Shown piece by piece: positions 1-64,000 of a DNA stretch of 64,000 nucleotides. The DNA is from Verrucomicrobiota bacterium (GTDB lineage: Bacteria > Verrucomicrobiota > Verrucomicrobiia > Chthoniobacterales > UBA10450): positions 1,388-65,387 of the forward strand of contig QHNR01000106.1 of the NCBI GenBank assembly GCA_003218475.1, in the 5' to 3' direction. The notes under the pieces were generated by a model. That model was given only the letters and a program-made list of their open reading frames with translations, did not search any database and was not told where the DNA came from. The translations under genes were made by a program, and so were the position numbers. The stretch's first letter is position 1; the number at the start of each line of letters is the position of its first letter.

Positions 1-1
1 C

Positions 2-1501
2 AAAGTGGAGGGCGGAGCTCCTGCGACGCCGGGCTCGGGGGAGCTCGCCCCTCCACGCCAAACTGGAAATGCTGCGCCAGAACGTTCGTATCAAATCATC
101 AACAAAACTGTTTCGATTTCGCTCGATGAATCATTGCGGATGGAGCTGGACGCGATCGTCGATCTCGGTAAAAAGGAATCGACGCAGAACTTGATTCGGA
201 ATTTTTTTCTGGCGGAAAAATACAAGAAGGGCACTCCGTCGCGGACGGCAACCGAAAGAGTCATACACGCCGCTGTGATCGGCGCTGGCGTGATGGGCTC
301 GGGCATCGCGCAATGGCTCAGCTCCCGTGGCGTCACCGTAATCCTGCGCGACATCGCGCGAGAACAGATCGACCGCGGTCTGGCGAACATTGAGAAAACT
401 TATGCCGGCGCAGTGAAGCGCGGCTTGATGACCGAAGAAAAGGCAAAGCAGGGTCGCGCCCGAATCTGTGGTTCCACCGCGCCGATGGAATTGCGCGATG
501 TGCGATTCGTCATCGAAGCCGCCTCGGAGAAGATGAACATCAAGAAAGAAGTTTTCCGAGAGCTGGCGATGGAAGCCGGGCCGAAAACCATCGTGGCCAC
601 AAACACTTCAGCGCTTCCCGTAAGTGAGCTAGCCGATGTGACGGTTTCGCCCGAGCACGTGATCGGAATGCATTTCTTTAATCCGGTGAGCCGGATGAAG
701 CTCGTGGAGGTTGTTATTGCAAAACAGACTTCAGACGAGACGCGCGAGCGCACGCTGGCCTTTGCTCGACAAATCGGAAAACTGCCGGTAGTCGTGCGCG
801 ACAGCCCGGGTTTCCTGGTGAACCGCGTTTTGTTTCCTTACTTGCTCGATGCCGCGCAGCTTTTCGAGAGCGGTTTGGAAGCCGACAAGATCGACAGCGC
901 GTTGGTGCAATGGGGCATGCCGATGGGGCCGATGCGGTTGATCGACGAAATTGGCGTCGATATCACCGTCGATATTGGAAACACGCTCGAAAGAGCTTAC
1001 GGGAAGCGCGACCACGTTTCCGCGGTCCTGCTTTGGTTGCGCGACCAGCAAATGCTTGGCCGCAAAACGGGCGCAGGTTTCTACAAATACGAAGGCAAAA
1101 CGCACAAACCAAACGAATCGCTGATGCAATGGCGCGTTGTAGCCGGGGGCGGTGCCCCCGGCAGGGGCGAAGGCAGCACGAAGAGCCAGCCGGCATCATC
1201 ACCGCCGGCTACAGCGGATGACATCGCGCTGCGCCTCGTGCTCGTGATGGTCAACGAGGCCGCGCGTTGCGTGGAGGAGAAGGTAGTCGATTCGCCGGAG
1301 GACGCGGATTATGGAATGATTTTGGGGACGGGCTTCACGCCCTTCCGAGGCGGACCATTACGTTTCGCGGAGCATTTCGGACTGAAGAAGGTTGTAGACG
1401 AATTGGAACGGCTGGCGCAAAGCGAGGAGAAATTTTCGGCCTGCGAAATTTTACGGAAACACGCCCGTGACGGAACGAAATTTTATGAGAACGGAAGATA
1501 G
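2..1501 (+). CDS. 3-hydroxyacyl-CoA dehydrogenase portion of a FadB/FadJ-like enzyme (5' end runs off the window)
   Basis: ORF 5..1501. NAD-binding motif AVIGAGVMGSGIAQW, plus HFFNP and PGFLVNR motifs typical of 3HCDH. The frame is open to the window edge, so the listed GTG is probably internal. A low-complexity insert (GGGAPGRGEGSTKSQPASSPP) lies before the C-terminal domain. Confidence 0.85.
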   Translation, partial: KVEGGAPATPGSGELAPPRQTGNAAPERSYQIINKTVSISLDESLRMELDAIVDLGKKESTQNLIRNFFLAEKYKKGTPSRTATERVIHAAVIGAGVMGSGIAQWLSSRGVTVILRDIAREQIDRGLANIEKTYAGAVKRGLMTEEKAKQGRARICGSTAPMELRDVRFVIEAASEKMNIKKEVFRELAMEAGPKTIVATNTSALPVSELADVTVSPEHVIGMHFFNPVSRMKLVEVVIAKQTSDETRERTLAFARQIGKLPVVVRDSPGFLVNRVLFPYLLDAAQLFESGLEADKIDSALVQWGMPMGPMRLIDEIGVDITVDIGNTLERAYGKRDHVSAVLLWLRDQQMLGRKTGAGFYKYEGKTHKPNESLMQWRVVAGGGAPGRGEGSTKSQPASSPPATADDIALRLVLVMVNEAARCVEEKVVDSPEDADYGMILGTGFTPFRGGPLRFAEHFGLKKVVDELERLAQSEEKFSACEILRKHARDGTKFYENGR

Positions 1502-1567
1502 GCAGCCTTGCCTGTCTCGGCAGGCTGGCAGCCTGCCAGCCGAGATAATCTGGCAGATTATCATCCT

Positions 1568-3496
1568 ATGAAATCGCCGCTCGAAGCGCCGGAGAAACAA
1601 ATCGCTGAGGAAACCAGCGCCAAGATTGAAAAGCCGGCGGCCGCTGTCATTGACACATCGAAAATGGCGAAAGGCCAGCGCGAAGCGCTCGAGCTGGCGG
1701 AAGCGGCGCGCGATCCTCTCGAGGATCGTGGAAGTTTCGCCAGCAATCTGTTCGTCGGGCGTTACGATTTCAATCGGATTTACCCGTATCCGGCGCAAAG
1801 TGCAGAAGATCGCGCCGCGGGCGAAGATTTCCTCCAGAAGCTGGAAAGTTATCTGCGCGAACATGTCGATCCGGACGAGATCGATCGCACGGGCGAAATT
1901 CCGCCCGAAAATTTCAAAGGACTCGCAGAGATCGGGGCGTTTGGAATCAAAGTTCCAAAGAAATATGGCGGCCTTGGTTTGTCGCAGTCCAACTACGGAC
2001 GCGCCGCAGTTTTGCTTGGGAGCTGGGATGGAAACGTGGCTGCGCTTGTTTCTGCGCATCAGTCGATCGGTGTTGCGCAACCTTTGCTTTTATTCGGAAC
2101 GGAAGAGCAGAAACAAAAATATCTGCCGCGCGTCGCGGGCGGCGAGATCTCTGCATTCGCGCTGACCGAAGTTCATGCGGGCTCCGACCCGGCAACACTG
2201 AGTTTGAAGGCTGAGCCAACGGCGGATGGTTCCGAGTTCGTGCTCACCGGCGAAAAACTTTGGTGCACCAACGGCGTGAAAGCGGGAGTGCTGGTCGTGA
2301 TGGCGCGAACGCCGTCAAAAATGGTGGGCGGAAAAGAGCGCAAGCAAATCACAGCGTTCATCGTTGATGTGGATACGCCGGGGCTCGAGATCGCGTATCG
2401 CTGCCGGTTCATGGGACTTCGGGCACTGTATAACGCGGTCGTAAAATTCACGGATGTGCGCATCCCCCGCCAGAACATCATCTTCAAGGAAGGCGCAGGA
2501 TTGAAAGTCGCGCTTACGACGTTGAACACCGGCCGGCTCACGTTGCCGGCTGCGTGCGTAGGCCTTTCCAAACGCCTCCTTGCAATCTCGAGGAAATGGG
2601 CGGGCGAACGCATTCAATGGGGCGTGCCGATCGGTAAACACGCCGCAATTGCTGGAAAAATTGCAGAGATGGCCGGCAACGTTTTCGCGATGGAAGCAAT
2701 GACCTTTCTCACGTCATCACTGCTCGATCGCAAGGCGGGCGATCTGCGCATCGAGACTGCGATGTGCAAGATGTGGGCAACAGAAACGACGTGGAGAATT
2801 GCGGATGACGCGATGCAGGTGCGCGGTGGCCGGGGCTACGAAACTGCGCATTCGCTGGCTGGCCGCGGCGAGCCGCCAATCGCGGTGGAAAGATTCCTTC
2901 GCGATTGTCGCGTAAACACGATCTTCGAAGGTTCGAGCGAAATCATGCGGCTTTTCATCGCGCGCGAAGCGCTGGACCCGCATCTAAAAGTCGGTGGCGC
3001 GATTTTCAATACGCAACTGCCGATGTCCGATCGTGCGAAAGCCGTTCTCAGTTCCGGAAAATTTTACGCCGGTTGGTATCCGCGCCAATGGATGCCGAAC
3101 GGCGCCGGCAAGGTCGACAATTTGCATGAAGCACTGCAGGGTCACGTCAATTACGCGGCACGAACAAGTAAGCGGCTTGCCCGCGGATTGTTTCACGCCA
3201 TGGCGCGGTTCGGTCCGAAACTCGACCGGGAGCAACTACTCCTTTCCAGATTCGTCGGGATCGCGACCGAACTGTTTGCGATCAGCGCGACATGTTCTTA
3301 CGCGCAATGGCTGCTCGGCCAGGGTAAACCAGCAGACGAAATTCTTTCCGTGGCAGATTATTTTTGCCGCTCTGCGCGAATGAGAATCGACAATTACTTT
3401 GCCGGGACCGCGCGCAACGTCGACAAACGCGGCTACGATCTCGTGCAGGAGTTGCTGGCCGGAAAACACGCGCTGTTGCGCGACGGGATCGTGTAA
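1568..3496 (+). CDS. long-form acyl-CoA dehydrogenase (about 640 aa)
   Basis: ORF 1508..3496. First ATG at 1568 (MKSPLEAP). ACAD-like blocks: ALTEVHAGSDP, LWCTNG, QVRGGRGYE, IFEGSSEIMR. Confidence 0.85.
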   Translation: MKSPLEAPEKQIAEETSAKIEKPAAAVIDTSKMAKGQREALELAEAARDPLEDRGSFASNLFVGRYDFNRIYPYPAQSAEDRAAGEDFLQKLESYLREHVDPDEIDRTGEIPPENFKGLAEIGAFGIKVPKKYGGLGLSQSNYGRAAVLLGSWDGNVAALVSAHQSIGVAQPLLLFGTEEQKQKYLPRVAGGEISAFALTEVHAGSDPATLSLKAEPTADGSEFVLTGEKLWCTNGVKAGVLVVMARTPSKMVGGKERKQITAFIVDVDTPGLEIAYRCRFMGLRALYNAVVKFTDVRIPRQNIIFKEGAGLKVALTTLNTGRLTLPAACVGLSKRLLAISRKWAGERIQWGVPIGKHAAIAGKIAEMAGNVFAMEAMTFLTSSLLDRKAGDLRIETAMCKMWATETTWRIADDAMQVRGGRGYETAHSLAGRGEPPIAVERFLRDCRVNTIFEGSSEIMRLFIAREALDPHLKVGGAIFNTQLPMSDRAKAVLSSGKFYAGWYPRQWMPNGAGKVDNLHEALQGHVNYAARTSKRLARGLFHAMARFGPKLDREQLLLSRFVGIATELFAISATCSYAQWLLGQGKPADEILSVADYFCRSARMRIDNYFAGTARNVDKRGYDLVQELLAGKHALLRDGIV

Positions 3497-3530
3497 TTGA
3501 CCGCGTTCGCGGCTCAGATTACGATCAACA

Positions 3531-4952
3531 ATGAGTATGCCGCCCGTGCTCACGGAGGCGACTTCATCTCCTGCCCGCAGTGCTACAGCGTTGCAGACGG
3601 GTCGAAGCCGCACCACAAAGAGCGAAAAAGAGAAAGTAATATCACCGTCGGAAGTCCTCGAAGAAATCGAGCAACATGTCTTGCTCGATGGTTTCAAGAT
3701 CGTCATCGATCTCGAAAAAAGTCGTGGCTCATATTTGTACAACGCCGTATCCGACAAGCGGCTCGTTGATTTCTACGGATTTTTCGGCTCGATGCCCATT
3801 GGGTTTAACCATCCGCACTTCGACAATCCCAACGTGCGCCGCGATCTTTTGCGTGCTGCGAAAGTCAAGATCGCGAACTCAGATATTTATTCCGCCGGTT
3901 ACGCGGAATTTATCAAGACGTTTGACCGCGTGGTCGGGTTTCCGCCGCTGGAACGTTATCTCTTTATCGAGGGCGGCGCGCTCGCGGTCGAGAATTGTTT
4001 AAAGGCGGCGATGGACTGGAAAATTCGCAAGAACATGGCTGCTGGCCACGGCGAGCGCGGCACACAGGTATTGCATTTTCGTCACGCGTTTCACGGGCGA
4101 AGCGGCTACACCATGAGCCTTACCAATACCGATCCGCGTAAGACGGATTTGTTCGCGAAATTCGATTGGCCTCGCGTCTCGTGTCCACACATCGATTTTT
4201 CATTGCCGGAATCGAAGCGCGAAGCCGATGTGATCGAGCGCGAACAGCAAGCCGAGCGCGAGATTCGCGAGTTCATCGAGCAGCGCCGGATCGATATTTG
4301 CGCGCTTATTATCGAGCCAATCCAAGGCGAGGGAGGCGATAACCATTTCCGGGGCGAGTGGCTGCAAACATTACGAAAAATCTGCGACCAAAACGATCTC
4401 CTCCTGATATTCGACGAAGTGCAATGTGGTATGGGTGTGACTGGTCGCAATTGGTGCTGCGAACATTTCGATGTTGTGCCCGATCTCCTCGCATTTGGGA
4501 AAAAGGCACAAGTCTGCGGGGTGATGGCGGGTCCGCGTATCGATGAAGTAAAAGACAACGCCTTTCGCTTACCTAGCCGTTTGAATTCCACCTGGGGTGG
4601 AAATTTCACCGACATGGTGCGCTCGACCAATTACCTGCGCATTATCGAGGAGGAACATCTTGTGGAGAACGCAGCGAAGGTAGGCGCATATTTTCTTGAC
4701 CGATTACGTGAGTTGCAACGGGCGGAGCCGCTAATTTCGGCCGCGCGTGGACGTGGATTATTTCTCGCCTTCGATTTGCCCGATGCGAAAACGCGCGAGC
4801 AGTTTTGGCACGGCTTCTTCGACCGCGGCGTCTTGACTCTTCGTTCGGGTGAGAACTCGATTCGTTTTCGTCCCGCGCTCGATATTACCGCTGACGTGAT
4901 TGATGAAGCGATGGAACTGATGCGCAAATTTTGCAGGCGCAGAAAAAGGTAG
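3531..4952 (+). CDS. lat: L-lysine 6-transaminase-like class III aminotransferase
   Basis: HVLLDGFKIVIDLEKSRGSYLYN...FFGSMPIGFNHPHF resembles actinobacterial lysine epsilon-aminotransferase. Class III blocks: LLIFDEVQCGMGVTG, AFGKK. Confidence 0.7.
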   Translation: MSMPPVLTEATSSPARSATALQTGRSRTTKSEKEKVISPSEVLEEIEQHVLLDGFKIVIDLEKSRGSYLYNAVSDKRLVDFYGFFGSMPIGFNHPHFDNPNVRRDLLRAAKVKIANSDIYSAGYAEFIKTFDRVVGFPPLERYLFIEGGALAVENCLKAAMDWKIRKNMAAGHGERGTQVLHFRHAFHGRSGYTMSLTNTDPRKTDLFAKFDWPRVSCPHIDFSLPESKREADVIEREQQAEREIREFIEQRRIDICALIIEPIQGEGGDNHFRGEWLQTLRKICDQNDLLLIFDEVQCGMGVTGRNWCCEHFDVVPDLLAFGKKAQVCGVMAGPRIDEVKDNAFRLPSRLNSTWGGNFTDMVRSTNYLRIIEEEHLVENAAKVGAYFLDRLRELQRAEPLISAARGRGLFLAFDLPDAKTREQFWHGFFDRGVLTLRSGENSIRFRPALDITADVIDEAMELMRKFCRRRKR

Positions 4953-5014
4953 CGCATGCGTCCCGCTTGCGCTTCAGCAATGTCGCAAGCCAGAGGCTCG
5001 CGCTACATTTGAGA

Positions 5015-6550
5015 ATGCAACCAGTTTTAGAGAAACTCGGCATCGCGGATGACAACCCCGGTGTCTTCGATGGGGAATGGTGCGGTGGCGGCGCGAAGAT
5101 CAGCAAAGTTTCGCCGATTGACGGTCGACGCCTCGCCAGCGTGCATACCGCGTCAGATGAAGATTACAACCGAGCGATCACGCGGGCGCAGGAAGCGTTC
5201 TCGAAATGGCGCGTAACGCCGGCGCCGGTGCGCGGCGAAACGGTTCGCCGTCTGGGTAACGCGCTGCGCGAATTGAAACACGAACTCGGCCAGCTCGTGA
5301 CGCTCGAGACGGGAAAAATCATCGCTGAAGGCGAAGGCGAAGTGCAGGAAATGATCGACATCTGCGGCCTCGCCGTTGGTCAGTCGCGCATGCTTTACGG
5401 ACTAACGATCCAGTCGGAGCGCCCGAGTCACCGGCTGATGGAACAATGGCATCCGCTCGGCGTCGTCGCAGTAATAACCGCATTTAATTTTCCTGTCGCA
5501 GTTTGGTCATGGAACGCTGCGCTCGCTGCTGTCTGCGGTGATGCCACGGTTTGGAAGCCGTCCGAAAAAACGCCACTCACCGCAATCGCTGTAACAAAAA
5601 TTTCCGAGCGCGTTTGCCGGGAAACTGGAGCCGATCCAGCAATCTTTACGTTGCTCATCGGTGATCGCAAAACAGTTGGCCAAAAACTAGCGGATGATCC
5701 GCGGATTCCTTTGGTCTCAGCCACTGGTTCGGTGAACATGGGTTTGAATGTTGCGAAAACCGTTCATGGCCGTCTCGGTAGAACAATCATGGAACTCGGC
5801 GGCAACAACGCGCTTATCGTCGCGCCGAGCGCCGACCTGGATATGGCCACGCAATCGATCTTCTTCGGCGCAGTCGGGACTGCCGGCCAACGCTGCACTT
5901 CGACGCGACGCGTGATCATGCACGAATCAGTTGCCCCAAAGGTTCGAAACAAACTTTTGGCTGCATACAAATCTTTGGCGATCGGCAATCCGCTCGATGA
6001 CAAAACGGTGATGGGACCGCTCATCGATAAGAACGCGGTCGATCTTGTCCAACATTCGATCCAGCGATTGAAAGATGAAGGTGGCGAAATGCTCTATGGC
6101 GGAGAGCGCCTCACCGTCCCCGGCGACTGTTACATGAAGCCGTGCCTCGCGGCCGCAAAACCCGATTTCGAGATCGTGAAGCACGAAACGTTTGGGCCGT
6201 TGCTTTACTTGATGACGTATCGCGATTTCAACGAAGCGATCGCGATCCACAATAACGTGCCGCAAGGATTGACCTCATCCATTTTCAGCAACGATGTGCG
6301 CGAAGCGGAGAAATTCGTTAGTGCAGTGGGCAGCGACTGCGGAATTGCCAATGTAAATACGGGCACAAGCGGTGCAGAGATCGGCGGTGCGTTCGGCGGC
6401 GAGAAAAATACCGGCGGCGGTCGCGAAAGCGGCAGCGATTCCTGGAAGTATTACATGCGACGCCAGACCAACACGATTAACTTTTCCTCGGAGCTGCCGC
6501 TGGCACAGGGAATTCAATTCGGCGCGGGTGAAGGAAGCGGGACGGCGTGA
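5015..6550 (+). CDS. ALDH7-type aldehyde dehydrogenase (alpha-aminoadipic semialdehyde / piperideine-6-carboxylate dehydrogenase-like)
   Basis: ORF 4931..6550, with a likely ATG at 5015 (MQPVLEKLGI). GVFDGEWCGGG N-terminus, EGEGEVQEMIDICG, FNFPVAVWSWN, ELGGNN, GQRCTSTRR. Sits directly downstream of the lat-like gene. Confidence 0.8.
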   Translation: MQPVLEKLGIADDNPGVFDGEWCGGGAKISKVSPIDGRRLASVHTASDEDYNRAITRAQEAFSKWRVTPAPVRGETVRRLGNALRELKHELGQLVTLETGKIIAEGEGEVQEMIDICGLAVGQSRMLYGLTIQSERPSHRLMEQWHPLGVVAVITAFNFPVAVWSWNAALAAVCGDATVWKPSEKTPLTAIAVTKISERVCRETGADPAIFTLLIGDRKTVGQKLADDPRIPLVSATGSVNMGLNVAKTVHGRLGRTIMELGGNNALIVAPSADLDMATQSIFFGAVGTAGQRCTSTRRVIMHESVAPKVRNKLLAAYKSLAIGNPLDDKTVMGPLIDKNAVDLVQHSIQRLKDEGGEMLYGGERLTVPGDCYMKPCLAAAKPDFEIVKHETFGPLLYLMTYRDFNEAIAIHNNVPQGLTSSIFSNDVREAEKFVSAVGSDCGIANVNTGTSGAEIGGAFGGEKNTGGGRESGSDSWKYYMRRQTNTINFSSELPLAQGIQFGAGEGSGTA

Positions 6551-6551
6551 T

Positions 6552-6690
6552 CTGGGGAGCACAGGCTGCTAGCCTGTAGTTGCCGGCAACCTTGCCGGCA
6601 ACATGTTTCCGCACGCAATCACGAGGCGAAACGGTTTCCCGGTCTCGGCAAGCTGCCGAGACCTACAGGCTAGCAGCCTGTGCTCCCCAG
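6552..6690. repeat. large palindromic intergenic element E1 (perfect 28-bp inverted arms, nested hairpins)
   Basis: Arm ctggggagcacaggctgctagcctgtag at 6552-6579 and its exact reverse complement at 6663-6690. Internal palindromes: ttgccggcaa x2 (6580-6601) and a 10-bp stem ggtctcggca/tgccgagacc (about 6640-6662). Lies between convergent genes. Confidence 0.9.
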
Positions 6691-6692
6691 AA

Positions 6693-6715
6693 ACACGCGA
6701 GGCGGTGCGCTCCCC
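6693..6715. repeat. half-site of the GGGGAGCGCAC...CTCGCGTG repeat family
   Basis: acacgcgaggcggtgcgctcccc resembles the right arms at 42151-42180 and 48807-48835. It abuts the stop codon of the MmgE/PrpD gene. Confidence 0.6.
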
Positions 6716-6717
6716 AA

Positions 6718-8187
6718 TCAGCGCGCCGTAGTCAGCTCAAGAAGTTCATCCAGCTGCTCAGCAGCCTCTAAATTCATGATGCGCTTCCGCAATTTCTCGC
6801 ATTGATCTTTGCCGATCACGTCGCTGCCGAGCGCGTTGAATTTCACCGCGATTTCATCTTCGGTCATCGGATCGCGCGCATCCCCCTTGGGAACATCGAC
6901 CCGCGTTGAATATGATTTGCCTTCGTTTGTGGTGATCGTCACGCGGCTCGGCTGAAATTTTGGAAACAGCGCTTCGAACTCTTCATTTGCGACCACTTTC
7001 ACTTTGTCCATGATTGGGATCAGCGATTGATCGTCCACACGCTCTTCCCGGAATTGCAGCGGCGTCACCATGCCGTCCACCAATCCGACGGCGATGCAGT
7101 AAGGAAGCGAATGATCGGCAGTCTCCTTGGAATCCGGCCGGTACTTGTGAGGGTCCCCCAGGATGTCGGCGGCGCGCGCGATCACTTCGACTTTGATCTC
7201 TTTCACATCGTCGGCCTTGATGTTGTTATCCTTCACCGTCTTCATCATTGCGGTGAGCGGCGAATGACTAAGCGCTTCAATCGGAAAGCTCTTCATCCCG
7301 CAATCGAGAATCCGATAGTGCGATGTCGGCGACGTCGGCAGGTCCTTGACCAATGCCTCACCGTCGAAAGTCGCCGGTTGTCCTTTGTATTGCACGTGAC
7401 TGAACACGGCGAACAAGCCTTCCTTGCCGTCAATGATGTGTTCGGGACCCGAAAATCCTTCGCGCGCCAGCAGCGCGCTCTCGACACCCATGCGTCCCGC
7501 CCATGGATCGACCGTATTTTTCATATTCGTCAGCTTGCCCGCGGTCACCGCACCCGGGCAAAATGTCCGTGATGCGCTAATGCCAATGGCGGACACCATC
7601 TGCTCAGGCGTGAGCTTCAGCGCACGACCGGCCGCGACCGGCGCAGCAAACGCGCTCAAGGTGGCGTGATGCCACCCATATTCGCGCACACCTGGCCGCC
7701 CGATTTCGCAAAGACGCATTTCGATTTCGTAGGCGATGACCGTGGCGAGAATTAGATCTTTGCCGCTGAGACCTTCGCTTTCACACAGTGCCAGCGGCGC
7801 CGCGATGAGATCACTCGGGTGACATGGATCGGCTTTCCAATAAATGTCGTTGTAATCCATCGCGCGGATCATGTGGCCGTTCAAAAACGCCGCATCGACT
7901 GGATTCGTTTTGAAACCGGAAACAAATGCGGTCGCTTTGCTCCCGCATGCGGGACGGTCCCCGCCAACGGACGAGTCCGCCGTGGCGGACATCGCGCGGT
8001 AATGTTTCAACAAGATCTTAGCGTCCTCCTGCTGACTACCACCCAGCGCGCAGCCGATGGAATCGAACCAGAATAATTTCGCTGCCTGAATTGCCTCCGG
8101 TGAAAGATCTTCGTATTGCAACGCGCAAGCCCAGTTGGCGATTACATGCGAGAGGAGACGTTTTGATTGAGTTGATATTTGCGCCAT
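6718..8187 (-). CDS. MmgE/PrpD family protein (2-methylcitrate dehydratase family)
   Basis: 489-aa ORF with an MmgE/PrpD-like layout: LLSHVIANWA...DSIGCALGG, GWHHATL, ADHSLPYC. Confidence 0.8.
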   Translation of the reverse strand: MAQISTQSKRLLSHVIANWACALQYEDLSPEAIQAAKLFWFDSIGCALGGSQQEDAKILLKHYRAMSATADSSVGGDRPACGSKATAFVSGFKTNPVDAAFLNGHMIRAMDYNDIYWKADPCHPSDLIAAPLALCESEGLSGKDLILATVIAYEIEMRLCEIGRPGVREYGWHHATLSAFAAPVAAGRALKLTPEQMVSAIGISASRTFCPGAVTAGKLTNMKNTVDPWAGRMGVESALLAREGFSGPEHIIDGKEGLFAVFSHVQYKGQPATFDGEALVKDLPTSPTSHYRILDCGMKSFPIEALSHSPLTAMMKTVKDNNIKADDVKEIKVEVIARAADILGDPHKYRPDSKETADHSLPYCIAVGLVDGMVTPLQFREERVDDQSLIPIMDKVKVVANEEFEALFPKFQPSRVTITTNEGKSYSTRVDVPKGDARDPMTEDEIAVKFNALGSDVIGKDQCEKLRKRIMNLEAAEQLDELLELTTAR

Positions 8188-8530
8188 AACGATGTCGATT
8201 TTTGAAATTTAGTGAGCTTGACCGGACTGTGCCGTTTTTCAAGCCGCTTCCCCTCGTGAAGAACTGCGCCCAAATACCTTCGCAATTGGCACTGGGTTCA
8301 ACTAACGGCTCCGCCATGACTCTTCCTTGTAATAAATCGAGCCTATGGCAGAAGCAGCGCGCATGAACACGCGCGGGGGGAGCGCATGTGTAGGCGGTCA
8401 CGCAGTCCGCCGCGGCGGACTGGCGCGACCCCGAAAGTTTTCGGGGGAGCGACCAATCCTTAGGATGCAAATGTTGACGATTTACGGTATTGCTAACCGT
8501 TGAAACGGACTTCCAAGGGATGAAAAAAAA

Positions 8531-10312
8531 ATGAAGTCTGGCAGTTTCTTCGGGGAGCTGAAAAGGCGTAACGTTTACAAAGTTGCCGTCGCTTATGCTG
8601 TCGTCGGGTGGCTCTTGATTCAGGTTGCTACGCAGGTTTTTCCGTTCCTGGATATTCCAAACTGGGCGATTCGCCTCGTCATTCTCGTGACTGCACTCGG
8701 TTTTCCTATTGCGCTGATTATCGCCTGGGCGTTCGAGCTCACACCTGAAGGAATTAGGCGAACCGAAGATGCCGATGCTGCGGGCCAACGTTCGCGCGGC
8801 GGAATTTGGATGGCGCTTGTTGTAACCGCGGCCGCGCTCTCGCTCGGTCTTTTTTTCCTCGGGCGCTACTCCGCTGGAAATGCGCGATCTCAGAACCCGG
8901 CTTCGCATGGCTCCGGCGCGGCAAGCAGCGAAGCGGTTACAGCTGTTCCTGAGAAGTCGGTCGCAGTTCTGCCATTGCTTAACGAAAGCGGTGACCCGAA
9001 GGACGAATATTTTTCGGATGGATTGTCGGAAGAACTGATCGCTGCTCTAGCACAAATCAACGGGCTGAAGGTCATTGGTCGCAGTTCTTCATTCCGTTTC
9101 AAAGACAGGCATGAGGACCCGAAAGCGATAGGCGAGAAGCTAGGCGTAAGCACGCTCCTCGAAGGCACGGTGCGCAAGCAGGACGATCGTGTACGCATCG
9201 TGGCTGAACTCGTGAACGCCGCAGACGGCATCGCGCTCTGGACGCGAACGTTCGATCGCGAATTAAGAGATATCTTCACAGTTCAGCAGGAAATCGCCAG
9301 GGCCGTCGCTGAGTCACTCAAGGTGACCTTGCTTGGTTCGAATGAAAAATCGGCCCAGATGGCGTCGAACAGCGTGGAAGCACACAACGCTTACCTTCAG
9401 GCCCATTTCCATTTCCAGCGCCGTAACGTCGAGGATTACCGCAAAGCCATCACTTATTTCGATCAGGCGATCCAGCTCGACCCGAATTATGCCTTGGCTT
9501 ACGCAGAACGTTCGGAGGTGTGGACCATGATTGGGGACCTCACCGGCCAACGCGCGACCGCGTACCCGAAAGCGCGCAGCGATGCTGAGAAGGCCGTCGA
9601 GATCGCGCCCGTCCTGGCCGAGGCGCACGCGGCCCTGGGCTGGGTCCGCTTTTTTGGCGAATGGAAATTTGCCGAAGGCCTGAGCGAGCTAAACCGTGCG
9701 AAAGAACTTTCTCCGGCAAATCCCACCGCCAACGATCTGCTGGCGCGAGTAATCGTTTACCTGGGGCGAATTGATGAGGCCGAGCGACAGGCGCGGCAAG
9801 CGGTGGAACTCGATCCGTTGTCTGTTGCGACACAATTCAACCTGGGGCGGGTGCTTTTCATTGCGGGAAAACTTGACGAGGCAGACGCGGCTGGACGCAA
9901 AGTGGCAGAGTTACAGCCGTCAGCGTCTTCCAGCCACCGATGGCAGGTGCTCGTCGCTGTGCAACGTGGCGACGGCGAGACCGCACTACGCGAAGCGCAA
10001 TTGGAGCCTGACGACGGGTTTCGTCCTTTCGAACTGGCGCTCGCACATTACGTACGTGGCGACCGCAAGGCGGCGGACGCGGCTTTGGCCGAGCTCGTGG
10101 CCAATAGCAGAAATGGCCTGGCCTATCAAATCGCCCAAGCGTACGCCGTACGAGGCGAGATAGAGAAAGCTTTCGAATGGTTGCAAATCTCGTTTGATAA
10201 TCACGACGGCGGGACGCTTAGCCTTGGCGTCGACCCATTATTGCGTGGCTTGCACGACGATCCTCGCTACAAGAACTTGCTCGCCAAACTCGGTTTACCT
10301 GGACCGTCATGA
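8531..10312 (+). CDS. paralog P1: 2-TM 'ELKRRNVYKV' anchor + TolB-N-like (COG5616-type) domain + TPR repeats
   Basis: FFGELKRRNVYKVAVAYAVVGWLLIQ...AWAFELTPEGIRRTED, then a TM segment, then KSVAVLPLLNESGDPKDEYFSDGLSEELI...LEGTVRK. TPR-like repeats follow, ending in the tail DPLLRGLHDDPRYKNLL. Confidence 0.8.
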   Translation: MKSGSFFGELKRRNVYKVAVAYAVVGWLLIQVATQVFPFLDIPNWAIRLVILVTALGFPIALIIAWAFELTPEGIRRTEDADAAGQRSRGGIWMALVVTAAALSLGLFFLGRYSAGNARSQNPASHGSGAASSEAVTAVPEKSVAVLPLLNESGDPKDEYFSDGLSEELIAALAQINGLKVIGRSSSFRFKDRHEDPKAIGEKLGVSTLLEGTVRKQDDRVRIVAELVNAADGIALWTRTFDRELRDIFTVQQEIARAVAESLKVTLLGSNEKSAQMASNSVEAHNAYLQAHFHFQRRNVEDYRKAITYFDQAIQLDPNYALAYAERSEVWTMIGDLTGQRATAYPKARSDAEKAVEIAPVLAEAHAALGWVRFFGEWKFAEGLSELNRAKELSPANPTANDLLARVIVYLGRIDEAERQARQAVELDPLSVATQFNLGRVLFIAGKLDEADAAGRKVAELQPSASSSHRWQVLVAVQRGDGETALREAQLEPDDGFRPFELALAHYVRGDRKAADAALAELVANSRNGLAYQIAQAYAVRGEIEKAFEWLQISFDNHDGGTLSLGVDPLLRGLHDDPRYKNLLAKLGLPGPS

Positions 10313-10365
10313 ACGAAAGGCCTTGCTTTTTCGCGGAGCTCGGGGAAATGGGGAGCTTCTACTAG
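10309..10365 (+). pseudogene. orphan N-terminal stub of an anchor-type paralog
   Basis: The ATG overlaps the P1 stop (ATGA). It encodes MNERPCFFAEL..., matching the conserved FFxEL start of the anchor module, then diverges and stops after 18 codons. Confidence 0.35.
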
Positions 10366-10633
10366 CGGTAACGGTGGCGCATTGGTTTTCCGAACTAATA
10401 CTGAAGCACCAGCGCTATGTGCCTTGGAGGTAAGCAAGGCTCTTAAGAGCTATCCCAACTTACACGTTCTGAAACAAGGGATCGATCCGCACCGTGCCGC
10501 TAAACCAATCCGCTGGTCCTTTGCCGGATGGTTCTGAACCAACTCTTGATTTCCATTCTCAACTCCATTGTTAACTGACTCCTGTTTGTCATGACGACTA
10601 CTTCTTAAATTGCTTTCAGGAAACATTTGTTCA

Positions 10634-11389
10634 ATGCGTCCGCCGCCATCAAAGCACGCTTCCAAGTTCGGTGTGATCAAGCTTCACTTTCGAAAAAGAA
10701 CCCGTACCCTCACGTACGAACAAAAAGGCGGTTGGCAAAGCGCGGCGGACGTCAACGGCATCAGCCTCGATGCGCATATTCATGCGCTCTATGGGCTGGT
10801 TTTACAACACGCCGGGAAAAACATTCTCATGATTGGGTGCGGCGGCGGCACTCTCGGTACCATGCTGGCTCGAGCAGGGAAGCGGGTATCGATTGTTGAG
10901 ATCGACCCAGTCTCAATCAGGCTCGCAAAGCGCTACTTTGGTCTGCCGCGAAACATCGCCTGTCATGTCGACGATGGATTGGCATTCATGAGAAAAAAAC
11001 GCCGGCACTATGATTTGCTCATTGTGGACGCTTTTACCGGCGAGAAGATTCCCGCCCACATGAAGGATGCGGCATTCTTTGAGGCGGCAGGCCGCTGCCT
11101 GCGACGCAACGGCCTGGCCATGGTCAATGTTTGTCTGGAACGGAAGTCAGATCCGACGGCAGATAGAATCGCTGCGGGATTCAAAGAAAGGGGCTGGTCC
11201 GTGCGGCTCTTGGATAGCCCTGGCGCGGAGCGTAACGCTATTGTCCTAGCGGGAAACGTGAAGAACCTGCGACGGCCCAGGTTGCTGCTCGTGCCTGAAG
11301 CCGGCGCGAAACAGACGGGCAAAGAATTGACCGCCATGCGCTTCCGCCGGCGACGGTCGATTTTCCGAAACCGCGGAAGGGTCCGGTGA
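10634..11389 (+). CDS. spermidine synthase-like class I SAM-dependent methyltransferase
   Basis: ILMIGCGGGTLGTMLA (motif I), VEIDP, DLLIVDAF. ORF 10610..11389 with the first ATG at 10634. Confidence 0.6.
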   Translation: MRPPPSKHASKFGVIKLHFRKRTRTLTYEQKGGWQSAADVNGISLDAHIHALYGLVLQHAGKNILMIGCGGGTLGTMLARAGKRVSIVEIDPVSIRLAKRYFGLPRNIACHVDDGLAFMRKKRRHYDLLIVDAFTGEKIPAHMKDAAFFEAAGRCLRRNGLAMVNVCLERKSDPTADRIAAGFKERGWSVRLLDSPGAERNAIVLAGNVKNLRRPRLLLVPEAGAKQTGKELTAMRFRRRRSIFRNRGRVR

Positions 11390-11396
11390 CAGCTCC

Positions 11397-12758
11397 TTAG
11401 ACTGCTACCGCCTTCACCAATCTTTTGACGAGAAGATACACAGGATAACTGACTGCAATTCCTATCATAGCATAGAGGCTGTTTTGGGTGCTACTCACGA
11501 TGAAGGCAATCAACAGCAGACCGGCCCCAAGAAATACGATTGTTGGAAGCACCGGATAGCCGTGCGCTCTGAACGGTCGCGGAAGGTCCGGCTCTCTCCA
11601 ACGCAAAATAAAGATCGTGCCGAAGGCCGTTACATCTACCAGCACACTTAGGAACGCGGTAAAACCGAATAGCCTGTCGAAGCTGCCGAGGCCTGCGAGC
11701 ATGATGGCTACCAACGCAGTCACGAGCAAGGCCGTGGTAGGTGTACCTCCGGTATTTACCCTTGCGGCGGAATAAAAAAAGAGGCCATCGCGACTAAGAG
11801 CGAACATCACTCGCGGTGTAAAAAGGAAGGAGGCGTTGATAATTCCAAGGAGGGACACTAACATGATGCTAGTCACGATCTGGCTGCTATAACCGCCGAA
11901 GATGAGCTGGGCGGCATCTGCCGCCGCCAGTTTTGAGCCTGCTAGCTTCGACATCGGTAACGCATGTAGTATGGCGAGGTTAATGAGCACATAGATCGCC
12001 ATCACCAAAGCGACGCCGGTAAACAGCGAACGAGGAATGCTTTTCGCTGGATCAGTGTTCTCCTCCGAGAAGTAAACCGGTGCATGCCAGCCGGAGTAGG
12101 TGCCAAGAATGCTTTGCATCGACAAAGCGATGGCCACAAACAAAAGCTTCGGATCGGAAAAGAGCGACGGCTTTGCGCTTGGGGCAACGCTTAGATTCGG
12201 GCTGAAAAGAAAGCAGGCAGCGATGATGACGAAGAAAGCGAGGACTTTGAACAAGCTCATGATCTCTTGAGCGCGGCTACCCACACGCAGGCCGAGCCAG
12301 TGAAACGCGGTGAAGAAGATCAAGACAGCAATTGCCGCCGGCGTTACGACACTGGGATTATAAGAGAAGACTCCAGCGGCGTATTCGGTTAACGCAACTG
12401 CCAAATACGCCATCGAACTGGTGCGAAGGAGCCAATCACTCCAGCCGACAAGAAATCCACCGAACTCACCATACGCGCGACGAGCATAAACGTAAGGTCC
12501 GCCGTCCAGCGGCAGCATTGTGCCGAGCTCAGCATAGGTATTCGCACCGGCGAAAGCATACAGTCCGGAGACTATCCATGCGCCCATGATGAGTCCGCTG
12601 TGACTGAGGTGGGCCGCGACGCTCCCTGGAATCCGCAGAATGCCGATGCCGATTGTTCCGCCAATGCCGACCGCCACGCCAAAGGTGACTCCGAGGATGC
12701 GAAGCAACCGTTCTTTGCTGGACGACGGCGTATTAACAAAGGCTGGCTTCCTCTCCAT
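11397..12758 (-). CDS. APC-family amino acid permease
   Basis: 453 aa and about 12 predicted hydrophobic helices. N-terminal GVAVGIGGTIGIGILRIPG motif is typical of amino-acid/polyamine/organocation transporters. Confidence 0.8.
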   Translation of the reverse strand: MERKPAFVNTPSSSKERLLRILGVTFGVAVGIGGTIGIGILRIPGSVAAHLSHSGLIMGAWIVSGLYAFAGANTYAELGTMLPLDGGPYVYARRAYGEFGGFLVGWSDWLLRTSSMAYLAVALTEYAAGVFSYNPSVVTPAAIAVLIFFTAFHWLGLRVGSRAQEIMSLFKVLAFFVIIAACFLFSPNLSVAPSAKPSLFSDPKLLFVAIALSMQSILGTYSGWHAPVYFSEENTDPAKSIPRSLFTGVALVMAIYVLINLAILHALPMSKLAGSKLAAADAAQLIFGGYSSQIVTSIMLVSLLGIINASFLFTPRVMFALSRDGLFFYSAARVNTGGTPTTALLVTALVAIMLAGLGSFDRLFGFTAFLSVLVDVTAFGTIFILRWREPDLPRPFRAHGYPVLPTIVFLGAGLLLIAFIVSSTQNSLYAMIGIAVSYPVYLLVKRLVKAVAV

Positions 12759-12870
12759 GCGTTCGGCTTATCCGATTCCGCGCTACGCGGCAAGAGCACA
12801 GGACCACGCCACGTCGATCTGGACTTTGCTCTGCCTTCTGTACAATTAGCCGGCCGATTACTGGCGGAAC

Positions 12871-14709
12871 GTGAATCTAAGCAATTTCCTAGCCGAACTG
12901 AAGCGGCGCAATGTCGTCCGCATGGCTGGGCTTTATCTCGTCGGCGCATGGCTGCTCACTCAGGTCGCGAGCACCGTCCTGCCGATGTTTGGCGCTCCGG
13001 ATTGGTTGCCCCGCAGCATCGTCAGCCTGCTGGCAATTGGTTTCGTTCCGACGCTGATCTTTAGTTGGGTCTTCGAACTGACCCCGCAAGGCTTGAAGCG
13101 CGATGAGGACGTAAGGCCGGAGGAATCAATCGCGCCACAAACTGCGCGGCGCATGAATCGCATGATCATCGCCGTGCTGCTGCTCGCACTCGGATATTTT
13201 GTGTTCGACAAATTTGTCCTGACGCCACGGCGCGAAGCGGCGCTCCTTGCGGCTCGGACATCGACGGAACCCAAATCTGTACCCAGCGCCAAGTCCGTCG
13301 CCGTGCTGGCCTTCGCCAATCTCAGCGACGACAAGGGCAGCGAATATTTTTCAGACGGAATCAGTGAGGAGTTGCTGACTGTGCTGCAAAAAATTCCCGG
13401 CTTGCACGTCGCCGCGCGGACCTCAGCGTTTTCCTTCAAAGGCAAGAATGCGACGGCGCAGGAGATCGGGCAGAAACTCGGCGTGGCGCGTCTGGTCGAG
13501 GGAAGTGTGCGCAAGGCCGGCGACGTTGTGCGTATCGCGGCCCGGCTCACTCGCACGGACACGGGCGAGCAACTTTGGTCAGAAAATTTTACGCGCGATT
13601 TGAAGGACGTGTTCGCCGTCGAAACCGAACTCGCCCAGACCATCGTCGGGCAGTTGAGCGGTCAGCTCACGGGTGGCGCCGCGGATCCGGCTGCGAAGGC
13701 GGAAATTCAAGCGCAGGTGCAGGCGGCGGAAAAGGGCGGGACGAAAAATGTGGAGGCCCACGAGCATTATCTGCAGGGCCGGTTTTATAGTGATCGCCAT
13801 TCGGAAAAAAGCGCTGCTGAGGCCCTCGCTGCTTATCAACAGGCAGTGGAGCTGGACCCCGCCTTCGCGCTCGCATGGGCGGGCCTTGCCCTAACGCACG
13901 TTTGGTACTGCGAGTTTTCCACCGAGGCGGGACGAACCGGTTTCGATACCCATCTGGCAGGAGCGCGAGAAGCAACGGCAAGGGCTTTGTCCCTCGAGCC
14001 TAACCTGCCGGAAGCGTTGCTCGCCCGCTCGGAGATTGAGCTCAATTTCGATTTTGACTGGAAAGGTGCGGCCGAAACATTACGAAAGGCGCTGAGTCTG
14101 GCCCCCGCAGATCCGGCGCTCCGAATCGCCGCGGGCAACCTTGAAACAGCTCGCGGGGATATGACTCGGGCCATCGACCTCTATCGCCAGGCCGTCGCGT
14201 TGGATCCCGTTAACCCGCGAGCCCGTTCGTTCCTGGCGTTCAACCTGGCGGTGGCCGGTCGGTTTTCCGAAGCGCGGGCGGAATTTCCGAGGGTTGTGGA
14301 GTTGAATCCGGCGGCGCCTTGGGCCCATGCCGGTCTCGGTCTCGCCTTCCTCATCGAAGGAAAGTTCGAGGAGGCGGCGGTCGCTGCGCGAGACGATGCG
14401 GGCGAGTGGGCCCGGCTTCTCATAGTGGCATGCGCCTATTGGGGCGAGAAACGAATCCCGGAATCAGATGCGGCGCTTGCTCAGTTAACCGCGACCTTCG
14501 CCGATACGGCAGCTTACCAGGTCGCCGAGGTCTATGCGTATCGCGGGGACAAGGATCAGGACTTCGAGTGGCTCGAGCGCGCGCGCCGGCAGCGCGACGG
14601 GGGTCTGGCCGGTATGCGGAGGGATCCGCTCCTCGCGAACCTAAAAACGGACCCGCGCTGGAATGCATTCTTGCAAACGATCGGCCTGGCCGACGACCAA
14701 TTGAAATGA
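12871..14709 (+). CDS. paralog P2: 2-TM anchor + TolB-N-like + TPR
   Basis: GTG start. FLAELKRRNVVRMAGLYLVGAWLLTQ...SWVFELTPQGLKRDED, KSVAVLAFANLSDDKGSEYFSDGISEELL, TPR region, tail DPLLANLKTDPRWNAFL. Confidence 0.8.
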   Translation: MNLSNFLAELKRRNVVRMAGLYLVGAWLLTQVASTVLPMFGAPDWLPRSIVSLLAIGFVPTLIFSWVFELTPQGLKRDEDVRPEESIAPQTARRMNRMIIAVLLLALGYFVFDKFVLTPRREAALLAARTSTEPKSVPSAKSVAVLAFANLSDDKGSEYFSDGISEELLTVLQKIPGLHVAARTSAFSFKGKNATAQEIGQKLGVARLVEGSVRKAGDVVRIAARLTRTDTGEQLWSENFTRDLKDVFAVETELAQTIVGQLSGQLTGGAADPAAKAEIQAQVQAAEKGGTKNVEAHEHYLQGRFYSDRHSEKSAAEALAAYQQAVELDPAFALAWAGLALTHVWYCEFSTEAGRTGFDTHLAGAREATARALSLEPNLPEALLARSEIELNFDFDWKGAAETLRKALSLAPADPALRIAAGNLETARGDMTRAIDLYRQAVALDPVNPRARSFLAFNLAVAGRFSEARAEFPRVVELNPAAPWAHAGLGLAFLIEGKFEEAAVAARDDAGEWARLLIVACAYWGEKRIPESDAALAQLTATFADTAAYQVAEVYAYRGDKDQDFEWLERARRQRDGGLAGMRRDPLLANLKTDPRWNAFLQTIGLADDQLK

Positions 14710-14892
14710 GCGCCCGCTAAATGCCTAACGAGTCGCGCTTCGGCGATAAGATAATTCTGCACTCTGAGCGATGAACTCTCGCCATTTCGGTTCCGAATTG
14801 CGTCGGCACAATGCTGACAAAGTCACCTTCGCGAATGTAGTCGACTAATTCAGTTCGTTAAGTCTCTGGTTTCCGGATACAAATACTTGCCA

Positions 14893-15620
14893 ATGCTGGC
14901 CCCCGAGTCTGCCTCCGACGTAAAATTCGAGATTGGTCATGTCTTGTTCATCGACATCGTGGGTTACTCCAAGCTGCTCATTCACGAGCAGAGCGAGCAG
15001 ATGCAGACGTTGCGAGAAATCGTGCGCGGCACGGAGCAGTTCCGCCTGGCTGAAGCCGAAGGCAAACTGCTGCGCTTACCGACCGGCGATGGTGGCGCGC
15101 TTGTGTTTCGCACTAGCCCCGAAGCGCCGGTCCGCTGCGCGCTGGAAATCAGTAAGGAGCTCAAGAAGCATCCCGAGCTTCGGGTGCGAATGGGAATTCA
15201 CAGCGGTGCGGTCAATGAAATCAGCGATCTGAACGAACAAGCCAACATTGCCGGCGCTGGCATCAACATCGCGCAGCGGGTTATGGATTGTGGCGATGCC
15301 GGTCACATCCTGCTATCACGGCATGTCGGGGAAGATTTGGAGCAATATCCGCGGTGGCGCTCGCTTCTGCGCGATCTTGGTGAGTGCGAAGTGAAGCACG
15401 GCGTCCGCATCTCGTCCTTCAATATTTCGCCATCACAGCAGCGTGGGCGGGCGAGAAGAAGCTTGCCTTGCAACAACTGGAAGCTGGGCTGCGTGCTCCC
15501 GCCGCATCATGGGCGCTGAGCTACGGTGCCTTAAAACTGCACCCCTTCTGGGACCCGCTCCGCGGCGATCCGCGCTTCAAAAAAATCGTAGAGTCCCTCG
15601 CGCCGAAAGAGAGACACTAA
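14893..15620 (+). pseudogene. paralog P3: class III cyclase head joined out of frame to the family C-terminal tail (internal deletion of TM/TolB-N/TPR)
   Basis: Cyclase blocks LFIDIVGYS, LPTGDGGALVF, RMGIHSGAV, GINIAQRVMD run up to VKHGVRISSFNI (about 15420). From about 15425 a different frame reads ..ITAAWAGEKKLALQQLEAGL..YGALKLHPFWDPLRGDPRFKKIVESLAPK. This aligns with the last ~55 aa of P6. Confidence 0.65.
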
Positions 15621-15687
15621 TTTCACGAATTGTCACCAATCGGACGACGACTCTCGGTTTGATTCGTGTGGATTCGTGAAATTCGTG
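15621..15687. repeat. ATTCGTG heptamer cluster (one inverted copy + three tandem copies)
   Basis: tttcacgaatt ... gattcgtgtggattcgtgaaattcgtg. Confidence 0.8.
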
Positions 15688-15737
15688 TCTACAATCGTCG
15701 CCTCGCTGGCACCGAACTGGCCGACCTCGCCGCAGCG

Positions 15738-15983
15738 CTAAACAGGCTGCAGTTTGCGCTCGTTCTGAATGACGATCGTCGGGTTCGGATTGCTCGGCGG
15801 CACTGGCAGGCCCTGCTGACGAATCACCTCGACGTGATCTGCCATTCCTGAGCGTGCCTTGTAAACGCAGTCCTCGATAGAGTGGCCGATGCCTGTGAAT
15901 CCCTCCAGATCCGGTGAGTAGAAGCCAAAAAAATCCGGATCGTCGGTCGCTTCGATAATGAGTGAATATGGCAATGTGATCAT
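15738..15983 (-). CDS. hicB: HicB-family antitoxin (short form, no obvious DNA-binding extension)
   Basis: MITLPYSLIIEATDDPDFFGFYSPDLEGFTGIGHSIEDC.. is a typical HicB N-domain. Starts 3 nt after the hicA stop. Confidence 0.8.
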   Translation of the reverse strand: MITLPYSLIIEATDDPDFFGFYSPDLEGFTGIGHSIEDCVYKARSGMADHVEVIRQQGLPVPPSNPNPTIVIQNERKLQPV

Positions 15984-15985
15984 TT

Positions 15986-16171
15986 CTATTTCAGTCCTGC
16001 AGCTTTGAGTATTGCATGGCACGTGCCGGTCGGCACCTCTTTTGCGCCGTGGAAATCTACACGAATCAAGCGGGGATGACCAGTCTTGACATAGTAGCGG
16101 ATCGAGCCTTTCTCTTTTATCAGCCGGAATCCATTTTGCTCCAGCAGTCGCACGAGTTCAGTGAACTTCAT
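15986..16171 (-). CDS. hicA: HicA-family mRNA interferase toxin
   Basis: MKFTELVRLLEQNGFRLIKEKGSIRYY...HGAKEVPTGTCHAILKAAGL. Canonical hicA-hicB gene order. Confidence 0.8.
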   Translation of the reverse strand: MKFTELVRLLEQNGFRLIKEKGSIRYYVKTGHPRLIRVDFHGAKEVPTGTCHAILKAAGLK

Positions 16172-16193
16172 CTGCTTGCAGCATAACAAGAGC

Positions 16194-16331
16194 ATGGAAA
16201 CCGCTGCAAGCCGACGCGAACATCAACGCTGGGCTGAACCGCTGCTCCGGCTCGATCCGATGTTCGATCTGCTCCAGAATGATCCGCGCTTCCAAAAACT
16301 CGCCGAGTCGGAAGCGCCGAAAGACAATTAA
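16194..16331 (+). pseudogene. orphan C-terminal tail relic of a TPR paralog
   Basis: My own translation gives ..AEPLLRLDPMFDLLQNDPRFQKLAESEAPKDN*. This matches the family tail (DPLLDSLHGDPRFEALVQRVVAPK) and has no upstream body. Confidence 0.4.
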
Positions 16332-16394
16332 ACTACGGATCACCCGCCGTCGCCGATGCTACGGCGGGCAGGCACGGATAAAACGGATGAAGAG

Positions 16395-16450
16395 ATGATT
16401 CACGAGGAGTTGAGCGACAAAATCATCAGGGCCGCAATGGATGTGCCTTT
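16395..16450 (+). pseudogene. 5' fragment of a GxxExxY-family gene, truncated by the hairpin repeat
   Basis: MIHEELSDKIIRAAMDV resembles the conserved N-terminus of the GxxExxY family as I recall it. The frame then runs straight into the GTCATGTCGAGCGG repeat. Confidence 0.35.
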
Positions 16451-16478
16451 GTCATGTCGAGCGGAGTCGAGACATCTC
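16451..16478. repeat. GTCAT-CGAGCG hairpin repeat (left flank of GIY-YIG cassette 1)
   Basis: gtcatgtcgagcggagtcgagacatctc, 14 nt upstream of the GIY-YIG start codon. Confidence 0.85.
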
Positions 16479-16492
16479 TAAATTTCTGATTC

Positions 16493-16780
16493 ATGGCGCG
16501 TGATTACAACTTCTGGGTCTATATCATTACCAACAGGAACCATTCGGTTCTTTACATCGGGGTGACGAACCGCCTCTCTCGCCGGACTTATGAGCACCGC
16601 GAAGTTGCCAAGGTGGGGTTCGCTGCCAAATATCAGTGCAAAAACCTTATCTATTACGAACATTATCGCGACATCCGCGGCGCGATCGCTCGAGAATCGC
16701 AATTGAAGAAATGGTCGCGAGCGAAGAAAAATCGGCCTGATCAATCGATTGAACCCACGTTGGGAAGACCTTGGTGCTGA
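16493..16780 (+). CDS. GIY-YIG nuclease family protein (COG2827/UPF0213-like)
   Basis: FWVYIITNRNHSVLYIGVTNRLSRRTYEH...LIYYEHYRDIRGAIARESQLKKWSRAKK. Confidence 0.85.
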   Translation: MARDYNFWVYIITNRNHSVLYIGVTNRLSRRTYEHREVAKVGFAAKYQCKNLIYYEHYRDIRGAIARESQLKKWSRAKKNRPDQSIEPTLGRPWC

Positions 16781-16885
16781 CGTGTTATATGAGATTTGAT
16801 TCGCTCATTTCCCATTCGCTCAGCCTCCGGCCTTCCCGTCGATGTCGCGGCTTCCCAAGCCGCTCCATTCTCGACACTGTGGAGT

Positions 16886-16933
16886 TTACCCTGAGCGAGC
16901 GAAGCGAGTCGAATGGGCTACGCTCGAAATGAC
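16886..16933. repeat. inverted copy of the hairpin repeat (right flank of GIY-YIG cassette 1)
   Basis: accctgagcgagcgaagcgagtcgaatgggctacgctcgaaatgac. The reverse complement begins gtcatttcgagcgtagc. Confidence 0.75.
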
Positions 16934-17020
16934 AGAACGCCCGATTGGAATGGAAACGCGTATTGCGCCCGCGAGAAGCTGCCGAACACGACACGCCTGA
17001 TTTTTATGCCTGAGCCTTGC

Positions 17021-17048
17021 TTATCCGTGCTATCCGTTTAATCCGTGG
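17021..17048. repeat. ATCCGTG heptamer triplet
   Basis: ttatccgtgctatccgtttaatccgtgg. Confidence 0.8.
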
Positions 17049-17099
17049 TTCTTTTCAGACTTTCAAAAAATCGTCGTCTCGGCCGCGGCAAAAGAATAG

Positions 17100-19431
17100 G
17101 CTAGAGAGGGTTGCTCTCAGCCAGTAAAGTCCCGCTTCACGGCTGACGAGCACAAGGCGAAGCGCCTGGAGATCGCGCACGTGCTCTTCATGGACATCGT
17201 CGGCTACTCCATGCTGCTGACCGACGAACAATCGGAAGCGCTTCAGGAGTTGAACCAGATCGTGCGCAGTACCGAAGCGGCGCGCGAGGCCGAGGCTGCA
17301 GGAGAGCTTACTGTTTTGCCGACGGGCGATGGCATGGCGCTGGTTTTCGCCGGTTCAGTGGAACAGCCGGTCGAATGCGCCTTGGAGATTAGCCAAGCTT
17401 TGCGCGCGCAGCCGAGTCTGCCGGTGAGAATGGGAATCCACAGCGGCCCGATCCATCATGTGAAGGATGCAAACGGACGCGAAAACATTGCCGGCGTAGG
17501 CATCAACATCGCGCAGCGAGTGATGGATTGCGGCGACGCCGGCCACATTCTCGTGAGTAAACGCGTCGCCGACGATCTCGCGCAACACCGTCGATGGCAG
17601 CCGTACATCCATGAACTGGGCGACGTGGAAGTGAAACACGGAGTTGTTGTCTCGTTAGTTAATCTTTACGCCGAAACAATTGGCCAATCCCACGCCGCCG
17701 ACGCGGCTCGGAAAAGCCAGCGGCACCATCCGCAGTTCCAGAGTTAGGACACGCAAAGCACTCTCTCCGCTTGCCCGAGCGATCTTCATCGTCGCGGCGT
17801 TACTCCTCGCGCTTGCCATCGTGTCAGTAATTTTTGCGCCTGCGATCCTGCGGTCGCTCGGAAAAAGCCAGGTAACATCATCACCCCAGGTTCCAGCCAT
17901 TCCATCACCCCCGTCTCTCGCCGATACCATTAAGAGCGCAGTCGCCAAGCAGATCACCGATGAGTTGCAGGGCGAACTTTCTCGTAAGAAAAACGCCGCG
18001 GTCCAGCCACCTCCTACCGGTTCGGCGATCCCAGAGAAAAGCGTCGCTGTTCTGCCGTTCGACAATCTTAGCCGCGACCCGGACAACGCTTACTTTTGCG
18101 AAGGCGTGCAGGACGAGATTCTCACTCGTCTGGCAAAGGTATCAGACTTGAAAGTCGTTTCGCGTACATCGACGCAGCATTTCAAAAGCTCTCCAGATAA
18201 TCTGCCACAGATCGCGAAGCAGTTGGGTGTGATGCACGTCCTCGAAGGCAGTGTGCAGAAGTCTAACGATCAGGTGCGCGTGAATGTGCAACTGATCAAC
18301 GCGCTGACCGACGCGCATCTTTGGGCCGACACATACGATCGAAAGCTTACCGACATATTCGCGGTCGAAAGCGAGATCGCGAAAACGATTGCTGACACGC
18401 TACAGGCGAAGGTGACGGGCTCGGAGAAACAAATGATGGCGGCGCAGCCGACGAGCAACACGGAGGCGTACGAGCTTTATCACAAAGGAAAATCGCTGTG
18501 GGAGAAGCGTTCCGGTGATAATATTCCAAAAGCGATCGCCTATTACGAGCAGGCGATTGCGCGCGACCCGAATTATGCGCTGGCTTACACAGGTCTGGCC
18601 AAAGCCTATATCCTGCTCCCTTTTTACACGGGTGCGGACCGGCTCGATGCAGGCTCGAAGGCCAAAGACGCGGCACTCAAAGCTCTCCGTCTTGATCCCA
18701 ATCTGGCCGAAGCGCACGCCGCGCTCGGCAAGGTACTCTTTTTTCGCGAGATCGATTTGGCCGGCGCCATGCGCGAATACAAACGCGCGATCGAACTCAA
18801 TCCGAACGACGCGACGGCACATCATTGGTTCGGCAACGACAGCCTGGCAGCCCTCGGACGATTTGAGGAGGCCATTGCCGAAGGCAAGCGCGCGATTGAG
18901 TTAGATCCGCTGTCCACAGTTATTAACGTGGACCTGGGTGAAACCTTCTATTACGCCCACCGCTACGACGAGGCTGAGAGGCAAATGCGAAAAACCCTCG
19001 AGATTGATCCAACATCCTTCTACGCGCACTATAATCTCGGCATCGTTCTTCAATTAAAAGGCGACTTGTCTGGCGCGATTGCCGAATACAAAAAGGCAAA
19101 GCAATTAGGCGACAATCCACTTGTGTCGACGCTCTGCGCTCAGGCTAAAGCTCAGGCTGGCGACAAGGATGCCGCGCTGCGAATGCTGAGCGATCTCGAT
19201 AAGATAAGTCAGCACCGCGAAGTGGTTGGCTACTTGCGCGCTCTGCTTTATCTCAGCCTGAACAATAAAGATGAAGCACTGCGCTGGCTCGAACAGGGTT
19301 TCGCGGAACGCGATGGCTCCAATATCTGCTGGATCAAAGTCGATCCATTGCTCGATTCATTACACGGCGATCCGCGCTTCGAAGCGCTGGTCCAAAGAGT
19401 GGTCGCGCCGAAATCAGAAGCGAAGCAGTGA
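17100..19431 (+). pseudogene. paralog P4: class III cyclase head + TM + TolB-N-like + TPR, split by a frameshift and lacking an upstream ATG
   Basis: ORFs 17181..17747 and 17680..19431 overlap in different frames. Removing one base near 17682-17686 gives ..VNLYAETIG-NPTPPTRLGK.., a continuous protein. The homologous N-terminal region (..EHKAKRLEIAHVLFMDIVGYS) is open from 17100 with no ATG, and the first canonical start is the GTG at 17181. Confidence 0.7.
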
Positions 19432-19490
19432 AAATCGATAACTTCTTCGCCGAGCTGAAGCGACGCAATGTTTACAAGGTCACGGTTGCA
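19428..19490 (+). pseudogene. orphan N-terminal stub of an anchor-type paralog
   Basis: The GTG overlaps the P4 stop (GTGA). VKIDNFFAELKRRNVYKVTVA matches the anchor module for 21 codons, after which similarity ends. Confidence 0.45.
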
Positions 19491-19822
19491 GATATCGCCG
19501 CGCGCGCGATTATGAATCGTGCGGCGTCTCACGCCGCGCCGAAAGAGCTCGGCAGCGCCTGCGCCCATGCCACCGCCGCCATAAGAAGCTTGGTCAAAGT
19601 TATTCGTCCGCAAAAGATCTGAGCCAAGGCGATAAAGATGATTTACATCCGCACGCAAATTCGAGATCGAAATGAACCCTCAATTCGTTAGCTGCTTCGA
19701 CCCATCAGATGTTCATCGCCGCCCGCAGTTCGTTGCCTCCGCCGCGGTAGCAAAACAAAGAGCCGCCACGCGGCCCAGCGTGACGGCTGATTGCAAAATG
19801 CGGTTTGTCTCTTTCGGCAGTC

Positions 19823-21154
19823 CTAGTGATTATCCACGACCGTTTGCGCTGCAGGCTTGCTCAGTTCGAGCTGGGTACTCACCTTTTGCAAACCGGCGGT
19901 AAGCGCTTGAATTTGCTTTTGCTGCTCCGCGAGTCTCGACTGAAAGTCCTGCTTTAACTGCGCGATGGTCGCTTTCTGTTCCTCTAATGTCCGGTGTTCT
20001 TTCAGGAACTCGTTGAGCAACATCGCGTTCACCGCGTCGTAGCGCACGGTGTAAACCTTCCCTTCTGCATCTCGGACCACCAGGTCGGGGTTTACCTTCG
20101 CTACGTCCTCGGCTACGAGGCCAAACTGCGGGACACCCTCGGGGTCAAACTCTTTCTTGTAATGGAATGTGACCGGCTTGAGCGCCAGGATTGCTTCGCT
20201 TGCCTTGTCCATGGGCTTAATCTCATCCTTGAAGCGTGCCGATGAGGGTGTCGTCCCGAGTTGGCCATTGGCATTTATGAAAACTGGCGTTCCCATCGGA
20301 GCGGTCTTTCCCATAATCCCAGCGATATACGTGGCTGTCTGGGTTCCTATCGTGCCAATGCGGATGGTGTTGGCCTCGCCAGCAACACCAACGTTCCCGA
20401 CATCGATGTTGTTGTCACCAGTGGTGAGATTTGCACCGGCGAAATTGCCCAAGGCGATGTTGCCGATACCAGTTGTGTTATTCAAGAGCGCATCATAGCC
20501 GCTGGCCGTGTTGCTGTTGCCGGTTGTGTTGGAGAAGAGCGCAAAATAACCAATTGCCGTATTGTTCGGCCCGGTAGTGTTGGAGAAAAGCGCGAAACTA
20601 CCGGTAGCCGTGTTCCGGATGGCGGTGGTGTTGGAAAAGAGCGCGTCATGACCATCGGCCGTGTTGTTGTTCCCGGTTGTGTTGAAAGTCAGTGCAGCAC
20701 GACCAGTAGCCGTGTTGCGTTCGCCGGTCGTGTTGCTATTGAGCGCAGCAAAACCGTTGGCCGTGTTTCTAACGCCCGTTGTATTGGTGCTAAGCGCTGT
20801 AGAACCGGTGGCAGTGTTAGAGTCGCCCGTTGTGTTGCTGAAGAGCGCATCAAAACCTATGGCCGTGTTCTCGGTGCCCGTTGTGAGGCTGAAGAGGGCA
20901 TCAGTGCCCTCCGCGGTGTTGTCGCCGGCGTAGCCTCCGTCCGGTGGTGGCGATAGCTGTGCTTGCGCCGTCGGCGAAAGCACCAAAGCAGCGAGCACGA
21001 GTGGAATGAGAACTAAACCGTATCGCAAAGGCGACCGGCTGATCGAACTTGTTATCAGTGGAGTTTTCGCTTTGATGAAGCGCCTGTTCCGTTCCCCCCG
21101 ATTAGCTTGGCTCGACGGCGGGAACATCATTGGTTTAATAGGATTCTTTTTCAT
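19823..21154 (-). CDS. secreted tail-fibre-like protein: signal peptide, ten 17-aa repeats, C-terminal peptidase S74 (intramolecular chaperone) domain, coiled coil
   Basis: AAGGAG lies 7 nt before the ATG. Signal peptide LVLIPLVLAALVLSPTAQAQ. Repeats of the form NTAxGxxALxSNTTGxx. SSARFKDEIKPMDKASEAILALKPVTFHYKKE...FGLVAEDVAKVNPDLVV...VRYDAVNAMLLNEF matches the S74 autoproteolytic chaperone domain as I recall it. Confidence 0.8.
   Translation of the reverse strand: MKKNPIKPMMFPPSSQANRGERNRRFIKAKTPLITSSISRSPLRYGLVLIPLVLAALVLSPTAQAQLSPPPDGGYAGDNTAEGTDALFSLTTGTENTAIGFDALFSNTTGDSNTATGSTALSTNTTGVRNTANGFAALNSNTTGERNTATGRAALTFNTTGNNNTADGHDALFSNTTAIRNTATGSFALFSNTTGPNNTAIGYFALFSNTTGNSNTASGYDALLNNTTGIGNIALGNFAGANLTTGDNNIDVGNVGVAGEANTIRIGTIGTQTATYIAGIMGKTAPMGTPVFINANGQLGTTPSSARFKDEIKPMDKASEAILALKPVTFHYKKEFDPEGVPQFGLVAEDVAKVNPDLVVRDAEGKVYTVRYDAVNAMLLNEFLKEHRTLEEQKATIAQLKQDFQSRLAEQQKQIQALTAGLQKVSTQLELSKPAAQTVVDNH
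20411..20920 (-). repeat. coding tandem repeat, 51-nt (17-aa) period x 10
   Basis: Residues 79-248 of the tail-fibre-like protein: NTAEGTDALFSLTTGTE / NTAIGFDALFSNTTGDS / NTATGSTALSTNTTGVR ... Confidence 0.85.
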
Positions 21155-21296
21155 TTTCTTCTCCTTTACATGTGAGTTATTTTGTTTTGTCCGCGCGGGA
21201 GGCCTGAGGCGACTCGCGCGTGGTCAGTTTTGCTCTGCCCGTTATGAAAGTCTTTAAGTCGTGGCTGAATTTTTCTGAATTGTTGTGAAAACGACG

Positions 21297-23270
21297 ATGC
21301 AAGCTACGCCTGCTCACCTCTACGAATTTGGCGATTTCCGGCTCGACACGGCGAAACGGGTCTTGCGGCGGCTGGATGGGACGATGGTGCCCCTCACCCC
21401 AAGAGTGTTCGAAACGCTCCTTTATATGGTGGAGCATCACGATACCGTCCTCGATAAGGAACGGCTGATGGAGGCGGTCTGGCCTGATTCGATCGTCGAG
21501 GAGAACAATCTGAGTCAGAACATCTCGACGCTGCGGCGTATTTTTGGCGAAACGCCGGGCTCACACGGCTATATCGTGACGGTTCCGGGTCGCGGCTATC
21601 GCTTCGTTGCGCAAGTTAGAGAGCAAACCGACAATGGCAGTGCCACAGTCGAGGCAGAGGAAGCAACAGGACCAACATCGCCAGAGAATGGAGCGGAAGC
21701 GGCTACAGGAAAGGATCGACAGCAGTCGCCCGGAAAGACTGGCGGGCTCTTGGCGCTCGCCGTTCTCGGTGTAATTGCGCTCACGGCCGCGTTCCTTGCG
21801 CGAGGCCCGAGCGTTCGCTGGCCTGAGAAACATAAGATCGCAAAGGCACCTCCGGCACCGTCGTCCGGCACGGTGACCGATATCGTGCGCTCGATCGCAG
21901 TCTTGCCGTTCGAAAACCTAAGCGGCAACCCCGAAAACGCATACTTTACTGATGGAATCCAGGAAGAGATCCTGATGCGTCTAGCGAAGATTGCCGATCT
22001 AAAAGTGGTCTCGCGGACGTCGACAGTGCGCTATAAGAGGTCGCCGGAGAATCTGCGCGAGATCGCGACGCAGCTCGGCGTTGCAAACGTCCTGGAAGGC
22101 AGCGTCCAACGCACCGCTGACCGGGTGCACGTAAACGTGCAGTTAATTAAAGCGGCAAGTGACACGCATCTCTGGGCGGAAGCGTACGACCGAAAGCTGA
22201 CCGACATTTTTGCCGTTGAGAGTGAAATTGCGAAAACGATCGCCGATAGCCTGCAGGCGAAGCTGACTGGCTCCGAGCGAAACGCAATCGCGGCGCAACC
22301 GACAGAGAACACGGAAGCGTATCAACTTTATTTACGGGGTCGGTATCTTTGGAACAGGCGCACGGGCGAAAATCTTAAAAAAGCGCTCGCCTATTTCGAG
22401 CAAGCAGCTGAGAAGGATCCCCACTACGCCCTCGCCTACGCAGGCATGGCCGATAGTTGCGTTTTGATTCCCATCTACGCCGCAGGAACTCCTCAAGACT
22501 ATCTTCCTCGCGCGCGAGTTGCCGCGCAAAAGGCAGTCGAGCTCGACGATACGCTGGCCGAAGCGCACACCTCCCTCGCCTACGTGTTCTTTTATGATTT
22601 CGAGTATGCCCAATCGGTAAAAGAATTCGAACGCGCGATTTCCCTAAATCCGAATTACGCGATGGCCCACCTGTGGTATGGCTTAGGCCCGCTTTCGGCG
22701 ATGGGAGAGTTCGACAGAGCTATCGCCGAGGAAAAACGAGCCCTCGAGCTCGACCCAGTCTCGCCGATCATCAATGCTGATCTCGGGACCGTTTACACGC
22801 TCGCGCGACGATACGACGAAGCGATTGCTCAATTGCGCGACACGGTGGAAATGAATCCGCAATTTCATGGGGGCCACCGGTGTCTTGGATGGGCACTGGA
22901 ATTGAAAGGCGCGACCGGTGAAGCGATTGCCGAATATCACAAAGCATTCGAGCTAAGTGACGATCCGATAATGCTCGCGATGCTGGCTCACGCCGAGGCG
23001 AGCATTGGGAAGCAAAATCAAGCCCGGCAAATACTGGGCCAGCTCACCGAAGAGGCCAAGGCCCGCTACGTGCCAGCATACGCTTTTGCCGTGATTTACC
23101 TGGCGCTTGGCGAAAAGGATCATGCGTTAGATTGGCTGGAACAAGCGGCTCGCGATCACGACGGTTTCTATATCAACCTCATCAAGTTCGAACCATTTCT
23201 CGATCCCCTGCGTGGTGATCCTCGTTTCGAAACGCTTGTTTCCAGAATCTTGTCCGGGCCTGTAAAGTAA
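21297..23270 (+). CDS. paralog P5: ToxR/CadC-type winged-helix DNA-binding head + TM + TolB-N-like + TPR
   Basis: YEFGDFRLDTAKRVLRRLDGTMVPLTPRVFETLLYMVEHHDTVLDKERLMEAVWP...GYIVTVPGRGYRF (OmpR/PhoB-type trans_reg_C). TM segment LLALAVLGVIALTAAFLA. RSIAVLPFENLSGNPENAYFTDGIQEEIL. Tail DPLRGDPRFETLV. An alternative GTG start lies at 21285. Confidence 0.8.
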   Translation: MQATPAHLYEFGDFRLDTAKRVLRRLDGTMVPLTPRVFETLLYMVEHHDTVLDKERLMEAVWPDSIVEENNLSQNISTLRRIFGETPGSHGYIVTVPGRGYRFVAQVREQTDNGSATVEAEEATGPTSPENGAEAATGKDRQQSPGKTGGLLALAVLGVIALTAAFLARGPSVRWPEKHKIAKAPPAPSSGTVTDIVRSIAVLPFENLSGNPENAYFTDGIQEEILMRLAKIADLKVVSRTSTVRYKRSPENLREIATQLGVANVLEGSVQRTADRVHVNVQLIKAASDTHLWAEAYDRKLTDIFAVESEIAKTIADSLQAKLTGSERNAIAAQPTENTEAYQLYLRGRYLWNRRTGENLKKALAYFEQAAEKDPHYALAYAGMADSCVLIPIYAAGTPQDYLPRARVAAQKAVELDDTLAEAHTSLAYVFFYDFEYAQSVKEFERAISLNPNYAMAHLWYGLGPLSAMGEFDRAIAEEKRALELDPVSPIINADLGTVYTLARRYDEAIAQLRDTVEMNPQFHGGHRCLGWALELKGATGEAIAEYHKAFELSDDPIMLAMLAHAEASIGKQNQARQILGQLTEEAKARYVPAYAFAVIYLALGEKDHALDWLEQAARDHDGFYINLIKFEPFLDPLRGDPRFETLVSRILSGPVK

Positions 23271-23294
23271 TCTCGTGAGTTCGAGCGAGCGCCG

Positions 23295-25328
23295 ATGAAT
23301 CCGAAGGAATTCTTCGGCGAGGCAAAGCGACGCAACGTTTACAAAGTCGCCGTTGCTTATGCCGTCGCCGGTTGGGCGCTCGCCCAAGGCATCGCACAGG
23401 TTTTTCCGGTGTTCGGAGTTCCAAACTGGATCATTCAACTGATTGTCTTGTTGATCGTCATTGGTTTTCCGATTGCGCTTGTTCTGGCGTGGGTGTTTGA
23501 GCTGACGTCCGAAGGACTAAAACGAACCGAGGATGCCGATCTTGCGCGGCCCCGGGCAAAATCTCAAGCTTGGGTTTATGTCGCGGTTATCGGCGCTGTT
23601 TTGTCGATCGGATTATTTTTTGTCGGCCGATATACCGCCGTAAAGGCAAACGCGTCGGAAAATAGTTTCGTAAAATCAATTGCCGTGCTGCCGTTTGAGA
23701 ACATAAGCGACGACAAACAAAATAGTTACTTCGCCGACGGCGTGCAGGACCAAATCCTTACCAACCTGGCCAAGGTCTCCGAGCTGAAAGTCATCAGCCA
23801 CACAAGTGCACGCCAATACAAGAGCGGTGTGCAACGGAACCTGCGCGAGATCGGTAAACAACTCGGCGTTGCGTATATCGTTGAAGGTTCTGTCCAGCGC
23901 TCGCGGGACCGGCTCCGGATTAATGCGCAATTGATCGATGCTCGAACCGATACACACGTCTGGGCGGAGACCTATGATCGCACCGCGGCGGATTTGTTCG
24001 CAATTCAGAGCGAGCTTGCGCAATCGATTGTCGCACAGCTCAAGGCAAAACTTTCGCCCCAACAAAAAGCCGAGATTGAAGAACGTCCAACCCAGGATTT
24101 GGTCGCGTTTGAGCTTTATCTTCAAGCGAAGACAATCATCGACAGTTATATCAACGCGACCGATGTGCGGGCCGCGCTGCTCCAGGCATTGAAGTCGCTC
24201 GACGAGGCAATCAAGCGCGATCCGAACTTCGTCTCCGCGTACTGTTATGTCGCGCTCGCGAACGACCTTCTTTACTTTTTCGATCTCGATGCAACTCCAG
24301 AGCGGATCACGCTGGCTGAAAATGCGGTGAACAATGCGTTGCGGCTCCGTCCCGATTCAGCGGAAGCCCGTTTCGCGCGGGCCGATTATCTCTTCCGATG
24401 CCTCCGCGACTACGATCGCGCGCTCGAAGAACTTGCCATTGCGCGACCCGGCTTGCCGAACAGCACGCCGTTTTTCATTCTCTCCGGTTACATCAATCGC
24501 CGTCGCAATCATTTTCCCGAAGCCGAACGCGATTTCTCCACGGCGTTTGCGCTCGATCCGCGGAACCCCAATGCTTACAATCTTCTCGCCGACACTTACG
24601 TGCTTGAACGCCGGTTGCAGGAAGCGGTCCACGTCTATGACAATGTCCTCGCTGCCGGCGAAACTGTTCCGATCGTCTACTTCCGGCGCGCTTCGAGCAT
24701 CCAATCCGGAACCGGCGACATCCGCCCACTTCGCGATATTCTGGCAAAATTTCCGGACATGGAATTTGCCGGCGGTCAAACACCGGTCCGGGTTTGGATC
24801 TCGATGCTCGACCATGACTATACGCGAGCGGAAAAATTCCTGGCCGATTCGCCGCGAAAAGATTTTCAAGACATCGATTTCAGCTTTTATTTCCCGAAAT
24901 CGTGGTACGAAGCGATGATAACGCGCGAGAAAGGCGACGCCGCCAAAGCGACGTCTGCTTTTCGCGAATGCCGCGAAATTCTCGCGCAACGATTGGTCGT
25001 TAAGCCGGAGCACGCGCGAACAATCGCCGTACTCGCGCAGGTTGATGCCAATCTTGGCCAAAAAGATTTGGCGATTAGCGAGGCGCAACATGCCATCGAT
25101 CTGATGCCGACATCGAAAGATATTTACGACGGCGCTCTGGTGTTAGAAGGCCTTGCTCAGGTTTACACTTGGAGCGGTGAACACGACCGCGCCATCGAAG
25201 TGCTTCAAAAACTTGTGTCGATGCCAGGCTACACCAACTACGGCCGTTTGAAGCTTTATCCGTTGTGGGCTCCGCTGCGCGGCAATCCTAAGTTTGAAAA
25301 CATCGTAACGTCCCTTGGTCCGAAATAA
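23295..25328 (+). CDS. paralog P6: 2-TM anchor + TolB-N-like + TPR
   Basis: FFGEAKRRNVYKVAVAYAVAGWALAQ..AWVFELTSEGLKRTED, KSIAVLPFENISDDKQNSYFADGVQDQIL, tail YPLWAPLRGNPKFENIV. Confidence 0.8.
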   Translation: MNPKEFFGEAKRRNVYKVAVAYAVAGWALAQGIAQVFPVFGVPNWIIQLIVLLIVIGFPIALVLAWVFELTSEGLKRTEDADLARPRAKSQAWVYVAVIGAVLSIGLFFVGRYTAVKANASENSFVKSIAVLPFENISDDKQNSYFADGVQDQILTNLAKVSELKVISHTSARQYKSGVQRNLREIGKQLGVAYIVEGSVQRSRDRLRINAQLIDARTDTHVWAETYDRTAADLFAIQSELAQSIVAQLKAKLSPQQKAEIEERPTQDLVAFELYLQAKTIIDSYINATDVRAALLQALKSLDEAIKRDPNFVSAYCYVALANDLLYFFDLDATPERITLAENAVNNALRLRPDSAEARFARADYLFRCLRDYDRALEELAIARPGLPNSTPFFILSGYINRRRNHFPEAERDFSTAFALDPRNPNAYNLLADTYVLERRLQEAVHVYDNVLAAGETVPIVYFRRASSIQSGTGDIRPLRDILAKFPDMEFAGGQTPVRVWISMLDHDYTRAEKFLADSPRKDFQDIDFSFYFPKSWYEAMITREKGDAAKATSAFRECREILAQRLVVKPEHARTIAVLAQVDANLGQKDLAISEAQHAIDLMPTSKDIYDGALVLEGLAQVYTWSGEHDRAIEVLQKLVSMPGYTNYGRLKLYPLWAPLRGNPKFENIVTSLGPK

Positions 25329-25352
25329 ATTTCTTCAGGAGTTGGAAAAAAC

Positions 25353-27659
25353 ATGGGCAATTTCTTTTTAGAACTGAAGCGGCGCAACGTTTACAAGGTT
25401 GCGGTCGTTTACGCGCTCGTTTCGTGGCTGCTAATCGAGATTGCGTGGATTGCGTTGCCGATGTTCGACGCGCCTGAGTGGATGCTCAGCACATTCATCG
25501 TATTCGTCGCGCTCGGTTTTATTCTTGCCGTAATCATCTCGTGGGCTTTTGAAATGACGCCGGAGGGAATGAAACGAACGGCGGACATTACGCCGGGCGA
25601 GGTCCTCCCTTATTGGAGCAAACGGAAGTTCACGGCATTCATCACCGGCGTTGCGGCCGTTGCGTTCCTCCTGCTTGCCTACCAATTGTTGCGATTCAGC
25701 CCGGCGCTCCAACAGCGGTCTACGGCAAAACGCACTGATAAAATTTTGATTCAGGGCAACCAGGCCGGCACGCAAATCGTGGAAGGCCAGGCAGACGGAG
25801 CGATGCGCGCTGAATATTCCTATAACGATCGCGGCCGCGGCGATCACATCATGGCAACCTGGAAACTCGATGGCGCCGGTGTGCCGGTTGAATACGAAGG
25901 CCACGGCAATGATTACATGAAGGCACCCATCGAAGAACATTTCGAAATAAAAAATGGCAGGGCGAGTTGGAAGAACCGCAGCGAACAGGGCGAGCAGGCC
26001 GTGACCGGCGAAGCGTTCTACCTGCCGATGAATGCGCCACCGGAATTTTTCGCTGTGCTCGCGCGAGCCTTATTGAAAGCGTCAAACCACAAACTCGCAC
26101 TTTTGCCTGCCGGAGAAGCGACAATTGAACGAGCAGCGAGAGTAACATCGGCTAATTCGGAACTAACTGAATACCGCGTGAGTGGCCTCGGATTTTCGCC
26201 GCGATCAATCTGGCTGGATCGACAGGGGCGAGCGGCGTCGGTCTCCTCCTGGTTTTCTGTTTTACCTGAGGGACGCGAGTCAGCGATTGATCAGCTCCGG
26301 ACGGCGCAACAAAAGACCGATGCCGTCTGGTCGGAACGCATCGATCGCACCCTGGCACACAAACCAAATGGCGACCTCGTGATCCGCAACGCGCGCTTGT
26401 TTGATCCGCGCGATCTCAGCGTTACTCCCGGGACCGGTGTGCTCATCCGCGGCGAGCGCATCGTGCGCGTCGCGCCTGATGCCGATCTAAAACCATCTGC
26501 GAACGCGGCAATCATCGACGCGCACGACTGTTTTCTCATGCCGGGTTTGTGGGACGATCACCAACATTTCAGTGACAACGACGGCGCGCTTGATCTCGCA
26601 AACGGCGTGACAAGCGCGCGAGACATGGCCAATGACACCGATACTTTTCTCCAACGCGTGGAGCGGTTTGATAATGGCAGCGAGCTCGGGCCGCGCGTAT
26701 TAAAAGCCGGAATCGTTGATGGCACTGGCGAATTCGCGGGCCCAACCAAAATGCGTGTCGACACCGCCGAGCAGGCAATTCAGGACATCGACTGGTATGC
26801 CGATCACGGTTACGCACAGCTCAAGATTTATTCGTCAATCAAACCCGAACTCGTTCCGGTCATGGCCGATCATGCGCATGCCCGCGGCATGCGCGTAAGC
26901 GGTCACGTGCCTGCGTTCATGTCCGCGCGCCAATTCGTCGAAGGCGGGGCGGACGAGATTCAGCATCTCAACTTTATCCTCCTCAATTTCCTTTTCCCAG
27001 AAGTGCAGGAAACGCGCAATCGCGATCGCTTCATCAAAGTGGCAGAGCACGCGCGCGATTTTCCGCCCGACAAACCGGAAGTGAGCGAGTTCATCCAATT
27101 CCTCAAGCACCATGACACCGTGCTCGATCCAACGATAAGCATTTTCGAAGGTCTGTTTTGCGGCAATCCGAGTGCGATCACGCCCGGTCTGGAACGAATC
27201 GTGCCCCGCTTTCCGTCGCAGGTGCGCCGCGCGATGTTGAGCGGCGCGCTCGACGTTCCAAAAGACAAAGAGGCTGCTTATCGCGAAGCTTTCCCGGCAA
27301 TGTTGCGCCTGTTAAAGGCAATCCACGACGCCGGCGTGACGATTATCCCGGGAACCGATGCACTGGCCGGATACACGCTCCACCACGAGCTCGAGCTTTA
27401 TGTGCAGGCCGGTATCGCTCCCGCTGAAGTTTTACAAATGGCAACGTGGACGCCCGCTTTGGTTATGGGTGTGAATAAAGACCGCGGCGTCATCGCCCCG
27501 GGGAAACTGGCTGACATGATTCTGGTGGATGGCGACCCGACGAAAAACATTCGGGACATCAACAACATCACCACGGTAATCAAGGACGGAAAGGTTTACG
27601 ACCCAGCAGACATTGAGAAAGCGCTCGGGATCACGCCGCGCGAAACCCAGCCGAAGTAG
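25353..27659 (+). CDS. paralog P7: 2-TM anchor + TM + beta-rich domain + metal-dependent amidohydrolase
   Basis: FFLELKRRNVYKVAVVYALVSWLLIE..SWAFEMTPEGMKRTAD. Amidohydrolase blocks follow: IRNARLFDP, DAHDCFLMPGLWDDHQHF, GADEIQHLNF, IPGTDAL, GKLADMILVDGDP. Confidence 0.8.
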   Translation: MGNFFLELKRRNVYKVAVVYALVSWLLIEIAWIALPMFDAPEWMLSTFIVFVALGFILAVIISWAFEMTPEGMKRTADITPGEVLPYWSKRKFTAFITGVAAVAFLLLAYQLLRFSPALQQRSTAKRTDKILIQGNQAGTQIVEGQADGAMRAEYSYNDRGRGDHIMATWKLDGAGVPVEYEGHGNDYMKAPIEEHFEIKNGRASWKNRSEQGEQAVTGEAFYLPMNAPPEFFAVLARALLKASNHKLALLPAGEATIERAARVTSANSELTEYRVSGLGFSPRSIWLDRQGRAASVSSWFSVLPEGRESAIDQLRTAQQKTDAVWSERIDRTLAHKPNGDLVIRNARLFDPRDLSVTPGTGVLIRGERIVRVAPDADLKPSANAAIIDAHDCFLMPGLWDDHQHFSDNDGALDLANGVTSARDMANDTDTFLQRVERFDNGSELGPRVLKAGIVDGTGEFAGPTKMRVDTAEQAIQDIDWYADHGYAQLKIYSSIKPELVPVMADHAHARGMRVSGHVPAFMSARQFVEGGADEIQHLNFILLNFLFPEVQETRNRDRFIKVAEHARDFPPDKPEVSEFIQFLKHHDTVLDPTISIFEGLFCGNPSAITPGLERIVPRFPSQVRRAMLSGALDVPKDKEAAYREAFPAMLRLLKAIHDAGVTIIPGTDALAGYTLHHELELYVQAGIAPAEVLQMATWTPALVMGVNKDRGVIAPGKLADMILVDGDPTKNIRDINNITTVIKDGKVYDPADIEKALGITPRETQPK

Positions 27660-27662
27660 CAT

Positions 27663-28184
27663 ATGAACTGGCAAATGGTCACTGCTATTGCTCAATTGGC
27701 GACGGTCGCCGTTGGGATTCCTTCTCTCATTTACTTCGCGGTACAGCTCCGTGAGCAGACCAAGGAACGGCGCCAGGAGGCGAGGAATGCCCTTACGATT
27801 CAATGGGGAGATCTCACCAAGGCATTGCACGAGAACGGCGAGTTTGCCGCGATCCACCTACGCGGCGTACACTCTTTCCACGAGCTCGATCCCGTTTCAA
27901 AGCTGCGCTTCAGCGCATTTCAAAACCGTTTCTTCAAAAATTTCGAAGGCATGTATTACTCGCGTCGCGAAGGAATACTGAGTTCGGAGTTGTGGGATGA
28001 GATCGAACGCACGATGAGCGACTTCCTTGCCTACGACGGCGTGCGTCAATGGTGGGAGACACGCAAGCACTGGCACACGGAAGCTTTTGTCGGTGTCGTC
28101 GAGGCTATTATCGCTCGGGGCGACAAGCCGACCGCCTATTCCACATACAACGTGACAGATGTCGCCCTGCCTAAACACGGCTGA
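27663..28184 (+). CDS. hypothetical membrane-anchored protein
   Basis: 173-aa ORF with one N-terminal TM segment (VTAIAQLATVAVGIPSLIYFAV). Its stop overlaps the panE start (TGATG). No family recognised. Confidence 0.45.
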   Translation: MNWQMVTAIAQLATVAVGIPSLIYFAVQLREQTKERRQEARNALTIQWGDLTKALHENGEFAAIHLRGVHSFHELDPVSKLRFSAFQNRFFKNFEGMYYSRREGILSSELWDEIERTMSDFLAYDGVRQWWETRKHWHTEAFVGVVEAIIARGDKPTAYSTYNVTDVALPKHG

Positions 28185-29119
28185 TGAGCGAAATTCGAGA
28201 GTGGCCGCGAATCGCGGTTATCGGTGCCGGCGCCGTTGGCGGTTACTTCGGTGGGATGTTCGTCCGCGCGGGCGCGCCGACAGTTTTCATTGGGCGAAAA
28301 GGGTTCGTCGATGCAGTTAATGCGAACGGTCTTGTTCTCGATAAATCGCACGGCCAGGAGCGCATCGCGGCCCGGGCGAGTACCGAGATGAGCGCAGTTC
28401 GAGATTGCTCGCTGATTCTGTTTTGCGTCAAAGCAAACGATACCTCCGCCACCGCAAAACAGATGGCTCCGTTTCTCGCGCCGGATGCGATAGTGGTGTG
28501 TTTGCAAAACGGTGTCGACAATGCCGACCGGGTTCGCGCCGCTGCGAATGTCGTCGCCGTACCCGCCGCAGTTTACGTCGCTGTGTCTGTGCCGGAAACG
28601 GGGCGCGTCAAACACCTCGCACGTGGTGATTTGATCATTGGCCCGAGGTCCAAAATAACAACGGAACTGACAAAGCTTTTCATTCGCGCCAGTATTCCCT
28701 GCCGAATCTCGGACAACATTGAAGGCGAATTATGGGTAAAGCTGCTGCGCAATTGCGCGCTGAACGCGATCTCTGCGTTGGGGCATACGCGTTACGGAGA
28801 AATCGCGCAGAACGCCGATGCAAAACAACTGATGAAACAAATTATCGACGAAGTGCTGGCCGTGGCCCAAGCGGCTGGTATCGCTCTGCCGGGCATTGGC
28901 GACCTCGAGTCAGGCATGGCGGCGGCGATGGAGCTCGCAACGCAAATGGCCGACGCGCTCTCGTCGACTGCACAGGATTTGGATCGCGGCAGATCTACGG
29001 AGATTGATGCTCTGAACGGCTACATTGCCCGTTTGGGGGCCAAGCTTGGGATCCCGGCGCCGGTCAATCACGCACTCTTCACGCTAGTGAAGTTAGCCGA
29101 GCAAAAAGCCGTCAGCTAA
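28184..29119 (+). CDS. panE: 2-dehydropantoate 2-reductase (ketopantoate reductase, ApbA/PanE family)
   Basis: IAVIGAGAVGGYFGG, CVKANDT, LQNGV, ELWVKLLRNCALN, SSTAQDLDRGRSTEIDALNG. Confidence 0.8.
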   Translation: MSEIREWPRIAVIGAGAVGGYFGGMFVRAGAPTVFIGRKGFVDAVNANGLVLDKSHGQERIAARASTEMSAVRDCSLILFCVKANDTSATAKQMAPFLAPDAIVVCLQNGVDNADRVRAAANVVAVPAAVYVAVSVPETGRVKHLARGDLIIGPRSKITTELTKLFIRASIPCRISDNIEGELWVKLLRNCALNAISALGHTRYGEIAQNADAKQLMKQIIDEVLAVAQAAGIALPGIGDLESGMAAAMELATQMADALSSTAQDLDRGRSTEIDALNGYIARLGAKLGIPAPVNHALFTLVKLAEQKAVS

Positions 29120-29261
29120 AAGCAGCAGCAATTTTTTGCGAAAAAAAAGCTTGCGTGTGTGCCATAGTGTTGTAGTTATCTATAACACCAAATGACCGAG
29201 CAATCGTCGACCGAACCCCACAAGCGGATGTTCGCCGGACACATGCCGCCCGAAATAGCGA

Positions 29262-29648
29262 ATGAATCGTGAATGGAACGACAGTCAGCCGATTTATCGC
29301 CAACTACGCGATCGTGTCGTGCACATGATTCTCGACGGCGTTCTCAACGAAGGCGATCCGCTGCCGTCGGTGCGCAATGTGGCGGCCGATTATCGGCTCA
29401 ACCCCCTCACTGTTTTGAAGGCTTATCAGGAACTGGTCGACGAAGAGCTCGTCGAAAAAAGGAGAGGCCTGGGCATGTTCGTCAAAACCGGCGCGCGCAA
29501 TCGATTGCTCCACGGCGAACGGCAAAAATTTCTTAACGAACATTGGCCGAGAGTTCACGCGACGATTCAGCGGCTCGGTTTAGATCCAAAAGAACTTCTC
29601 GACGCCGCAGCTCGCCGCTCGGCCAAAACTGGAAAGGAGAAGCACTGA
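29262..29648 (+). CDS. GntR-family (YtrA-like, short) transcriptional regulator
   Basis: QPIYRQLRDRVVHMILDGVLNEGDPLPSVRNVAADYRLNPLTVLKAYQELVDEELVEKRRGLGMFV. Confidence 0.85.
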   Translation: MNREWNDSQPIYRQLRDRVVHMILDGVLNEGDPLPSVRNVAADYRLNPLTVLKAYQELVDEELVEKRRGLGMFVKTGARNRLLHGERQKFLNEHWPRVHATIQRLGLDPKELLDAAARRSAKTGKEKH

Positions 29649-29652
29649 CGGC

Positions 29653-30558
29653 ATGGCCTGCATAGAAGCACGCGGTCTCCGCAAAGTTTTCGGCACAACT
29701 GTCGCCTTGGACGGTATAAATCTTCGTGTCGACGAAGGACGCATTCTCGGAATCATTGGACCCAACGGCGCGGGTAAGACTACCGCGCTGAACGCGATTC
29801 TTGGCCTTACTTCATATGAAGGAGAATTGAAAGTGCTCGGTCGCGATCCGTGGAACTCGCGCGATGACTTAATGCGCGATGGCTCATTCATCGCGGACGT
29901 CGCGGTTTTGCCGCGTTGGATCCGCGTTAGACAGTTACTCGATTACGTTGCCGGTGTTCATCCGCGGTTTGATCGCGCAAAAGCGGAAAGTTTTCTGGCG
30001 AAGACCGAGATTAAGCGTGCGAGCAAAGTCAGGGAATTATCCAAGGGCATGGTTGCGCAGTTGCATCTTGCGATTGTGATGGCGATTGACGCCCGCTTGC
30101 TCGTGCTGGACGAGCCTACACTTGGCCTGGACATTTTATATCGGAAACAATTCTACGACTCGCTGCTGAACGATTATTTCGATCGCAGCCGGACGATTAT
30201 CGTAACCACGCATCAGGTCGAAGAAATACAGGATGTCCTGACCGATCTCATTTTCATCAACCACGGCCGCATTGTGCTCGAATGCAGCATGGAAGAATTT
30301 GAGTCGCGCTACGTCGAGGTGATGGTGCATCCGGACCATCTGGCCGGGGCGCGTTCGCTCAAACCAATACACGAACGGCCAGTCTTTGGCCGGACTGTTT
30401 TATTGTTCGATCAGGTCGATCGCACCCAACTCGCCGCGCTCGGTGAGGTGCGCACGCCGAGCATTGCAGATTTGTTCGTGGCGGTGATGAGCCCGCCTTC
30501 GTCCCGCAGTCGCGGGACTCTGGCGCGGCAAGCAGATCAAGTAGGAGCAGCTCAATGA
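29653..30558 (+). CDS. ABC transporter ATP-binding protein
   Basis: Walker A GPNGAGKTT, signature LSKGM, Walker B LLVLDEPT. Confidence 0.9.
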   Translation: MACIEARGLRKVFGTTVALDGINLRVDEGRILGIIGPNGAGKTTALNAILGLTSYEGELKVLGRDPWNSRDDLMRDGSFIADVAVLPRWIRVRQLLDYVAGVHPRFDRAKAESFLAKTEIKRASKVRELSKGMVAQLHLAIVMAIDARLLVLDEPTLGLDILYRKQFYDSLLNDYFDRSRTIIVTTHQVEEIQDVLTDLIFINHGRIVLECSMEEFESRYVEVMVHPDHLAGARSLKPIHERPVFGRTVLLFDQVDRTQLAALGEVRTPSIADLFVAVMSPPSSRSRGTLARQADQVGAAQ

Positions 30559-31478
30559 ATACCTCGTCCAATATCGCGAGTTCCAGGGTCACCGCCCCTG
30601 GCTACAGCAATACGCCGATGCGACCGTTCTATTGGTCGGTGCGGCGGGAACTGTGGGAGAACCGTTCGATCTACGTCGCGCCGCTGATCGTTGCCATAGT
30701 CGTCTTGCTCGGTTTCCTCGTCAGCACGATTGGTCTGCCGGAACGCCGCCGCGCTGTCTTGTTGCTTGACCCGACAAAAGCCCGAGCTGCAATCGAAGCA
30801 CCGTACGACGTCGCGGCGATGATGTTGATTTTCACCGCGTTCATCGTCGGTGTGTTTTATTGTCTCGACGCGCTGCACGGCGAGCGGCGCGATCGCAGCA
30901 TCCTGTTCTGGAAATCGCTGCCCGTGTCCGATCTCACCACATTACTCTCGAAGGTAACCATTCCACTGGTAGCTCTGCCGCTGGTTACGTTCGCGATCGT
31001 TGTTGCGACGCAGTTAGTCATGCTGCTTTGGACCAGCGCAGTCCTCATAACTCACGGCATGAGTCCAGGATCGACGTTGACAAATTTCAATTTATTGCAG
31101 CAGTCGCTCATTCTGCTCTACGGCTTGGTCGCGATTGCGCTCTGGCATGCGCCGATCTACGGCTGGGCGCTGCTGATTTCAGGCTGGGCTAAGAGAGCAA
31201 CGTTTCTTTGGGCAGTGTTACCAGTAATCGCGATCGCCATGTTCGAGAAGATTACTTTCGACACGTCACATTTCGCTGCGCTAGTGAAGGATCGCTTACT
31301 CGGTTTTGCGCCGAACGCGTTCGCGTTTGGGTTGCACGGCGGTACTTCAATCGACTCACTCGTGCAGCTCACGCCGGGCAGATACCTGAGCACGCCAGCT
31401 CTTTGGCTTGGGCTGCTTTTCGCCGCGATATGCATTGCCGCGGGAATCCGGCTGCGCCGTTATCGCGAACCACTCTGA
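30555..31478 (+). CDS. multi-pass membrane protein, probable ABC-2-type permease partner
   Basis: 4-nt overlap with the ATPase gene. About 6 hydrophobic segments. No specific family recognised. Confidence 0.55.
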   Translation: MNTSSNIASSRVTAPGYSNTPMRPFYWSVRRELWENRSIYVAPLIVAIVVLLGFLVSTIGLPERRRAVLLLDPTKARAAIEAPYDVAAMMLIFTAFIVGVFYCLDALHGERRDRSILFWKSLPVSDLTTLLSKVTIPLVALPLVTFAIVVATQLVMLLWTSAVLITHGMSPGSTLTNFNLLQQSLILLYGLVAIALWHAPIYGWALLISGWAKRATFLWAVLPVIAIAMFEKITFDTSHFAALVKDRLLGFAPNAFAFGLHGGTSIDSLVQLTPGRYLSTPALWLGLLFAAICIAAGIRLRRYREPL

Positions 31479-31508
31479 TTCCCGAACCACTGAAAAGGAG
31501 AGAAATCC

Positions 31509-32216
31509 ATGCACCCACTCAAGAAAGCCGCGCGGATCGCCGGGGCTATCTATTTATCGATGGTAGTCACCGGGCCTTTCAGCCTGATTTATGTTCCAAG
31601 CAAACTCATCGTGCACGGTAACGCTGCCGCGACGTCCGATAACATCCTCGCTCACGAGACCATGTTTCGTCTTTCGATTCTGGCTGATCTGGTCGGGCAG
31701 GTGATTTTCATCTGTCTCGCGATCGCTCTGTATCGGTTGCTTAGCAGCGTCAACAAGATCTGGGCTGGCTTAATGGTCGCGTTCGTTTTGGTCTCGGCCG
31801 CGGTAGGGTTCGTCAACACGCTGAACGATATCGCCGCGTTGATGCTCTTCCGTGGCGCAGATTTCCTTGCGGTATTAGACAAAACTCAGCGCGACGCCCT
31901 CGGGATGTTGTTCATTCGGCTGCACAGTCAGGGGATTTTCATCGATGAGATCTTTTGGGGACTGTGGCTCTTTCCTTTCGGGTTGCTGGTCTTTCGCTCC
32001 GGATTCCTGCCGCGGTTGATCGGTGTATGGCTAATGATCAACTGTTTCGGCTATGTAGTCCTGAGCCTCACGGCCTTGTTCTTCCCGGATCATTACGGAG
32101 CTGCCTTTAGCATTATGCAACCGGTCTTGTTTGGCGAGCTGGCAATCATGCTGTGGCTTCTGATTAAAGGCGCGAAGGTAAAACAATCGCATGAGCCGCT
32201 AATCGCAGCCGCCTAG
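31509..32216 (+). CDS. DUF4386-like membrane protein
   Basis: AARIAGAIYLSMVVTGPFSLIYVPSKLIV.GNAAATSDNILAHETMFRLSI is typical of DUF4386 as I recall it. Confidence 0.6.
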   Translation: MHPLKKAARIAGAIYLSMVVTGPFSLIYVPSKLIVHGNAAATSDNILAHETMFRLSILADLVGQVIFICLAIALYRLLSSVNKIWAGLMVAFVLVSAAVGFVNTLNDIAALMLFRGADFLAVLDKTQRDALGMLFIRLHSQGIFIDEIFWGLWLFPFGLLVFRSGFLPRLIGVWLMINCFGYVVLSLTALFFPDHYGAAFSIMQPVLFGELAIMLWLLIKGAKVKQSHEPLIAAA

Positions 32217-32230
32217 ATTTAGAACACGTT

Positions 32231-32965
32231 ATGGCCACGATCGACAATTCACAACGGCTCGCTGCAAAGATCGCGGGCGTGAGCGGCCTGCTCGCGTTCC
32301 CGATCGTGGTTATCGGAAACTACGCGTTGCTCAGCCCGCTAGTCGTTACGGGCAATGCTGCCGAAACTGCTCGGAATATCGTGGCGCACCAAACTCAAGT
32401 GCGAGTCGCGCTCACCTGTTTTCTTACTTACAGCATTATCGTTGTTGTTCTGCTCGGAGCGCTTTATGTGATTTTTAGACCGGTAGATCGGATTCTCGCG
32501 TTGATCGGAGCCCTCTTCCGTCTCGTATTCGCGTTGTTATGGCTCCGTGCACCACTTAATCTCCTCAGCGCGCTGCGACTCCTCGGGACCGCAAGCTACC
32601 TGCAAGTGTTCGAAGCAGATCGCTTGCAAGCCTTGGCGAGGCTACAGATCGCAGCGAACTTCGACGATTACTATATCGGCCTGCCATTCTTTGGCTTGGC
32701 TGCCACTGTTTGCAGCTATTTGTGGCTGAAGTCGGGCTATATCCCCAAGGCGCTGGCTGCTTTCGGTCTGATCTCGTCTGCGTGGTGCGTAATCTGCGCG
32801 TTTGTTTTCCTCATTTTGCCCAACTTCAACAAGGTTGTTAACGACTACTGGTTCGATTCGCCGATGGCCTTGTTCGAACTCGCAGTGAGTTTTTGGCTTC
32901 TGTTTAGAGGATTACCGCCATCCACGATAGTTATTTCGCACCAGATACCAAATAGAAACATCTAG
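32231..32965 (+). CDS. DUF4386-like membrane protein (second, divergent copy)
   Basis: Same layout as the previous gene: AAKIAGVSGLLAFPIVVIGNYALLSPLVVTGNAAETARNIVAHQTQVRVAL. Confidence 0.55.
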   Translation: MATIDNSQRLAAKIAGVSGLLAFPIVVIGNYALLSPLVVTGNAAETARNIVAHQTQVRVALTCFLTYSIIVVVLLGALYVIFRPVDRILALIGALFRLVFALLWLRAPLNLLSALRLLGTASYLQVFEADRLQALARLQIAANFDDYYIGLPFFGLAATVCSYLWLKSGYIPKALAAFGLISSAWCVICAFVFLILPNFNKVVNDYWFDSPMALFELAVSFWLLFRGLPPSTIVISHQIPNRNI

Positions 32966-32990
32966 TCATCAAACCTCACCATACATTCTT

Positions 32991-33470
32991 ATGAAAAAAC
33001 TCATTGCTGTTAGCACCTGTTTGTTCTTACTTTGCAGCTTCATTTTTGCCTCCTCCTCGCCGGAACAAAACAAGGCAATCGCAAGACGCGCATTTGAAGA
33101 AGTCCTCAGCGGTGGGCGCTTCGAACTCGCTGAACAGCTTTACGCCAAAGATTTCGTCAACCACGGCATCCATCGCGATGCCAACCTGGAGGAAGACCTG
33201 ACAGCACTGAAGGGTTGGCATCAGGCATTTTCCGACATATCCATCGTGCCTGAGAAGTTGATCGCGGAAGGCGATTTGGTCACGATCTACTGGATTGCGC
33301 GGGGTACCAATACCGGCACAGGCAACGGACTACCCGCAACCGGCAAAAAGGCTGAACTGGCTGGAATTACAATCTGGCGGATCGTCGACGGCAAAATCAA
33401 GGAGGAGTGGTCTGCATTTGATCAACTTTCGATGATGCAACAGCTCGGACTGCTTCCATCCAACAAGTAA
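32991..33470 (+). CDS. SnoaL-like ester cyclase with signal peptide
   Basis: NKAIARRAFEEVLSGGRFELAEQLYAKDFVNHG ... GTNTG...G..ATGK......I.WRI.DGKI.E.W. Confidence 0.7.
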   Translation: MKKLIAVSTCLFLLCSFIFASSSPEQNKAIARRAFEEVLSGGRFELAEQLYAKDFVNHGIHRDANLEEDLTALKGWHQAFSDISIVPEKLIAEGDLVTIYWIARGTNTGTGNGLPATGKKAELAGITIWRIVDGKIKEEWSAFDQLSMMQQLGLLPSNK

Positions 33471-33487
33471 CCGGTGAGAAGGATGAA

Positions 33488-34654
33488 ATGATGCAAAAGA
33501 CTGAAGGAACAATAATGAACCGTGAAGCAAAAGCGAAACGTTCTCGTAAGCGATGGAAGCGCGTCCTAACATGGAGTGTAGCGGTAATTCTAGTCGCGTT
33601 GCTGGCCTGGTTTGAGATCGCCTACTGGACATCAAGTAACGACTGCGGTTACTCAGCTGCTCCGACCAATCCTATGAAAGCTATTGTTTATTGCGACTAT
33701 GGTCTGGGTAATCTCAAGCTCAAGGATATTGAAAAACCCGTTCCTAATGACGATCAAGTCCTGGTCAGAGTTCGGGCGGCTTCAGTTAATCCGTACGACT
33801 GGCACTTCGTGGAAGGCACTCCCAAGATCATGCGGATGATGGGAGTGGGCCTGCGCAAGCCAAAGGACACACGACTCGGCGTTGATTTTGCCGGCACAGT
33901 TGAAGCTGTTGGTAAGAACGTCACTCAGTTCAAACCAGGGGATGAAGTCTTTGGCGGAAGAGGCGGAGCATTTGCCGAGTATGTGTGTCCTCGCGCAACT
34001 CGGGCGGTTGCGCCGAAACCGGCAAACGTGACTTTTGAGCAGGCGGCTTCTGTCAATATCGCTGGTATCACCGCGTTGCAGAGTCTGCGCGATAAAGGAA
34101 AAGTCCAGCCAGGGCAGAAGGTCTTAATTAACGGTGCGTCCGGGGGCGTCGGCACGTTTGCGGTCCAAATAGCCAAATCATTCGGCGCGGACGTGACGGG
34201 CGTATGTAGCACACGCAACATCGATCTCGTGCGATCTCTCGGCGCGGATCACGTGATTGATTACACGAAAGAAGATTTCGCGAAAAGCGATCAACATTAC
34301 GACGTGATTCTCGACAATGTCCCCAACCATTCGTTGTCAGAAATCCGGCGCGTGTTGAATCCCAATGGAAATTACGTGTTGATCGGAGGAGGAGGGCCTA
34401 ACGATAATCAATGGATTGGGCCTTTCGGTCGCGTCATTCACACGCTTGTGCTGTCACCATTCATCAATCAGAAAATGGGAATGATGATGGCAGACGCGAA
34501 TCAAAAGGACCTGACCATTTTGGCTGATATGATGCAGACCGGAAAACTCAAACCCGTCATCGACCGTACTTACAAGTTAGATCAAGTACCCGACGCCATT
34601 CGTTATGTCGAAGCAGGGCACGCGCGCGGCAAAGTGATAATAACGGTGGAGTAG
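33488..34654 (+). CDS. MDR-family NAD(P)-dependent oxidoreductase (zinc-type ADH / quinone oxidoreductase-like)
   Basis: MKAIVYCDYG..LKLKDIEKPVP, GVDFAGTVEAVG, NGASGGVGTFAVQIAK. The listed ORF has a 62-aa N-terminal extension with a TM segment, and the core could start at the ATG at 33674. Confidence 0.8.
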   Translation: MMQKTEGTIMNREAKAKRSRKRWKRVLTWSVAVILVALLAWFEIAYWTSSNDCGYSAAPTNPMKAIVYCDYGLGNLKLKDIEKPVPNDDQVLVRVRAASVNPYDWHFVEGTPKIMRMMGVGLRKPKDTRLGVDFAGTVEAVGKNVTQFKPGDEVFGGRGGAFAEYVCPRATRAVAPKPANVTFEQAASVNIAGITALQSLRDKGKVQPGQKVLINGASGGVGTFAVQIAKSFGADVTGVCSTRNIDLVRSLGADHVIDYTKEDFAKSDQHYDVILDNVPNHSLSEIRRVLNPNGNYVLIGGGGPNDNQWIGPFGRVIHTLVLSPFINQKMGMMMADANQKDLTILADMMQTGKLKPVIDRTYKLDQVPDAIRYVEAGHARGKVIITVE

Positions 34655-34709
34655 CAACTCGTATGAAAAATCTCGCTTTCACTGCGGATAAATGATCTTA
34701 TCTGCTTCT

Positions 34710-35021
34710 ATGAAGATCTTATCCGTTCTCGCATTAGCGCTCGCTGCTGGATTTTGCGTTGCGGCGGAGCCGATCTGGAACCCGGCTGATGCCGTGAAGG
34801 AAGCCGAACAAGATATTCGGACGGGGCATATCAAGTTTTATTGGTCGGGCAGCATCGCGTCGATGCCAGTTGGTGTTCCGATCGAGGTAGCGAAGAAGTA
34901 TCCGCAAGCCAATGCTGGAATTGGCTGCGTCACCAACGACATACCACTTCGGAAACGACAGGAAGAATACGCCCGCCGATACAACGAGAAGATGTTTGCT
35001 TGCGTTAGTCAGAAGCATTAA
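34710..35021 (+). CDS. small secreted hypothetical protein
   Basis: Signal-peptide-like MKILSVLALALAAGFCVAA. No family recognised. Confidence 0.4.
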   Translation: MKILSVLALALAAGFCVAAEPIWNPADAVKEAEQDIRTGHIKFYWSGSIASMPVGVPIEVAKKYPQANAGIGCVTNDIPLRKRQEEYARRYNEKMFACVSQKH

Positions 35022-35399
35022 TGCGCACCGCCCTCGTCATTAGCGCCTTGATTGTGCCGGTCATCGCACTGGCGCTTCCGGACGACGCAACTTTGTCACG
35101 GCTTTTGCTTGGAACATGGCACGGCCATCGACACGACACTCAATATCGCGGGGACGGAACCTGGATCATGGATCCGCCCGACGAAGGCGACAACACCCGC
35201 GGAAAATGGCGGATCGAACACGGCCGGTTGATTGAGACGTGGCGAGTCTTCCGATTCGACGTCTTTGGATGAGATCATCGAACTGACTGAAAAGGTTTTT
35301 AAGTCCCGCATCATTTCACAGGAGGGACCAGGTAAGCCTGAAGGGCAGGTCCTTCCGAGCGAGATTTTCACTGTTACCCGTGTAACGACGAAGAAGTAG
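35021..35399 (+). pseudogene. small secreted hypothetical protein, possible frameshift near 35240
   Basis: ORF 35021..35272 ends ..GRLIETWRVFRFDVFG*. The neighbouring frame, open from 35232, continues ..ESSDSTSLDEIIELTEKVFKSRIISQEGPGKPEGQVLPSEIFTVTRV*, which reads like the rest of a small beta-barrel domain. Confidence 0.3.
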
Positions 35400-35509
35400 G
35401 TCGGGGCTCATTCGCGATTCTCGATCTGCAACATTGTGTCAGCCACCGCAGGGATACAGTCCATAATAGGATTAGACCCAACCATTCTGTATAATCCTCG
35501 TTAGGCCGT

Positions 35510-36451
35510 ATGAGGTTTCCCACGGTGTCAATTCTTCAAAGGCAATCAGTAATCCGTATTCCGCGGCAACTTAATGCCCTTCTGGTCGTCGGCGTCACTT
35601 TGCTCTGTACGGCGGCCCCGCTGGTTCCCACCAACGCAGCCATTGCCGCTGCGAGCGGAATTGTCTTGTTGGCTATGCTGGCTTGGTACAAGCGGTGTCC
35701 GGCAGCTGCGCCCTTTTCAATTTTCTGCGTGATCTGCCTCAGCCTGATCTTCTCCGGCGTGCGATATTTTCCCGTTATCCTGGCCCTTGGTCTCCTTGGT
35801 TACGCGGGGGTCGTGCGCGGTGTACCCTGGCTGCGGGGAACAGCGACGTGGGCTCGGTGGGGATCTTTCGATGCGGGCGTCTGCTTGCTCTCCGTAGGCG
35901 CATGGCTCCTCGCAGCCGTCGCGCTTCTCAGCTGGTACCTTCTTCTCCATCCGAATATTGCGGATATCGTCAAAGCTTATGTGCCACCGCTGCCATTGGG
36001 ACTGCTGATTGCTGGCGGCCTGATTTTTGCCATGCTCAACGCAGCTGTCGAAGAAGCCACCTATCGCGGTGTGTTCTTACACGCGCTGGATAGGTCACTC
36101 GGACCGGGATTCGCAGCTCTTCTGCTGCAAGCCGTTGCCTTCGGAGCGATTCATATCAGAGGATTTCCGCGCGGTTGGCTTGGCGTTGGCCTCGCTTGTA
36201 TCTTCGGGCTGTTCATGGGGGTCATTCGGCGACGCGGCGGCGGCATGTTCGCTCCCTGGGTAGCACATGTTTTCACAGACGTCGTGATCGCGGGAATCGT
36301 GCTCCTCCTAGCGCGCCCTGAAAGGCCAAACCAGGCAGTTCAGCGAACCGCGAGCCAGCCTGCGATCTGCCTTCTGCGCGTTTGCCATCCACCCTTTGGC
36401 TGCGAGTCACGCTTTACCGGACTCGCGGTCGCTGATCTTGTGTCTCGTTAG
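35510..36451 (+). CDS. CPBP-family intramembrane glutamic endopeptidase (CAAX protease-like)
   Basis: Multi-pass membrane protein with NAAVEEATYRG (EExxxR) and AVAFGAIH (FxxxH) motifs. Confidence 0.75.
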   Translation: MRFPTVSILQRQSVIRIPRQLNALLVVGVTLLCTAAPLVPTNAAIAAASGIVLLAMLAWYKRCPAAAPFSIFCVICLSLIFSGVRYFPVILALGLLGYAGVVRGVPWLRGTATWARWGSFDAGVCLLSVGAWLLAAVALLSWYLLLHPNIADIVKAYVPPLPLGLLIAGGLIFAMLNAAVEEATYRGVFLHALDRSLGPGFAALLLQAVAFGAIHIRGFPRGWLGVGLACIFGLFMGVIRRRGGGMFAPWVAHVFTDVVIAGIVLLLARPERPNQAVQRTASQPAICLLRVCHPPFGCESRFTGLAVADLVSR

Positions 36452-36557
36452 GCTCACAGCGAAACTCACCCTATGGCAGAGAAGACGCTAGACTCGATGA
36501 GGATCGAAAATTTCTTCGACGGAACTGACATTCACTGCTAACCGGGAAGGAATCAAA

Positions 36558-37478
36558 ATGAGGCTAAGTAAAATTATCGGCTTCGCCGTTAGCGCAATGT
36601 TAGCTGCTACGGCAGCGTGGGCCGACGAAACCCTCATCGTCAGCAATGTTCTTGGACCCGAGGGGCCATTGTACGTTGACGGCAACCTTTACTACGTTGG
36701 TTGGGTCTCAAACACGCTGTCGAAATGGGATGGCAAGACGACCACGGTATTGAACCATACCCCGGGTTGCGGTCATAACGGGCTGGCGCTTACCAAACGA
36801 AAGACGTTCCTCCTTGCCTGCACCGAGGAGCATGGCGCCATTCTTGAGCTCGACATGACCGGCAAGCAGCTGCGCCGTTGGGATGCCGAGAAGAACGGCA
36901 AGCCATTCGACGGCGGCATAAATGATATTGTGGTGACCGCCAATGGCGGCGCTTATGCCACGGTTTTCGGTCCGTACAAGGACCTGCCAACCTCGGTGGT
37001 AGGGAAAGTTCTGTATCTTGCGCCCGGCGGTGAGAACTGGGTTGAAGTAGCGGACGATCTGAATTACGCCAACGGAATAGGCGTCTCCCCGGACCAAAAG
37101 ACCCTCTACGTCAGCGAAACCGTCGGGAACTGCATGTTAAAATTCAAGATCAATGACGACGGCTCGTTGAGTAACCGATCGAATTTTGCTCTGCTAAACC
37201 TTCTTACACCAAACAAGGTCGAATCCTGGTGGCTTGGACCTGATAGCATGAAAATCGACAGCAAAGGTAACATTTATGTTGCTCAATGGTTTGGCGGCAA
37301 GATTTTGAAGATATCTCCTGACGGCAAGCTTCTGCACGTATTTAAGATCGCCGCGGGTGACGGCACAACAAACGTTGCCTTCAGCGAAGGCGAGAAGGAG
37401 TTATACGTGACCGTGGTGAAAGACGCGAAGGACCCGCAGGCAAAGGGCAGCATCGTAAAGATCGCAAATGTGAAGTAA
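36558..37478 (+). CDS. SMP-30/gluconolactonase/LRE-family beta-propeller protein with signal peptide
   Basis: GPEGPLYVDGNLYYV, NDIVVTANGGAY, ANGIGVSPDQKTLYVSET. Confidence 0.75.
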   Translation: MRLSKIIGFAVSAMLAATAAWADETLIVSNVLGPEGPLYVDGNLYYVGWVSNTLSKWDGKTTTVLNHTPGCGHNGLALTKRKTFLLACTEEHGAILELDMTGKQLRRWDAEKNGKPFDGGINDIVVTANGGAYATVFGPYKDLPTSVVGKVLYLAPGGENWVEVADDLNYANGIGVSPDQKTLYVSETVGNCMLKFKINDDGSLSNRSNFALLNLLTPNKVESWWLGPDSMKIDSKGNIYVAQWFGGKILKISPDGKLLHVFKIAAGDGTTNVAFSEGEKELYVTVVKDAKDPQAKGSIVKIANVK

Positions 37479-37616
37479 CGAATTTGCTTATGGCGAACGA
37501 CGCGTTCGAATCCGCGCCTACGAACTTTGGAAGATCGACAACGACGGACTCATTGCAGAATCGAAAGGCCACTTTGATGGCGCGGAGTAGGAACGTCAGC
37601 TCAAGCACGGTGGCCG

Positions 37617-38600
37617 CTAAGAACTTTGGACGGAACACGATTTGCGCAGCTGATTGGCTACGTTCGAAATAAGATCTCGCATATGTTTAACAATGGCGGG
37701 AGTGACAACGATTCTTTGGCCGACGTGGTACGTTTTGTCACCTGAGCGCTTAATATATCGCTGATCCACAATTCCTTCATGGTGAGCGAGCAAGTGCCTT
37801 TGTTGATAATAGATCTTCAAAGAGTCAAAATCAGCGCCTAGCCAATATTCATATCCTTCACCGATTGCTGTGCGCCACAATTTACTTGATTCAGTCAAAC
37901 GCTGGAACGCATTCAATGGCGCTGGTTGCAGATTCGGGAGTTGGGAATACAACTCCTCACTTAGACGCTGCAGTCCTCCCGACAAGCTCCACAAGACAAC
38001 TCTCAATAAGGGATCTGCAAATGTCTGCCGCCTCATCTTTCTGATCCGTTTCTTCCAGAAGTAAACGCATTTTCTCAACGTTTTCGAACTTCGCTCTGGT
38101 TTTTTCGAGAGAAGTGTCAAACATTCGCTCAGCGGAGCTGTGACCACAGCAAGGGCAGAAAAAGGCAGAACCAATCACTGCAAAGCGAGCCTTACAGTTA
38201 GCGCACTCAATAGCCATTTGAAAAGGCTCAATCGCTGGCGCGGGCAGGCTGTAAGATCGATAGTTACCTCCACTAACCTTCATCGACATTGTGATGAGGG
38301 AGTTGCGGAATTGTCGTCGATTGAAGTCACTAGCAAATCCTTCCAGCATTTTATGGAGCTCTTCCTCCACATAATTTCGTGCTTCTTTCTCGAGGTGCTG
38401 AACCTGGGCTTGGGTATGCCAGTATCAGCCGGAGCGGCATGCCGGCATTGCGGGCAAAACACTTCCTCGTCTCGAAATAAATTCTTCCAGTCGGTGGAAT
38501 TGACCTTGAATACAACGAGGCATTCCTCAGACGGGCATTGTCGGTCGATGAAACCCTTTTCGTCTGCGGAGATCTGAATTGAAAAAGTGCACTGCGACAT
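37617..38600 (-). pseudogene. double zinc-ribbon + C-terminal HEPN-like (RHLLAHH) protein, broken by two frameshifts
   Basis: Three overlapping minus-strand ORFs (38600-38280, 38370-37957, 38174-37617) join into one ~325-aa protein if single-base shifts are allowed near 38420-38430 and 37970-37986. CxxC pairs: CPSEEC..CPQC and CANC..CPCC. C-terminus reads QQRHLLAHHEGIVD. Confidence 0.5.
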
Positions 38601-38609
38601 GTTCTGATT

Positions 38610-39761
38610 TTATGCGTATTCGGCGATGGCTTTGGCGACGTCGAGCGTGGACGCGTTTCCTCCCATATCATAGGTACGCACCTTGCCTTCGGCGATCACG
38701 CGCGCGATGGCGGACTCGAGACGCGTTGCGCGCTCGGTCTCATTGAGCCAATCGAACATCAGCTTCGCTGTTAAGAGCATCGCGATTGGATTCACCTTGT
38801 ATTGACCGGCATATTTCGGTGCGGAACCATGCGTTGGTTCGAACACCGCGTAGTCATCGCCCAGATTTGCGCTCGGCGCGAAGCCGAGTCCGCCCACAAG
38901 GCCGGCGCACAAGTCACTCACGATGTCGCCAAACATGTTTTCTGCGACCAGCACCAAGTAGTCCTGCGGATTCTTGAACATCCACATGCAGATGGCGTCG
39001 ATGTTTACTTCGTCGGCCCAAATGTCCGGATATCCCTTTGCTACGTCGCGGAAACAGCGCGTCATAAGGCCGCCGGTCTCGCGCAGCACATTTGGTTTCT
39101 CGATTAGCGTCACGCGTTTGCGTCCGGTTTTCTTCGCGTACTCGAACGCCTCTTTACAAATATTGGTGCATCCCTGCACGCTCATAATGCGTGTGGAGAG
39201 CGCAATGTTCTCGAGTCCTGCTTTGTCTTTCCACTTCTTCATTTTTGGATTTGCGCACAGCGCGGTAAAAACCGATTCCGGCAACGGAAAAAATTCGACG
39301 CCGCCGTACATGCCCTCGGTATTTTCTCGGAACACGACCTGATCGATCGGTACGTCTTCGCCACTTGGATTTGTGATCTTGTTACCGCGGTAGTTCAGCG
39401 GATTTCCGGGGTAACTTTTGCACGGTCGCATGTTGGTGTGCAGATTGAATAACTGTCGCAGCCCGACGATTGGCGAGAAATACGAAAGGCCTTTGTCCTT
39501 GAGTTCTGGGCTCAATTCCTCCTTCGCTTTATCTTGCGCCTTGCTCGTGATCGCGCCGAAGAGCGCGCACGTCGTGTCCTTGAGCGCCTTCACCGTGCGA
39601 TCGGGAAGCGCGTTGCCTTCCGTGCACCAATATTTCCAGCCGATATCGCAAGGCACGTACTCGGCGTCGAACTTCATCCGGTCGAGAACGATCCGCGCTG
39701 CTTCCATGACATCGTTGCCCACACCGTCTCCTGGCATCCACGCAATTCTGTATTTAGCCAT
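38610..39761 (-). CDS. isocitrate/isopropylmalate dehydrogenase family protein (IPMDH or homoisocitrate DH-like)
   Basis: MAKYRIAWMPGDGVGNDV, LFGAITSK, LRQLFNLHTNMRP, RENTEGMY, FEPTHGSAPKYAG. Confidence 0.85.
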   Translation of the reverse strand: MAKYRIAWMPGDGVGNDVMEAARIVLDRMKFDAEYVPCDIGWKYWCTEGNALPDRTVKALKDTTCALFGAITSKAQDKAKEELSPELKDKGLSYFSPIVGLRQLFNLHTNMRPCKSYPGNPLNYRGNKITNPSGEDVPIDQVVFRENTEGMYGGVEFFPLPESVFTALCANPKMKKWKDKAGLENIALSTRIMSVQGCTNICKEAFEYAKKTGRKRVTLIEKPNVLRETGGLMTRCFRDVAKGYPDIWADEVNIDAICMWMFKNPQDYLVLVAENMFGDIVSDLCAGLVGGLGFAPSANLGDDYAVFEPTHGSAPKYAGQYKVNPIAMLLTAKLMFDWLNETERATRLESAIARVIAEGKVRTYDMGGNASTLDVAKAIAEYA

Positions 39762-40084
39762 AGGAAGCCGATTTTATCGGCGCGCGCCCCGCCCGCAAGC
39801 GAGCCCCGTAGTTTTAGAGGCGACCGCGGATTACCCGCCTTTGCCTAAGCTCCGGCGCGGCACGCGCGGATAAAACTGATAGAGATCCAGCAGCAAACAA
39901 TGGCAAGAGGACAGATGGCGCGACAGGCTCGCCACGGGACGAGTCCGTCCGACTGGCGGACAGGATGCCTGCGCTACGAGTGCAGCGCCCACATGTTAAT
40001 GCCGCGCTGGAAAACGTTGTCCCGAATTCGTCTGGTTGTTCGTCGTACTCATAAAGAACGAAATCAGCGACGAGGGGGCAAAGT

Positions 40085-40204
40085 ATGAGCACACAGGTAA
40101 GGACATCGAAAAGAACTGAAAATCCGGCAGCGCATGAAATCGTGTCGCGCGCCGAATTGCTGCAGTGCATGAGTCAGCGGCGGCGTAAGGGGAACGCGAC
40201 ATGA
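40085..40204 (+). CDS. tiny basic ORF (39 aa), first of three overlapping small ORFs
   Basis: AGGGGG lies 8 nt upstream of the ATG. The stop overlaps the next ATG (ATGA). Translated by hand, since it is below the ORF-track length cutoff. Confidence 0.3.
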   Translation: MSTQVRTSKRTENPAAHEIVSRAELLQCMSQRRRKGNAT

Positions 40205-40437
40205 GAACTTTCGCGCAACACTTCCTTCACATCGTGAGTCCAATCGCTTCGGCGATTGCGCTCGTATTATTGCCGAAGTGTCCGGTGTGTCTTGCCGCTT
40301 ATCTGATGATGGCAACCGGAATCAGTATTTCTGTTGCGGCGGCCGTGAGTCTGCGAGCGTCCCTCGTTGTCGTATGTGCTAGCTCGCTCGTTCTTCTTGG
40401 GAGACGATACATTCGCAACCTGGGGGTCGGAGCATGA
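40201..40437 (+). CDS. small 2-TM membrane protein with a CPVC motif
   Basis: IALVLLPKCPVCLAAYLMMATGISISVAAAV... Confidence 0.4.
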   Translation: MRTFAQHFLHIVSPIASAIALVLLPKCPVCLAAYLMMATGISISVAAAVSLRASLVVVCASSLVLLGRRYIRNLGVGA

Positions 40438-40595
40438 ACCATGTAAATGCGATTGCTCTCAATTTGATGTCGCTTGCCTTGGGTTCGCTGCGAGGGCTCT
40501 CATTAGGCGACGTGGCTCTGATTATCGCGTGGACCCTGATTATGATCGTGTATGTGGCGGGTCAGGCGTGGCGCTTCCCTGGGAAACACCGATAG
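40434..40595 (+). CDS. small 2-TM membrane protein (53 aa)
   Basis: ATGA overlap with the preceding ORF. MNHVNAIALNLMSLALGSL..VALIIAWTLIMIVYVAG. Translated by hand. Confidence 0.3.
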   Translation: MNHVNAIALNLMSLALGSLRGLSLGDVALIIAWTLIMIVYVAGQAWRFPGKHR

Positions 40596-40712
40596 AAGAG
40601 CTAGCAAAGCGTGCTGTCGCGCCGCGTAGTAGCGGTGGCGAAATAAATGTCCCAAAACGGTGTGCTCGTTCGTCGCTTTATTGAAGAACGAACGTAAAAT
40701 TAGGAGAGGAAT

Positions 40713-41096
40713 ATGTTAAGAGACAGCAAAGGATTCAGCGGATTTTCGGCAGGGGACATCCCGAAGGCGAAAGAATTCTACGAGAAAACACTCGGCCTCG
40801 ACGTTTCGGAATCTCACGGTCTACTCACGTTGCGGCTCGCCGGAGGCAACAACGTTCTCATTTATCCAAAGCCCAACCATGTGCCGGCGGCGTTCACGGT
40901 TTTGAATTTTCCCGTTAAGGATGTCGATCTTGCCGTCGACGAGCTGGCGAAACGAGGTGTCCGCTTCGAGATATACGATCTGCCCGACCTCAAGACGGAC
41001 GAGAAAGGCATCATGCGCGGAAATGGTCCGACCATTGCCTGGTTCAAGGATCCGGCTGGAAACATTTTGTCGGTGATCGAAGACGCAAAAGATTAA
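40713..41096 (+). CDS. VOC/glyoxalase-family protein
   Basis: [14 protein letters not shown]...[15 protein letters not shown]. Confidence 0.75.
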
Positions 41097-41127
41097 AACT
41101 AGCAACCCAAACCCAAAGGAGAGTTCT

Positions 41128-41892
41128 ATGGCCAAAGCAAAAAGGAAAAAAACAATGAAGACACCGCCGATCGTGTCACCGAAGGAGTGGGAGGCTGCGC
41201 GTCAGAAACTGCTCGTGAAGGAGAAGAAGCTGACCCGCGCCCGGGACGAGTTGGCAGCCGAACGTCGGCGGATGCCGTGGCTGGCCGTTAAGAAGAATTA
41301 CGAGTTCGACGGACCCAAGGGCAAAGCGAGCTTGCTCGACCTGTTCGAGGGCCGGCGTCAGCTGATCCTCTACCGCGCCTTCTTCGAACCCGGCGTGAAG
41401 GGGTGGCCCAAGCATGCCTGCGTCGGCTGCTCCATGGTAGCCGACCAGGTCGCCCACGTCGCCCATCTGAACACCCGCGACACCACTCTCGCGTTCGCCT
41501 CGCGCGCGCCGCAGAAGGACATCGAGCGTGTGAAAACGCGCATGGCCTGGGAGATGCCCTGGTACACCATAACGGACGACTTCGACAAAGACTTTGGAGT
41601 GGACGAGTGGCACGGCACGAACGCATTCATCCGTGCGGGCGACAGCGTGTTCCGAACCTACTTCATCAACAACCGCGGCGACGAGCAGATGGGAAACACC
41701 TGGAACTACCTCGACATCACCGCGCTTGGGCGCCAGGAAGAATGGGAGGACTCGCCGGACGGCTACCCGCAGACTCCGACGTACGAGTGGTGGATCTGGC
41801 ACGACGAACCAGACACGACGGATGAAGATCGACCAGGCCTAGTGCAACTGCGCGCTTATCGCGACTACGCGAAGGGCGGCAGCGCCACATGA
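41128..41892 (+). CDS. DUF899 thioredoxin-like protein
   Basis: SPKEWEAARQKLLVKEKKLTRARDELAAERRRMPW, LILYRAFFEPG, CVGCSMVADQVAH, VFRTYFINNRGDEQMG. Confidence 0.8.
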   Translation: MAKAKRKKTMKTPPIVSPKEWEAARQKLLVKEKKLTRARDELAAERRRMPWLAVKKNYEFDGPKGKASLLDLFEGRRQLILYRAFFEPGVKGWPKHACVGCSMVADQVAHVAHLNTRDTTLAFASRAPQKDIERVKTRMAWEMPWYTITDDFDKDFGVDEWHGTNAFIRAGDSVFRTYFINNRGDEQMGNTWNYLDITALGRQEEWEDSPDGYPQTPTYEWWIWHDEPDTTDEDRPGLVQLRAYRDYAKGGSAT

Positions 41893-41943
41893 CAATCAAA
41901 GGAGAAGAGTTCACCACAGAGATCACGGAGTTCACAGAACGTT

Positions 41944-42180
41944 CCGGGGAGCGCACGCGCCCTCGCGTGTTGGCGATTGCGCCCCCGCGATCGCGGACTT
42001 TTTTTTCAAAAAATGAACTAGGAAAGATTCCGGCGACGGCGTGGCAATTAGCATCCGAAGTCGGGGTGTGCTCCCCGATCCAACACCACTAAAGTTCGTC
42101 TCGGCGAGGGCGCCGCTGCAACGGACACGAAGGACGGCCCGGCTTTCAAACCAGCACGCGAGGGCGCGTGCGCTCCCCGG
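41944..42180. repeat. large palindromic intergenic element E2 (30-bp arms, 1 mismatch)
   Basis: ccggggagcgcacgcgccctcgcgtgttgg at 41944-41973, and ccagcacgcgagggcgcgtgcgctccccgg at 42151-42180. The element ends 1 nt from the aconitase-family stop codon, between convergent genes. Confidence 0.85.
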
Positions 42181-42181
42181 A

Positions 42182-44158
42182 TTACGCTTTCGCACGCAGC
42201 CGGCTGGCGACGAGTTTCTCGGCGCCGCCGGCGACGATCAATTCCTGGGCGGCGGGACTCAGAGGCGGGAATGCGAACGATTTTCCGTCGAGTGTGAGAA
42301 TGGATTTGGCGTAATCGATTGTGATCTCCGGGCCGACAGTCGTCGGCGCGCGGTTGGTCAAGACGGCGCGCAGGTGCGTCACCAACTCGGGACACTCGAA
42401 CACGACGAAACCGTTATTGAACGCGTTGCGTTTGTAAGTTTCCGAAAAACTGCCGGCTATCACGCACGGAATTCCTTTGAACTTCAACGCGGTGGCCGCT
42501 TGTTCGCGGCTCGAGCCAGTTCCAAAATTGAATCCAGCAACAACGACGTCGCCAGACTGGTAGAGCTCGTTGAATTTCGGATCGTAATTTTCAAATGTGA
42601 CTGCCGCCATTTGCTCCGGAGTCATGTCGTCGCGGTATGTGTGTTTGCCGGCGTACATGCCGTCGGTGTTCAAATTGTCTTTGTCGATGAACAGAACGCG
42701 GCCGCGCACACTGGAGGGAAATCCTTCCATGATCTGCACCGATGCTGCGGGCCTTGATTTTCTTTCAGGGCGTCGGACGCCAGTGCCCGCAGGTCGTTCC
42801 GCAAAATTTGTTGGCGCGCAAATGAATCCAGCCAACGCGCTGGCGGCCACGACCGCGGGCGAAGCCAGATATACGTACGCATCGCGATCGCCCATGCGGC
42901 CTTTGAAATTGCGATTCGTTGCGCTGATCGCCGTTTCGCCTTTTTGCACCAGACCGCGCCCCAGTCCAATGCACGCGCCGCAACCGGGCGGGAGTGCAAT
43001 CGCGCCTGCGTCGATGAGAGTTTGCCAATCACCATTTGATTGCGATCTGGCCTGAACTTCCGCGCTGGCCGGCGCGAGATAAAATTCGACACCATTCGCA
43101 ACGTGTCCGCCTCGACTGCGCACCACTTCCGCGGCGTCATGCAAATCCTCGAAGCGCGCGTTCACGCACGACAACAAATACGCTTTCTGAATCGGCACCC
43201 GTTTACGCTCCATCTCAGTGAGGGACACCATCGTCTTAACTTCGTTAGGCCCCGACACGTGCGGAACCACAGTCGCGAGGTCAAGCTCAAGCTCGATAGC
43301 ATACTCTGCATCAACATCGGCGTTGAGGTCGCTGCGATTCTTCCACCACGCGTCGATGTCGGCGTTGGTATACGCGGAGCGACTTTTCGAGCCGCGTCTT
43401 CCCGGTCGGTTGGGATTCGTGAACTCGGGAACACGCGACCGCAGATAATTGACTGTCACCTCATCGAATGGAAACACGCCTGCCAGCGCCCCCCACTCGG
43501 TAGTCATGTTGGCGATCGTCATGCGCGGTGACATGGGCAGATGAGCTACGCCGTCACCCATAAATTCTACCGCGTGGTTGAGCACTTCATCTTTGTTGAA
43601 GAGTCCGCATAAGGCGATGATCACATCCTTTCCGACAACACCGGGTGAGAGCCTTCCTTTGAGCACAACTTTCGCCACTGGCGGGACCTGCCACCATGTC
43701 ACTCCGGTCGCCCAAATACTGGCCGCATCGGTCCGCACGACTGGCGTGCCCAGCGCGGCCGCGCCACCGTATAAATTCGAGTGCGAATCGCTCGCTACGA
43801 CCATGGCGCCCGGGACAACGTAGCCCTGTACCACCATCACCTGGTGCGAAATGCCTGTGCCCGGCGGATAAAAATCGATGTCGTGGTCGCGTGCGAACGC
43901 TTCGATCTTTGCGTACTTCGCCAGATTTTCCGGCGAAGTATTTTGAATGTCGTGATCGATTGCAAAGACCGGCTGTGCGGGATCGGCGATGGTAGTCGCG
44001 CCGATCTGCTTGAACTTCGGAATCACCGCGCCGGTGTTGTCGTGCGTCATTACATGGCGCGGCCGAATTGAAATGAAATCGCCACTGCGCACCACCGTGC
44101 CCGGGGAAAGCCCGTCCGCGTGACGTGCCGCAATCTTCTCAACAAGCGTGAGACCCAT
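42182..44158 (-). CDS. aconitase-family hydro-lyase with fused large and small (swivel) domains (homoaconitase / IPM isomerase-like)
   Basis: 658 aa. HVMTHDNTG, VASDSHSN, CGACIGLG, NRNFKGRMG, then LeuD-like GSSREQAA. Confidence 0.85.
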   Translation of the reverse strand: MGLTLVEKIAARHADGLSPGTVVRSGDFISIRPRHVMTHDNTGAVIPKFKQIGATTIADPAQPVFAIDHDIQNTSPENLAKYAKIEAFARDHDIDFYPPGTGISHQVMVVQGYVVPGAMVVASDSHSNLYGGAAALGTPVVRTDAASIWATGVTWWQVPPVAKVVLKGRLSPGVVGKDVIIALCGLFNKDEVLNHAVEFMGDGVAHLPMSPRMTIANMTTEWGALAGVFPFDEVTVNYLRSRVPEFTNPNRPGRRGSKSRSAYTNADIDAWWKNRSDLNADVDAEYAIELELDLATVVPHVSGPNEVKTMVSLTEMERKRVPIQKAYLLSCVNARFEDLHDAAEVVRSRGGHVANGVEFYLAPASAEVQARSQSNGDWQTLIDAGAIALPPGCGACIGLGRGLVQKGETAISATNRNFKGRMGDRDAYVYLASPAVVAASALAGFICAPTNFAERPAGTGVRRPERKSRPAASVQIMEGFPSSVRGRVLFIDKDNLNTDGMYAGKHTYRDDMTPEQMAAVTFENYDPKFNELYQSGDVVVAGFNFGTGSSREQAATALKFKGIPCVIAGSFSETYKRNAFNNGFVVFECPELVTHLRAVLTNRAPTTVGPEITIDYAKSILTLDGKSFAFPPLSPAAQELIVAGGAEKLVASRLRAKA

Positions 44159-44174
44159 ATCAGTTTTTGAGTTT

Positions 44175-44250
44175 CCCGCGAATCACACGAATCACGCTAA
44201 AGGATAACAGATGAACCAGAAAATTCGCGTCAATTTGCATAATTCGCGGG
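44175..44250. repeat. heptamer/IR cluster (cccgcgaat ... attcgcggg, with gaatcac repeats)
   Basis: 9-bp inverted termini at 44175-44183 and 44242-44250, with cacgaatcacg inside. Confidence 0.7.
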
Positions 44251-44271
44251 CAGAATCTTAACTCGAACGCG

Positions 44272-44877
44272 TCACTTCTTTGCCGCGCGTTTGCCAAGGA
44301 GCTTTGCGATATCGAAGTCCACGAAATCCGCGTGGTGAAAAATGATCGACTCAATCGAGCGCTCTACCTTGTCGCCTTCATGACTATGCGTGGCAATAAT
44401 ATGCAGGACTTCCCCGGGAATCTTATGTTTGTATGCGAGGGCAACACCGCTAAATGGATGGCGCAGCTGCTGTCCGAATTTTCCCTGAACCACTTTGCCC
44501 GAGGCGTCCTTGTCGTACTCGAGCGGTTTGCCCACGTCAGCCAGCAGCGCACCGGCAATGAGGTAGTCACGCTGAATGGGAATCCCGCAGCGGAACGATT
44601 TCTCCAGCACATCCGCAATGGCGATGCATTGCCGCGCACAGGAATTGAGATGCTCGACAAAGGTCATGTCGATATCGCCAGCCAGCAGCGTGAATTTCAC
44701 CGCGCACAGCTCATCGAAAGTCCAGCCTTGACCACCGCATCCAGTGGTGATGGCTTCGCTCCACACTGCCGCCACTTTTTCGCGCAGCGATTCATTTTTG
44801 ATCTGCATCAAAGGCGGAAAAAGTTCCGCAATTTCTTTTACGCTGTAGTTACTTCGTTCCTTTGCCATGGTGATCAC
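44272..44877 (-). CDS. HD-domain phosphohydrolase-like protein
   Basis: LLADVGKPLEY, RHPFSG, IIATHSHEGD. Confidence 0.65.
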   Translation of the reverse strand: MITMAKERSNYSVKEIAELFPPLMQIKNESLREKVAAVWSEAITTGCGGQGWTFDELCAVKFTLLAGDIDMTFVEHLNSCARQCIAIADVLEKSFRCGIPIQRDYLIAGALLADVGKPLEYDKDASGKVVQGKFGQQLRHPFSGVALAYKHKIPGEVLHIIATHSHEGDKVERSIESIIFHHADFVDFDIAKLLGKRAAKK

Positions 44878-45155
44878 CTCTGTTTCAGCCGGTATTTTTG
44901 AGGTTTTGAAGATGTTCTTTCGATAATTTTCCTGGCTTTCAGGTCGAGTTTATCAGTTTCTCCGTACCAACTTACATTTTCTGAAAACCTGCCCTTTAAC
45001 CGCTTGTTGAGCTGATTGAACAGCTCTGTGTGAGCGAGCTCACTGTTTTTCAGAGCTGACAGCATAGCCTTCTTGACTACTTCGTACTTTTGGCGGCTGA
45101 TATTTTTCCCGCTTTTACCCAGCGGGTGTTTCGTAAGAATTTTTTCTTCTGCCAT
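44874..45155 (-). CDS. small hypothetical protein (possibly DUF6958-like)
   Basis: ATG at 45155 (MAEEKILTKHPLGKSGKNI..). 4-nt overlap with the HD gene. Confidence 0.4.
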   Translation of the reverse strand: MAEEKILTKHPLGKSGKNISRQKYEVVKKAMLSALKNSELAHTELFNQLNKRLKGRFSENVSWYGETDKLDLKARKIIERTSSKPQKYRLKQR

Positions 45156-45289
45156 TTGTGCTCTCTCTTTCAATGGTAGCTTGTATTCATTTGCTTGAAG
45201 TCACAAGGCCACGAGCTTGAGGTTGAATTGTAGTTTGTTTAATGCAGACTTCCCGGCGTCGTTTCAAGAGCTGACCGGCCCCATTGCTC

Positions 45290-45646
45290 ATGCCAACTTA
45301 CGAGTATTCTTGTCAGAAGTGCGGCCAAAATTTCGAAGCATTCCAGTCAATGCGCGACGAACCGTTCCTTGAATGCCCGAAGGAGCTTTGCCGGTTGCCG
45401 AAGTGGGGCCACGGCAAAGTGAAACGCCTGCTGGGCACCGGCGCGGGTCTGATCTTCAAGGGATCGGGGTTCTACACCACCGATTACCGAAGCGATTCGT
45501 ATAAAGAGGCTGCCAAAAAGGAGTCTCCATCGAAGAAACCCGACAGTGCCGAGAAATCTGCCGCCTCCAAGGAGCCGGCGAAAGCCCCTTCGCAAGTTCA
45601 GACCAAGACGCCCGAGAAAAAACCAGCAAAAGAATCCGGCGAGTAA
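45290..45646 (+). CDS. FmdB-family zinc-ribbon protein
   Basis: MPTYEYSCQKCGQNFEAFQSMRDEPFLECPKELC (CxxC...CxxxxC), followed by a K/E/P-rich tail. Confidence 0.8.
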   Translation: MPTYEYSCQKCGQNFEAFQSMRDEPFLECPKELCRLPKWGHGKVKRLLGTGAGLIFKGSGFYTTDYRSDSYKEAAKKESPSKKPDSAEKSAASKEPAKAPSQVQTKTPEKKPAKESGE

Positions 45647-45890
45647 GTTGTAGCGGTATCGCTGATGCCGGTTTTCTCAAGTGGTGCGCTTTGGCCAGAA
45701 TCATCCGGCTTCGCCGAAGGCTGCGGTTTGATAAACTGATTCCCGGCTAAAGCCTGCTGCAATTCTCGATAAACGTTCCGGAAAATCAAAAAATCGGATT
45801 ACTCTTCGGCGGTCAAATTGCTGCGGTATTCTTGACAAACAGGCGACGCATTGTGTTTAAAAGTAGCGCGCGCTCATCAGTGGCGGCCGT

Positions 45891-47339
45891 ATGAAATCTT
45901 CGACTTCCATTTCTCACTCCTGGTCGGTAACTTGTGGAGCGCGATTCTTCCAGCACACGCGCAGCTGAATGTGACGCAGGAGCACAACAATCTTTCCGCG
46001 ATGGGCTTTACATCGACGCGGCGTTTACGCCTGCCGCTGCCGCTGCTCTGACGCCGACCTGAACTTCGATGGCACGATTTCCGGGAACGTTTACGCCCAG
46101 CCGCTCTACATCGAGGGCGGTCCCAGTGGGCCGATGATAATTGTCGTGACCGAATCCAATAACGTTTACGCGCTCAACGCCACGACTGGCACGGTGATTT
46201 GGCAGCGAACCGACTTGGGGCCGGCCGTGATTTCGGTCTTCCCTGCGGAAATATCAATCCGGCTGGCATCACCGGCACGCCGTGGTCGATCTCGCCTCCC
46301 GAAGACTTTTCTTCGATGCATTGATCGATGGCCCTACCAAGAAGCATTTTATTTACTCCTTGAACGTGGACACTGGCGCTACCAATCCGGGCTGGCCGGT
46401 AGATGTAAACGCCACCGCGACTTACAACGGCATGACCTTTACTTCCCTGGTGCAGGAAGAACGCGGTGGACTGGCTCTTGTGAACGGGATCGTGTACATG
46501 GCTTACTCCGGATACAACGGCGATTGCGGAATGTATCACGGATGGGTTGTCGGCGTGCCGATTAATAATCCTTCGAATGTGCATGCCTGGGCCACGACAG
46601 CAATCGGCGGCGGGATATGGGGGCACGGTGGCATCGCTTCGCCCGTGGCCCAGGCGAATGTTTCCGGCACGGTGAACAGAGGGACATCAGCTGTAACGTA
46701 CCACACCAGCCAGGGAACATATTTTGCCTTTCATAACGACGGCAATGCAGTCTCGGCCTACAGAGTTACCGCTACAAATCCACCCGCGATTGTGAGCGGC
46801 TGGAGCGTAGGTCAGAGCGGTCGAGGCTCACCCTGGGTCACAACTACTGACGGAACCAATAACGTGATTGTGTGGGTAGCCGGCGTCGGAGGGGACCAGC
46901 GCTTGCACGGCTACAACGGAGATACCGGCGCGGTGATTTATACCGGCGGCGGCGCCAACGAATTGATGAGCGGTACCCGCCAATGGAACACCGGCATGGT
47001 GGCTCGTGGCCGGATCTACTTCGGTGCCGACAATAAAGTCTATGCCTTTAGGCTTCCGACAGGAAGCCCTACACCTACTGCGACGCCGACTGCAACACCT
47101 ACCGCAACGTTTACACCAACTGCTACGGCAACTCCGACCGCAACAGCTACAGCGACTGCCACGGCGACTTTACTCCCACTTCCACCCCAACTGCAACTAC
47201 GACTCCACCACCAACTCCGACATCTACGCCGACGGCTACTCCGACGACTGCAGCCAGGCCAACGCCTACGGCCAGGCCGCATGTAACGCCGAGGGGACGA
47301 CCCACCCCGCCGCCGCGCCCGATCGCGCCGCACGGATAA
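45891..47339 (+). pseudogene. secreted PQQ-like beta-propeller protein with a Pro/Thr-rich tail, about six frameshifts
   Basis: A homology-like reading (..LPAHAQLNVTQEHNNLS / RDGLYIDAAFTPAAAAAL / DLNFDGTISGNVYAQPLYIEGG..VTESNNVYALNATTGTVIWQ / LPCGNINPAGITGTP / VVDLASRRLFFDAL...) needs frame changes near 45915, 45998, 46050, 46233, 46281 and 47160. Confidence 0.55.
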
Positions 47340-47606
47340 AATTTGGTAGGGCGCGACCGCTCGCCACGCCGGAACCCGTCCACGGCAAAGGCGGGCCGGG
47401 GCGCGCCGAAGCGAACTGCGCGCGCTCAGCCAAAATGCAGCGCAAAAGTGTTGACAGTCTTCTGCGGCGTTGGGTAAAAAAGGGGGTGGCTCCGGTGCGT
47501 TTATGATCATGAACCAAAACCGCACATCCGTATCATCACGATTGCGGGTTCTCGTGTGCCTTGTCCTTATTCAGTTTTCAGACTGAGCCGAGGTCGCCGA
47601 CCCCGG

Positions 47607-48629
47607 CTACAACTTGTCGAGACCTTCAATCACTTTCTCCATGGCGCTGACCACCAGAGTGAAGCGATCGTAATCGAGCTTCTCTGGCGTGTCGCTCGCT
47701 GAATGGTAGTGCGGATAACGGAACAGCGCCGTGTCGGTGACCATGATGCCAGGATAACCGCTCCGCCAGAAAGACCATTGGTCTGACCAACTGACCCCGG
47801 GAATAAATGAGGGAAGCGCTGCGCCTTCGGACGGAATCTTTGCATGTTTGCGAAAGAGCGCGACGACGCGACGGAGCAATGTCCGCGAATGAACATTGCT
47901 GACGAATCCGATGAAGTTGCCAACTCTCGGATAAAAGATGCCCAGTCCCGGCGATGGATATGTCTGCGAACGCGGTGCATCGGAAAAATAGCCGATGGTT
48001 TCGAGGCTAATCATCGCGGAGATTTTGTCCCCGCGCGCTTTGCAGCGATTCGCATAGACGAAACTACCCATGTCTCCGCCGAGGAAATAAGGCGGCTCCT
48101 CGTTCACAAACGCGACAAAGCGCACCGTATGTTGTGTAGCTTTTCCTGCAAAGCGCCGCGCTAGTGCGAGCATTGCAGCGACACCGCTGCCGTTGTCATT
48201 GGCGCCCGGCGAGCCAAACACCGAATCGTAATGCGCGCCGATGACGATGATCGAAGGCGGCGGTCTGGAGTCCGCCGCTCCTTGAGGCTCGCCGGGAATT
48301 TCTGCTCCGATGTTGTGGCAGGCTTGCCCGCGTATTTCGTAACTGTCCCGCCGCGGGTGAAGCCCGGCGCGTGAAAAAGAATCTTCGATGAAATCGGCAG
48401 CGGCGTTTAGCTGTGGATAGTGCCACATGTTTCGCTCGCCGATGTCACCGGCGAGCTTCTGCACATCAGCGCGGAGCTCTTCGCGTAACGTTACTTCATC
48501 TGGTGATAGCGGCGCCGCCTTTGAAATATTTTTGCCGGGCATCCTCATTCCAAACCACCAGAGTAACGCGAAAAATGCGGCGACCGCGACGGTAATGCGC
48601 AAGACGCTGAACAGAATTCGTTTCGACAC
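47607..48629 (-). CDS. M28-family metallopeptidase (aminopeptidase) with N-terminal membrane anchor
   Basis: VIGAHYDSV, GANDNGSGVAAMLALAR, FVAFVNEE. Confidence 0.85.
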   Translation of the reverse strand: MSKRILFSVLRITVAVAAFFALLWWFGMRMPGKNISKAAPLSPDEVTLREELRADVQKLAGDIGERNMWHYPQLNAAADFIEDSFSRAGLHPRRDSYEIRGQACHNIGAEIPGEPQGAADSRPPPSIIVIGAHYDSVFGSPGANDNGSGVAAMLALARRFAGKATQHTVRFVAFVNEEPPYFLGGDMGSFVYANRCKARGDKISAMISLETIGYFSDAPRSQTYPSPGLGIFYPRVGNFIGFVSNVHSRTLLRRVVALFRKHAKIPSEGAALPSFIPGVSWSDQWSFWRSGYPGIMVTDTALFRYPHYHSASDTPEKLDYDRFTLVVSAMEKVIEGLDKL

Positions 48630-48683
48630 GCAGCGAGCAGATTACAAAGGAACTTGATAACCAGAAGCGCATTCGCGTGGCTT

Positions 48684-48835
48684 CCGGGGAGCGCACGCGT
48701 CTCGCGTGCTGGCGAAGGCGTCCTCGCCGTCGCGAACTTTATTAATGGCGCTGCGCGGGTTGCGTTCGAGACTGCAGAAAAGATTGTTGCGGCGGGACGC
48801 CGCAAACCAGCACGCGAGACGTGCGCGCTCCCCCG
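48684..48835. repeat. large palindromic intergenic element E3 (same family as E2)
   Basis: ccggggagcgcacgcgtctcgcgtgctgg at 48684-48712, and ccagcacgcgagacgtgcgcgctccccg at 48807-48835. Internal 8-bp stem ttgcggcg/cgccgcaa. Lies just downstream of the ABC permease stop. Confidence 0.85.
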
Positions 48836-48854
48836 ACCGGACGTGCACCGCACG

Positions 48855-49979
48855 TCACGCGATCTTTTTCCGGAACTGCAGCGCGCAGAGAATGAACAGC
48901 AGGTTGGACATCACAATGAGTACGGCAAGATTTGGCCAGTATTCGAAAAAATTTGCGCCACGCAGGATGATTGCCCGCATCAGCGCGATGAAATAAGTCG
49001 TGGGGAAGAGCGCACCGAGCGCGTAAAAGATCCACGGCATGGTTTCTCTGGGAAAAATAAAACCGGAAAAGAAAACGCTCGGCAACAAAAACACCATCGA
49101 CATTTGGAGCGCCTGCATTTGGTTTTCGGCCTTGGTCCCAACGAGCAAACCCAGGCTAAGCAACGCAAACACATACACGAGTGTCGAAAACATCATCGCG
49201 AACACACTGCCGACAATTGGGACGAAAAAAACGAACCGCATGATCGTGAACAAAACCAGCGCCATCGCCATACCGATGCACAAATATGGAACCAGCTTGC
49301 CGAGCATCAGGCCTGCGCGGCTCAACGGGCTTACCAGTAGTTGCTCGAGCGTGCCGCGTTCGCGTTCGCGCACCAGGGCCATGGCGGCAGCAACCGTCGT
49401 CCCGATTTGCAAGACGACTCCAATCACGCCCGGCACAAAAAAGTTCGGGGCGCGCATTGCCGGGTTGTAAAGCATTTGAGGACGGACATCGATCGGCATC
49501 CCCTGCCGTCCGGTCTCACGCAAAAGCGATTCCAGTGATTGCGTCAGCGCCACGCCCAGTCCGGTCTGAAGAGCCTGCAAGGCGGTAGTGGAATTGGATC
49601 CGTCGACAAGCAATTGCACCTGCGCGGAGTGCCCCGCCATCAGTTCGCGAGTGAAGTTTGGCGGGATATCGAGCGCGGCGTAGGCGCGGCCTTTGCGCAT
49701 TTCGCTCTTCAGCTGCTCTAAATTTTGCACTTCGCCCACTACACGAAAACTCTCCGTGTTCACAAAACGGTCGATCAACTGACGGCTCTCGACGGTGCGA
49801 TCCTCGTTCAAAACGAGCATCGCCATGTGTTTCACGTCGTTATCGAGCGCGTAGCCGAATGCAATCATCTCGATCAGCGGCGGGAAAAAAAAGAAAAAGA
49901 GAGTCAACGGATCGCGCCAGACTACGATGAACTCCTTAAAGAGAATTGCACCGAGCCCGCGAAAAAGTTTGTGTTTCAT
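48855..49979 (-). CDS. ABC-2-type transporter permease (YbhS/YbhR-like)
   Basis: 374 aa. N-terminal cytoplasmic segment, one TM, a large loop, then 5 C-terminal TM segments. Last gene of the TetR-HlyD-ABC operon. Confidence 0.85.
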   Translation of the reverse strand: MKHKLFRGLGAILFKEFIVVWRDPLTLFFFFFPPLIEMIAFGYALDNDVKHMAMLVLNEDRTVESRQLIDRFVNTESFRVVGEVQNLEQLKSEMRKGRAYAALDIPPNFTRELMAGHSAQVQLLVDGSNSTTALQALQTGLGVALTQSLESLLRETGRQGMPIDVRPQMLYNPAMRAPNFFVPGVIGVVLQIGTTVAAAMALVRERERGTLEQLLVSPLSRAGLMLGKLVPYLCIGMAMALVLFTIMRFVFFVPIVGSVFAMMFSTLVYVFALLSLGLLVGTKAENQMQALQMSMVFLLPSVFFSGFIFPRETMPWIFYALGALFPTTYFIALMRAIILRGANFFEYWPNLAVLIVMSNLLFILCALQFRKKIA

Positions 49980-49988
49980 GTTTCCGCG

Positions 49989-50131
49989 GTCATCCCAAGC
50001 GAAGCGAGGGACCTCTCATAGGCATACAAAAGCTTCAAACTACCATTGATCATCTTCGCCTCGTCGATCTTCAACTGATTGCAGTAAACGCGGATTCCAA
50101 ATGTGCGATCCTTCGCTCCGCTCAGGATGAC
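49989..50131. repeat. 143-bp IR-bounded element, copy A
   Basis: Starts 10 nt upstream (operon sense) of the permease ATG. Confidence 0.85.
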
Positions 50132-50172
50132 AGCATGGCCCCGCGAAAAGGTTGTCGTTTCATTTTAAGTGG

Positions 50173-50493
50173 TCATCCCGAGCGAAGCGAGGGACCTCTC
50201 ATATGTTGAAAAAGCATCGGCGATAAATCCGCCCACTTCGGGTTCATCCTCTCGACTAATGCATTCTTCTTTTCGCGGCGCCATCCCTTGATCTCCTTTT
50301 CCCGCGCGATTGCGTCCCGAGGATCACTGAAACGTTCGTAGTAGAAGAGTCGATTAACTTTGTAGGTCTTAGTAAAACTTTCTATTTCGCTCTTCTGATG
50401 CTGCCAGACTCGTCGCATCAAGCTGTTTGTAATGCCTGTATAGAGAACCACTCGGCTGCGATTGGTCATCATGTAGACATAGAATGCTTTCAT
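50173..50493 (-). CDS. GIY-YIG nuclease family protein (COG2827/UPF0213-like)
   Basis: FYVYMMTNRSRVVLYTGITNSLMRRVWQH...LFYYERFSDPRDAIAREKEIKGWRREKK. The C-terminal codons (MRGPSLRSG) are encoded by a hairpin half-repeat. Confidence 0.85.
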   Translation of the reverse strand: MKAFYVYMMTNRSRVVLYTGITNSLMRRVWQHQKSEIESFTKTYKVNRLFYYERFSDPRDAIAREKEIKGWRREKKNALVERMNPKWADLSPMLFQHMRGPSLRSG

Positions 50494-50522
50494 CAGTTGG
50501 CGGGGCCTCGCTTCGCTACTCT

Positions 50523-50665
50523 GTCATCCCGAGCGAAGCGAGGGATCCCTCATCGGTCGGCAATATTTTCAAATTACGCTGGATTATCTTCGCTTCGTTG
50601 ATCTTCAACCGATCGCGGTAAACCCGCATTCCAACTGTCAGGTCCTTCGCTTCGCTTAGGATGAC
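50523..50665. repeat. 143-bp IR-bounded element, copy B
   Basis: Ends 10 nt from the ATPase stop codon (50676-50678). Confidence 0.85.
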
Positions 50666-50675
50666 ATTCATCACA

Positions 50676-51635
50676 TCATGCGGCTCTTTGTTGTTCGCCA
50701 GCGTGCTTCGCTGAAAGCTCAACAAACACGTCTTCGAGCGAAGGACCTATTTCGTGAATCTCTACATGACTGATGCCGACCTTGCGCAGTTGTTCCTCGA
50801 TCTGCGCGCGCTTCACGGTTTCATCAACCAGCAAATGCATCGATTGACCGAAGACTGTGGCGCTGCGAACGCCACGCATTTGGTGCATGGCTTGCAGCGC
50901 TGTGGTCACGTGATCGCACGTCACGTCGAGTCGGCGCGTTCCCGGCGGATTTACCCCTGGCAGTTTTTTTAACTCGTCCGGCTCGCCGCATACGATCAAC
51001 TTGGACATGTAAATGTAGCCGACGTGATCGCACCGCTCCGCTTCATCCATATAATGAGTCGTGACGAACAGGGTCATGCCTTTCCCAGCAAATTCGAAGA
51101 GCAAATCCCAGAGTTCACGCCGCGCGACCGGATCGATGCCCGCCGTCGGCTCATCGAGAAAAAGCACGGTGGGTTTGTGCATGAGCGAGCACGCCATCGC
51201 CAGACGTTGACGCCAGCCGCCGGAAAGTTGCGCAGCACGCCTGTCGATGTACGGCTGAAGATGCGTTGTGGCGATCATTTCGTCCCGCCGCTGGTTCAAT
51301 TCGCGACCGCTCAGGCCATAAAGTTTTCCTGCAAAGATGAGGTTCTCATTCACGGTCAACTCGTCGTACAGCGAAAATTTCTGCGACATATAGCCAATCA
51401 TTTCCTTGATAGGCTCCAGATCGCGCACAATGTCGTGGCCGCCGATTCCCGCCGTCCCCTGCGTTGGCTCCAGAATCCCGCACAACATCCGGATCACAGT
51501 TGTTTTCCCGGAGCCGTTCGGGCCGAGAAAGCCGAAGATAGAGCCTTTCCCGACGGAGAACGAAACGTGATCAACTGCTGTGAATGTACCGAAACGCTTC
51601 GTCAGCCCTTCAACTTCGATCATTGCTTCAGCCAT
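50676..51635 (-). CDS. ABC transporter ATP-binding protein (YbhF-like, single NBD)
   Basis: GPNGSGKTT, LSGGWRQRL, LFLDEPTAGID. Confidence 0.9.
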   Translation of the reverse strand: MAEAMIEVEGLTKRFGTFTAVDHVSFSVGKGSIFGFLGPNGSGKTTVIRMLCGILEPTQGTAGIGGHDIVRDLEPIKEMIGYMSQKFSLYDELTVNENLIFAGKLYGLSGRELNQRRDEMIATTHLQPYIDRRAAQLSGGWRQRLAMACSLMHKPTVLFLDEPTAGIDPVARRELWDLLFEFAGKGMTLFVTTHYMDEAERCDHVGYIYMSKLIVCGEPDELKKLPGVNPPGTRRLDVTCDHVTTALQAMHQMRGVRSATVFGQSMHLLVDETVKRAQIEEQLRKVGISHVEIHEIGPSLEDVFVELSAKHAGEQQRAA

Positions 51636-51673
51636 AAGTCAGCACAAACTCGGGACTGGTATCTTCGCCAACT

Positions 51674-51736
51674 AAACACACGAACTACACGAAACGAATT
51701 CAAAACAACCCTTTCGTGTTTTTAGTGTGTTTCGTG
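51674..51736. repeat. CACGAA/TTCGTG imperfect hairpin cluster between the hlyD-like and ATPase genes
   Basis: aaacacacgaactacacgaaacg ... tttcgtgtttttagtgtgtttcgtg. Confidence 0.75.
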
Positions 51737-51748
51737 GGCAGTCCTGCT

Positions 51749-52624
51749 TCATTTCACGTTGGGAAAATAAACATCTGCGGCCATTCCGGCACGCAGACGA
51801 TCATTGTCGCTGGGCAACCGAACCTTCACCCCAAACACCTGTTTGATCCGGTCCGCGACAGTTTGCACGTTGCGCGGCGTAAACTCGGCTTGCCGATTTA
51901 TCTGCTCGACGACGCCATCGAAATCCGTGTGCGGAAACGAATCGACACGGACGCGCACGTGCTCGCCCAGTTTGATCAAACCCAGCCAGGATTCCGGCAC
52001 GTAAACACGCACCCAGAGATGGCCGGTCAAAAGCAGCGTGGCAGCCTCACGATTTGGAGGCAGCACATCGCCGACCTTGACACTGAGCACCTCCAGAATG
52101 GAATCGGCCGGTGCGATGACCTGCATTTCCGCTAACTGCGCGTCGATGTCGGCTAGTTGCGCACGCGCCTGCGCGACACGCGTTTTCGCCGCCTCGACAT
52201 TTTTCTCCTGCGATTTCGCCGCGCTGTCAGCCCGCTCGGCATCAGTAGGCGAAACTACCTTGCGCTTAAGCAGCTCCTGCTGACGCCTTGCATCGTCGCG
52301 AAGAAATTGCAACTGCGCTTCCTGCGCATCCGCGTCATGGATTGCCGTATTGATTTGCGCGGCGGCAAGATCACGACGCGCGTGCAGTTCTGACGCATCC
52401 AGTTGCACGATCACTTGGCCTTCGTGCAAACGATCGCCTTCCCACGCGAGAATTTTCTCGACACGTCCACCCGCGCGTGGACCGACGTGCGCTTCGTCCA
52501 CTTCGATCGTTCCCGAGACTGCGTTCTTCCGACTATTGCACCCGCAAAGAAAGATCGACACCGCGAGCGCGGCGAAAGTCCAAAGCGTCTGATTTCGGAC
52601 GAACGATTTTCTCATCAGTCGCAT
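51749..52624 (-). CDS. HlyD-family periplasmic adaptor (YbhG-like)
   Basis: Signal/lipobox-like SIFLCGCN, GTIEVDEAHV, a coiled-coil region, GMAADVYF. The ORF is listed from a TTG at 52648, with the first ATG at 52624. Confidence 0.8.
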   Translation of the reverse strand: MRLMRKSFVRNQTLWTFAALAVSIFLCGCNSRKNAVSGTIEVDEAHVGPRAGGRVEKILAWEGDRLHEGQVIVQLDASELHARRDLAAAQINTAIHDADAQEAQLQFLRDDARRQQELLKRKVVSPTDAERADSAAKSQEKNVEAAKTRVAQARAQLADIDAQLAEMQVIAPADSILEVLSVKVGDVLPPNREAATLLLTGHLWVRVYVPESWLGLIKLGEHVRVRVDSFPHTDFDGVVEQINRQAEFTPRNVQTVADRIKQVFGVKVRLPSDNDRLRAGMAADVYFPNVK

Positions 52625-52644
52625 TGGAGCAGCCAGAGATTCGA

Positions 52645-53286
52645 TCAACCGATGGTGCGGCCCCGTCGGGTCAGCGCGCCTTCGAGGATAATTTTGAGAA
52701 TTCCAGCGAACCCCTCTTTCGGCGTCATTCCTAACTCCTCCATCTTCAATGGATTCATGATTGCCTGAACGATGGCGAGCAGAATCTCGATCGTGAGCTT
52801 GGCCGGAACGTCTTTGCGCACCATTCCCGAGCGTTGACCCTCAATGAAAAGTTTTCCGAAGAAACGCTCGATCAAAGCAGCGCGTCGACGTTCGATAACT
52901 TTGAACACGTGCGGCGCTTTCTGTCGCATGTCGCGAACGAACGGTGGCTTAATCTCATCCAATTCGCGTTGCATGTTGGCCAGCAGTTCCTGTAGCGCCG
53001 TCGAGAAATCATGCGGATGTTCATGCGGATGTGCATGTATGATTCCGTTCAGTTTCGCTTCGACGCCGGCGAACTTGTCGGCCAGCACCGCCTCGAGTAG
53101 TTCGATTTTGCCTGGGAAATGGGCATACAGTGTCTTCTTGCTGATTCCCAACTCCTCCGCGAGCTCATCCATCGTCACGCTGCGGAATCCGTGGCAGAAG
53201 AAGTGCGCACGTGCCGCTTCCACAATTCGTTGCTGGCTGAACTCGTTCTTTCGATTGCGCGGCGGCGCTTTCTTTGGGGGTTTCAC
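52645..53286 (-). CDS. TetR/AcrR-family transcriptional regulator
   Basis: RIVEAARAHFFCHGFRSVTMDELAEELGISKKTLYAHFPGK. A GTG at 53286 forms a GTGA overlap with the upstream gene's stop and gives a typical ~213-aa TetR. The longer listed ORF (to 53394) overlaps that upstream gene. Confidence 0.8.
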   Translation of the reverse strand: MKPPKKAPPRNRKNEFSQQRIVEAARAHFFCHGFRSVTMDELAEELGISKKTLYAHFPGKIELLEAVLADKFAGVEAKLNGIIHAHPHEHPHDFSTALQELLANMQRELDEIKPPFVRDMRQKAPHVFKVIERRRAALIERFFGKLFIEGQRSGMVRKDVPAKLTIEILLAIVQAIMNPLKMEELGMTPKEGFAGILKIILEGALTRRGRTIG

Positions 53287-53774
53287 GTCAATGTTGTCCT
53301 GTTGCCGATCGCGTAATAGGTGTCGAGGGCCTTGAATGAAAAGAGAACGCCGATGAATCCAAGCAACGAGCGGAGCCAGTTCATGTGACTCCATTCGGCG
53401 ACCGCACCTCGAATTTGGTCGACGTGATCAGGAATTGACCACGTAAAGAGGATCAGATCGCGGTGAACGAAATAGGCAAGCGTCAGGACGACGATTGCCG
53501 TGTACATCAAAAACGAAATCGCAAAGTAAACGCGAAGCGAGACAGCGTCCGTCCAGAAGAAAATGATCGCCAGGACGATTAGAATCTCATTAACCGGTCC
53601 GACGATTACATAGAAGCGTCGTGGATCGACATGCTGAAAGTAATCTCTCGCACTCTGGATCGAAGCCGGAATGTCAGAACCCCAGCTTTGCGCATCGACG
53701 ATCGTGTTATAGATGCTGAACATTGTCAGCCCGGATGCGCAAATGATCGAGAGGAACACAATTATTTTCTTCAT
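53283..53774 (-). CDS. 4-TM membrane protein, DUF1772-like
   Basis: 163 aa with four hydrophobic segments. The family call is from general resemblance only. Confidence 0.45.
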   Translation of the reverse strand: MKKIIVFLSIICASGLTMFSIYNTIVDAQSWGSDIPASIQSARDYFQHVDPRRFYVIVGPVNEILIVLAIIFFWTDAVSLRVYFAISFLMYTAIVVLTLAYFVHRDLILFTWSIPDHVDQIRGAVAEWSHMNWLRSLLGFIGVLFSFKALDTYYAIGNRTTLT

Positions 53775-54103
53775 GGGCGTGCTACACCGGCGAAGTAATC
53801 GTGCGACATCTCTATAAGCTCCATTGCAGAGGCCAAATCGTTTTCGTTCCGGACGACGAGCGTTACGTAGCCTCGTTCAGGCGCCCAGCGATGCGAACGC
53901 GCTTTGCCTTCGGCAAGAACTCGCTCTTGATCTTCTCTCGCTAATCGGATGTCGCAATGACCATGCCCATGGATGTGCATAAACATGGTTCGTCCCACAA
54001 AAAAGGCATCTTCGTGAATGCCTGCGTTCTGCCGCTCGGTCACACCCTGGAGACTCAGAATTCTTTGCTGCAATTCCCGCTGAAGCTCTCTTCGTGATTT
54101 CAT
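53771..54103 (-). CDS. small 'luciferase family'/DUF5519-like protein
   Basis: LQGVTERQNAG...FFVGRTMFMHIHGHGHCDIRL pattern. 4-nt overlap with the next gene. Confidence 0.4.
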   Translation of the reverse strand: MKSRRELQRELQQRILSLQGVTERQNAGIHEDAFFVGRTMFMHIHGHGHCDIRLAREDQERVLAEGKARSHRWAPERGYVTLVVRNENDLASAMELIEMSHDYFAGVARP

Positions 54104-54377
54104 GCTGTCTTCCGTTTCGTGCTTAACTCTAGATCTACTTAGGACACTAATCCAGTATATTTAGTTTCCCAGCAACGGAAAACTAGTTCCGACGGCACTG
54201 AGTTGACGCCGCTCATTCTGAAGAAGACCGCGACAGATCCGCTTACACAATAACAACCTCGACGTTTCGGTTTTCGCCCGGTTCGGACCGACGCTCTCCG
54301 AAAGAAAGCAATACAATTCTTACAACTACGTCCGGTCAAAGACACGCGGACGTAGGGACTTGAAAGGGAAAGCCATT

Positions 54378-54821
54378 ATGAAAGCGAAACATATACTCTA
54401 TTGGACAACGACCTCACTCATCGCGCTTGAGACTTTTGCGGGCGGGGTGATGGACCTGACACACGGGCGAACAAACGTTTTCAGCGGCCCAACTGTCGTC
54501 GAAGTCGTAACCAGCCTTGGGTACCCCGTGTATGTTCTCGTCATTCTTGGCATTTGGAAAATTCCCGGAGCCATAACCCTAGTCGTGCCGGGTTTTCTAC
54601 GGCTGAAGGAATGGGCCTACGCCGGACTCGTTTTTGAACTTTCGGGCGCGGTCGCATCGCAGGCGATACGCGGCGAGCCCAAAGACATTATCGCCTCTCT
54701 GGTCCTACTCGCCCTCGCGCTTTTTTCCTGGGCACTCCGTCCGCCACATCGCATTCTCGGCGGTGCCCTAACGGCGACGACACACAGACATACAGCTGTA
54801 GCAAGATCGCATAGCTTGTGA
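54378..54821 (+). CDS. DoxX-like membrane protein
   Basis: MKAKHILYWTTTSLIALETFAGGVMDL... with four TM segments. Confidence 0.55.
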   Translation: MKAKHILYWTTTSLIALETFAGGVMDLTHGRTNVFSGPTVVEVVTSLGYPVYVLVILGIWKIPGAITLVVPGFLRLKEWAYAGLVFELSGAVASQAIRGEPKDIIASLVLLALALFSWALRPPHRILGGALTATTHRHTAVARSHSL

Positions 54822-54986
54822 CAGCACATCCGTATCTCCGGCGGTGCATGACTGGTGGTTGGTTAAGCGTAACGGTCTTCCTCGTTGCGGTATTCTCACG
54901 CACCGGGAAGGACAGTGGTTTTCGCTCTGCTACCCAAGCCATTGAAATGACCGGAGTCATGCGTTAACCCATGCCGCGAGTCGACC

Positions 54987-56297
54987 CTAGTTGCACTCGG
55001 ACTCTTTGTTTTTCCAGCGCAGAAGCTCGACAGACAATCCGACAAAGAGCAGCAGCGTGGCAAAAAATGTATTGCCGTAAAGCTGCGCGCCGCGCGGAAA
55101 AAACAACCCGAGAGCGAGCAACGCCAGCGCGGGCAGGCTCCACCACAGAATCGCAGAATCCTTTGCAGCAAGCACGAGTTGCGTTACGACGGCAAACGGC
55201 AGCATCAGCCAGGAATAGAAATAGCCGAACGAAAGTGGTGTAACCATCAGCATCAATAAAAGGAGCAAGGCGAACTCGATCGCATCGGTCTCCACGGTTC
55301 GCATATCCCGCTGTGGCATTACCGCGATGAACACGCTGCCCAACGCCAGTGCGATGCCAACAACGATTGCATTTACGACCGAAAATTTGAGATTCGCCAA
55401 GTTCACGTAAATCGGCTGATGCGGAGCAGAAGCAGCATCGGCATCAACGTGGCGAAGCAAGCGATTGCTGACCCCAACCAGCGATTGATTTTTCCACGTG
55501 TAGCTGCGCATAGGGCGCTGTCCCACGCTGGTTTCACTGTATTTTAGCATTCCGGCGCTCCACTTCTCGATGTCGTGCCACGCTCGTTTAAAGCCTCGGA
55601 ATGGCGCCGGTAGAATGAGCAGTGAAAATACAAGCGTCACGACAAGGCTGACTGCTGCTATCCAATAGTGCCGGTAAAATAGATAAACGATCGCAATTAC
55701 CGGAAAAGCTTTGATGGCCGCAGCAACTGCAATCAGATTGCCGGCGATAATTTGGCAGTTTGCGCGCAGCGCAAAAAAAGCGCCAAGCATCAGCGCGAGC
55801 AAAACAAGATTCGGCTGGCCCAGGTGATAACTGGACCAGATATAAACGATCAGAAGCAGACTCGGAACCGCATAAAGCCACACATTTCTCGCACCTGCTT
55901 GTCCCCCGGCGAGAAGAGGACTCAGTCTCGCACTATAAAACCAAGCCGCAGAATTGATCGCGACCAGGAGAAGAATCAGTCGTCCTTGTCCGAGCAAGCT
56001 TGCACCGGCGAGAAACAGCGCGCACGGCGGCGGATACATGAAATCGTACTTCCCTGAGCGAAAGAAATAAATTTCATGGCCTGCGAGGACATGTTGCCCG
56101 GTTTCGTACCAAAGTTTGTAATCAAAGAGAGTGCGGCCGCGGAAATAGCGCAGAAGCGGAAGAGCAGAAAACACAATGACTATCACCAGAAAGACGACGA
56201 GCAATGCGCGAAATCCGGCGGGGCTGTTGATTCGACGACTCAGCGCTAACCAATCAGTTCGTGCTGCGCCTCGTGGAAATGAAATGCGGCTTTTCAA
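54987..56297 (-). CDS. GT87/DUF2029-family integral-membrane glycosyltransferase-like protein
   Basis: DYKLWYETGQHVLAGHEIYF...YDFMYPPPCALF, and more than 10 TM segments. Confidence 0.65.
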   Translation of the reverse strand: MKSRISFPRGAARTDWLALSRRINSPAGFRALLVVFLVIVIVFSALPLLRYFRGRTLFDYKLWYETGQHVLAGHEIYFFRSGKYDFMYPPPCALFLAGASLLGQGRLILLLVAINSAAWFYSARLSPLLAGGQAGARNVWLYAVPSLLLIVYIWSSYHLGQPNLVLLALMLGAFFALRANCQIIAGNLIAVAAAIKAFPVIAIVYLFYRHYWIAAVSLVVTLVFSLLILPAPFRGFKRAWHDIEKWSAGMLKYSETSVGQRPMRSYTWKNQSLVGVSNRLLRHVDADAASAPHQPIYVNLANLKFSVVNAIVVGIALALGSVFIAVMPQRDMRTVETDAIEFALLLLLMLMVTPLSFGYFYSWLMLPFAVVTQLVLAAKDSAILWWSLPALALLALGLFFPRGAQLYGNTFFATLLLFVGLSVELLRWKNKESECN

Positions 56298-56343
56298 AAC
56301 CTTGCTGATGTCCTTTGTTCGCTTGGGGAATTTGTTTCTTTCA

Positions 56344-56440
56344 CCTCTCCCCTAGCAGAAGGAGAGAGGACTCAGGTGAGGGGTTGCAGCGTCCAAACGC
56401 CAATTGCCCAACCCTCACCCTCCCCCTCTCCCTTACGAAG
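56344..56440. repeat. REP-like hairpin cluster (cctctcc..ggagagagg; gtgaggggttg..caaccctcac)
   Basis: Imperfect inverted repeats between the GT87-like start and the gatA stop. Confidence 0.6.
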
Positions 56441-56502
56441 GGCGAGGCGACCCGTGCGCCTCAAAAATAATTTGATCTGCCATGCCACCGTTGCGCAGGC
56501 TA

Positions 56503-57981
56503 TCACGCCTTCCGGGGCACCGAAGCGATGGGCGGACGCGTCTTGTGCCAGTCTGTGCTCTGCTCGTATGCATATGCGATTCGCAAAATACGCGCTTCAT
56601 CCAGCGGCTTGCCTAACAATTGCAATCCGATCGGCAGGCGTTGTCCATCCATGTCGGCAAAACCGCACGGCACGCTGATTCCGCAGATTCCCGCGAGGTT
56701 AGCTGCAATGGTGAAAATATCGGCAAGATACATTTGCAACGGATCGCCGACGCGTTCGCCTAACTTGAACGCTGGCACTGGCGAGGTCGGCGAAACCAGC
56801 GCGTCAACTTTTTCGAAAGCTCTGGCGAAATCCTGGCGAATCAGCTCACGCACCTTTTGCGCGCGCAAATAATAAGCGTCGTAATAACCGGAGCTCAAAA
56901 CATAAGTGCCGAGAATAATGCGCCGTTTCACTTCCTGCCCGAAACCTTCCCCACGAGTGCGGCCATAAAGATCGAGGATGTCTTTCGGATTTTCCGTCCG
57001 GTATCCATAACGGACGCCATCAAATCGGGCGAGGTTAGTCGAAGCCTCCGCGGTGGCCACAATGTAATAGACCGCAATTGCGTATTCAGTAGTTGGCAAC
57101 GAGACTTCAACAATTTCCGCGCCCAACGAATTCATCTGTTTCATCGTGGCATCGATTGCAGTTTTGACCTGTGGATCGATCCCTTCGATCAGATATTCCT
57201 TGGGCAAGCCCAACCGAACTCCGCGCAAATCTTCTCCGAGCCTCGCGGCATAATCAGGCACCGGCTCGTTCAGAGAACTGGAGTCTTGCGGATCATGACC
57301 GGCAATCGCGTTCATGATCAGGGCGGTGTCGTTAACGGTTTTCGTCAACGGCCCGATTTGATCGAGTGATGAAGCAAACGCGACCAGACCGAATCGCGAA
57401 ACCCGCCCGTAAGTCGGCTTAAAACCAACAACACCGGAAAGCGCAGCCGGTTGCCGAATCGAGCCACCAGTATCCGATCCCAGTGCACCGATAGCTGCGT
57501 CCGCGGCAACTGCTGCTGCCGAACCCCCACTGGATCCACCCGGGACGCGCGACAAGTCCCACGGATTGCGCGTCAATTTCATGGAGGAATTTTCGGTGGA
57601 TGATCCCATGGCGAACTCGTCCAGGTTGGTTTTGCCAAATGGAATCGCACCCGCTGCGCGCAATCTTCGAATTACGGTCGCGTCATAGGTGGCCCGATAA
57701 CTCTGCAAAATCTTCGACGCGCAGGTGCACGGCTGACCCATGACGTTGATGATGTCCTTGATTGCAAGCGGCACGCCGCCGAGCGGAAGATCGACGTTCG
57801 ACTTCTCCGCCTCTTGAGCAGCAGCCTCCATGTCGAGCGACAGATAGGCTCCAATGTCTTGATCAACGGCTTCAATGCGAGCTCGTAGCGCATCAATGAC
57901 TTCCCGCGCGGAAACTTCGCGGCGACGCAATAGCGACTGCAGATCGGCGATGCTCAGCGCCGGCAGATCCTTATCCGTCAT
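56503..57981 (-). CDS. gatA: Asp-tRNA(Asn)/Glu-tRNA(Gln) amidotransferase subunit A
   Basis: Amidase signature GGSSGGSAAAVA, KDIINV, and full-length GatA-like collinearity. Confidence 0.92.
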   Translation of the reverse strand: MTDKDLPALSIADLQSLLRRREVSAREVIDALRARIEAVDQDIGAYLSLDMEAAAQEAEKSNVDLPLGGVPLAIKDIINVMGQPCTCASKILQSYRATYDATVIRRLRAAGAIPFGKTNLDEFAMGSSTENSSMKLTRNPWDLSRVPGGSSGGSAAAVAADAAIGALGSDTGGSIRQPAALSGVVGFKPTYGRVSRFGLVAFASSLDQIGPLTKTVNDTALIMNAIAGHDPQDSSSLNEPVPDYAARLGEDLRGVRLGLPKEYLIEGIDPQVKTAIDATMKQMNSLGAEIVEVSLPTTEYAIAVYYIVATAEASTNLARFDGVRYGYRTENPKDILDLYGRTRGEGFGQEVKRRIILGTYVLSSGYYDAYYLRAQKVRELIRQDFARAFEKVDALVSPTSPVPAFKLGERVGDPLQMYLADIFTIAANLAGICGISVPCGFADMDGQRLPIGLQLLGKPLDEARILRIAYAYEQSTDWHKTRPPIASVPRKA

Positions 57982-58268
57982 TCGACGACTTTCGGGACGA
58001 TAAAAAGGCCGTTCGCCTGTCGGGGCGCGTTGCCTAGCGCTTCCTCCGCTGTGAACCAGTCACGCTGCACGTCCTCGCGAAAGACATTATAAATTGGAAG
58101 GGCGTGCGCCGCCGCTTCCACGTGGCTTACGTCGGCTTGATGAAGTTTTTCGACGTACTTGAGCACGTCGCTCAGTTGCTTCTGAAAAACTTTGGCCTCG
58201 GCGTCCGTTAGATTTATCCGCGCGAGCCTGGCAACGTACGCAACATCAAGGTCGGAGTTTCTGGCCAT
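57978..58268 (-). CDS. gatC: Asp-tRNA(Asn)/Glu-tRNA(Gln) amidotransferase subunit C
   Basis: VAYVARLARINLTDAEAKVFQKQLSDVLKYVEKL. 4-nt overlap with gatA. Confidence 0.88.
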   Translation of the reverse strand: MARNSDLDVAYVARLARINLTDAEAKVFQKQLSDVLKYVEKLHQADVSHVEAAAHALPIYNVFREDVQRDWFTAEEALGNAPRQANGLFIVPKVVE

Positions 58269-58277
58269 GATTGTCGC

Positions 58278-58649
58278 TCAAGAATGCAGATGGCTGATGA
58301 GCCACATCACAGCGGCCGCCAGCGCCATCAAAAGAAATAGAAAAATGACCCGGCCTTCCCGTCGCACTTTGCGCAGCGAACGAGGCCTTCGTGCACTGCG
58401 GCCGGCATCGATGGCGTGGCCACCTTCCATCGCTAGCGAGACATGGAATCGCTTCTCCGGGTTGTTGCCCTTTACGCCGTATTCCCGGCTTTGCCCTGGA
58501 GACTTGTTTTCCGGGGTGCCCCGCCCCTTTGTGACCATGCGTTCGAGATTGTTGAGCCTCTCACGCAGCTCCGTTTCCTGTCGCGCTATCTCTTGTTGCC
58601 TGTGGCGAAGCGGTGGGGTAGATCTGCGCGAACGACGAAACATCCCCAT
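58278..58649 (-). CDS. basic tail-anchored hypothetical protein
   Basis: The ATG at 58649 shares one nucleotide with the upstream stop (TGATG). C-terminal TM segment VIFLFLLMALAAAVMWLI. Confidence 0.4.
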   Translation of the reverse strand: MGMFRRSRRSTPPLRHRQQEIARQETELRERLNNLERMVTKGRGTPENKSPGQSREYGVKGNNPEKRFHVSLAMEGGHAIDAGRSARRPRSLRKVRREGRVIFLFLLMALAAAVMWLISHLHS

Positions 58650-59269
58650 CACCTGCTGGCCATCCAAAAGAAAATCGCAAGCGCAACAGCGCCAAAGATA
58701 ATCAGCGGCAAGGTGAGAGCGACGCCGATCTGCAACCACTGAACAAAAGAACGCCCGTTGCTGCTTTCATAAGCTTCTGGGGCGACGTCAGGCAACGAGA
58801 CCTCGCCAGGTGTTGCACCGGCTGCTTGCAACCGGCTGCGTTGCTCGCCGTACTCGGTCCGCGCGTCGTCCACCGTGCTTAGAGCCCGGCTCAGCTCCTT
58901 GTGCAAATCTGCGGGATTCCAGCTTCTGGGATCGATCGCTTCAATTAATTCCAAATGTTGAGAGAAACTTTCCCGAGTCGCCCGGATTTGCTCCAGTCGA
59001 TTTTGCGCACTGTACGCTTCTCGCTCGAGCACAACCAGCGCGCGTGTCAATTTATCGGCCATTTCCGTCCGCCCAGTCTCCAGTTCGTCCTGGCGTCGGC
59101 TTAGTTCTTCCAATTCGCGCTTCTGTTTTTCGATCTGCTCCTGCTGGCGCTTGAGCTGGAGCAGTTGCTCCTGCGCTTTTTGCACCTGTGAATCCAGATG
59201 CTCGGCAGAAATGGCTTCGTCCCCGCTCAGCTCGAGCATTTGTTCAATCGGTCGAATTTTTTCTGCCAT
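58649..59269 (-). CDS. coiled-coil tail-anchored hypothetical protein
   Basis: Long Q/E/L/R-rich helices, then C-terminal TM segment IGVALTLPLIIFGAVALAIFFW. Confidence 0.5.
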   Translation of the reverse strand: MAEKIRPIEQMLELSGDEAISAEHLDSQVQKAQEQLLQLKRQQEQIEKQKRELEELSRRQDELETGRTEMADKLTRALVVLEREAYSAQNRLEQIRATRESFSQHLELIEAIDPRSWNPADLHKELSRALSTVDDARTEYGEQRSRLQAAGATPGEVSLPDVAPEAYESSNGRSFVQWLQIGVALTLPLIIFGAVALAIFFWMASR

Positions 59270-59396
59270 GATTAAATCGAGACCCCCGTCCGGGCTCGCC
59301 GTAGCGCATATTAAATGGCTGACTCGAGAATTCCAGATATTTCCGTCAATAAACGCGCGAAAATTTTTGATTGTGCTGGAATTAAGTCATTGGGCG

Positions 59397-60563
59397 CTAT
59401 CGCCCCGGCATCATCTCGAGAAGAAAACCCCTGAGATATTCCGTTTCAGGAATTGTCGGGAGAATAGGATGATCACGCGCCTGCTCGAACCGGCGCACGC
59501 GTCTCGCGGAACGCCGGGCATCTAGGAGCGCGTCGGTAATTGTCTCCGAGAATGCGGTATCGCTCACGTGATGCGAGCATGAGAACGTCGCCAGCAAACC
59601 GTCTTTCGATAAGAGCTTGAACGCGCGCATGTGCAATTCTCGATAACCGCGCAACGCATCGCGCAGTCCGCTTTTCATCCTGGTAAACGAAGGCGGATCG
59701 AGAACAATCAGGTCGTACTGTGCCTCCGCTTTTTCAGCCGCGCGAAGGAATTGAAAGACGTCTTGCTCGATCCATTTCGCCTTCAGTTCATTATGGGCCG
59801 CGTTTCGTTTCGCAGCGGAAATGTTCTCGGAACTTTCTTCAACACCAGTCACATCCGCCGCGCCTGCGCGTGCACACGTCAACGCAAACGCTCCCTGGTT
59901 TGCAAAGCAATCCAGAACGCGCCGGTCGCGGGCGTATCCCGCGACGATTCCGTAATTATATCTCTGGTCGAGATAGAAACCGGTCTTTTGACCGTGCAAC
60001 AGATCGACTTCGAACTTTACTCCTTCGATTTCGATCGCTGTTTGCGCAGGAGTTCCGCGTAAAACGCCTCTACCTAGTTCCAAGCCTTCTGCGTTGCGGA
60101 CAGGCGCATCGTTTCGTTCAATGATGACAACATCGCCGAACAGATCGACCACCGCGGCCGTGATCGAATCCTTTCGAATGTCCATCGCGCGCGTGAGAGT
60201 CTGCAAAACGAAATGATCGCCGTAGCGATCGACGATCACGCCGGGCAGGCCGTCACTCTCACTCCACACAACGCGGCGCAGTTTTGGATCGACCTTCCGC
60301 CGGTCGCGATGCTCGGAAGCTTGCGCGATTCGGCGCCTAAAGAACTCAAGATCCAAATCCTGCCGGCGCCGCGAGAAACGACGCGCCACGATTTGTGATC
60401 TCGAATTGTAAATGGCGCTTCCAATCAAACGGTCCTTGCCGTCCTTGAGTGAAATCACATCGCCGTCCGTTGGATTGCCAAAAACCTTGAGGACTTCACT
60501 AGAGAACACCCAATCGTGTCCGTGCAAAATTCGCGCACGCGGTTTGACAACGATTCCGGCCAT
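59397..60563 (-). CDS. PUA-domain class I SAM-dependent rRNA methyltransferase (RlmI/RlmK-like)
   Basis: GHDWVFSSEV, GLPGVIVDRY, VLDCFANQGAFAL, LIVLDPPSF. Confidence 0.85.
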   Translation of the reverse strand: MAGIVVKPRARILHGHDWVFSSEVLKVFGNPTDGDVISLKDGKDRLIGSAIYNSRSQIVARRFSRRRQDLDLEFFRRRIAQASEHRDRRKVDPKLRRVVWSESDGLPGVIVDRYGDHFVLQTLTRAMDIRKDSITAAVVDLFGDVVIIERNDAPVRNAEGLELGRGVLRGTPAQTAIEIEGVKFEVDLLHGQKTGFYLDQRYNYGIVAGYARDRRVLDCFANQGAFALTCARAGAADVTGVEESSENISAAKRNAAHNELKAKWIEQDVFQFLRAAEKAEAQYDLIVLDPPSFTRMKSGLRDALRGYRELHMRAFKLLSKDGLLATFSCSHHVSDTAFSETITDALLDARRSARRVRRFEQARDHPILPTIPETEYLRGFLLEMMPGR

Positions 60564-60644
60564 AGAAGGAATTCAACGTCCAATACCCCACTCGCCTTCG
60601 CAACGCTTCCGCGCATCCAACCGCCCAACTGTCAACGCCCAATT

Positions 60645-60715
60645 GTCATTCCGAGCGAAGGCGAGGAATCTCTCGAAGTTAAATCCAGAGATGTCTCGAC
60701 TTCGCTCGACATGAC
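60645..60715. repeat. solo 71-bp hairpin of the GTCAT-CGAGCG family (no nuclease gene)
   Basis: gtcattccgagcgaaggcgaggaatctc ... gagatgtctcgacttcgctcgacatgac. Lies between the divergent rlmI-like gene and purC. Confidence 0.85.
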
Positions 60716-60765
60716 AAAACAGTAAGCGAGTTGAAAATTGGGCGCTAAACGTTCAGCATTTGCTC

Positions 60766-61662
60766 ATGCAAATTGCCATCCAATCCTCAATCGAGCTACC
60801 CCGGATCAACAAACTGCGCAGCGGCAAGGTGCGCGAAGTCTTTGACCTTGGCGACACACTTCTCTTTGTGGTTACCGATCGCATCTCGGCTTTTGACGTG
60901 ATTTTGGCCGACCCAATCCCGCACAAGGGCGCAGTGCTCAACCAGATTTCTGCGTTCTGGTTCAAGCGGTTCGGCGATGTTCCGAATCACCTCATCACGG
61001 CGAATTTTGAAGAGTTCCTGGACGATCTGCAGGAGTTTCGCGAGCAGCTTGTCGGACGCTCGATGATCGTAAAGAAAACGAAACCCTTGCCAGTAGAATG
61101 CGTCGTGCGCGGTTATCTCGCGGGTTCTGGTTGGAAAGAGTATCAGCAATCGCAGAGCGTTTGCGGAATCAAGCTTCCAGCCGGACTAAAACTCGCATCG
61201 CAATTGCCGGAACCAATCTTCACCCCGGCAACGAAAGCAGAAGAAGGTCATGATGAGAACATCGACATGAAACGATGCGCTCAGATTCTTGGTGAAGAAG
61301 TCGCGGATCGCGTAAAAAAGCTAAGCCTGGAAATTTATTCGCTAGGCCGCGATCACGCTGCTCAGCAGGGAATCATCGTCGCGGATACGAAATTTGAGTT
61401 TGGCACTGTTGAGGGAGATTTGCTCTTGATTGACGAATGCCTCACGCCGGACTCTTCTCGCTTTTGGCCAAAGGACCAATACGTTGTCGGACAGAGCCCA
61501 CCCAGTTTCGACAAACAATTCGTGCGAGATTATCTGGAGACGCTCGACTGGGACAAGACTCCGCCGGCCCCGCGTCTGCCGAAGGAAGTTATCGAAAAAA
61601 CCTCCGCGAAATATCTGGAAGCATTTCGCCGACTGACGGGGAGCGAAATCGCGAACGTCTAG
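60766..61662 (+). CDS. purC: phosphoribosylaminoimidazole-succinocarboxamide synthase
   Basis: [56 protein letters not shown]. Confidence 0.92.
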
Positions 61663-61703
61663 ATCATCCGCTCCCTGCGTAGGCGCTTCAGCTTGAAACG
61701 AAA

Positions 61704-63245
61704 ATGTCAGTAAGCCGGCCCGACATCCTGTTCGTCATGACGGACCAGCAGCGGTTCGACACTATCGCTGCGCTCGGCAACTCGCATATTTACACGCCTA
61801 ATATCGATCACCTGGTGCGAAGAGGAATTGCGTTTTCGAATGCATACGCCACGTGTCCGGTTTGCGTCGCCGCGCGCTACACGATCCGGACGGGTTGTGA
61901 ACCGCCGACAACGCGGGTGTTTAGTAACGCAAAAGCGGCTGCGGTGGCTGGGCAAGCGCTAGAAATGGAAGCGCGTTGCGGACCGTATCTGGGACGGACG
62001 ATGTCGCGACTTGGGTACCGAACTTTTGGAATCGGAAAATTTCACACGACTCCGTGGAACGAAGATCTCGGTTACGAAACGTTATGGCGCTGCGAAGAGA
62101 CTTACCATCCGCCAAAGCGCGAAGGCGATGACTACGGATCATGGCTGGCAGGGGAGCACCCAGACTTCGACTTCCTGGAGCAACCGATGGGCGAACGCAG
62201 CGAGATGTACTACCTTCCCCAGCGCAGCCCGCTTCCAGCCGAACTAGGAGGCGAATGGTGGATGGCCGATCGTGCGATAGAGGAGATCGCAAAGTCAGGT
62301 GATTCGCGCCCGTTTTTCGGATTCGTCTCGTTTGTAGGTCCGCATCCGCCGCTGGCTCCGCCAATTCCGTTCAATCGAATGTACAATCCAGATCGAATGC
62401 CACAGCTGGTCCTCGGCAGCATCCAGGAGGACCACCTCGATGAGGAAATCCCTTTCATGCGACACGCTATCTGGGCAGACGCCATTAATCCAGAGCTGGC
62501 GAAGATCGTGAAGGCACGATATTACGGCGAGATCAGTTATCTGGATCATTGCCTTGGCCGAATCCTCGACGCGATCGAAGCGCGACCGAGTCGAGACAAC
62601 GTTCTAGTCTGTTTTTTTTCCGACCACGGCGACCTTTTGGGCGATCATCACGGCTGGCAGAAACAAAACTTTTTCGAGAGCGCCTGCCGTTTGCCATTGC
62701 TTCTGAGCTGGCCCGCAATGCTGCCCGCCGGAACGATCCGAACTGAACTGATCAGTCTGGCCGACCTTTTCGGCATTGCGACGGGGGCGGCAGACGCATG
62801 CGAAGTGCGTCAAGGAATAGACGTTCTTAAAATGTTGCGAGGCGAATGCGCGCCGCGCGAATATCTCGTCGGCATGGTAGAAATTCCTGGCTCACAGGAT
62901 TTCAAAGTCATGGTGCTCATGGGCGAGTGGAAATATATTTTCATGGCCAACGGCGGCCGGGAACAACTCTTCAATCGCAGGCACGATCTTAATGAGCTGT
63001 CGAACTGCGTCAGCTCGTCTTCGGCAATCAGGAATGATCTTTATGTTTTGGCTGTGCAAGCATGCCGCGTCCCGGGCGCGATGGACGCGCTCGACGGGGA
63101 TAAACTTCGCGCATTTCCTTTTCGCAAACGGCCATTGATGCGCATCTGTCAATTCGACCGGTCGCGCGGCGTGCTCGGCTTTCCAGATAAACCGGAGGAC
63201 GCGCTGAAAGATTTCGACCGCGCTACGTTGAGGCGAGTGAAGTGA
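61704..63245 (+). CDS. sulfatase-family protein
   Basis: ILFVMTDQQRFD, CVAARYTIRTG (variant of CxPxRxxxxTG), FSDHGD. Confidence 0.85.
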   Translation: MSVSRPDILFVMTDQQRFDTIAALGNSHIYTPNIDHLVRRGIAFSNAYATCPVCVAARYTIRTGCEPPTTRVFSNAKAAAVAGQALEMEARCGPYLGRTMSRLGYRTFGIGKFHTTPWNEDLGYETLWRCEETYHPPKREGDDYGSWLAGEHPDFDFLEQPMGERSEMYYLPQRSPLPAELGGEWWMADRAIEEIAKSGDSRPFFGFVSFVGPHPPLAPPIPFNRMYNPDRMPQLVLGSIQEDHLDEEIPFMRHAIWADAINPELAKIVKARYYGEISYLDHCLGRILDAIEARPSRDNVLVCFFSDHGDLLGDHHGWQKQNFFESACRLPLLLSWPAMLPAGTIRTELISLADLFGIATGAADACEVRQGIDVLKMLRGECAPREYLVGMVEIPGSQDFKVMVLMGEWKYIFMANGGREQLFNRRHDLNELSNCVSSSSAIRNDLYVLAVQACRVPGAMDALDGDKLRAFPFRKRPLMRICQFDRSRGVLGFPDKPEDALKDFDRATLRRVK

Positions 63246-63247
63246 TT

Positions 63248-64000
63248 ATGGAGAGCCCTTCGGATGATCAGGAAGACCTCGGCGCCGGCCTAAAACCGGG
63301 CGACCCGCATTATCGCGCGTACGTCGGTCCTCCAGAGGATTACGATTTGATCGCGGCGATGACATTCAATCTTCTCACCACGCTCGGCCTGCGCCAGTCT
63401 CATTCATTGCTTGATGTCGGCTGCGGTTCGCTTCGGATCGGGCGCTTGCTCATTCCCTACCTGAATCGCGGAAAATACTTCGGCGTAGAGCCGAATGAAT
63501 GGCTGGTCGAGGAAGGAATTGAGCGGGAGCTCGGCGAAACATTGGTGCAAATCAAACGCCCGACGTTCTTCTTTTCCGATTCTCCCGATGCCGTTGCCAG
63601 AGCGAAAGTCTCATTCGATTTCGTGCTGGCTCAATCGATCTTCAGTCATTGCGGGTTGGATCTGATCAAGAGTTGGTTGTCTGCAGTTTCGCGTTCACTG
63701 GCGAGCGATGGAGCTTTAGTCGCGACATTTTTGCCCGGCGAGGAAGACTCTCGGCGCACCGGCTGGATCTATCCCGAATGTGTAAATTACCGGCCAGCGA
63801 CACTGAAACGCGCAGCCGCAGAAGCGAATTTGCGATTTGAAATTCTGGATTGGAAACATCCTCGGCAGACGTGGGCGCTCTTTGCTGCGCCGAAGTTTGA
63901 TTCAACATGGTTCAAGGATCGGTCTCTCACTTGGAACACAGCGCTCGAAAACGCGCTGAGTCGAAAGAAACAGGGAAATGTCGCTCCGGTGACCGATACG
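63248..64000 (+). CDS. class I SAM-dependent methyltransferase (3' end runs off the window)
   Basis: Not in the ORF track because no stop falls in the window. My translation from the ATG at 63248 is open for 251 codons to the window end. Motif I LLDVGCGSLRIG, and FDFVLAQSIFSH. Confidence 0.6.
   Translation, partial: MESPSDDQEDLGAGLKPGDPHYRAYVGPPEDYDLIAAMTFNLLTTLGLRQSHSLLDVGCGSLRIGRLLIPYLNRGKYFGVEPNEWLVEEGIERELGETLVQIKRPTFFFSDSPDAVARAKVSFDFVLAQSIFSHCGLDLIKSWLSAVSRSLASDGALVATFLPGEEDSRRTGWIYPECVNYRPATLKRAAAEANLRFEILDWKHPRQTWALFAAPKFDSTWFKDRSLTWNTALENALSRKKQGNVAPVTDT

Follow-up and report, generated by a model that had tools for sequence, protein, structure and literature searches.

A tandem array of membrane proteins with exchangeable N-terminal modules on a TolB-N-like/TPR body in a Verrucomicrobiota genome

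Background

Most TolB-N-like domains, such as those of PelC, LpoB, FlgT and TolB, serve as structural parts or adaptors in envelope machines and are not sensors. CadC, a well-studied pH and cadaverine sensor, has the layout wHTH-TM-α/β-TPR, in which the sensor consists of an α/β sandwich followed by TPR helices (PMC9214523). P5, one of the proteins described here, matches this layout, and its body follows the two-part design of the CadC sensor. The likeness is remote, however, with 10-12% identity in structural alignment and 97 bits to the NCBIfam CadC model against a cut-off of 400 bits (the HilA/EilA model, at 112 bits, is also far below its cut-off), and function is not transferable from CadC to the array proteins. 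An earlier note on this locus had held that neither the ectodomain nor the N-terminal anchor was functionally characterized; for the ectodomain this was too strong, given a modelled fold like that of TolB-N, PelC and the CadC sensor and the layout of CadC (PMC9214523), and for the anchor the statement stands, as no Pfam family matched and no described family was found.

The proteins belong to a family of inner-membrane proteins that is common in soil Chthoniobacterales and Ca. Udaeobacter. The locus is probably a tandem array prone to rearrangement, and the family itself is probably modular, subject to birth and death, and made up of transmembrane one-component receptors of the CadC type. The body, predicted to be periplasmic, combines a TolB-N-like α/β sandwich with a superhelix of TPRs and a pair of helices ('TPR_END') that caps it. 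The exchangeable cytoplasmic/membrane part is a CadC/ToxR-type wHTH (P5) or a class III cyclase domain (P3 and P4), each with one TM, or a two-helix anchor with a further helix, TM3 (P1, P2, P6 and P7).

Layout of the array

Seven ORFs (P1 to P7), all on the + strand, were read at positions 8531-27659 of the window (the whole 64,000-nt stretch of DNA analyzed), confirming that they sit in one neighbourhood of about 19 kb; three extra gene fragments (a cyclase-head piece, a tail piece and an anchor start) were also found in the locus. The ectodomain had been ascribed to all members but P3, which is correct for P1, P2, P4, P5 and P6 (five of seven) but not for P7, which has an amidohydrolase body. 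Similarly, the anchor, previously reported for P1, P2 and P6, is present there and in P7 as well (four of seven).

P1 (593 aa, 8531..10312, +), P2 (612 aa, 12871..14709, +) and P6 (677 aa, 23295..25328, +) are intact and encode the anchor hairpin, TM3, the TolB-N/CadC-like α/β domain, TPRs (over a longer region in P6) and the TPR_END tail. In P1, which is identical to PYJ32578.1 from a Verrucomicrobia MAG, the helices were assigned by TM prediction, TPR families matched, and the tail model NF047558 scored 48.1 bits (cut-off 32); P2 shares 35% identity with P1 over 611 aa (blastp, E 3e-101). P7 (768 aa, 25353..27659, +) combines a P1-type anchor (60% identity to that of P1) and TM3 with a periplasmic amidohydrolase body (Amidohydro_1, 3.4e-19) without TolB-N or TPR. 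P5 (661 aa, 21285..23270, +; its orthologues begin at ATG 21297, giving 657 aa) is also intact and consists of a CadC/OmpR-type wHTH, linker, one TM, α/β domain, TPRs and tail. The winged helix proposed for this protein was confirmed by a match to Trans_reg_C (4.2e-17) and by similarity to the CadC DNA-binding domain (5ju7, E 4e-10).

Between P3 and P4 lies an unrelated insert (15738..16780), carrying HicB-like and HicA genes (15738-16195, -; HicA_toxin 3.7e-14, HicB_lk_antitox 7.4e-5) and a GIY-YIG gene (16493-16780, +; GIY-YIG 7.7e-15). A repeat protein of 443 aa (19823..21154, -), with a Peptidase_S74 (endosialidase chaperone) domain (3e-12), is likewise unrelated to the array; this gene adjoins P5 in relatives as well (L002-L004).

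The shared periplasmic body

P1, P2, the P4 body, P5 and P6 are collinear from (K/R)S(I/V)AVL through the DPL..L.GDPRF tail, and pairwise blastp among the five bodies gave significant E-values of 1e-56 to 1e-177, which bears out the common block and tail described earlier. In each body the α/β domain is followed by TPR repeats and a tail that corresponds to NCBIfam NF047558 (TPR_END_plus). The expected TPR and TolB_N-like hits were obtained, with TPR families matched throughout the array and with FlgO (2.5e-7; 31.1 bits, cut-off 22.6) and TolB_N (2.5e-3) at residues 120-220 of P6. The NCBIfam CadC and HilA/EilA models cover the bodies in part; in P6, the CadC model spans residues 85-430 (E 3.7e-16).

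An AF2 model of the P5 α/β domain (pLDDT 83.8) has the order β-α-β-α-β-β-β-α, and Foldseek matched it with probability 1.00 to PelC (1e-7), the TolB N-domain (TMq up to 0.70), FlgT, GNA1162, the CadC sensor (3ly7-3lya; 2e-6, TMq 0.61-0.63) and LpoB. As modelled, the domain has the TolB-N/PelC/CadC-sensor fold.

The anchor module

The anchor is an N-terminal, two-helix module of about 85 aa. Its earlier description as '2-TM' fits the hairpin, but anchor proteins have three TM helices (hairpin plus TM3), so that the body is still periplasmic; together with a positive-inside pattern, this leads topology prediction to place all bodies in the periplasm. Among the paralogues, identity is 48-64% in the anchor, 37-47% in the α/β domain and 21-30% in the TPRs.

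One explanation for these proteins is that the anchor works as a tag for sorting or processing, a conserved signal at the N-terminus of many paralogous periplasmic proteins, and is read by a membrane partner or protease of its own, by a logic similar to that of exosortase or rhombosortase signals, and that the array is a cargo family. Such a tag would fit the near-constant position of the anchor at the extreme N-terminus, the many paralogues per genome with heterogeneous passenger domains, which include amidohydrolases (P7, L017, L044) and SnoaL/DUF4440 (L006, L074, L076), the invariant charged motifs beside the helices (E9, R12, R13, N14; W66, F68, E69, T71, G74, R77) and the 18,400 cluster representatives matched by the anchor profile without any described family. 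We consider it quite improbable, however, given that no sortase-like partner candidate was found beside the arrays, that stand-alone anchors without cargo exist (125-171 aa) and that the module is internal in L057, where it follows a Ser/Thr kinase domain.

Defective cyclase genes and gene remnants

The cyclase heads assigned to P3 and P4 were confirmed by matches to Pfam Guanylate_cyc with E about 5e-7 (5.4e-7 and 5.3e-7; 29.8-29.9 bits, cut-off 21.9). The closest solved structure to the P4 head is the cyclase domain of Rv1900c/LipJ (1ybt, E 2e-11); both metal Asp residues, plus Asn and Arg, are conserved in it. In the cyclase heads, Leu/Asn take the place of the canonical substrate-specifying Lys/Asp pair.

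The P3 head ORF (210 aa, 14887..15519, +) holds an entire class III cyclase homology domain, after which the ORF runs on as out-of-frame nonsense. The head shares 61% identity with that of P4 and 80-83% with those of intact L003 cyclases of 694 and 670 aa. In a different frame, at 15384..15620 (+), lies the end of a P6-like TPR_END tail (its last ~66 codons), with 44% identity to P6 residues 615-677 (E 3e-15; NF047558 20.6 bits, below cut-off). P3 is a deletion remnant, in line with the earlier note's statement that its body had been deleted, and in it a cyclase head is joined out of frame to a P6-like tail.

In P4, the head with its cyclase homology domain (17139..17747, +) has lost its start codon, the longest ORF starting from GTG 17181, and the body is a 583-aa ORF in the +1 frame (17680..19431, +) with linker, one TM, α/β domain, TPRs and tail. 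DNA alignment with the intact orthologue in L001 revealed ACG in place of ATG at 17139-41, the loss of 3 nt and, at 17684/5, one additional C, a +1 frameshift that separates head from body. P4 is thus a pseudogene in the present genome; intact orthologues elsewhere (P0045 and P0051; 765-767 aa) read ...VNLYAETIGNPTPPSRLGK.... Since both cyclase copies are defective, cNMP output from the present locus is doubtful. As the source is a MAG, it is conceivable that the single-base lesions are variants within the population. The sister MAG DME98 also has the P4 body, with the gene call beginning at an internal start (P0056), and this sharing of a headless body by two MAGs runs contrary to that idea.

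Three further remnants were found. Directly 3' of the P1 stop, a decayed cyclase-head piece of about 57 codons (10313..10483, +) translates as GNGGALVFRTNTEAPALCALEVSKALK, followed by stop codons (tblastn to P3 head residues 49-104, 49% identity, E 6e-12). An isolated tail fragment (LRLDPMFDLLQNDPRFQKLAESEAPK; 16161..16331, +), which matches the P3, P4 and P5 tails by blastp/tblastn (NF047558 19.9 bits, below cut-off), is a leftover of another family member. Finally, the start of an anchor gene (19428..19541, +), detected by tblastn with P1 and P7 and by DNA alignment with L001, has a GTG that overlaps the P4 stop and reads VKIDNFFAELKRRNVYKV before running into unrelated sequence.

Replacement of N-terminal heads

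The earlier note had proposed a recent head swap between P4 and P5, by which a single periplasmic signal would be wired to cNMP synthesis, transcription or no output. The two are the closest pair in the window (53% identity over 477 aa, compared to 31-38% for other pairs) and have long conserved stretches in common, including DRKLTDIFAVESEIAKTIAD(T/S)LQAK(V/L)TGSE, which is present as quoted. This stretch is nevertheless uninformative on recency because it is conserved across the family (consensus of 58 sequences), and divergence at 4-fold sites between P5 and P4 is 0.63-0.64, close to saturation, compared to 0.27-0.28 between P5 and an anchor-headed relative and 0.06-0.08 between P5 and its own orthologue. 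With far closer relatives of P5 being anchor-headed and both cyclase genes defective here, a recent P4/P5 swap appears very unlikely. One scaffold does carry cyclase, wHTH and anchor heads, but identity between P4 and P5 in the TPRs is no higher than 25-58% in windows of 40 aa, which makes one module sensing one signal unlikely.

Head swapping as such was supported, in another pair. Among the best 120 relatives of the P5 ectodomain, 43 are wHTH-headed orthologues (93-99% identity) and 68 are anchor-headed (77-96%); most of the latter show 77-89% identity, and the few at 93-96% may be chimeric metagenome assemblies. In an NJ tree built simply from identities, with no support values, a shallow wHTH clade is nested inside an anchor-headed clade, with the cyclase P4 clade as their sister group. 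The recent exchange that can be demonstrated is the replacement of an anchor by a wHTH in P5. P5 probably arose from an anchor-headed ancestor by acquisition of a wHTH-TM module in place of the anchor, with the junction immediately before (K/R)SIAVLPF.

Possible function

Under the receptor reading, the TPR/α-β ectodomain may bind a ligand in the periplasm (a peptide, a protein or part of the envelope), and binding may alter its oligomeric state. ToxR-like wHTHs, class III cyclases and, elsewhere in the family, Hanks kinases would all be turned on by dimerisation; if so, any of these heads could be driven by one and the same ectodomain, and exchanging them would be viable. On the other hand, the anchor-headed majority of the family has no recognizable output, and the primary role may thus not be signalling.

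Another reading is that these are primarily inner-membrane-tethered periplasmic scaffolds and enzymes, not sensors, with the anchor as ancestral tether. We regard this as unlikely, and give no more weight to its two components, that the body binds envelope machinery or substrates like PelC/PelB, LpoB, TolB and FlgT/FlgO, and that heads of the cyclase, wHTH and kinase types were picked up secondarily, on occasion. Anchor-headed forms do dominate, both among the best P5 relatives (68 of 120) and in other genomes, where 125 of the 144 anchor ORFs within ±4 kb of 77 anchors carry the α/β domain; in addition, the anchor tethers the enzymes and other domains named above, ring and adaptor proteins are the top structural neighbours, and the α/β domain occurs as stand-alone 'TolB-like' proteins (150-240 aa) on long contigs. 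Against this, genuine signalling heads of three classes have repeatedly been joined to the body, CadC, a proven sensor, is the closest relative with the same architecture, and the anchor is the best-conserved module, beyond the needs of a passive tether.

Arrays in related genomes

Tandem arrays of the family are the norm in Chthoniobacterales and Ca. Udaeobacter relatives, and gene content and order vary between close relatives. The N-terminal modules of the scaffold comprise cyclase, wHTH and anchor in the window and Ser/Thr kinase plus anchor elsewhere (L057). Duplication and recombination among paralogues, along with deletions and decay, probably shaped the array.

Pseudogenes, fragments and mosaic relatives could alternatively be metagenome-assembly artefacts across near-identical paralogues. 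The MAG source, the α/β identity of 94-98% between P5 and anchor-headed relatives (a closeness that favours chimeric joins), the several 93-96% 'intermediates' from short-read catalogues and a 1-nt frameshift in one L001 anchor would all be compatible with this. Such an origin is nonetheless extremely unlikely, considering the three independent lesions in P4, the headless P4 body called in a second MAG, the decay of fragments such as 10313-10483, the unrelated sequence after the anchor start at 19428 and the 31-53% identity of the paralogues in the window, which is too divergent for mis-assembly. Moreover, independent studies have yielded orthologous arrays, on contigs 41-417 kb long.

The order is P4(intact)-571-592-P7 in L001, where P7 is 80% identical to its orthologue in the window, and cyc-cyc-cyc-500-141-S74-P5-592-594-anchor/SnoaL in L003, where the P6 orthologue is broken into 500 and 141 aa and the P1 orthologue (the 594-aa protein, 78% identity) is located downstream of P5. 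Both share the right flank of the window (a 173-aa gene and, in L003, also ApbA), and members and order differ.

The array and its gene content

Seven open reading frames on the + strand at positions 8531-27659 of the window correspond to the proteins P1 to P7 that an earlier note, a first reading of the sequence alone, had described as an array of paralogues. P1 (8531-10312), P2 (12871-14709) and P6 (23295-25328) begin with the anchor FFxELKRRNV…W(A/V)FE(L/M)T, while P3 (14887-15519) and P4 (17181-17747 plus 17680-19431) begin with a cyclase domain and P5 (21285-23270) with a winged helix (wHTH). The anchor had been assigned to P1, P2 and P6, which is correct for these three and incomplete, as P7 (25353-27659, + strand) also carries it at the N-terminus, in front of a putative amidohydrolase body (Pfam Amidohydro_1, E-value 3.4e-19, 69.7 bits against a gathering threshold of 25) for which Pfam gave no TolB-N or TPR match. 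The shared ectodomain, expected in all members except P3, is thus found in five of the seven, namely P1, P2, P4, P5 and P6. The bodies of these five align end to end with blastp E-values of 1e-56 to 1e-177, so that the core observation is real and well beyond chance; the highest identity in the window is that between P4 and P5 (53%), the other pairs being 31-38% identical. Both the family and the array are real. Exact protein matches to P1, P2, the P4 body, P6 and P7 were found under NCBI accessions PYJ32578–PYJ32590, with DME88_ locus tags, from a soil MAG to which DME98 is a sister MAG.

Several other genes are interspersed in the array. P1 and P2 are separated by a spermidine-synthase-like methyltransferase (10610-11389, + strand) and an APC-family amino-acid permease (11397-12758, - strand); the E. 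coli regulator CadC operates with a lysine permease, LysP. HicA toxin and HicB-like antitoxin genes (15738-16195, - strand) and a GIY-YIG nuclease-domain gene (16493-16780, + strand) lie between P3 and P4, in the gap resulting from the P3 deletion, and are possibly the trace of an insertion or rearrangement. Between P4 and P5, a gene on the - strand (19823-21154) encodes a 443-aa NTxxG-type repeat protein with a C-terminal Peptidase_S74 domain (endosialidase chaperone or tail-fibre-like), and such a gene is conserved directly upstream of P5 in the related contigs L002-L004. Downstream, P7 is abutted by a gene for a 173-aa single-TM protein (27663-28184) with no Pfam match; next comes a gene for a ketopantoate reductase of the ApbA/PanE type (28184-29119). 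The spacings in the series P5, P6, P7, 173-aa gene and ApbA (24, 24, 3 and -1 nt) would allow co-transcription; that the encoded proteins form a ToxR/ToxS-like partnership is conjecture.

A predicted periplasmic domain with a CadC-like sensor fold

In agreement with the earlier note, the bodies contain TPRs, matching many Pfam TPR families, and end in a common tail, which is NCBIfam NF047558 (TPR_END_plus). With a cut-off of 32 bits, this model scores 48.1 for P1, 35.2 for P2, 57.9 for the P4 body, 65.4 for P5 and 32.9 for P6; the P3 tail (20.6 bits) and a lone tail fragment (19.9 bits) fall under the cut-off. The α/β block in front of the TPRs is less easily recognized by sequence. Pfam detects FlgO in P6 (31.1 bits against a cut-off of 22.6), with TolB_N below its threshold (18.3 against 22.4), and neither family matches the other paralogues at E ≤ 0.01. 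A profile of the approximately 135-aa block retrieved at least 8,000 candidate matches, of which the best carry no precomputed Pfam domain and are labelled by JGI as 'TolB-like protein', a name that we take to denote COG5616. Relatives carry composite JGI labels such as 'TolB-like protein/…TadD/…class 3 adenylate cyclase' or '…wHTH'. The single paper found to name COG5616 gives it in a list, without characterisation, and literature searches on TolB-like/cyclase/TPR, CadC/TolB/TPR and Udaeobacter cyclase proteins likewise retrieved no characterisation.

The α/β-domain profile had no sequence match in the PDB and full-length P5 and P6 matched only TPR and wHTH structures there; sequence searches of the PDB are therefore uninformative for this domain and only fold comparison is informative. 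The AF2 model of the domain (pLDDT 83.8) has the order β-α-β-α-β-β-β-α and Foldseek aligned it with probability 1.00 to PelC, FlgT, the TolB N-domain, GNA1162, the CadC sensor and LpoB. Judged by this model, the α/β domain clearly belongs at the fold level to the TolB_N/FlgO group. For the CadC sensor (3ly7, 3ly8, 3ly9 and 3lya), Foldseek E-values were 2e-6 to 6.5e-6 and TMq 0.61-0.63. In CadC, according to Kinch et al. (2022, PMC9214523), the sensor is an α/β sandwich with a TPR helical domain behind it, and the same elements are predicted for P5, i.e., a β-α-β crossover, a three-strand meander and a helix, then TPR-like helices. The other members of the TolB fold group (TolB, PelC, LpoB, FlgT/FlgO, GNA1162) share the fold and are lipoproteins or soluble periplasmic adaptors, whereas the domain here has an inner-membrane tether, TPRs behind it and signalling heads to which it is coupled. 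It also occurs in stand-alone 'TolB-like' proteins of 150-240 aa (e.g., P0189, P0221, P0253 and P0291) on contigs of 160-310 kb, and can therefore do without the TPR part.

Hydropathy and charge distribution suggest three TM helices in the anchor proteins, with a K/R-rich N-terminus (ELKRRN) and TM2-TM3 loop and a TM1-TM2 loop without K/R, and one TM helix each in P4 and P5. The AF2 model of the anchor agrees (helices 15-40, 44-70 and 90-119; pLDDT 69.5). On this basis, all bodies are predicted to be periplasmic.

Cyclase and winged-helix heads

The cyclase heads proposed for P3 and P4 were recovered by Pfam Guanylate_cyc (29.8 and 29.9 bits against a gathering threshold of 21.9, E-value ~5e-7). 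Its best alignment is to Rv1900c/LipJ (1ybt, 2e-11) and conserves both metal-binding Asp residues (FmDIVG, tGDG) as well as the transition-state Asn/Arg (INIAQR) of the cyclase domain; we assume that these residues have the roles they have in Rv1900c. While the heads match Rv1900c-type class III cyclases in these residues, they differ at the specificity pair, where Leu and Asn occupy the substrate-specifying positions in place of the canonical Lys/Asp (ATP) or Glu/Cys-Ser (GTP). TIGR04510, a 'putative peptide modification system cyclase', aligns to the bodies with only 33-58 bits against a cut-off of 400, and no radical-SAM or peptide-modification genes were found in the neighbourhood of the array.

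The P5 head is a winged helix, as had been proposed (Trans_reg_C, 4.2e-17, 62.4 bits against a cut-off of 26.2), and matches the DNA-binding domains of CadC (5ju7, E-value 4e-10), ToxR and OmpR. As in ToxR/CadC-like proteins, the DNA-binding domain is followed by a single predicted TM segment (residues 154-172) and a predicted periplasmic C-terminal domain. P5 has the same order of elements as E. coli CadC, i.e., an OmpR/CadC-type wHTH, a disordered linker, one TM segment, an α/β sandwich with the same order of secondary structure and TPR-like helices, and its head as well as its body align to the NCBIfam CadC model. However, P5 reached only 97.4 bits for this model (NF007540) against an equivalog cut-off of 400, identity in the structural alignment is merely 10-12%, and the TPR region of P5 is far longer and has a TPR_END cap. 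No cadBA or lysP genes were found next to P5 in the window. Because of the low score and the absence of a cadBA context, P5 is not considered a CadC orthologue; also unlike CadC, its sensor is shared with cyclase-headed and anchor-headed paralogues in tandem arrays.

Partial, sub-threshold alignments of the bodies were found to the NCBIfam models for CadC, HilA/EilA and TIGR04510. HilA and EilA, virulence regulators of Salmonella and E. coli, resemble P5 in that an OmpR/ToxR-type wHTH is joined to a C-terminal region with TPRs. Residues 203-496 of P5 align to NCBIfam PRK12370 with 112 bits, and the P4 body and P1 align to it as well, yet the HilA/EilA cut-off of 589 (NF009037) is not reached by P5 (112 bits) or the P4 body (69.7 bits). 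Unlike P5, HilA is described as soluble and cytoplasmic, lacking a TM segment. The ToxR/ToxS and VtrA/VtrC 'co-component' cassettes (PMC9214523) share with this locus a membrane-tethered wHTH protein of the CadC family in a fast-evolving cassette with periplasmic partners adjoining, although to regard P6 or P7 as a partner of P5 is speculative. Unlike these systems, P5 retains the CadC-type helical domain, and no VtrC/ToxS-like lipocalin partner was found at the P5 locus. Automated annotation already knows the architecture of the family, for whose wHTH form CadC is the prototype.

Replacement of the anchor by a winged helix in the P5 lineage

The collinear ectodomains of P4 and P5 had been read as a sign of a recent head swap between these two genes. 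The two do not form a recent pair: their four-fold degenerate sites differ at 0.63-0.64, which is near saturation, and their TPR windows are only 25-58% identical; moreover, the 'near-identical' peptide taken as a sign of recency is conserved across the family. A different replacement is seen among relatives of P5. Decisive evidence came from searching with the P5 ectodomain: of the best 120 matches, 43 are wHTH-headed orthologues with 93-99% identity, and another 68, about 585-593 aa long, carry an anchor head on ectodomains that are 77-96% identical to that of P5. The similarity between P5 and these anchor-headed proteins begins exactly at (K/R)SIAVLPF. In a neighbour-joining (NJ) tree, the wHTH proteins form a shallow clade inside a diverse anchor-headed clade, and P4 and its orthologue, the cyclase clade, branch as the sister group of the wHTH and anchor-headed clades. 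Anchor-headed 'intermediates' with 93-96% identity were left out as firm evidence, since their window patterns fit chimeric assembly. From these comparisons it is concluded that the P5 lineage exchanged its anchor for a wHTH-TM head relatively recently.

Gene conversion could account for the 94-98% identity of the α/β domains of P5 and its anchor-headed relatives. It was rejected, as P5 and an anchor-headed relative from a 41-kb contig show the same four-fold divergence in the α/β (0.28) and TPR (0.27) regions, despite protein conservation of 94% and 83%, respectively. Equal silent divergence instead indicates that purifying selection acts more strongly on the α/β domain. In the P5/anchor-headed clade, the fast-evolving surface is the TPR region, which possibly sets specificity. 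Across the members of this clade (P0345-P0416 compared with window 21888-23267), the α/β domain is ~95-98% conserved and the TPR region 62-85%, with equal silent divergence.

The documented replacement of an anchor by a wHTH is new, and survival of the ancestral form in relatives makes it a natural experiment. It locates a permissive fusion junction just before (K/R)SIAVLPF, a position that could be of use in designing chimeric receptors. In a separate comparison with the 97%-identical orthologue on contig L003 (10001-10590), the P5 head (window 21285-21884) showed 86% amino acid identity and a four-fold divergence of 0.20, against 0.06-0.08 for the ectodomain; by eye, the head differences are mainly in the linker between wHTH and TM.

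The anchor module

The anchor has the layout FFxELKRRNVYKV – TM1 – P..P.W – TM2 – W.FE.TPEG.KR over ~85 aa and is found in the window at 8531-8790, 12871-13130, 23295-23555 and 25353-25610, as well as in loci L006-L082. It is the best-conserved module among the window paralogues (48-64% identity, compared to 37-47% for the α/β domain and 21-30% for the TPR region). A profile of the anchor retrieved 18,400 representatives of 50%-identity clusters, 12,339 of them at E ≤ 1e-10, and a genome scan by motif placed it mostly in Chthoniobacterales, Ca. Udaeobacter and Spartobacteria MAGs. Nevertheless, the anchor has no Pfam match above noise even at E ≤ 10, no N-terminal NCBIfam match, no precomputed Pfam domain on the best 120 matches listed and no Foldseek neighbour in the PDB; tblastn against PLSDB plasmids found nothing. 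This large, undescribed N-terminal membrane module is new and, being without a Pfam family, merits family definition.

Within ±4 kb of 77 genomic anchors, 144 anchor ORFs were found, mostly abutting head to tail. The α/β domain is present on 125 of these, including one 1,586-aa protein with the order Pkinase–anchor–TolB-N–TPR, and the remainder include stand-alone anchors (125-171 aa) and fusions to SnoaL/DUF4440, an amidohydrolase or a body of unknown type. Some proteins carry the anchor in two copies. Long extensions before the anchors at L021, L056, L049, L043, L009 and L068 were searched for hidden heads by Pfam and none was found; most such extensions are taken as ORF-calling overlaps with the upstream gene.

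The high conservation of the anchor, its stand-alone forms, its fusions to unrelated periplasmic bodies and its position, in one protein, between a Ser/Thr kinase and the sensor suggest that it might not be passive. It is conceivable, if rather unlikely, that the module is an undescribed autonomous membrane domain for signalling or partner recruitment, or a sorting tag. If so, it would add a fourth 'output' to those of the CadC-like sensors, and the dominant one in the abundant soil lineage Ca. Udaeobacter, and the tandem arrays would represent a diversifying receptor repertoire. Candidate roles for the anchor-headed majority are signalling by the conserved juxtamembrane motifs, modulation of headed paralogues, tethering of periplasmic scaffolds or enzymes, and sorting.

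Possible mechanism of signalling

Dimerisation or oligomerisation is the activating step for ToxR-type wHTH domains, for class III cyclases and for Hanks kinases. The oligomeric state of the periplasmic TPR/α-β module could be set by a bound peptide, protein or envelope component, and ligand-dependent oligomerisation could then drive a wHTH, cyclase or kinase head. A single oligomerising ectodomain serving any head would explain why heads are exchangeable at one junction.

Knowledge of membrane-integrated one-component receptors of the ToxR/CadC type comes chiefly from a few enteric regulators. The present results show that a CadC-style sensor, with an α/β sandwich and TPRs, has hugely expanded in uncultured soil Verrucomicrobia (at least 8,000 candidate matches), where it is joined to a cyclase, a DNA-binding head, a kinase or the undescribed two-helix module.

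Gene decay and turnover of the array

Both cyclase genes are defective in the window. P3 retains a complete cyclase domain and has lost its body, passing out of frame at …EVKHGVRI into the ~66 final codons of a P6-like tail (15384-15620). The P4 ORF is split across two frames, whereas its close metagenome relatives P0045 and P0051 (765-767 aa) are intact. A DNA alignment with contig L001, which encodes P0045, located three lesions in P4: the start codon has changed from ATG to ACG (17139-41), 3 nt are deleted and an additional C is present at 17684/5. Programmed frameshifting in P4 was rejected, as the shift site has simply one C too many in GGCCAAT, P4 lacks its start codon as well and the intact orthologues are unshifted. 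In the sister MAG DME98 the same P4 body is called as a headless protein (P0056). Further remnants identified by tblastn are a decayed cyclase-head piece straight after the P1 stop codon (10313-10483), a lone tail remnant (16161-16328) and an anchor-gene start from 19428, whose GTG overlaps the P4 stop codon and which continues for ~18 codons before unrelated sequence. Decay of family members may not be confined to the window.

Related loci differ from the window in members and order, while the right flank is kept. L001 carries an intact P4, a 571-aa anchor gene with an apparently frameshifted anchor, a P1-like gene (592 aa), a P7 orthologue and a 172-aa gene. In L002-L004, which include one 417-kb contig, three tandem cyclases, a split P6 orthologue (500 + 141 aa) and the S74 gene precede the P5 orthologue, which is followed by genes for proteins of 592 aa and 594 aa (the latter a P1 orthologue), an anchor/SnoaL gene, the 173-aa gene and ApbA. 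The 173-aa gene is the conserved right flank in L001-L004, with ApbA next in L002-L004. A further array surrounds an anchor-headed P5 relative in L005. The array is undergoing birth-and-death evolution at a hot spot; family genes in tandem arrays turn over quickly and such extreme turnover in an abundant soil lineage is new. In L001, DNA alignment by eye shows that the anchor of the 571-aa gene (2905-3010) is apparently broken by a 1-nt deletion after NFFAELKRRNVYKVA.

Follow-up and report, generated by a model that had tools for sequence, protein, structure and literature searches.

The closest described relative of the locus considered here is the SsnA/NTS system of Neisseria meningitidis, in which ssnA, a gene for a single-domain GIY-YIG protein of 94 aa, is flanked by extended dRS3 repeats (NTS, CGTCATTCCCGCGMAVGCGGGAATCYRG) and Ssn-related motifs (SRM; Chenal et al., Nat Commun 2025; PMC11893778). 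[quoted passage not shown] Neisseria dRS3 is also among the palindromic repeats that have been defined by a CGTC or TGTC tag, and for which no dedicated transposase or other enzyme was described (Di Nocera et al., BMC Genomics 2013; PMC3733652).

The present analysis concerns a locus in a 64,000-nt stretch of DNA (the window, to which all positions refer unless another locus is named). The original prediction was of a GIY-YIG gene enclosed by inverted hairpin repeats, nested inside a second repeat-bounded cassette and comparable to REP repeats with their RAYT transposases. This reading is sound, and its comparison to REP/RAYT is one that the discoverers of Ssn drew as well (PMC11893778, Discussion); its central element, a hairpin repeat paired with a small GIY-YIG nuclease, was already published and biochemically characterised in 2025, and the flagged gene is mostly explained by the Ssn family. 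Judging from the sequence comparisons set out below, the locus is very probably a decaying Ssn-type module, comprising a GIY-YIG gene and its cognate tagged hairpins (here called R, a divergent class of SRM), that took the place of the inner part of a GxxExxY cassette with inverted heptamer arrays at its ends.

Organization of the composite locus

The outermost feature is the cassette of GxxExxY type. Its left end (16329..16388, + strand) comprises the terminal AAACTACGGATCAC, a small hairpin (CCCGCC..GGCGGG) and CACGGATAAAACGGAT, and its right end (17021..17053, - strand) reads ATCCGTGctATCCGTttaATCCGTGGTTCTT. The two ends are paired by inverted repeats (I2, I5, I10, I22), and the heptamers that had been proposed to bracket the unit are in place, on the left as ACGGAT at 16335, CACGGAT at 16373 and ACGGAT at 16383, and on the right, inverted to the left set, as ATCCGTG at 17023, ATCCGTT at 17032 and ATCCGTG at 17041. 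The same composite occurs in a second locus, L072, and the alignment of the two is bounded by these ends: similarity starts at the left end, upstream of which nothing aligns, and ceases at the right end, running from AAyyACGGATCAC to ATCCGTGGTTCTT between unrelated flanks.

Just inside the left end are 17 codons (16395..16445, + strand) that read MIHEELSDKIIRAAMDV, the GxxExxY-like stretch that had been described before the left repeat. This remnant is too short for a family match of its own and is assigned to the N terminus of a GxxExxY (TIGR04256) gene by its position after the heptamer array, as in the intact cassette of locus L018, where the equivalent of the left end is AACCACGAATCTACACGAATGGACACGAAT. 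The C-terminal remnant of the gene (16933..17013, + strand; 27 codons, beginning QNARLEWKRVLRPRE, containing ..RLEWKRVL.. and closed by a stop codon) matches the C terminus of the intact L018 protein (..KLEWERIVL and stop) and is conserved in L072. Nesting of one unit within another is borne out by these observations together, in that both GxxExxY remnants flank the R-bounded unit, an intact heptamer-bounded cassette is present in L018, and the same composite stands in the unrelated context of L072.

Between the remnants lies the GIY-YIG module. Its left repeat, R(+) (16450..16480, + strand), is an SRM-like tagged hairpin of the form TGTC-ATGTC-GAGCGGAGTCGA-GACAT-CTC; it includes the repeat gtcatgtcgagcggagtcgagacatctc at 16451-16478, with GTCATGTCGAGCGGAGTCGAGACATCTC ending 14 nt ahead of the ATG of the gene as described originally, and an identical sequence is found upstream of the L072 ortholog. 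The gene itself, here called giy1, follows at 16493..16799 (+ strand). The ORF first called at 16493-16780 is present and matches PF01541 (E=7.7e-15), which spans residues 7-79 of its 95 aa with no extra domain, but the end assigned to the gene has to be revised, as the reading carries a +1 frameshift near 16729: giy1 appears in tblastn as two pieces in two frames, whereas the L072 ortholog (1314-1619 of that locus; 88% protein identity) reads in a single frame, and the restored reading continues to 16799, ending ..KKIGLINRLNPRWEDLGADVLYEI and a stop codon. The inverted copy predicted downstream was likewise right in part. The sequence ...ctacgctcgaaatgac does lie at 16918-16933, and the arm at 16450-16466 pairs with that at 16918-16934 with 88% complementarity (I3), but R(-) (16800..16934, - strand) is not an unbroken repeat: its 5' half, GTCATTTCGAGCGTAGC, at 16917-16933 is separated from its 3' half, GGAAAT.. 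at ~16800-16812, by an insertion of ~95 nt (roughly 16813-16912) that falls in the apex relative to L072, where the alignment to the window gives an unbroken R(-), GTCATTTCGAGCGGAGCGCAGCGTAGTTGAGAAATCTCTC. The insert carries a tag-less R-like hairpin of its own, CCCTGAGCGAGCGAAGCGAGTCGAATGGG, and a search for further copies of it found none. Because of the frameshift and the split R(-), the flagged copy of giy1 is probably inactive now.

The outer cassette

In L018 the intact cassette encodes a GxxExxY protein (TIGR04256, E=1.7e-34) and is bounded by heptamer arrays of the AACCACGAAT type in inverted orientation. At the site where L018 (547-985) and L012 hold this full cassette, the window has a gene-less pair of heptamer arrays (51673-51735). 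CACGGAT shows no enrichment window-wide (11 occurrences vs 9 expected) and is clustered at the flagged locus only. Clear inverted terminal repeats of the heptamer-array kind accompany GxxExxY loci in four other genomes, from Anaerolineae, Rhodospirillales, Terriglobales and a metagenome contig without classification that occurs in two samples. They take the form of three-heptamer arrays in two genomes and of a CGCAGAG/CTCTGCG array in another; the Anaerolineae locus has one 15-bp inverted repeat, and a fifth locus (L223) has degenerate terminal repeats only. No published description of a heptamer-array GxxExxY cassette was found, and the cassette may be a separate, undescribed example of the nuclease-plus-repeat design. 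The outer ends appear to define a single unit in which the composite moved, and the flagged copy most likely travelled as a passenger of the outer cassette.

Two small GIY-YIG proteins of the Ssn family

The window holds a second ssn-like gene, giy2 (50173..50493, - strand), which is intact, encodes 106 aa and has an ABC ATPase gene (50676-51635) on one side and an ABC-2 permease gene (48855-49979) on the other. Its product is 44% identical to that of giy1. Restored giy1 aligns to Neisseria SsnA with 43% identity over 90 aa (E=6e-26) and giy2 with 39% identity over 85 aa (E=5e-21), in both cases without a gap; the window genes are therefore members of the Ssn family, and R is a hairpin of SRM type. 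With giy2 as the query, the N. gonorrhoeae locus is found in a 7.3-Gb database at E=6e-12, and the homology threshold used in the Ssn paper is a tblastn E<1e-10 (PMC11893778). The N. gonorrhoeae ORF was identified as the SsnA ortholog by its length of 94 aa, by Y6/Y17/E64 and by NTS repeats on both sides. The catalytic equivalents are Y10/Y21/E68 in giy1 and Y7/Y18/E65 in giy2, with spacings of 11 and 47 residues as in Y6/Y17/E64 of SsnA, and the three residues, those mutated in the published study (PMC11893778), are invariant across 34 homologs.

The homologs are short, ~90-135 aa as ORFs, and a profile built from them matches only minimal GIY-YIG structures of the UPF0213 type. There is no specific NCBIfam model for the giy proteins, and the match of a giy protein to TIGR01453 scores 17 bits, well under the cut-off of 56. 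Two other assignments were considered and set aside: a homing endonuclease of the GIY-YIG type, as no DNA-binding domain is joined to the nuclease and the genomic contexts are unrelated to one another, and a defence system, as PADLOC returned no matches.

Sequence and structure of the hairpin repeat

The layout of R, derived from 74 unique copies, is (T)GTC-A-[4 bp]-GA-GC-GNA-GC-GA-[4 bp']-(T/C)-C-TC. Stem pairs 2-5 are formed in 74, 72, 69 and 71 of these 74 copies, with CG, GC, TA and AT all in use, a count made with a search pattern that left the 3' half of R unconstrained. In the alignment, 83% of cells are paired vs <=47% when the partner is slid, a figure that understates the pairing in a parsed alignment because MAFFT misplaces a one-base insertion in 13 copies, and the observed covariation was reached by none of 500 shuffles. 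Single copies of R have folding energies no better than shuffles (z -1.9 to +0.5); the nearest-neighbour folding model misses GNA triloops and tandem G.A steps, and it is for this reason that covariation is relied on for the stem. The apex, GCGNAGC with any base at N, is the DNA mini-hairpin with a GNA triloop that is familiar from work on nucleic-acid structure. Loci that lack the exact core retain the base of the structure (GTCAT, stem, GA ... GA, stem', C) and have a longer GC-rich stem-loop as the apex. Two classes of R can be distinguished, TCCY..GCGAAGC and ATGTC..GCGAAGTC.

GTC is preceded by T in 47 of the 74 copies, by C in 13 and by G in 13; where the stem starts, a T-A pair is present in all 74 and an A-T pair in 35. 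When hairpins were sought by a search blind to the tag, GTCA preceded 38 of 39, and of 177 palindromes 175 were followed by a C. Mutagenesis of the SsnA system had identified these same determinants (PMC11893778). In the window, GTCATNNCGAGCGNAG with <=2 mismatches has 12 matches vs 3.1 expected, a number reached in none of 100 shuffles.

Known structured RNAs were also considered. Rfam returned no family at gathering score over the whole window, and when 49900-50750 was scanned permissively the sole signal was weak C/D-box snoRNA noise, at 24 bits where the cut-off is 40; a known structured RNA is accordingly rejected. A hammerhead-like or K-turn reading of CUGA..GA was rejected too, since CUGA varies between copies, many of which have CCGA, and a conserved single-stranded core is absent.

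Association of the repeat with the gene

Relatives of both window proteins were collected at 80 loci in at least 10 phyla, among them Verrucomicrobiota, Kiritimatiellia, Acidobacteriota, Chloroflexota, Patescibacteria, Ignavibacteria, Chlorobi and Planctomycetota. A lack of positional association between repeat and gene, or of inverted hairpins at other GIY-YIG loci, had been named beforehand as grounds for abandoning the original prediction, and the prediction is not refuted: R is found at 4.8 per kb near the gene vs 0.26 per kb in the flanks, strict R adjoins the gene at 70 of the 80 loci, and it does so on both sides at 52. The enrichment next to the gene is 18-fold (P ~1e-138); since ~22 of the 80 loci are orthologous, this statistic exaggerates how many cases are independent, a number that is nearer 58. 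The commonest layout is R(+)-gene-R(-) with the tags facing outward, and among pairs of R(+) and R(-) spaced 120-1500 nt apart, 66 of 86 have a GIY-YIG gene inside. No other recurrent protein cargo was found between R(+) and R(-), the remaining pairs being spans across tandem doublets or arrays, or chance brackets round ordinary genes.

It could be argued that R comprises ordinary cis-acting structures of RNA or DNA, such as terminators, mRNA stabilisers or protein-binding sites, that gather in intergenic regions and have no functional tie to the nuclease. The hairpins are indeed intergenic and often transcribed in operons, and REP-like repeats are known to influence the stability of mRNA (PMC3733652). 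An 18-fold enrichment at one gene across many phyla would be hard to reconcile with such structures, as would the invariant tag and 3' C and the fact that SsnA binds single-stranded DNA and does not bind RNA (PMC11893778); no T-run follows the hairpin on its 3' side, and no Rfam family matches it. This explanation is accordingly held to be most improbable.

Most copies of R are gene-less, REPIN-like doublets, and these greatly outnumber the genes. An R-centred sample of 120 metagenome contigs (647 kb) contained 210 R, compared with 5 in shuffles, and 50 convergent doublets, with only 4 genes, each of them adjoining R; the doublet spacer in this sample measures 6-71 nt and is frequently itself a hairpin. 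The window provides an example at 60645..60715, in which R(+) (60645-60674) and R(-) (60686-60715) are separated by an 11-nt spacer. The two hairpins of one doublet often differ in stem or apex, and each therefore folds on its own. At L177, two doublet copies are 92% identical, and their similarity stops exactly at TGTCAT and ATGACA. Target-site duplications were sought round 88 doublets and none was found; likewise, for the gene-bearing unit, neither an empty/filled pair bounded exactly by R nor a target-site duplication was found.

A second module at a fixed operon site

The intact giy2 gene sits in an array of R (49989..50665, in both orientations) with copies at 49989-50017 (+), 50103-50131 (-), 50172-50200 (+), 50498-50525 (-, degenerate), 50523-50551 (+) and 50637-50665 (-), of which two doublets enclose a 97-nt module (50012-50108 and 50546-50642). 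In >20 species, with flanking proteins 77-95% identical, the giy2 module is bordered by the same two ABC genes, and among contigs encoding giy2 only this ABC-operon context was returned, with no empty site. The dN/dS ratio of giy2 is 0.03-0.06, with synonymous sites saturated; the gene is under strong purifying selection inside the ABC-transporter operon. Its left hairpin is nearly invariant, whereas the neighbouring intergenic bases vary. RAYT genes with their REPINs have been described as following the same pattern. Operons house other family members too; in Azospirillum one lies between sufB and sufC.

The presence of giy2 at a single locus in >20 species argues against frequent movement of the gene itself, and bears on two alternatives to the resident module proposed here. 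According to the first, the doublets pre-exist and spread by other means, and the GIY-YIG gene is a selfish ORF whose product cuts empty doublets and which is copied by repair into their central loop. GIY-YIG homing endonucleases are well known (PMC1564403), the gene does fill the central spacer of a doublet-like frame, and insertions are tolerated in apical as well as central loops. Against this, the protein lacks a DNA-binding domain, and its characterised relatives act on single-stranded DNA only; there are ~4 genes per 210 hairpins despite plentiful empty doublets, and the gene is held at a fixed site by purifying selection. Homing of this kind is considered improbable.

According to the second, R(+)-ssn-R(-) is an autonomous mobile element, in effect a GIY-YIG 'REPtron', in which the nuclease would be the mobility enzyme and its nicks outside the outward tags would release or copy the element and mobilise doublets in trans. 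The idea has also been raised by the Ssn authors (PMC11893778), and it would fit with the tagged REPs of the CGTC/TGTC kind having been described without a transposase (Di Nocera et al., 2013; PMC3733652). The gene occupies the position of a doublet spacer, the doublets are discrete, dispersed and able to form arrays, their two hairpins differ in stem and apex as left and right ends might, and the module is found in at least 10 phyla, always with hairpins. Set against this, giy2 is inherited vertically at one site with dN/dS of ~0.05, no target-site duplications were found round the 88 doublets, and the two cases in which a gene-bearing unit stands in a new context are bounded by repeats other than R (heptamer arrays in one case, a 23-bp TIR in the other). 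In addition, strand transfer is not known for any GIY-YIG enzyme. An autonomous element is a possibility, although not the favoured one.

A model for the module

A plausible account of the Ssn module, drawn by homology to SsnA, starts from DNA that becomes single-stranded in replication, repair or uptake, on which each R would fold locally into a covarying stem of 4-5 bp, a tandem G.A/G.A step and the GCGNAGC mini-hairpin. If the analogy to SsnA extends to R, the nuclease of ~95 aa would bind this hairpin together with the unpaired 5' GTC tag and the C just 3' of the palindrome, and would nick a few nucleotides upstream of the tag. With the arrangement R(+)-gene-R(-) and its outward tags, the predicted nicks would lie immediately beyond the two ends, one on each strand. 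What we infer from this homology is that the encoded Ssn nuclease nicks single-stranded DNA as directed by the hairpin; the enzyme may in addition generate or maintain the doublets, and may perhaps propagate them. For the GIY-YIG enzyme to carry out transposition would be a step beyond the activity shown so far, which is the hairpin-directed cleavage of single-stranded DNA by SsnA.

A broader proposal can be formulated, namely that Ssn proteins are the long-missing enzymes of the CGTC/TGTC-tagged REPs and propagate their doublets as a GIY-YIG replicator resembling REPIN/RAYT, and that, alongside them, the GxxExxY (PD-(D/E)XK) heptamer cassettes are an undescribed mobile unit able to carry an Ssn passenger. 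This proposal is speculative, and is put forward tentatively.

Comparison with known systems

The resemblance to Ssn/SRM is the closest. It extends to a single-domain GIY-YIG protein of ~94-106 aa with 39-43% identity over the whole length of SsnA and the same Tyr/Tyr/Glu spacing, and to flanking hairpins with an unpaired xGTC tag, an A-T/T-A start to the stem and a C after the palindrome, in repeats that far outnumber the genes. The differences lie mainly in the hairpin. R has a tandem GA/GA step and an apex that is either GCGNAGC (GNA triloop) or long and variable, and because of the GA/GA step it fails the published SRM pattern, HGTCWYN(0-2)YYVSBRHN(0-5)WNVSBRGN(0-2)RNCYNB, which gives no match in the window and none among 439 R copies, whereas the Neisseria NTS control matches. 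R is therefore a divergent class that the published census would miss, one known here from its sequence, and its recognition by a cognate enzyme is extrapolated from SsnA. The R doublets further differ in carrying a third, central hairpin, the hosts here are soil Verrucomicrobiota and other non-proteobacterial phyla, and the tags of R mostly face outward, whereas those in Neisseria face the gene, so that the outward geometry is not universal. What is new, then, is that the pairing of nuclease and repeat reaches a class of hairpin missed by the published pattern, in abundant uncultured soil phyla, and the DNA-type GNA-triloop apex of this class fits recognition on single-stranded DNA.

With the CGTC/TGTC-tagged REPs, R shares the unpaired (C/T)GTC tag, the complementary A and T that open the stem, a short tail, the occurrence mostly as inverted dimers and the intergenic location. 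The tagged REPs have an uninterrupted stem of 8-9 bp, a loop of 4-5 nt and a CCA tail (PMC3733652), in contrast to the 4-5 bp stem of R with its two G.A mismatches, two further base pairs, 3-nt loop and CTC tail; the stem of R amounts to nine positions only if both G.A steps are counted. Taken with the survey of Di Nocera et al. (2013), the association described here points to a specific candidate for the enzyme that tagged REPs were believed to lack.

As for the outer cassette, the remnants and inverted arrays of the flagged locus are like those of the intact cassettes in L018, L219 and L221 that encode GxxExxY proteins (TIGR04256; PF13366, PDDEXK_3), although the flagged locus, unlike these, retains only 17 and 27 codons of the gene.

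A search of the literature for GIY-YIG proteins paired with REP, MITE or RAYT under those names found none. In its genetics the system is nonetheless similar to REP/REPIN-RAYT (REPtron) systems, with a single resident nuclease gene that is inherited vertically and has inverted hairpins on its flanks, many gene-less doublets, and a tagged hairpin that is recognised on single-stranded DNA, which in the case of R would follow from homology to SsnA. It departs from them in that the enzyme is a GIY-YIG protein rather than an HUH Y1 (IS200/IS605-like) transposase, and the tag is GTC rather than GTAG. Since the doublets are far more numerous than the genes and act as separate repeated units, the system as a whole resembles REPIN/RAYT in having one resident enzyme and many doublets, and a gene long fixed in an essential-looking operon under purifying selection, while gene-less doublets spread, is the REPIN/RAYT pattern.

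Genes flanking the GxxExxY cassette

The flagged cassette, at 16329-17053 of the window, lies among genes that are themselves repeated. Paralogous adenylate-cyclase-like and TPR genes are arranged in a tandem series around it (12871-15620 and 17181-19431), and an orphan fragment of the TPR gene's C-terminal end lies on each side of the cassette, at 16161-16331 (..DPRFQKLAESEAPKDN*) and 17059-17100 (..DFQKIVVSAAAKE*). Because these fragments, 75% identical, flank the cassette as a direct repeat (D1), their arrangement suggests that the paralogs were rearranged around its insertion. Directly upstream, on the minus strand (15738-16195), is a toxin-antitoxin pair consisting of a HicA toxin (PF07927, E=3.8e-14) and a HicB-like antitoxin (PF15919, E=7.6e-5). 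The left-arm module of the cassette has an 81% identical copy at window 39827-39886, in which GCGGATAAAAC comes after the hairpin CCCGCC..GGCG; neither a right arm nor a gene is visible there.

Terminal repeats of GxxExxY cassettes

Inverted terminal repeats bracket GxxExxY genes (TIGR04256 / PF13366) in several phyla, including the fetched comparison loci L018 (547-985), L012 (~478-800) and L217-L223. Most are arrays of about three heptamers, as exemplified by TCACCACGGAG..CACGGAG / CTCCGTG..CTCCGTGGTGA; CACGAAT and CGCAGAG variants also occur at these genes, a single 15-bp inverted repeat takes the place of the arrays at one locus, and the arrays of L223 are degenerate only. Gene-less miniature pairs of heptamer arrays are present in the window at 51673-51735 and 15622-15690, and one of them corresponds to the exact site of a full cassette in relatives. 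A published description of a cassette combining a GxxExxY gene with inverted heptamer arrays was not found in the literature. Another species (L024, about 560-640) has an inverted repeat array of a different kind, CTGGAAGCCAGGAATCCAGGAG ... CCTGGTTTCATGGATTCCAGATT, at the same HlyD-ATPase intergenic site, where small palindromic cassettes seem to accumulate.

Repeated segments around the second nuclease gene

Near giy2, the minus-strand copy of the small GIY-YIG nuclease (ssn) gene family, the start of an ABC-2 permease gene (ATGAAACGACAACCTTTTCGCGGGG..) is represented by an approximately 80% identical copy (50133-50171 versus 49945-49988), and a hairpin doublet separates the upstream copy from the real start codon of the permease. 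The copy may stem from a long target duplication or from gene conversion, or the 5' end may have been replaced. A conserved 97-nt module, which reads ..GMRVYCDQLKINEAKMI.. on the ssn strand, is carried within hairpin doublets at 50012-50108 and 50546-50642 of the window, where the two copies are 82% identical, and at about 1850-1947 in L011-L023; it has orthologs in approximately 10 species and no family match.

ssn genes in other genomes

Annotated ssn homologs elsewhere (L212, L215 and L216) occupy tight gene gaps. In Azospirillum lipoferum the neighbours are sufB and sufC, in Sinorhizobium meliloti they are gltA and lpxB, and on a Planktothrix plasmid they are an MmeI-type restriction-modification gene and the DISARM gene drmA. 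Hairpins lie upstream of ssn in all three, and downstream as well in the Planktothrix and Azospirillum loci. Within Kiritimatiellia-type genomes, ssn and its hairpins are enclosed in an element of approximately 600 bp whose terminal inverted repeats are perfect and 23 bp long (CTTCCGGGTTTAGCGTGGGATTT), at about 1875-2480 in each of L036, L038, L042 and L043. Copies of this element are 95-99% identical and are located at different sites; a single 10-kb contig carries two of these copies. The sole ORF of the element is the ssn gene.

Follow-up and report, generated by a model that had tools for sequence, protein, structure and literature searches.

A gene for a tail-fibre-like protein with an S74 self-cleaving chaperone domain, from a soil Verrucomicrobium resembling Candidatus Udaeobacter, was found to be kept across related genomes in a divergent pair with the gene for a membrane-bound regulator (P5), and the spacer between the two carries a candidate operator that accompanies regulators of this type. 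The locus looks like a secreted fibre under sensor control rather than a prophage remnant. Overall, we judge it probable that the protein is a cellular, Sec-exported homologue of phage fibres, processed by its S74 domain and transcribed under the control of P5. Within the window, i.e. the whole 64-kb stretch of DNA that was analysed, the locus comprises the following elements.

19761–19788, minus strand: intrinsic-terminator-like hairpin with an 11-bp stem and a T-rich tail, 35 nt past the fibre stop codon
19823–21154, minus strand: fibre gene (open reading frame), 443 aa, with a putative signal peptide, 17-aa repeats, a variable neck/tip, the S74 chaperone-protease and a C-terminal helix
21155–21296, no strand: divergent control region of 142 bp between the fibre and P5 start codons (orthologue comparison)
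21297–23270, plus strand: P5, a ToxR/CadC-like one-component regulator of 657 aa (Pfam Trans_reg_C and TPR)

The fibre start codon (ATG 21154) is preceded by a conserved Shine-Dalgarno sequence, AAGGAG, 6 nt upstream (21161–21166), and the gene is likely monocistronic since it has its own terminator-like hairpin. On the other side, the GTG at 21285 that the open reading frame list gave as the P5 start was rejected because it is not conserved, while all orthologues have ATG or GTG at the position of 21297. The 142-bp spacer delimited in an earlier note on this DNA (21155–21296) is therefore correct.

The divergent fibre–P5 pair was recovered in at least 45 independent Udaeobacter/Chthoniobacterales contigs (about 40 from metagenomes and five from GTDB species representatives), with outer flanks that change on both sides and make up at least 12 different contexts. 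A divergent neighbour with a winged helix-turn-helix (wHTH) domain and TPR repeats was present at loci L004–L009, L012–L014 and L043 and in all 37 motif-found metagenome contigs that reach far enough upstream, and wHTH homologues at about 80% identity adjoin fibre genes again in L129 and L130. The co-occurrence in related genomes on which the earlier note had staked its proposal was thus confirmed. Synonymous divergence (dS) is at its minimum around the spacer and climbs outward on both sides. Across orthologues the spacer is 74–89% identical, which in most comparisons matches or exceeds the conservation of the fibre coding sequence. Pairing with a P5-like regulator is confined to one clade. 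Closely related fibre genes at 79–81% identity have, in place of the wHTH regulator, an ECF sigma factor together with a Ser/Thr kinase that carries TPR repeats (L001–3, L011, L024 and L026), and upstream of fibre genes at 49–62% identity lie genes of unrelated kinds (methylase, Kelch, dockerin, cation efflux, GDSL lipase). No universal regulator link was found over the whole S74 fibre family, whose distant members stand without a regulator.

The spacer contains three elements that were examined by alignment of the orthologues.

21190–21225, minus strand: GC-rich inverted repeat with a conserved 5-bp stem, in the presumed fibre 5′ UTR (RNAalifold)
21242–21256, minus strand: near-invariant core TAAAGACTTTCATAA (fibre-sense), which contains CATAA(T/C/G) (spacer alignment)
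21265–21289, minus strand: three TTCAG boxes in 10-bp phase, in the window TTCAC-N5-TTCAG-N5-TTCAG, ending 7 nt from the P5 ATG

The chance expectation for the triple box in the window is 0.17, and Tandem Repeats Finder reported its period as 10 bp. Although the search pattern did not include them, boxes 1 and 2 hardly vary among 34 distinct spacer sequences. The triple box occurs at 50 sites in 1.27 Mb of related loci, one per locus, all of them beside a P5-type wHTH gene and never beside ECF-paired or unpaired fibre genes. Direct repeats in 10-bp phase are of the kind bound by winged-helix domains of the OmpR/ToxR family, and we regard the boxes as a candidate operator of the P5 wHTH domain. 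Box 3 is located at the expected −35 position of a putative fibre promoter, 17 nt upstream of CATAA(T/C/G). The latter, assigned by eye, is a possible fibre −10 element whose last base varies (T/C/G), and its complement TATGAA is a possible P5 −10 element; a scan with the sigma-70 consensus called no promoter in the spacer. The core TAAAGACTTTCATAA is near-invariant in the protein-found loci (L004–L043 and L129), while in L090–L127 its invariance follows from the search pattern. We do not regard the inverted repeat as a functional RNA, since only one of its five pairs (RNAalifold) shows double-sided changes; it is deleted in L106 and L115, and Rfam gave no match for it.

P5 fits the ToxR/CadC-like layout, with an N-terminal OmpR-type wHTH domain, one transmembrane (TM) helix and a C-terminal periplasmic domain.

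21297–21626, plus strand: wHTH domain, aa 1–110 (Trans_reg_C at aa 33–107)
21759–21815, plus strand: single TM helix, about aa 155–173 (hydropathy)
21894–23270, plus strand: periplasmic TolB_N-like and TPR sensor, from about aa 200 (Pfam TPR, sensor-type switch)

NCBIfam returned partial CadC and HilA/EilA matches, the nearest solved structures are the CadC DNA-binding domain (5JU7, E=2e-11) and ToxR (2.8e-7), and neither Pfam nor NCBIfam detected a receiver domain. The wHTH-TM half is 87–94% identical across loci, while the sensors are of two types that share 29–36% identity, with the break at about aa 200. The sensor of the window P5 is 55% identical to a neighbouring paralogue (17680–19431), and in L097 the spacer and the fibre 5′ end are identical to those of the window although the sensor is of the other type. 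Because the wHTH-TM half is conserved and the sensors come in two types, the conserved cassette consists of the wHTH, the operator and the fibre, with swappable sensors. In the same genomes the TolB_N/FlgO-like and TPR module also occurs in fusion with adenylate/guanylate cyclase and Ser/Thr kinase outputs, and the neighbourhood of the fibre gene is rich in periplasmic TPR sensor proteins.

An alternative explanation, which we consider unlikely, is that the fibre is as described here and is not regulated by P5, with the boxes serving the P5 leader or autoregulation and the pair being kept together by a compact bidirectional promoter that is rarely split. The boxes do reach to within 7 nt of the P5 ATG, they track the wHTH gene even without a divergent fibre (in L128 the P5-type wHTH and its TTCAG boxes face a small divergent secreted protein), and the fibre genes of the ECF-paired set work with another regulator at 79–81% identity. 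However, the pair survives at least 12 flank rearrangements as well as the replacement of the regulator's sensor half, and box 3 is spaced 17 nt from the near-invariant CATAA(T/C/G) on the fibre strand. The replacement gene in L128 is likewise divergent and secreted, which fits a wHTH domain driving its divergent gene, and a divergent target combined with autoregulation is the usual layout for one-component activators. Co-inheritance of the pair and the motif beside the wHTH gene point to regulation of the fibre by P5, in support of the suggestion that the fibre is a candidate P5 target.

The fibre protein was divided into six parts.

20960–21154 (aa 1–65), minus strand: signal region with a basic n-region (aa 1–44), a hydrophobic core (aa 45–60) and an AQA↓Q signal-peptidase-like site (charge and hydropathy)
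20921–20959 (aa 66–78), minus strand: conserved mature N-terminus, QLSPPPDGGYAGD (xPPPDGGY), common to many verrucomicrobial fibre paralogues
20411–20920 (aa 79–248), minus strand: ten 17-aa NTAxGxxALxSNTTGxx repeats, all-beta (register, consensus, Tandem Repeats Finder, AlphaFold2)
20246–20410 (aa 249–303), minus strand: degenerate 11th repeat and neck/tip (alignment A1, dN)
20039–20245 (aa 304–372), minus strand: Peptidase_S74 intramolecular chaperone/autoprotease core (Pfam, invariant dyad, profile match to 6F45)
19823–20038 (aa 373–443), minus strand: long, coiled-coil-like helix forming the mosaic tail of the chaperone (AlphaFold2, alignment A1)

Residues 1–44 contain 11 K/R against a single D/E, and GLVLIPLVLAALVLS is the most hydrophobic 15-mer in the first ~115 residues scanned (Kyte-Doolittle mean 2.7). 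It is followed by TAQA↓QL, in which the AxA↓Q motif is conserved. By inspection of charge and hydropathy, the N-terminus looks like the Sec signal peptide that had been described for it. Residues 1–65 are conserved in the wHTH-paired orthologues, and are shorter and different in the ECF-paired paralogues and in L106/L115; in these proteins and in L014 the n-region is shortened or absent, with the rest of the protein retained. Nearly all members of the fibre family in other phyla start with a signal peptide.

The hydrophobic segment could also act as an uncleaved signal anchor, which would leave the fibre periplasmic and tethered to the inner membrane, e.g. as an envelope spacer or as a partner of the TPR sensors. 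We find this quite improbable. The n-region is unusually long (44 aa with 11 K/R), many periplasmic TPR sensor proteins are encoded nearby, and the search for an export route through the outer membrane yielded neither an anchor nor an export or secretion partner for the fibre. Against these points stand a good, conserved AxA↓Q cleavage motif, the homologues that are intact apart from a short or absent n-region (L014, L106, L115 and the ECF-paired paralogues), and a variable tip and mosaicism that are typical of outward-facing receptor-binding proteins (PMC10769870).

Behind the predicted cleavage site, Q66, P69, P71, D72, G73, G74 and Y75 are invariant in the homologue alignment. The xPPPDGGY motif also occurs in paralogues L014–L029, L042 and L081, and aa 66–78 are a candidate proximal or attachment end. 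The repeats number exactly ten units, as the earlier note had counted, with positions N1, A3, G5, A8, T13 and T14 identical in all ten. Tandem Repeats Finder gave a 51-nt period with 8.2 copies, and the AlphaFold2 monomer is strand-rich with a pLDDT of 80–93 over this region, the presumed shaft. The neck/tip has the top dN among the conserved parts of the gene (0.37–0.63). Its aa 266–303 are the most variable and cassette-like stretch, with three alternative sequence versions in alignment A1, and once the predicted cleavage has taken place the mature fibre would end with the neck/tip.

We confirmed the S74 domain by HMM search: PF13884 matches aa 304–359 over profile positions 1–57 of 58 (E=3e-12; 47.1 bits, cutoff 22). 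Across 40 fibre homologues neither S304 nor K309 varies, with Ser or Ala at the D position of the canonical SDxxxK motif, and the domain has a dN/dS of 0.03–0.06. The predicted scissile bond lies before Ser304, with Lys309 as catalytic partner (SSARFK). A family profile search reached the phage S16 long-tail-fibre chaperone 6F45, aligning SSARFK with SSDRRIK; a PDB sequence search with the single fibre protein gave no match. AlphaFold2 modelled aa 372–432 as a single helix, in the place of the terminal coiled coil of the earlier note. This helix lies C-terminal to the predicted cleavage site and would depart with the chaperone if S74 processing occurs, and it would then not belong to the mature fibre. 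The tail also differs among homologues by swapped, indel-rich versions (alignment A1).

Outside the repeats the AlphaFold2 monomer is weak (mean pLDDT 58; 27–35 in the S74 region), and Foldseek with this model against the PDB found nothing at E≤0.001 (best 1.6), the noise-level matches being generic left-handed beta-helices and 3GW6. In BFVD, the best fold matches were to S74 and intramolecular-chaperone proteins. A trimeric beta-helix would be expected from membership of the S74 fibre family. A Pfam match to NGO1945_C was set aside, as its 17.8 bits are under the cutoff of 27.

It is very improbable that the fibre is a strict member of the surface adhesins of the trimeric autotransporter (TAA) type or of the mosaic adhesive trimer (MAT) type. 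JGI annotators named one fibre homologue ‘trimeric autotransporter adhesin’, and we take the NTAxG/NTTG repeats to resemble YadA-head-like repeats. However, Pfam found no YadA anchor, Hep_Hag or other TAA match in the fibre, and the C-terminus is a helix. The S74 fibres among the MATs have the same layout of signal peptide, beta fibre and terminal S74 domain (PMC10769870), but they measure about 1,000 aa against 443 aa here, and their N-domain of ~130 aa cannot fit where the repeats start 13 residues past the predicted signal cleavage.

Relatives of the fibre are found among phages. PHROG virion and tail-fibre families (including PHROG 23837/1980) match aa 80–410, and 219 phage records match aa 73–430 at up to 37% identity, with the fibres of Methylophilales phage Venkman and Pelagibacter phage HTVC112P at 34–37%. 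The gene itself has a dN/dS of 0.12–0.27, which indicates purifying selection. The absence of phage context was borne out, since Pfam scans of 45 open reading frames across the 64-kb window found no capsid, terminase, tail, baseplate or integrase gene and only metabolic, transporter and sensor genes, and the window contains no tRNA. The flanks of about 50 related loci likewise hold no phage or eCIS genes. PADLOC gave no defence-model match for the fibre or for P5, and the prophage/eCIS, TAA and defence-system readings were rejected on the Pfam window scans and the absent PADLOC match. We also consider it very improbable that the fibre is what remains of a phage-derived machine (a prophage, a tailocin or an extracellular contractile injection system, eCIS), or a satellite part of one, with the other components encoded elsewhere and the fibre assembled onto the resulting particle. 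Its full-length homology to phage tail fibres and virion proteins favours this reading, as does the reported presence of S74 domains in eCIS tail fibres. Against it stand the signal peptides of the fibre and its relatives, given that cytoplasmic assembly is the rule for the fibres of phages, tailocins and eCIS, the lack of phage or eCIS genes in the window and in the flanks of the related loci, purifying selection and a dedicated regulator.

In the model that we favour, the fibre chain would be exported via Sec, and three chains would be folded and brought into register by the C-terminal S74 chaperone, which would then cut itself off before Ser304 by means of the Ser304/Lys309 dyad. The mature fibre would comprise about 238 residues per chain (aa 66–303), with PPPDGGY at the proximal end, the ten-repeat beta shaft and the variable distal tip; a role at the surface in recognition or adhesion is plausible. 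In the cytoplasm, the CadC/ToxR-type winged helix of P5 would bind the three TTCAG boxes, one helical turn apart, and activate fibre transcription, the overlap of the boxes with the fibre −35 position being consistent with class-II-type activation. Any P5 promoter would moreover be separated from its start codon by the boxes, an arrangement suggestive of autoregulation. The timing of fibre transcription would be set by the periplasmic TolB_N-like/TPR domain. The evolutionary unit may be the wHTH-TM half together with the operator and the fibre 5′ half, flanked by parts that recombination with paralogues exchanges, namely the sensor at one end and, at the other, the tip, chaperone and tail of the fibre; the sensor of the window P5 would be derived from the neighbouring cyclase-linked sensor family.

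More tentatively, a phage-derived fibre might have been built into a plug-and-play cassette with a fixed core (wHTH-TM, TTCAG operator and shaft) and interchangeable sensors, tips and chaperones, for which the ECF sigma factor and kinase would provide a parallel front end. If so, the recognition fibre on display would differ between strains, as would the envelope signal that elicits it. Attachment to particular cells, polymers or necromass is a possible use of the cassette, and the secreted S74 fibre family (68,541 clusters at 50% identity, ~340 to 6,570 aa long, with tandem arrays in other phyla) would then amount to a general toolkit for cellular recognition instead of phage debris. With a conserved wHTH, operator and fibre core between swapped sensors and tips, the locus is a clean natural case of a ToxR-like pathway rewired in modules. 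The dedicated regulator and its short, sharp candidate operator offer a direct experimental handle on the timing of fibre production, and Candidatus Udaeobacter is a dominant, highly abundant soil lineage with very little known cell-surface biology. If the link between fibre and P5 is wrong, the finding shrinks to another ‘tail fiber domain-containing protein’ annotation. Our literature searches found nothing on the S74 fibre family in Verrucomicrobia/Udaeobacter, the Udaeobacter literature searched mentions neither the fibre nor the P5 gene, and experimental work on cellular S74 fibres was found only for the MAT fibres of Bdellovibrio. Beyond the MAT work, the locus offers both a minimal family member, whose 443 aa lend themselves to expression and trimer modelling, and a dedicated regulator with its candidate operator.

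The closest cellular analogue is the S74 subgroup of the Bdellovibrio bacteriovorus MAT fibres, e.g. Bd3182 (Caulton et al. 2024, PMC10769870). The MAT fibres share with the window fibre a chromosomal, non-phage gene, a signal peptide (a heuristic call here), a beta-rich chain that ends in an S74 chaperone-protease with a Ser-x4-Lys cleavage motif (predicted here), variable or swappable distal tips and multi-paralogue families. All 21 MATs have a beta-rich domain of ~130 aa directly past the signal peptide (PMC10769870), which the window fibre lacks, judged from its 13-residue spacing. The window fibre further differs in its length (443 against ~1,000 aa), its regular 17-aa repeat shaft, its SSxxxK in place of SDxxxK, its non-predatory host, a soil Verrucomicrobium, and its dedicated ToxR-like regulator and candidate operator, neither of which is described for MATs in the passages of PMC10769870 that were searched. 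Phage fibres and spikes with a C-terminal chaperone (K1F endosialidase 3GW6, T5 pb1 4UW8 and S16 gp37 6F45) share the S74 Ser/Lys domain, and phage fibres share homology through the repeats, whereas the window fibre has a Sec-type signal peptide, no virion genes nearby and its own regulator and terminator-like hairpin, and is conserved across species as a cellular gene. ToxR/CadC regulators and P5 have the same layout of an OmpR-family winged helix, one TM helix and a periplasmic sensor, and the candidate P5 operator consists of direct repeats one helical turn apart, like the TNAAA-N5-TNAAA repeats bound by ToxR. The periplasmic part of P5, in contrast, is TolB_N/FlgO-like with TPR repeats, and two sensor types occur on one conserved wHTH. 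At the paralogous loci, an ECF sigma factor (PF07638, which we take to be ECF43-like) and a Ser/Thr kinase with the same kind of TPR sensor occupy the same divergent position beside the fibre; here the output is a sigma factor rather than a wHTH domain, the spacer has no TTCAG boxes and the fibre N-terminus is different. Myelin regulatory factor (MYRF) frees a transcription factor from its membrane anchor by self-cleavage. Like the window fibre, in which this is predicted, it has an S74/ICA domain in a cellular protein for trimerisation-dependent self-cleavage (PMC10769870), while in the proposed model of the window fibre it is the chaperone that would be released and the fibre that would be the product.

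The gene facing the regulator P5 encodes a repetitive protein of 443 aa. The locus is laid out as follows:

8531-10312, 12871-14709, 17680-19431 and 23295-25328: paralogous TolB_N-like and TPR periplasmic sensor genes, flanking the fibre/P5 pair on both sides
19823..21154, minus strand: fibre ORF, 443 aa
21161-21166, minus strand: AAGGAG Shine-Dalgarno ahead of the fibre ATG 21154
21265-21289, minus strand (fibre sense): three TTCAG boxes, 10 bp apart, TTTCAGAAnAATTCAGrAArATTCAGCC; box 1 is TTCAC in the window
21297..23270, plus strand: P5, 657 aa

The fibre ATG 21154 was kept in 7/7 protein-found orthologous loci (window included), all with a purine-rich Shine-Dalgarno-like motif before it (AAGGAG or GGA-containing variants). 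Residues 1-44 are strongly basic (11 K/R vs 1 D/E), residues 45-60 form the hydrophobicity maximum within the first ~115 residues, the range scanned, and TAQA/QL follows; by inspection, this basic N-terminus, hydrophobic core and AQA/Q site read as the Sec-type signal that the earlier note had proposed, and the conserved QLSPPPDGGYAGD stands directly after it. Its ten repeats were likewise recovered: aa 79-248 comprise exactly ten 17-residue units with a 51-nt period (Tandem Repeats Finder), N1, A3, G5, A8, T13 and T14 are the same in 10/10, and the consensus NTAxGxxALxSNTTGxx agrees letter for letter. A degenerate 11th repeat and neck (aa 249-303) are followed by Peptidase_S74 at aa 304-359, now confirmed by HMM (Pfam E=3e-12, 47 bits vs a cutoff of 22), and by one long helix predicted by AlphaFold2 (aa 372-432); a hairpin resembling a terminator lies 35 nt past the stop codon. 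The mature fibre contains 19% Thr, 14% Asn and 14% Gly, with an NxS/T sequon in 9/10 repeats (aa 79-248), in most of them N-T-T. The long basic extension before the signal core (aa 1-40; window 21035-21154) is conserved among wHTH-paired orthologues. Position 28 is an internal Met in most orthologues (FMKTKTPL) but not in the window (FIKAKTPL), and the fibres of the related loci L106, L115 and L014, as well as ECF-paired paralogues, begin near this point; two start sites may be in use, or the extension may be dispensable.

The protein's identity is firm. Ser304 and Lys309 were invariant across 40 homologues, and their Ser-x4-Lys spacing is that of the catalytic dyad of S74 domains, Ser911/Lys916 in endoNF. 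It corresponds to the SDxxxK motif cited in PMC10769870. The fibre-family profile reached 6F45, the chaperone part of phage S16's long tail fibre, at E=0.0015, with SSARFK aligned to SSDRRIK. Homology to phage tail-fibre and virion proteins takes in the repeats as well as the S74 domain: PHROG 23837 matched aa 80-368 (E=4.6e-37), PHROG 1980 (tail fiber) matched aa 106-410, and tblastn matched 219 phage records, the best at 34-37% identity over aa 73-430, including Methylophilales phage Venkman and Pelagibacter phage HTVC112P, as well as SPO1-like "intramolecular chaperone auto-processing domain" proteins. Confidence in the monomer AlphaFold2 model was confined to the strand-rich repeats (pLDDT 80-93). 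The S74 part was modelled poorly, which would be no surprise if, like solved S74 domains, it needs an intertwined trimer in order to fold. A PDB fold search with this model gave no usable match, and among predicted viral structures the best matches were S74/chaperone proteins.

The fibre belongs to a cellular gene family and is not phage debris. In 45 ORFs spread over the whole window, Pfam recognised genes of fatty-acid and amino-acid metabolism, transporters, TPR sensors and the like, and no capsid, terminase, tail, baseplate or integrase gene, in line with the absence of phage context reported before; the window holds no tRNA genes. A role as part of a phage, tailocin or eCIS particle is countered mainly by the signal peptide, which is incompatible with cytoplasmic assembly and was present at the start of nearly all homologues examined (Verrucomicrobiota, Gammaproteobacteria, Bryobacterales, Chthonomonadaceae, Bacteroidota). 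The nearest relatives are in Candidatus Udaeobacter/Chthoniobacterales MAGs (67-79% identity among GTDB representatives), and more than 8,000 database proteins matched at E<1e-5, the top 120 all being 70-100% identical. When 1.84 billion cluster representatives were searched exhaustively, 68,541 clusters passed E<=1e-3 and 11,900 passed E<=1e-30; their lengths ranged from ~340 to 6,570 aa. Compared with orthologues, dN/dS was 0.12-0.27 overall and 0.03-0.06 in the S74 domain. The mature N-terminus xPPPDGGYxxxNTAEG is common to verrucomicrobial members. In some verrucomicrobial paralogues (L013, L020, L021, L031, L032) a Cys-rich motif (e.g. CRDGCD, CQEGC, CNEGCD) replaces PPPDGGY, and Bacteroidota fibres carry another conserved N-terminal domain (..AINTDGS.PD.SAMLDVKS..KGLLIPRMT..QR.AI..PATGL..); proximal ends thus appear phylum-specific, which may reflect different anchoring.

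P5 starts at ATG 21297; the ORF finder's GTG 21285 was rejected because it is not kept in orthologues, and the spacer therefore measures 142 bp, as first described. Trans_reg_C (aa 33-107) is followed by one hydrophobic helix (~aa 155-173) and a TolB_N/FlgO-like region with TPR repeats. As the solved structures closest to the DNA-binding domain are E. coli CadC (5JU7, E=2e-11) and ToxR, the label "ToxR-like" is fair. Identity to the window among orthologues is 74-89% for the spacer and 61-84% for the fibre coding DNA. Read in fibre sense, the boxes are followed by the near-invariant TAAAGACTTTCATAA(T/C/G), a GC-rich inverted repeat, the Shine-Dalgarno and the ATG. Although the spacer search pattern left out boxes 1 and 2, box 2 was identical in 34/34 distinct spacer sequences and box 1 in 29/33 covering it. 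The triple box has a chance expectation of 0.17 in the window; with at most one mismatch allowed, the related loci (1.27 Mb) contain 50 copies, one per locus, every time in the spacer beside a P5-type wHTH and never beside ECF-paired or unpaired fibre genes. Direct repeats spaced by one turn of the helix are the sites bound by OmpR/PhoB/ToxR-family winged helices. From box 3 it is 17 nt downstream to CATAA(T/C/G), which puts this box at the expected position of a -35 element, and with promoter parts assigned by eye the layout appears pho-box-like, as in activator-dependent promoters; a consensus promoter scan of the spacer called nothing. With 7 nt between the boxes and the P5 start codon, bound P5 would also occupy its own leader. 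L106 and L115 have lost the inverted repeat and long 5' UTR and retain the boxes and CATAA core, which places the fibre promoter upstream of the hairpin. The inverted repeat itself (21190-21225, minus strand; presumed fibre 5' UTR) has a 5-bp conserved stem with weak covariation and no Rfam match.

With the fibre protein as query, a divergent wHTH+TPR gene was found beside the fibre in L004, L005-L009, L012, L013, L014 and L043, which comprise four GTDB species representatives and metagenome contigs. Scanning metagenome contigs with a 29-nt spacer pattern added 38 further loci, with a fibre on one side in 38/38 and a wHTH opposite in 37/37 reaching far enough, bearing out the proposed co-occurrence in relatives. 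The pair occupies at least 12 distinct neighbourhoods (clustering of flanking ORFs), and is thus held as a unit while its surroundings change. With the wHTH as query, the search led to L129 and L130, long contigs where a ~80%-identity homologue once more lies opposite a fibre gene, there broken by frameshifts (nanopore-style assemblies). In L128, the wHTH (82% identical) and triple TTCAG box face not a fibre but a 182-aa small secreted Lys/Pro-rich protein (4311-4859, minus strand), either a replaced cargo or a second regulon member. On the metagenome contig L101 (REG- FIB+ REG-), a second wHTH regulator gene is convergent with the fibre gene. Overall, the comparative evidence strongly suggests regulatory coupling of fibre and P5.

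The locus combines a conserved core with exchanged ends. Synonymous divergence is minimal around the spacer (wHTH 0.2-0.56, fibre 5' end 0.18-1.1) and maximal in the fibre tip and S74 region (reaching 0.7-2.7). Measured against the window's P5, orthologues have 87-94% identity in the wHTH (aa 1-110) and 46-78% in the linker/TM, while from ~aa 200 identity is 29-36% (~50% nucleotide) in 23 loci (type A sensor) and 93-100% in six (type B: window, L004, L093, L104, L105, L120). L097 shares the window's spacer, TTCAC variant included, and the first 136 fibre residues, with a type A sensor. Since the window's P5 sensor is 55% identical to the paralogue at 17680-19431, a member of the local array of cyclase-linked TolB_N/TPR sensors, P5 is best read as a chimera of the fibre regulator's wHTH-TM and a sensor from the cyclase-linked family. 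The fibre is mosaic at aa 266-303 (three alternative versions, dN 0.37-0.63) and in its C-terminal tail (indels, swapped versions). Fibre bodies also change regulatory context: P0041, which at 81% identity is closer to the window fibre than some wHTH-paired orthologues are, is transcribed divergently from genes for an ECF sigma factor (PF07638) and a Ser/Thr kinase-TPR protein, with a different N-terminus and spacer. This arrangement recurs in L011, L024 and L026; fibres at 49-62% identity have unrelated genes upstream, and those of other phyla form tandem arrays without regulators. The ECF-paired spacer (L001 5613-6001; L011 4964-5086) is conserved between L001, which has a ~270-nt insertion, and L011 (...GTAATCTGAAGTCGATTAWCCGTCTAAT...), and its CGTC-bearing stretch is a possible ECF -35/-10. 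A small ECF regulon is suggested by L024, where the fibre gene and a gene for a small secreted protein are each preceded by a copy of a ~70-nt promoter-like element (AAAAATTTCAATTTAGATGATCA...TGAAAGG).

Several sensors of the array are fused, now or formerly, to adenylate/guanylate cyclase domains, and the module is also fused to a wHTH (P5) and, in related loci, to Ser/Thr kinases, so that one sensor type feeds three outputs. The cyclase domain at 17181-17747 (frame 3) overlaps its sensor 17680-19431 (frame 1); as the L004 orthologue is a single 670-aa protein, 17163-19431 probably reflects either an assembly error or a pseudogene disrupted by a frameshift. A sensor-less cyclase fragment at 14887-15519 (region 14887-15620) has 80% identity with the N-terminus of the L004 protein, and a remnant of 52 aa lies at 10313-10468.

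We propose that a periplasmic cue read by the TPR domain would trigger membrane-bound P5 to activate fibre transcription through the TTCAG boxes, as co-inheritance, motif form and position suggest. The fibre would be exported via Sec, and, by family analogy, its S74 chaperone would fold the trimer and cut before Ser304, freeing aa 304-443 with the helix. This would leave aa 66-303 as the mature fibre, conserved at its proximal end and variable at its distal tip. An adhesion or surface role is plausible; no anchor or export partner was found. The observation of the earlier note is confirmed, and its interpretation is supported as a well-founded hypothesis.

Among known systems, a trimeric autotransporter was rejected as the fibre has no barrel anchor (Pfam), and the fibre matches no known defence protein. 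Literature searches of partial coverage, hence weak evidence, found nothing on these genes in Verrucomicrobia, nor on any S74 fibre linked with a ToxR-like regulator. Of the characterised cellular systems, the S74 subgroup of Bdellovibrio MAT fibres comes closest; according to PMC10769870, these fibres sit on the cell surface and have a signal peptide, a beta fibre, a terminal S74 domain with demonstrated self-cleavage and swappable tips. Compared with MATs as described there, the window fibre lacks the ~130-aa N-terminal domain common to all and does not reach half of their length; it would function in the manner of a MAT S74 fibre, yet is no MAT member by the N-terminal-domain criterion. The fibre/P5 pair joins a minimal, predicted secreted S74 fibre to a dedicated ToxR/CadC-like regulator and a candidate operator, with modular exchange of sensor and tip.
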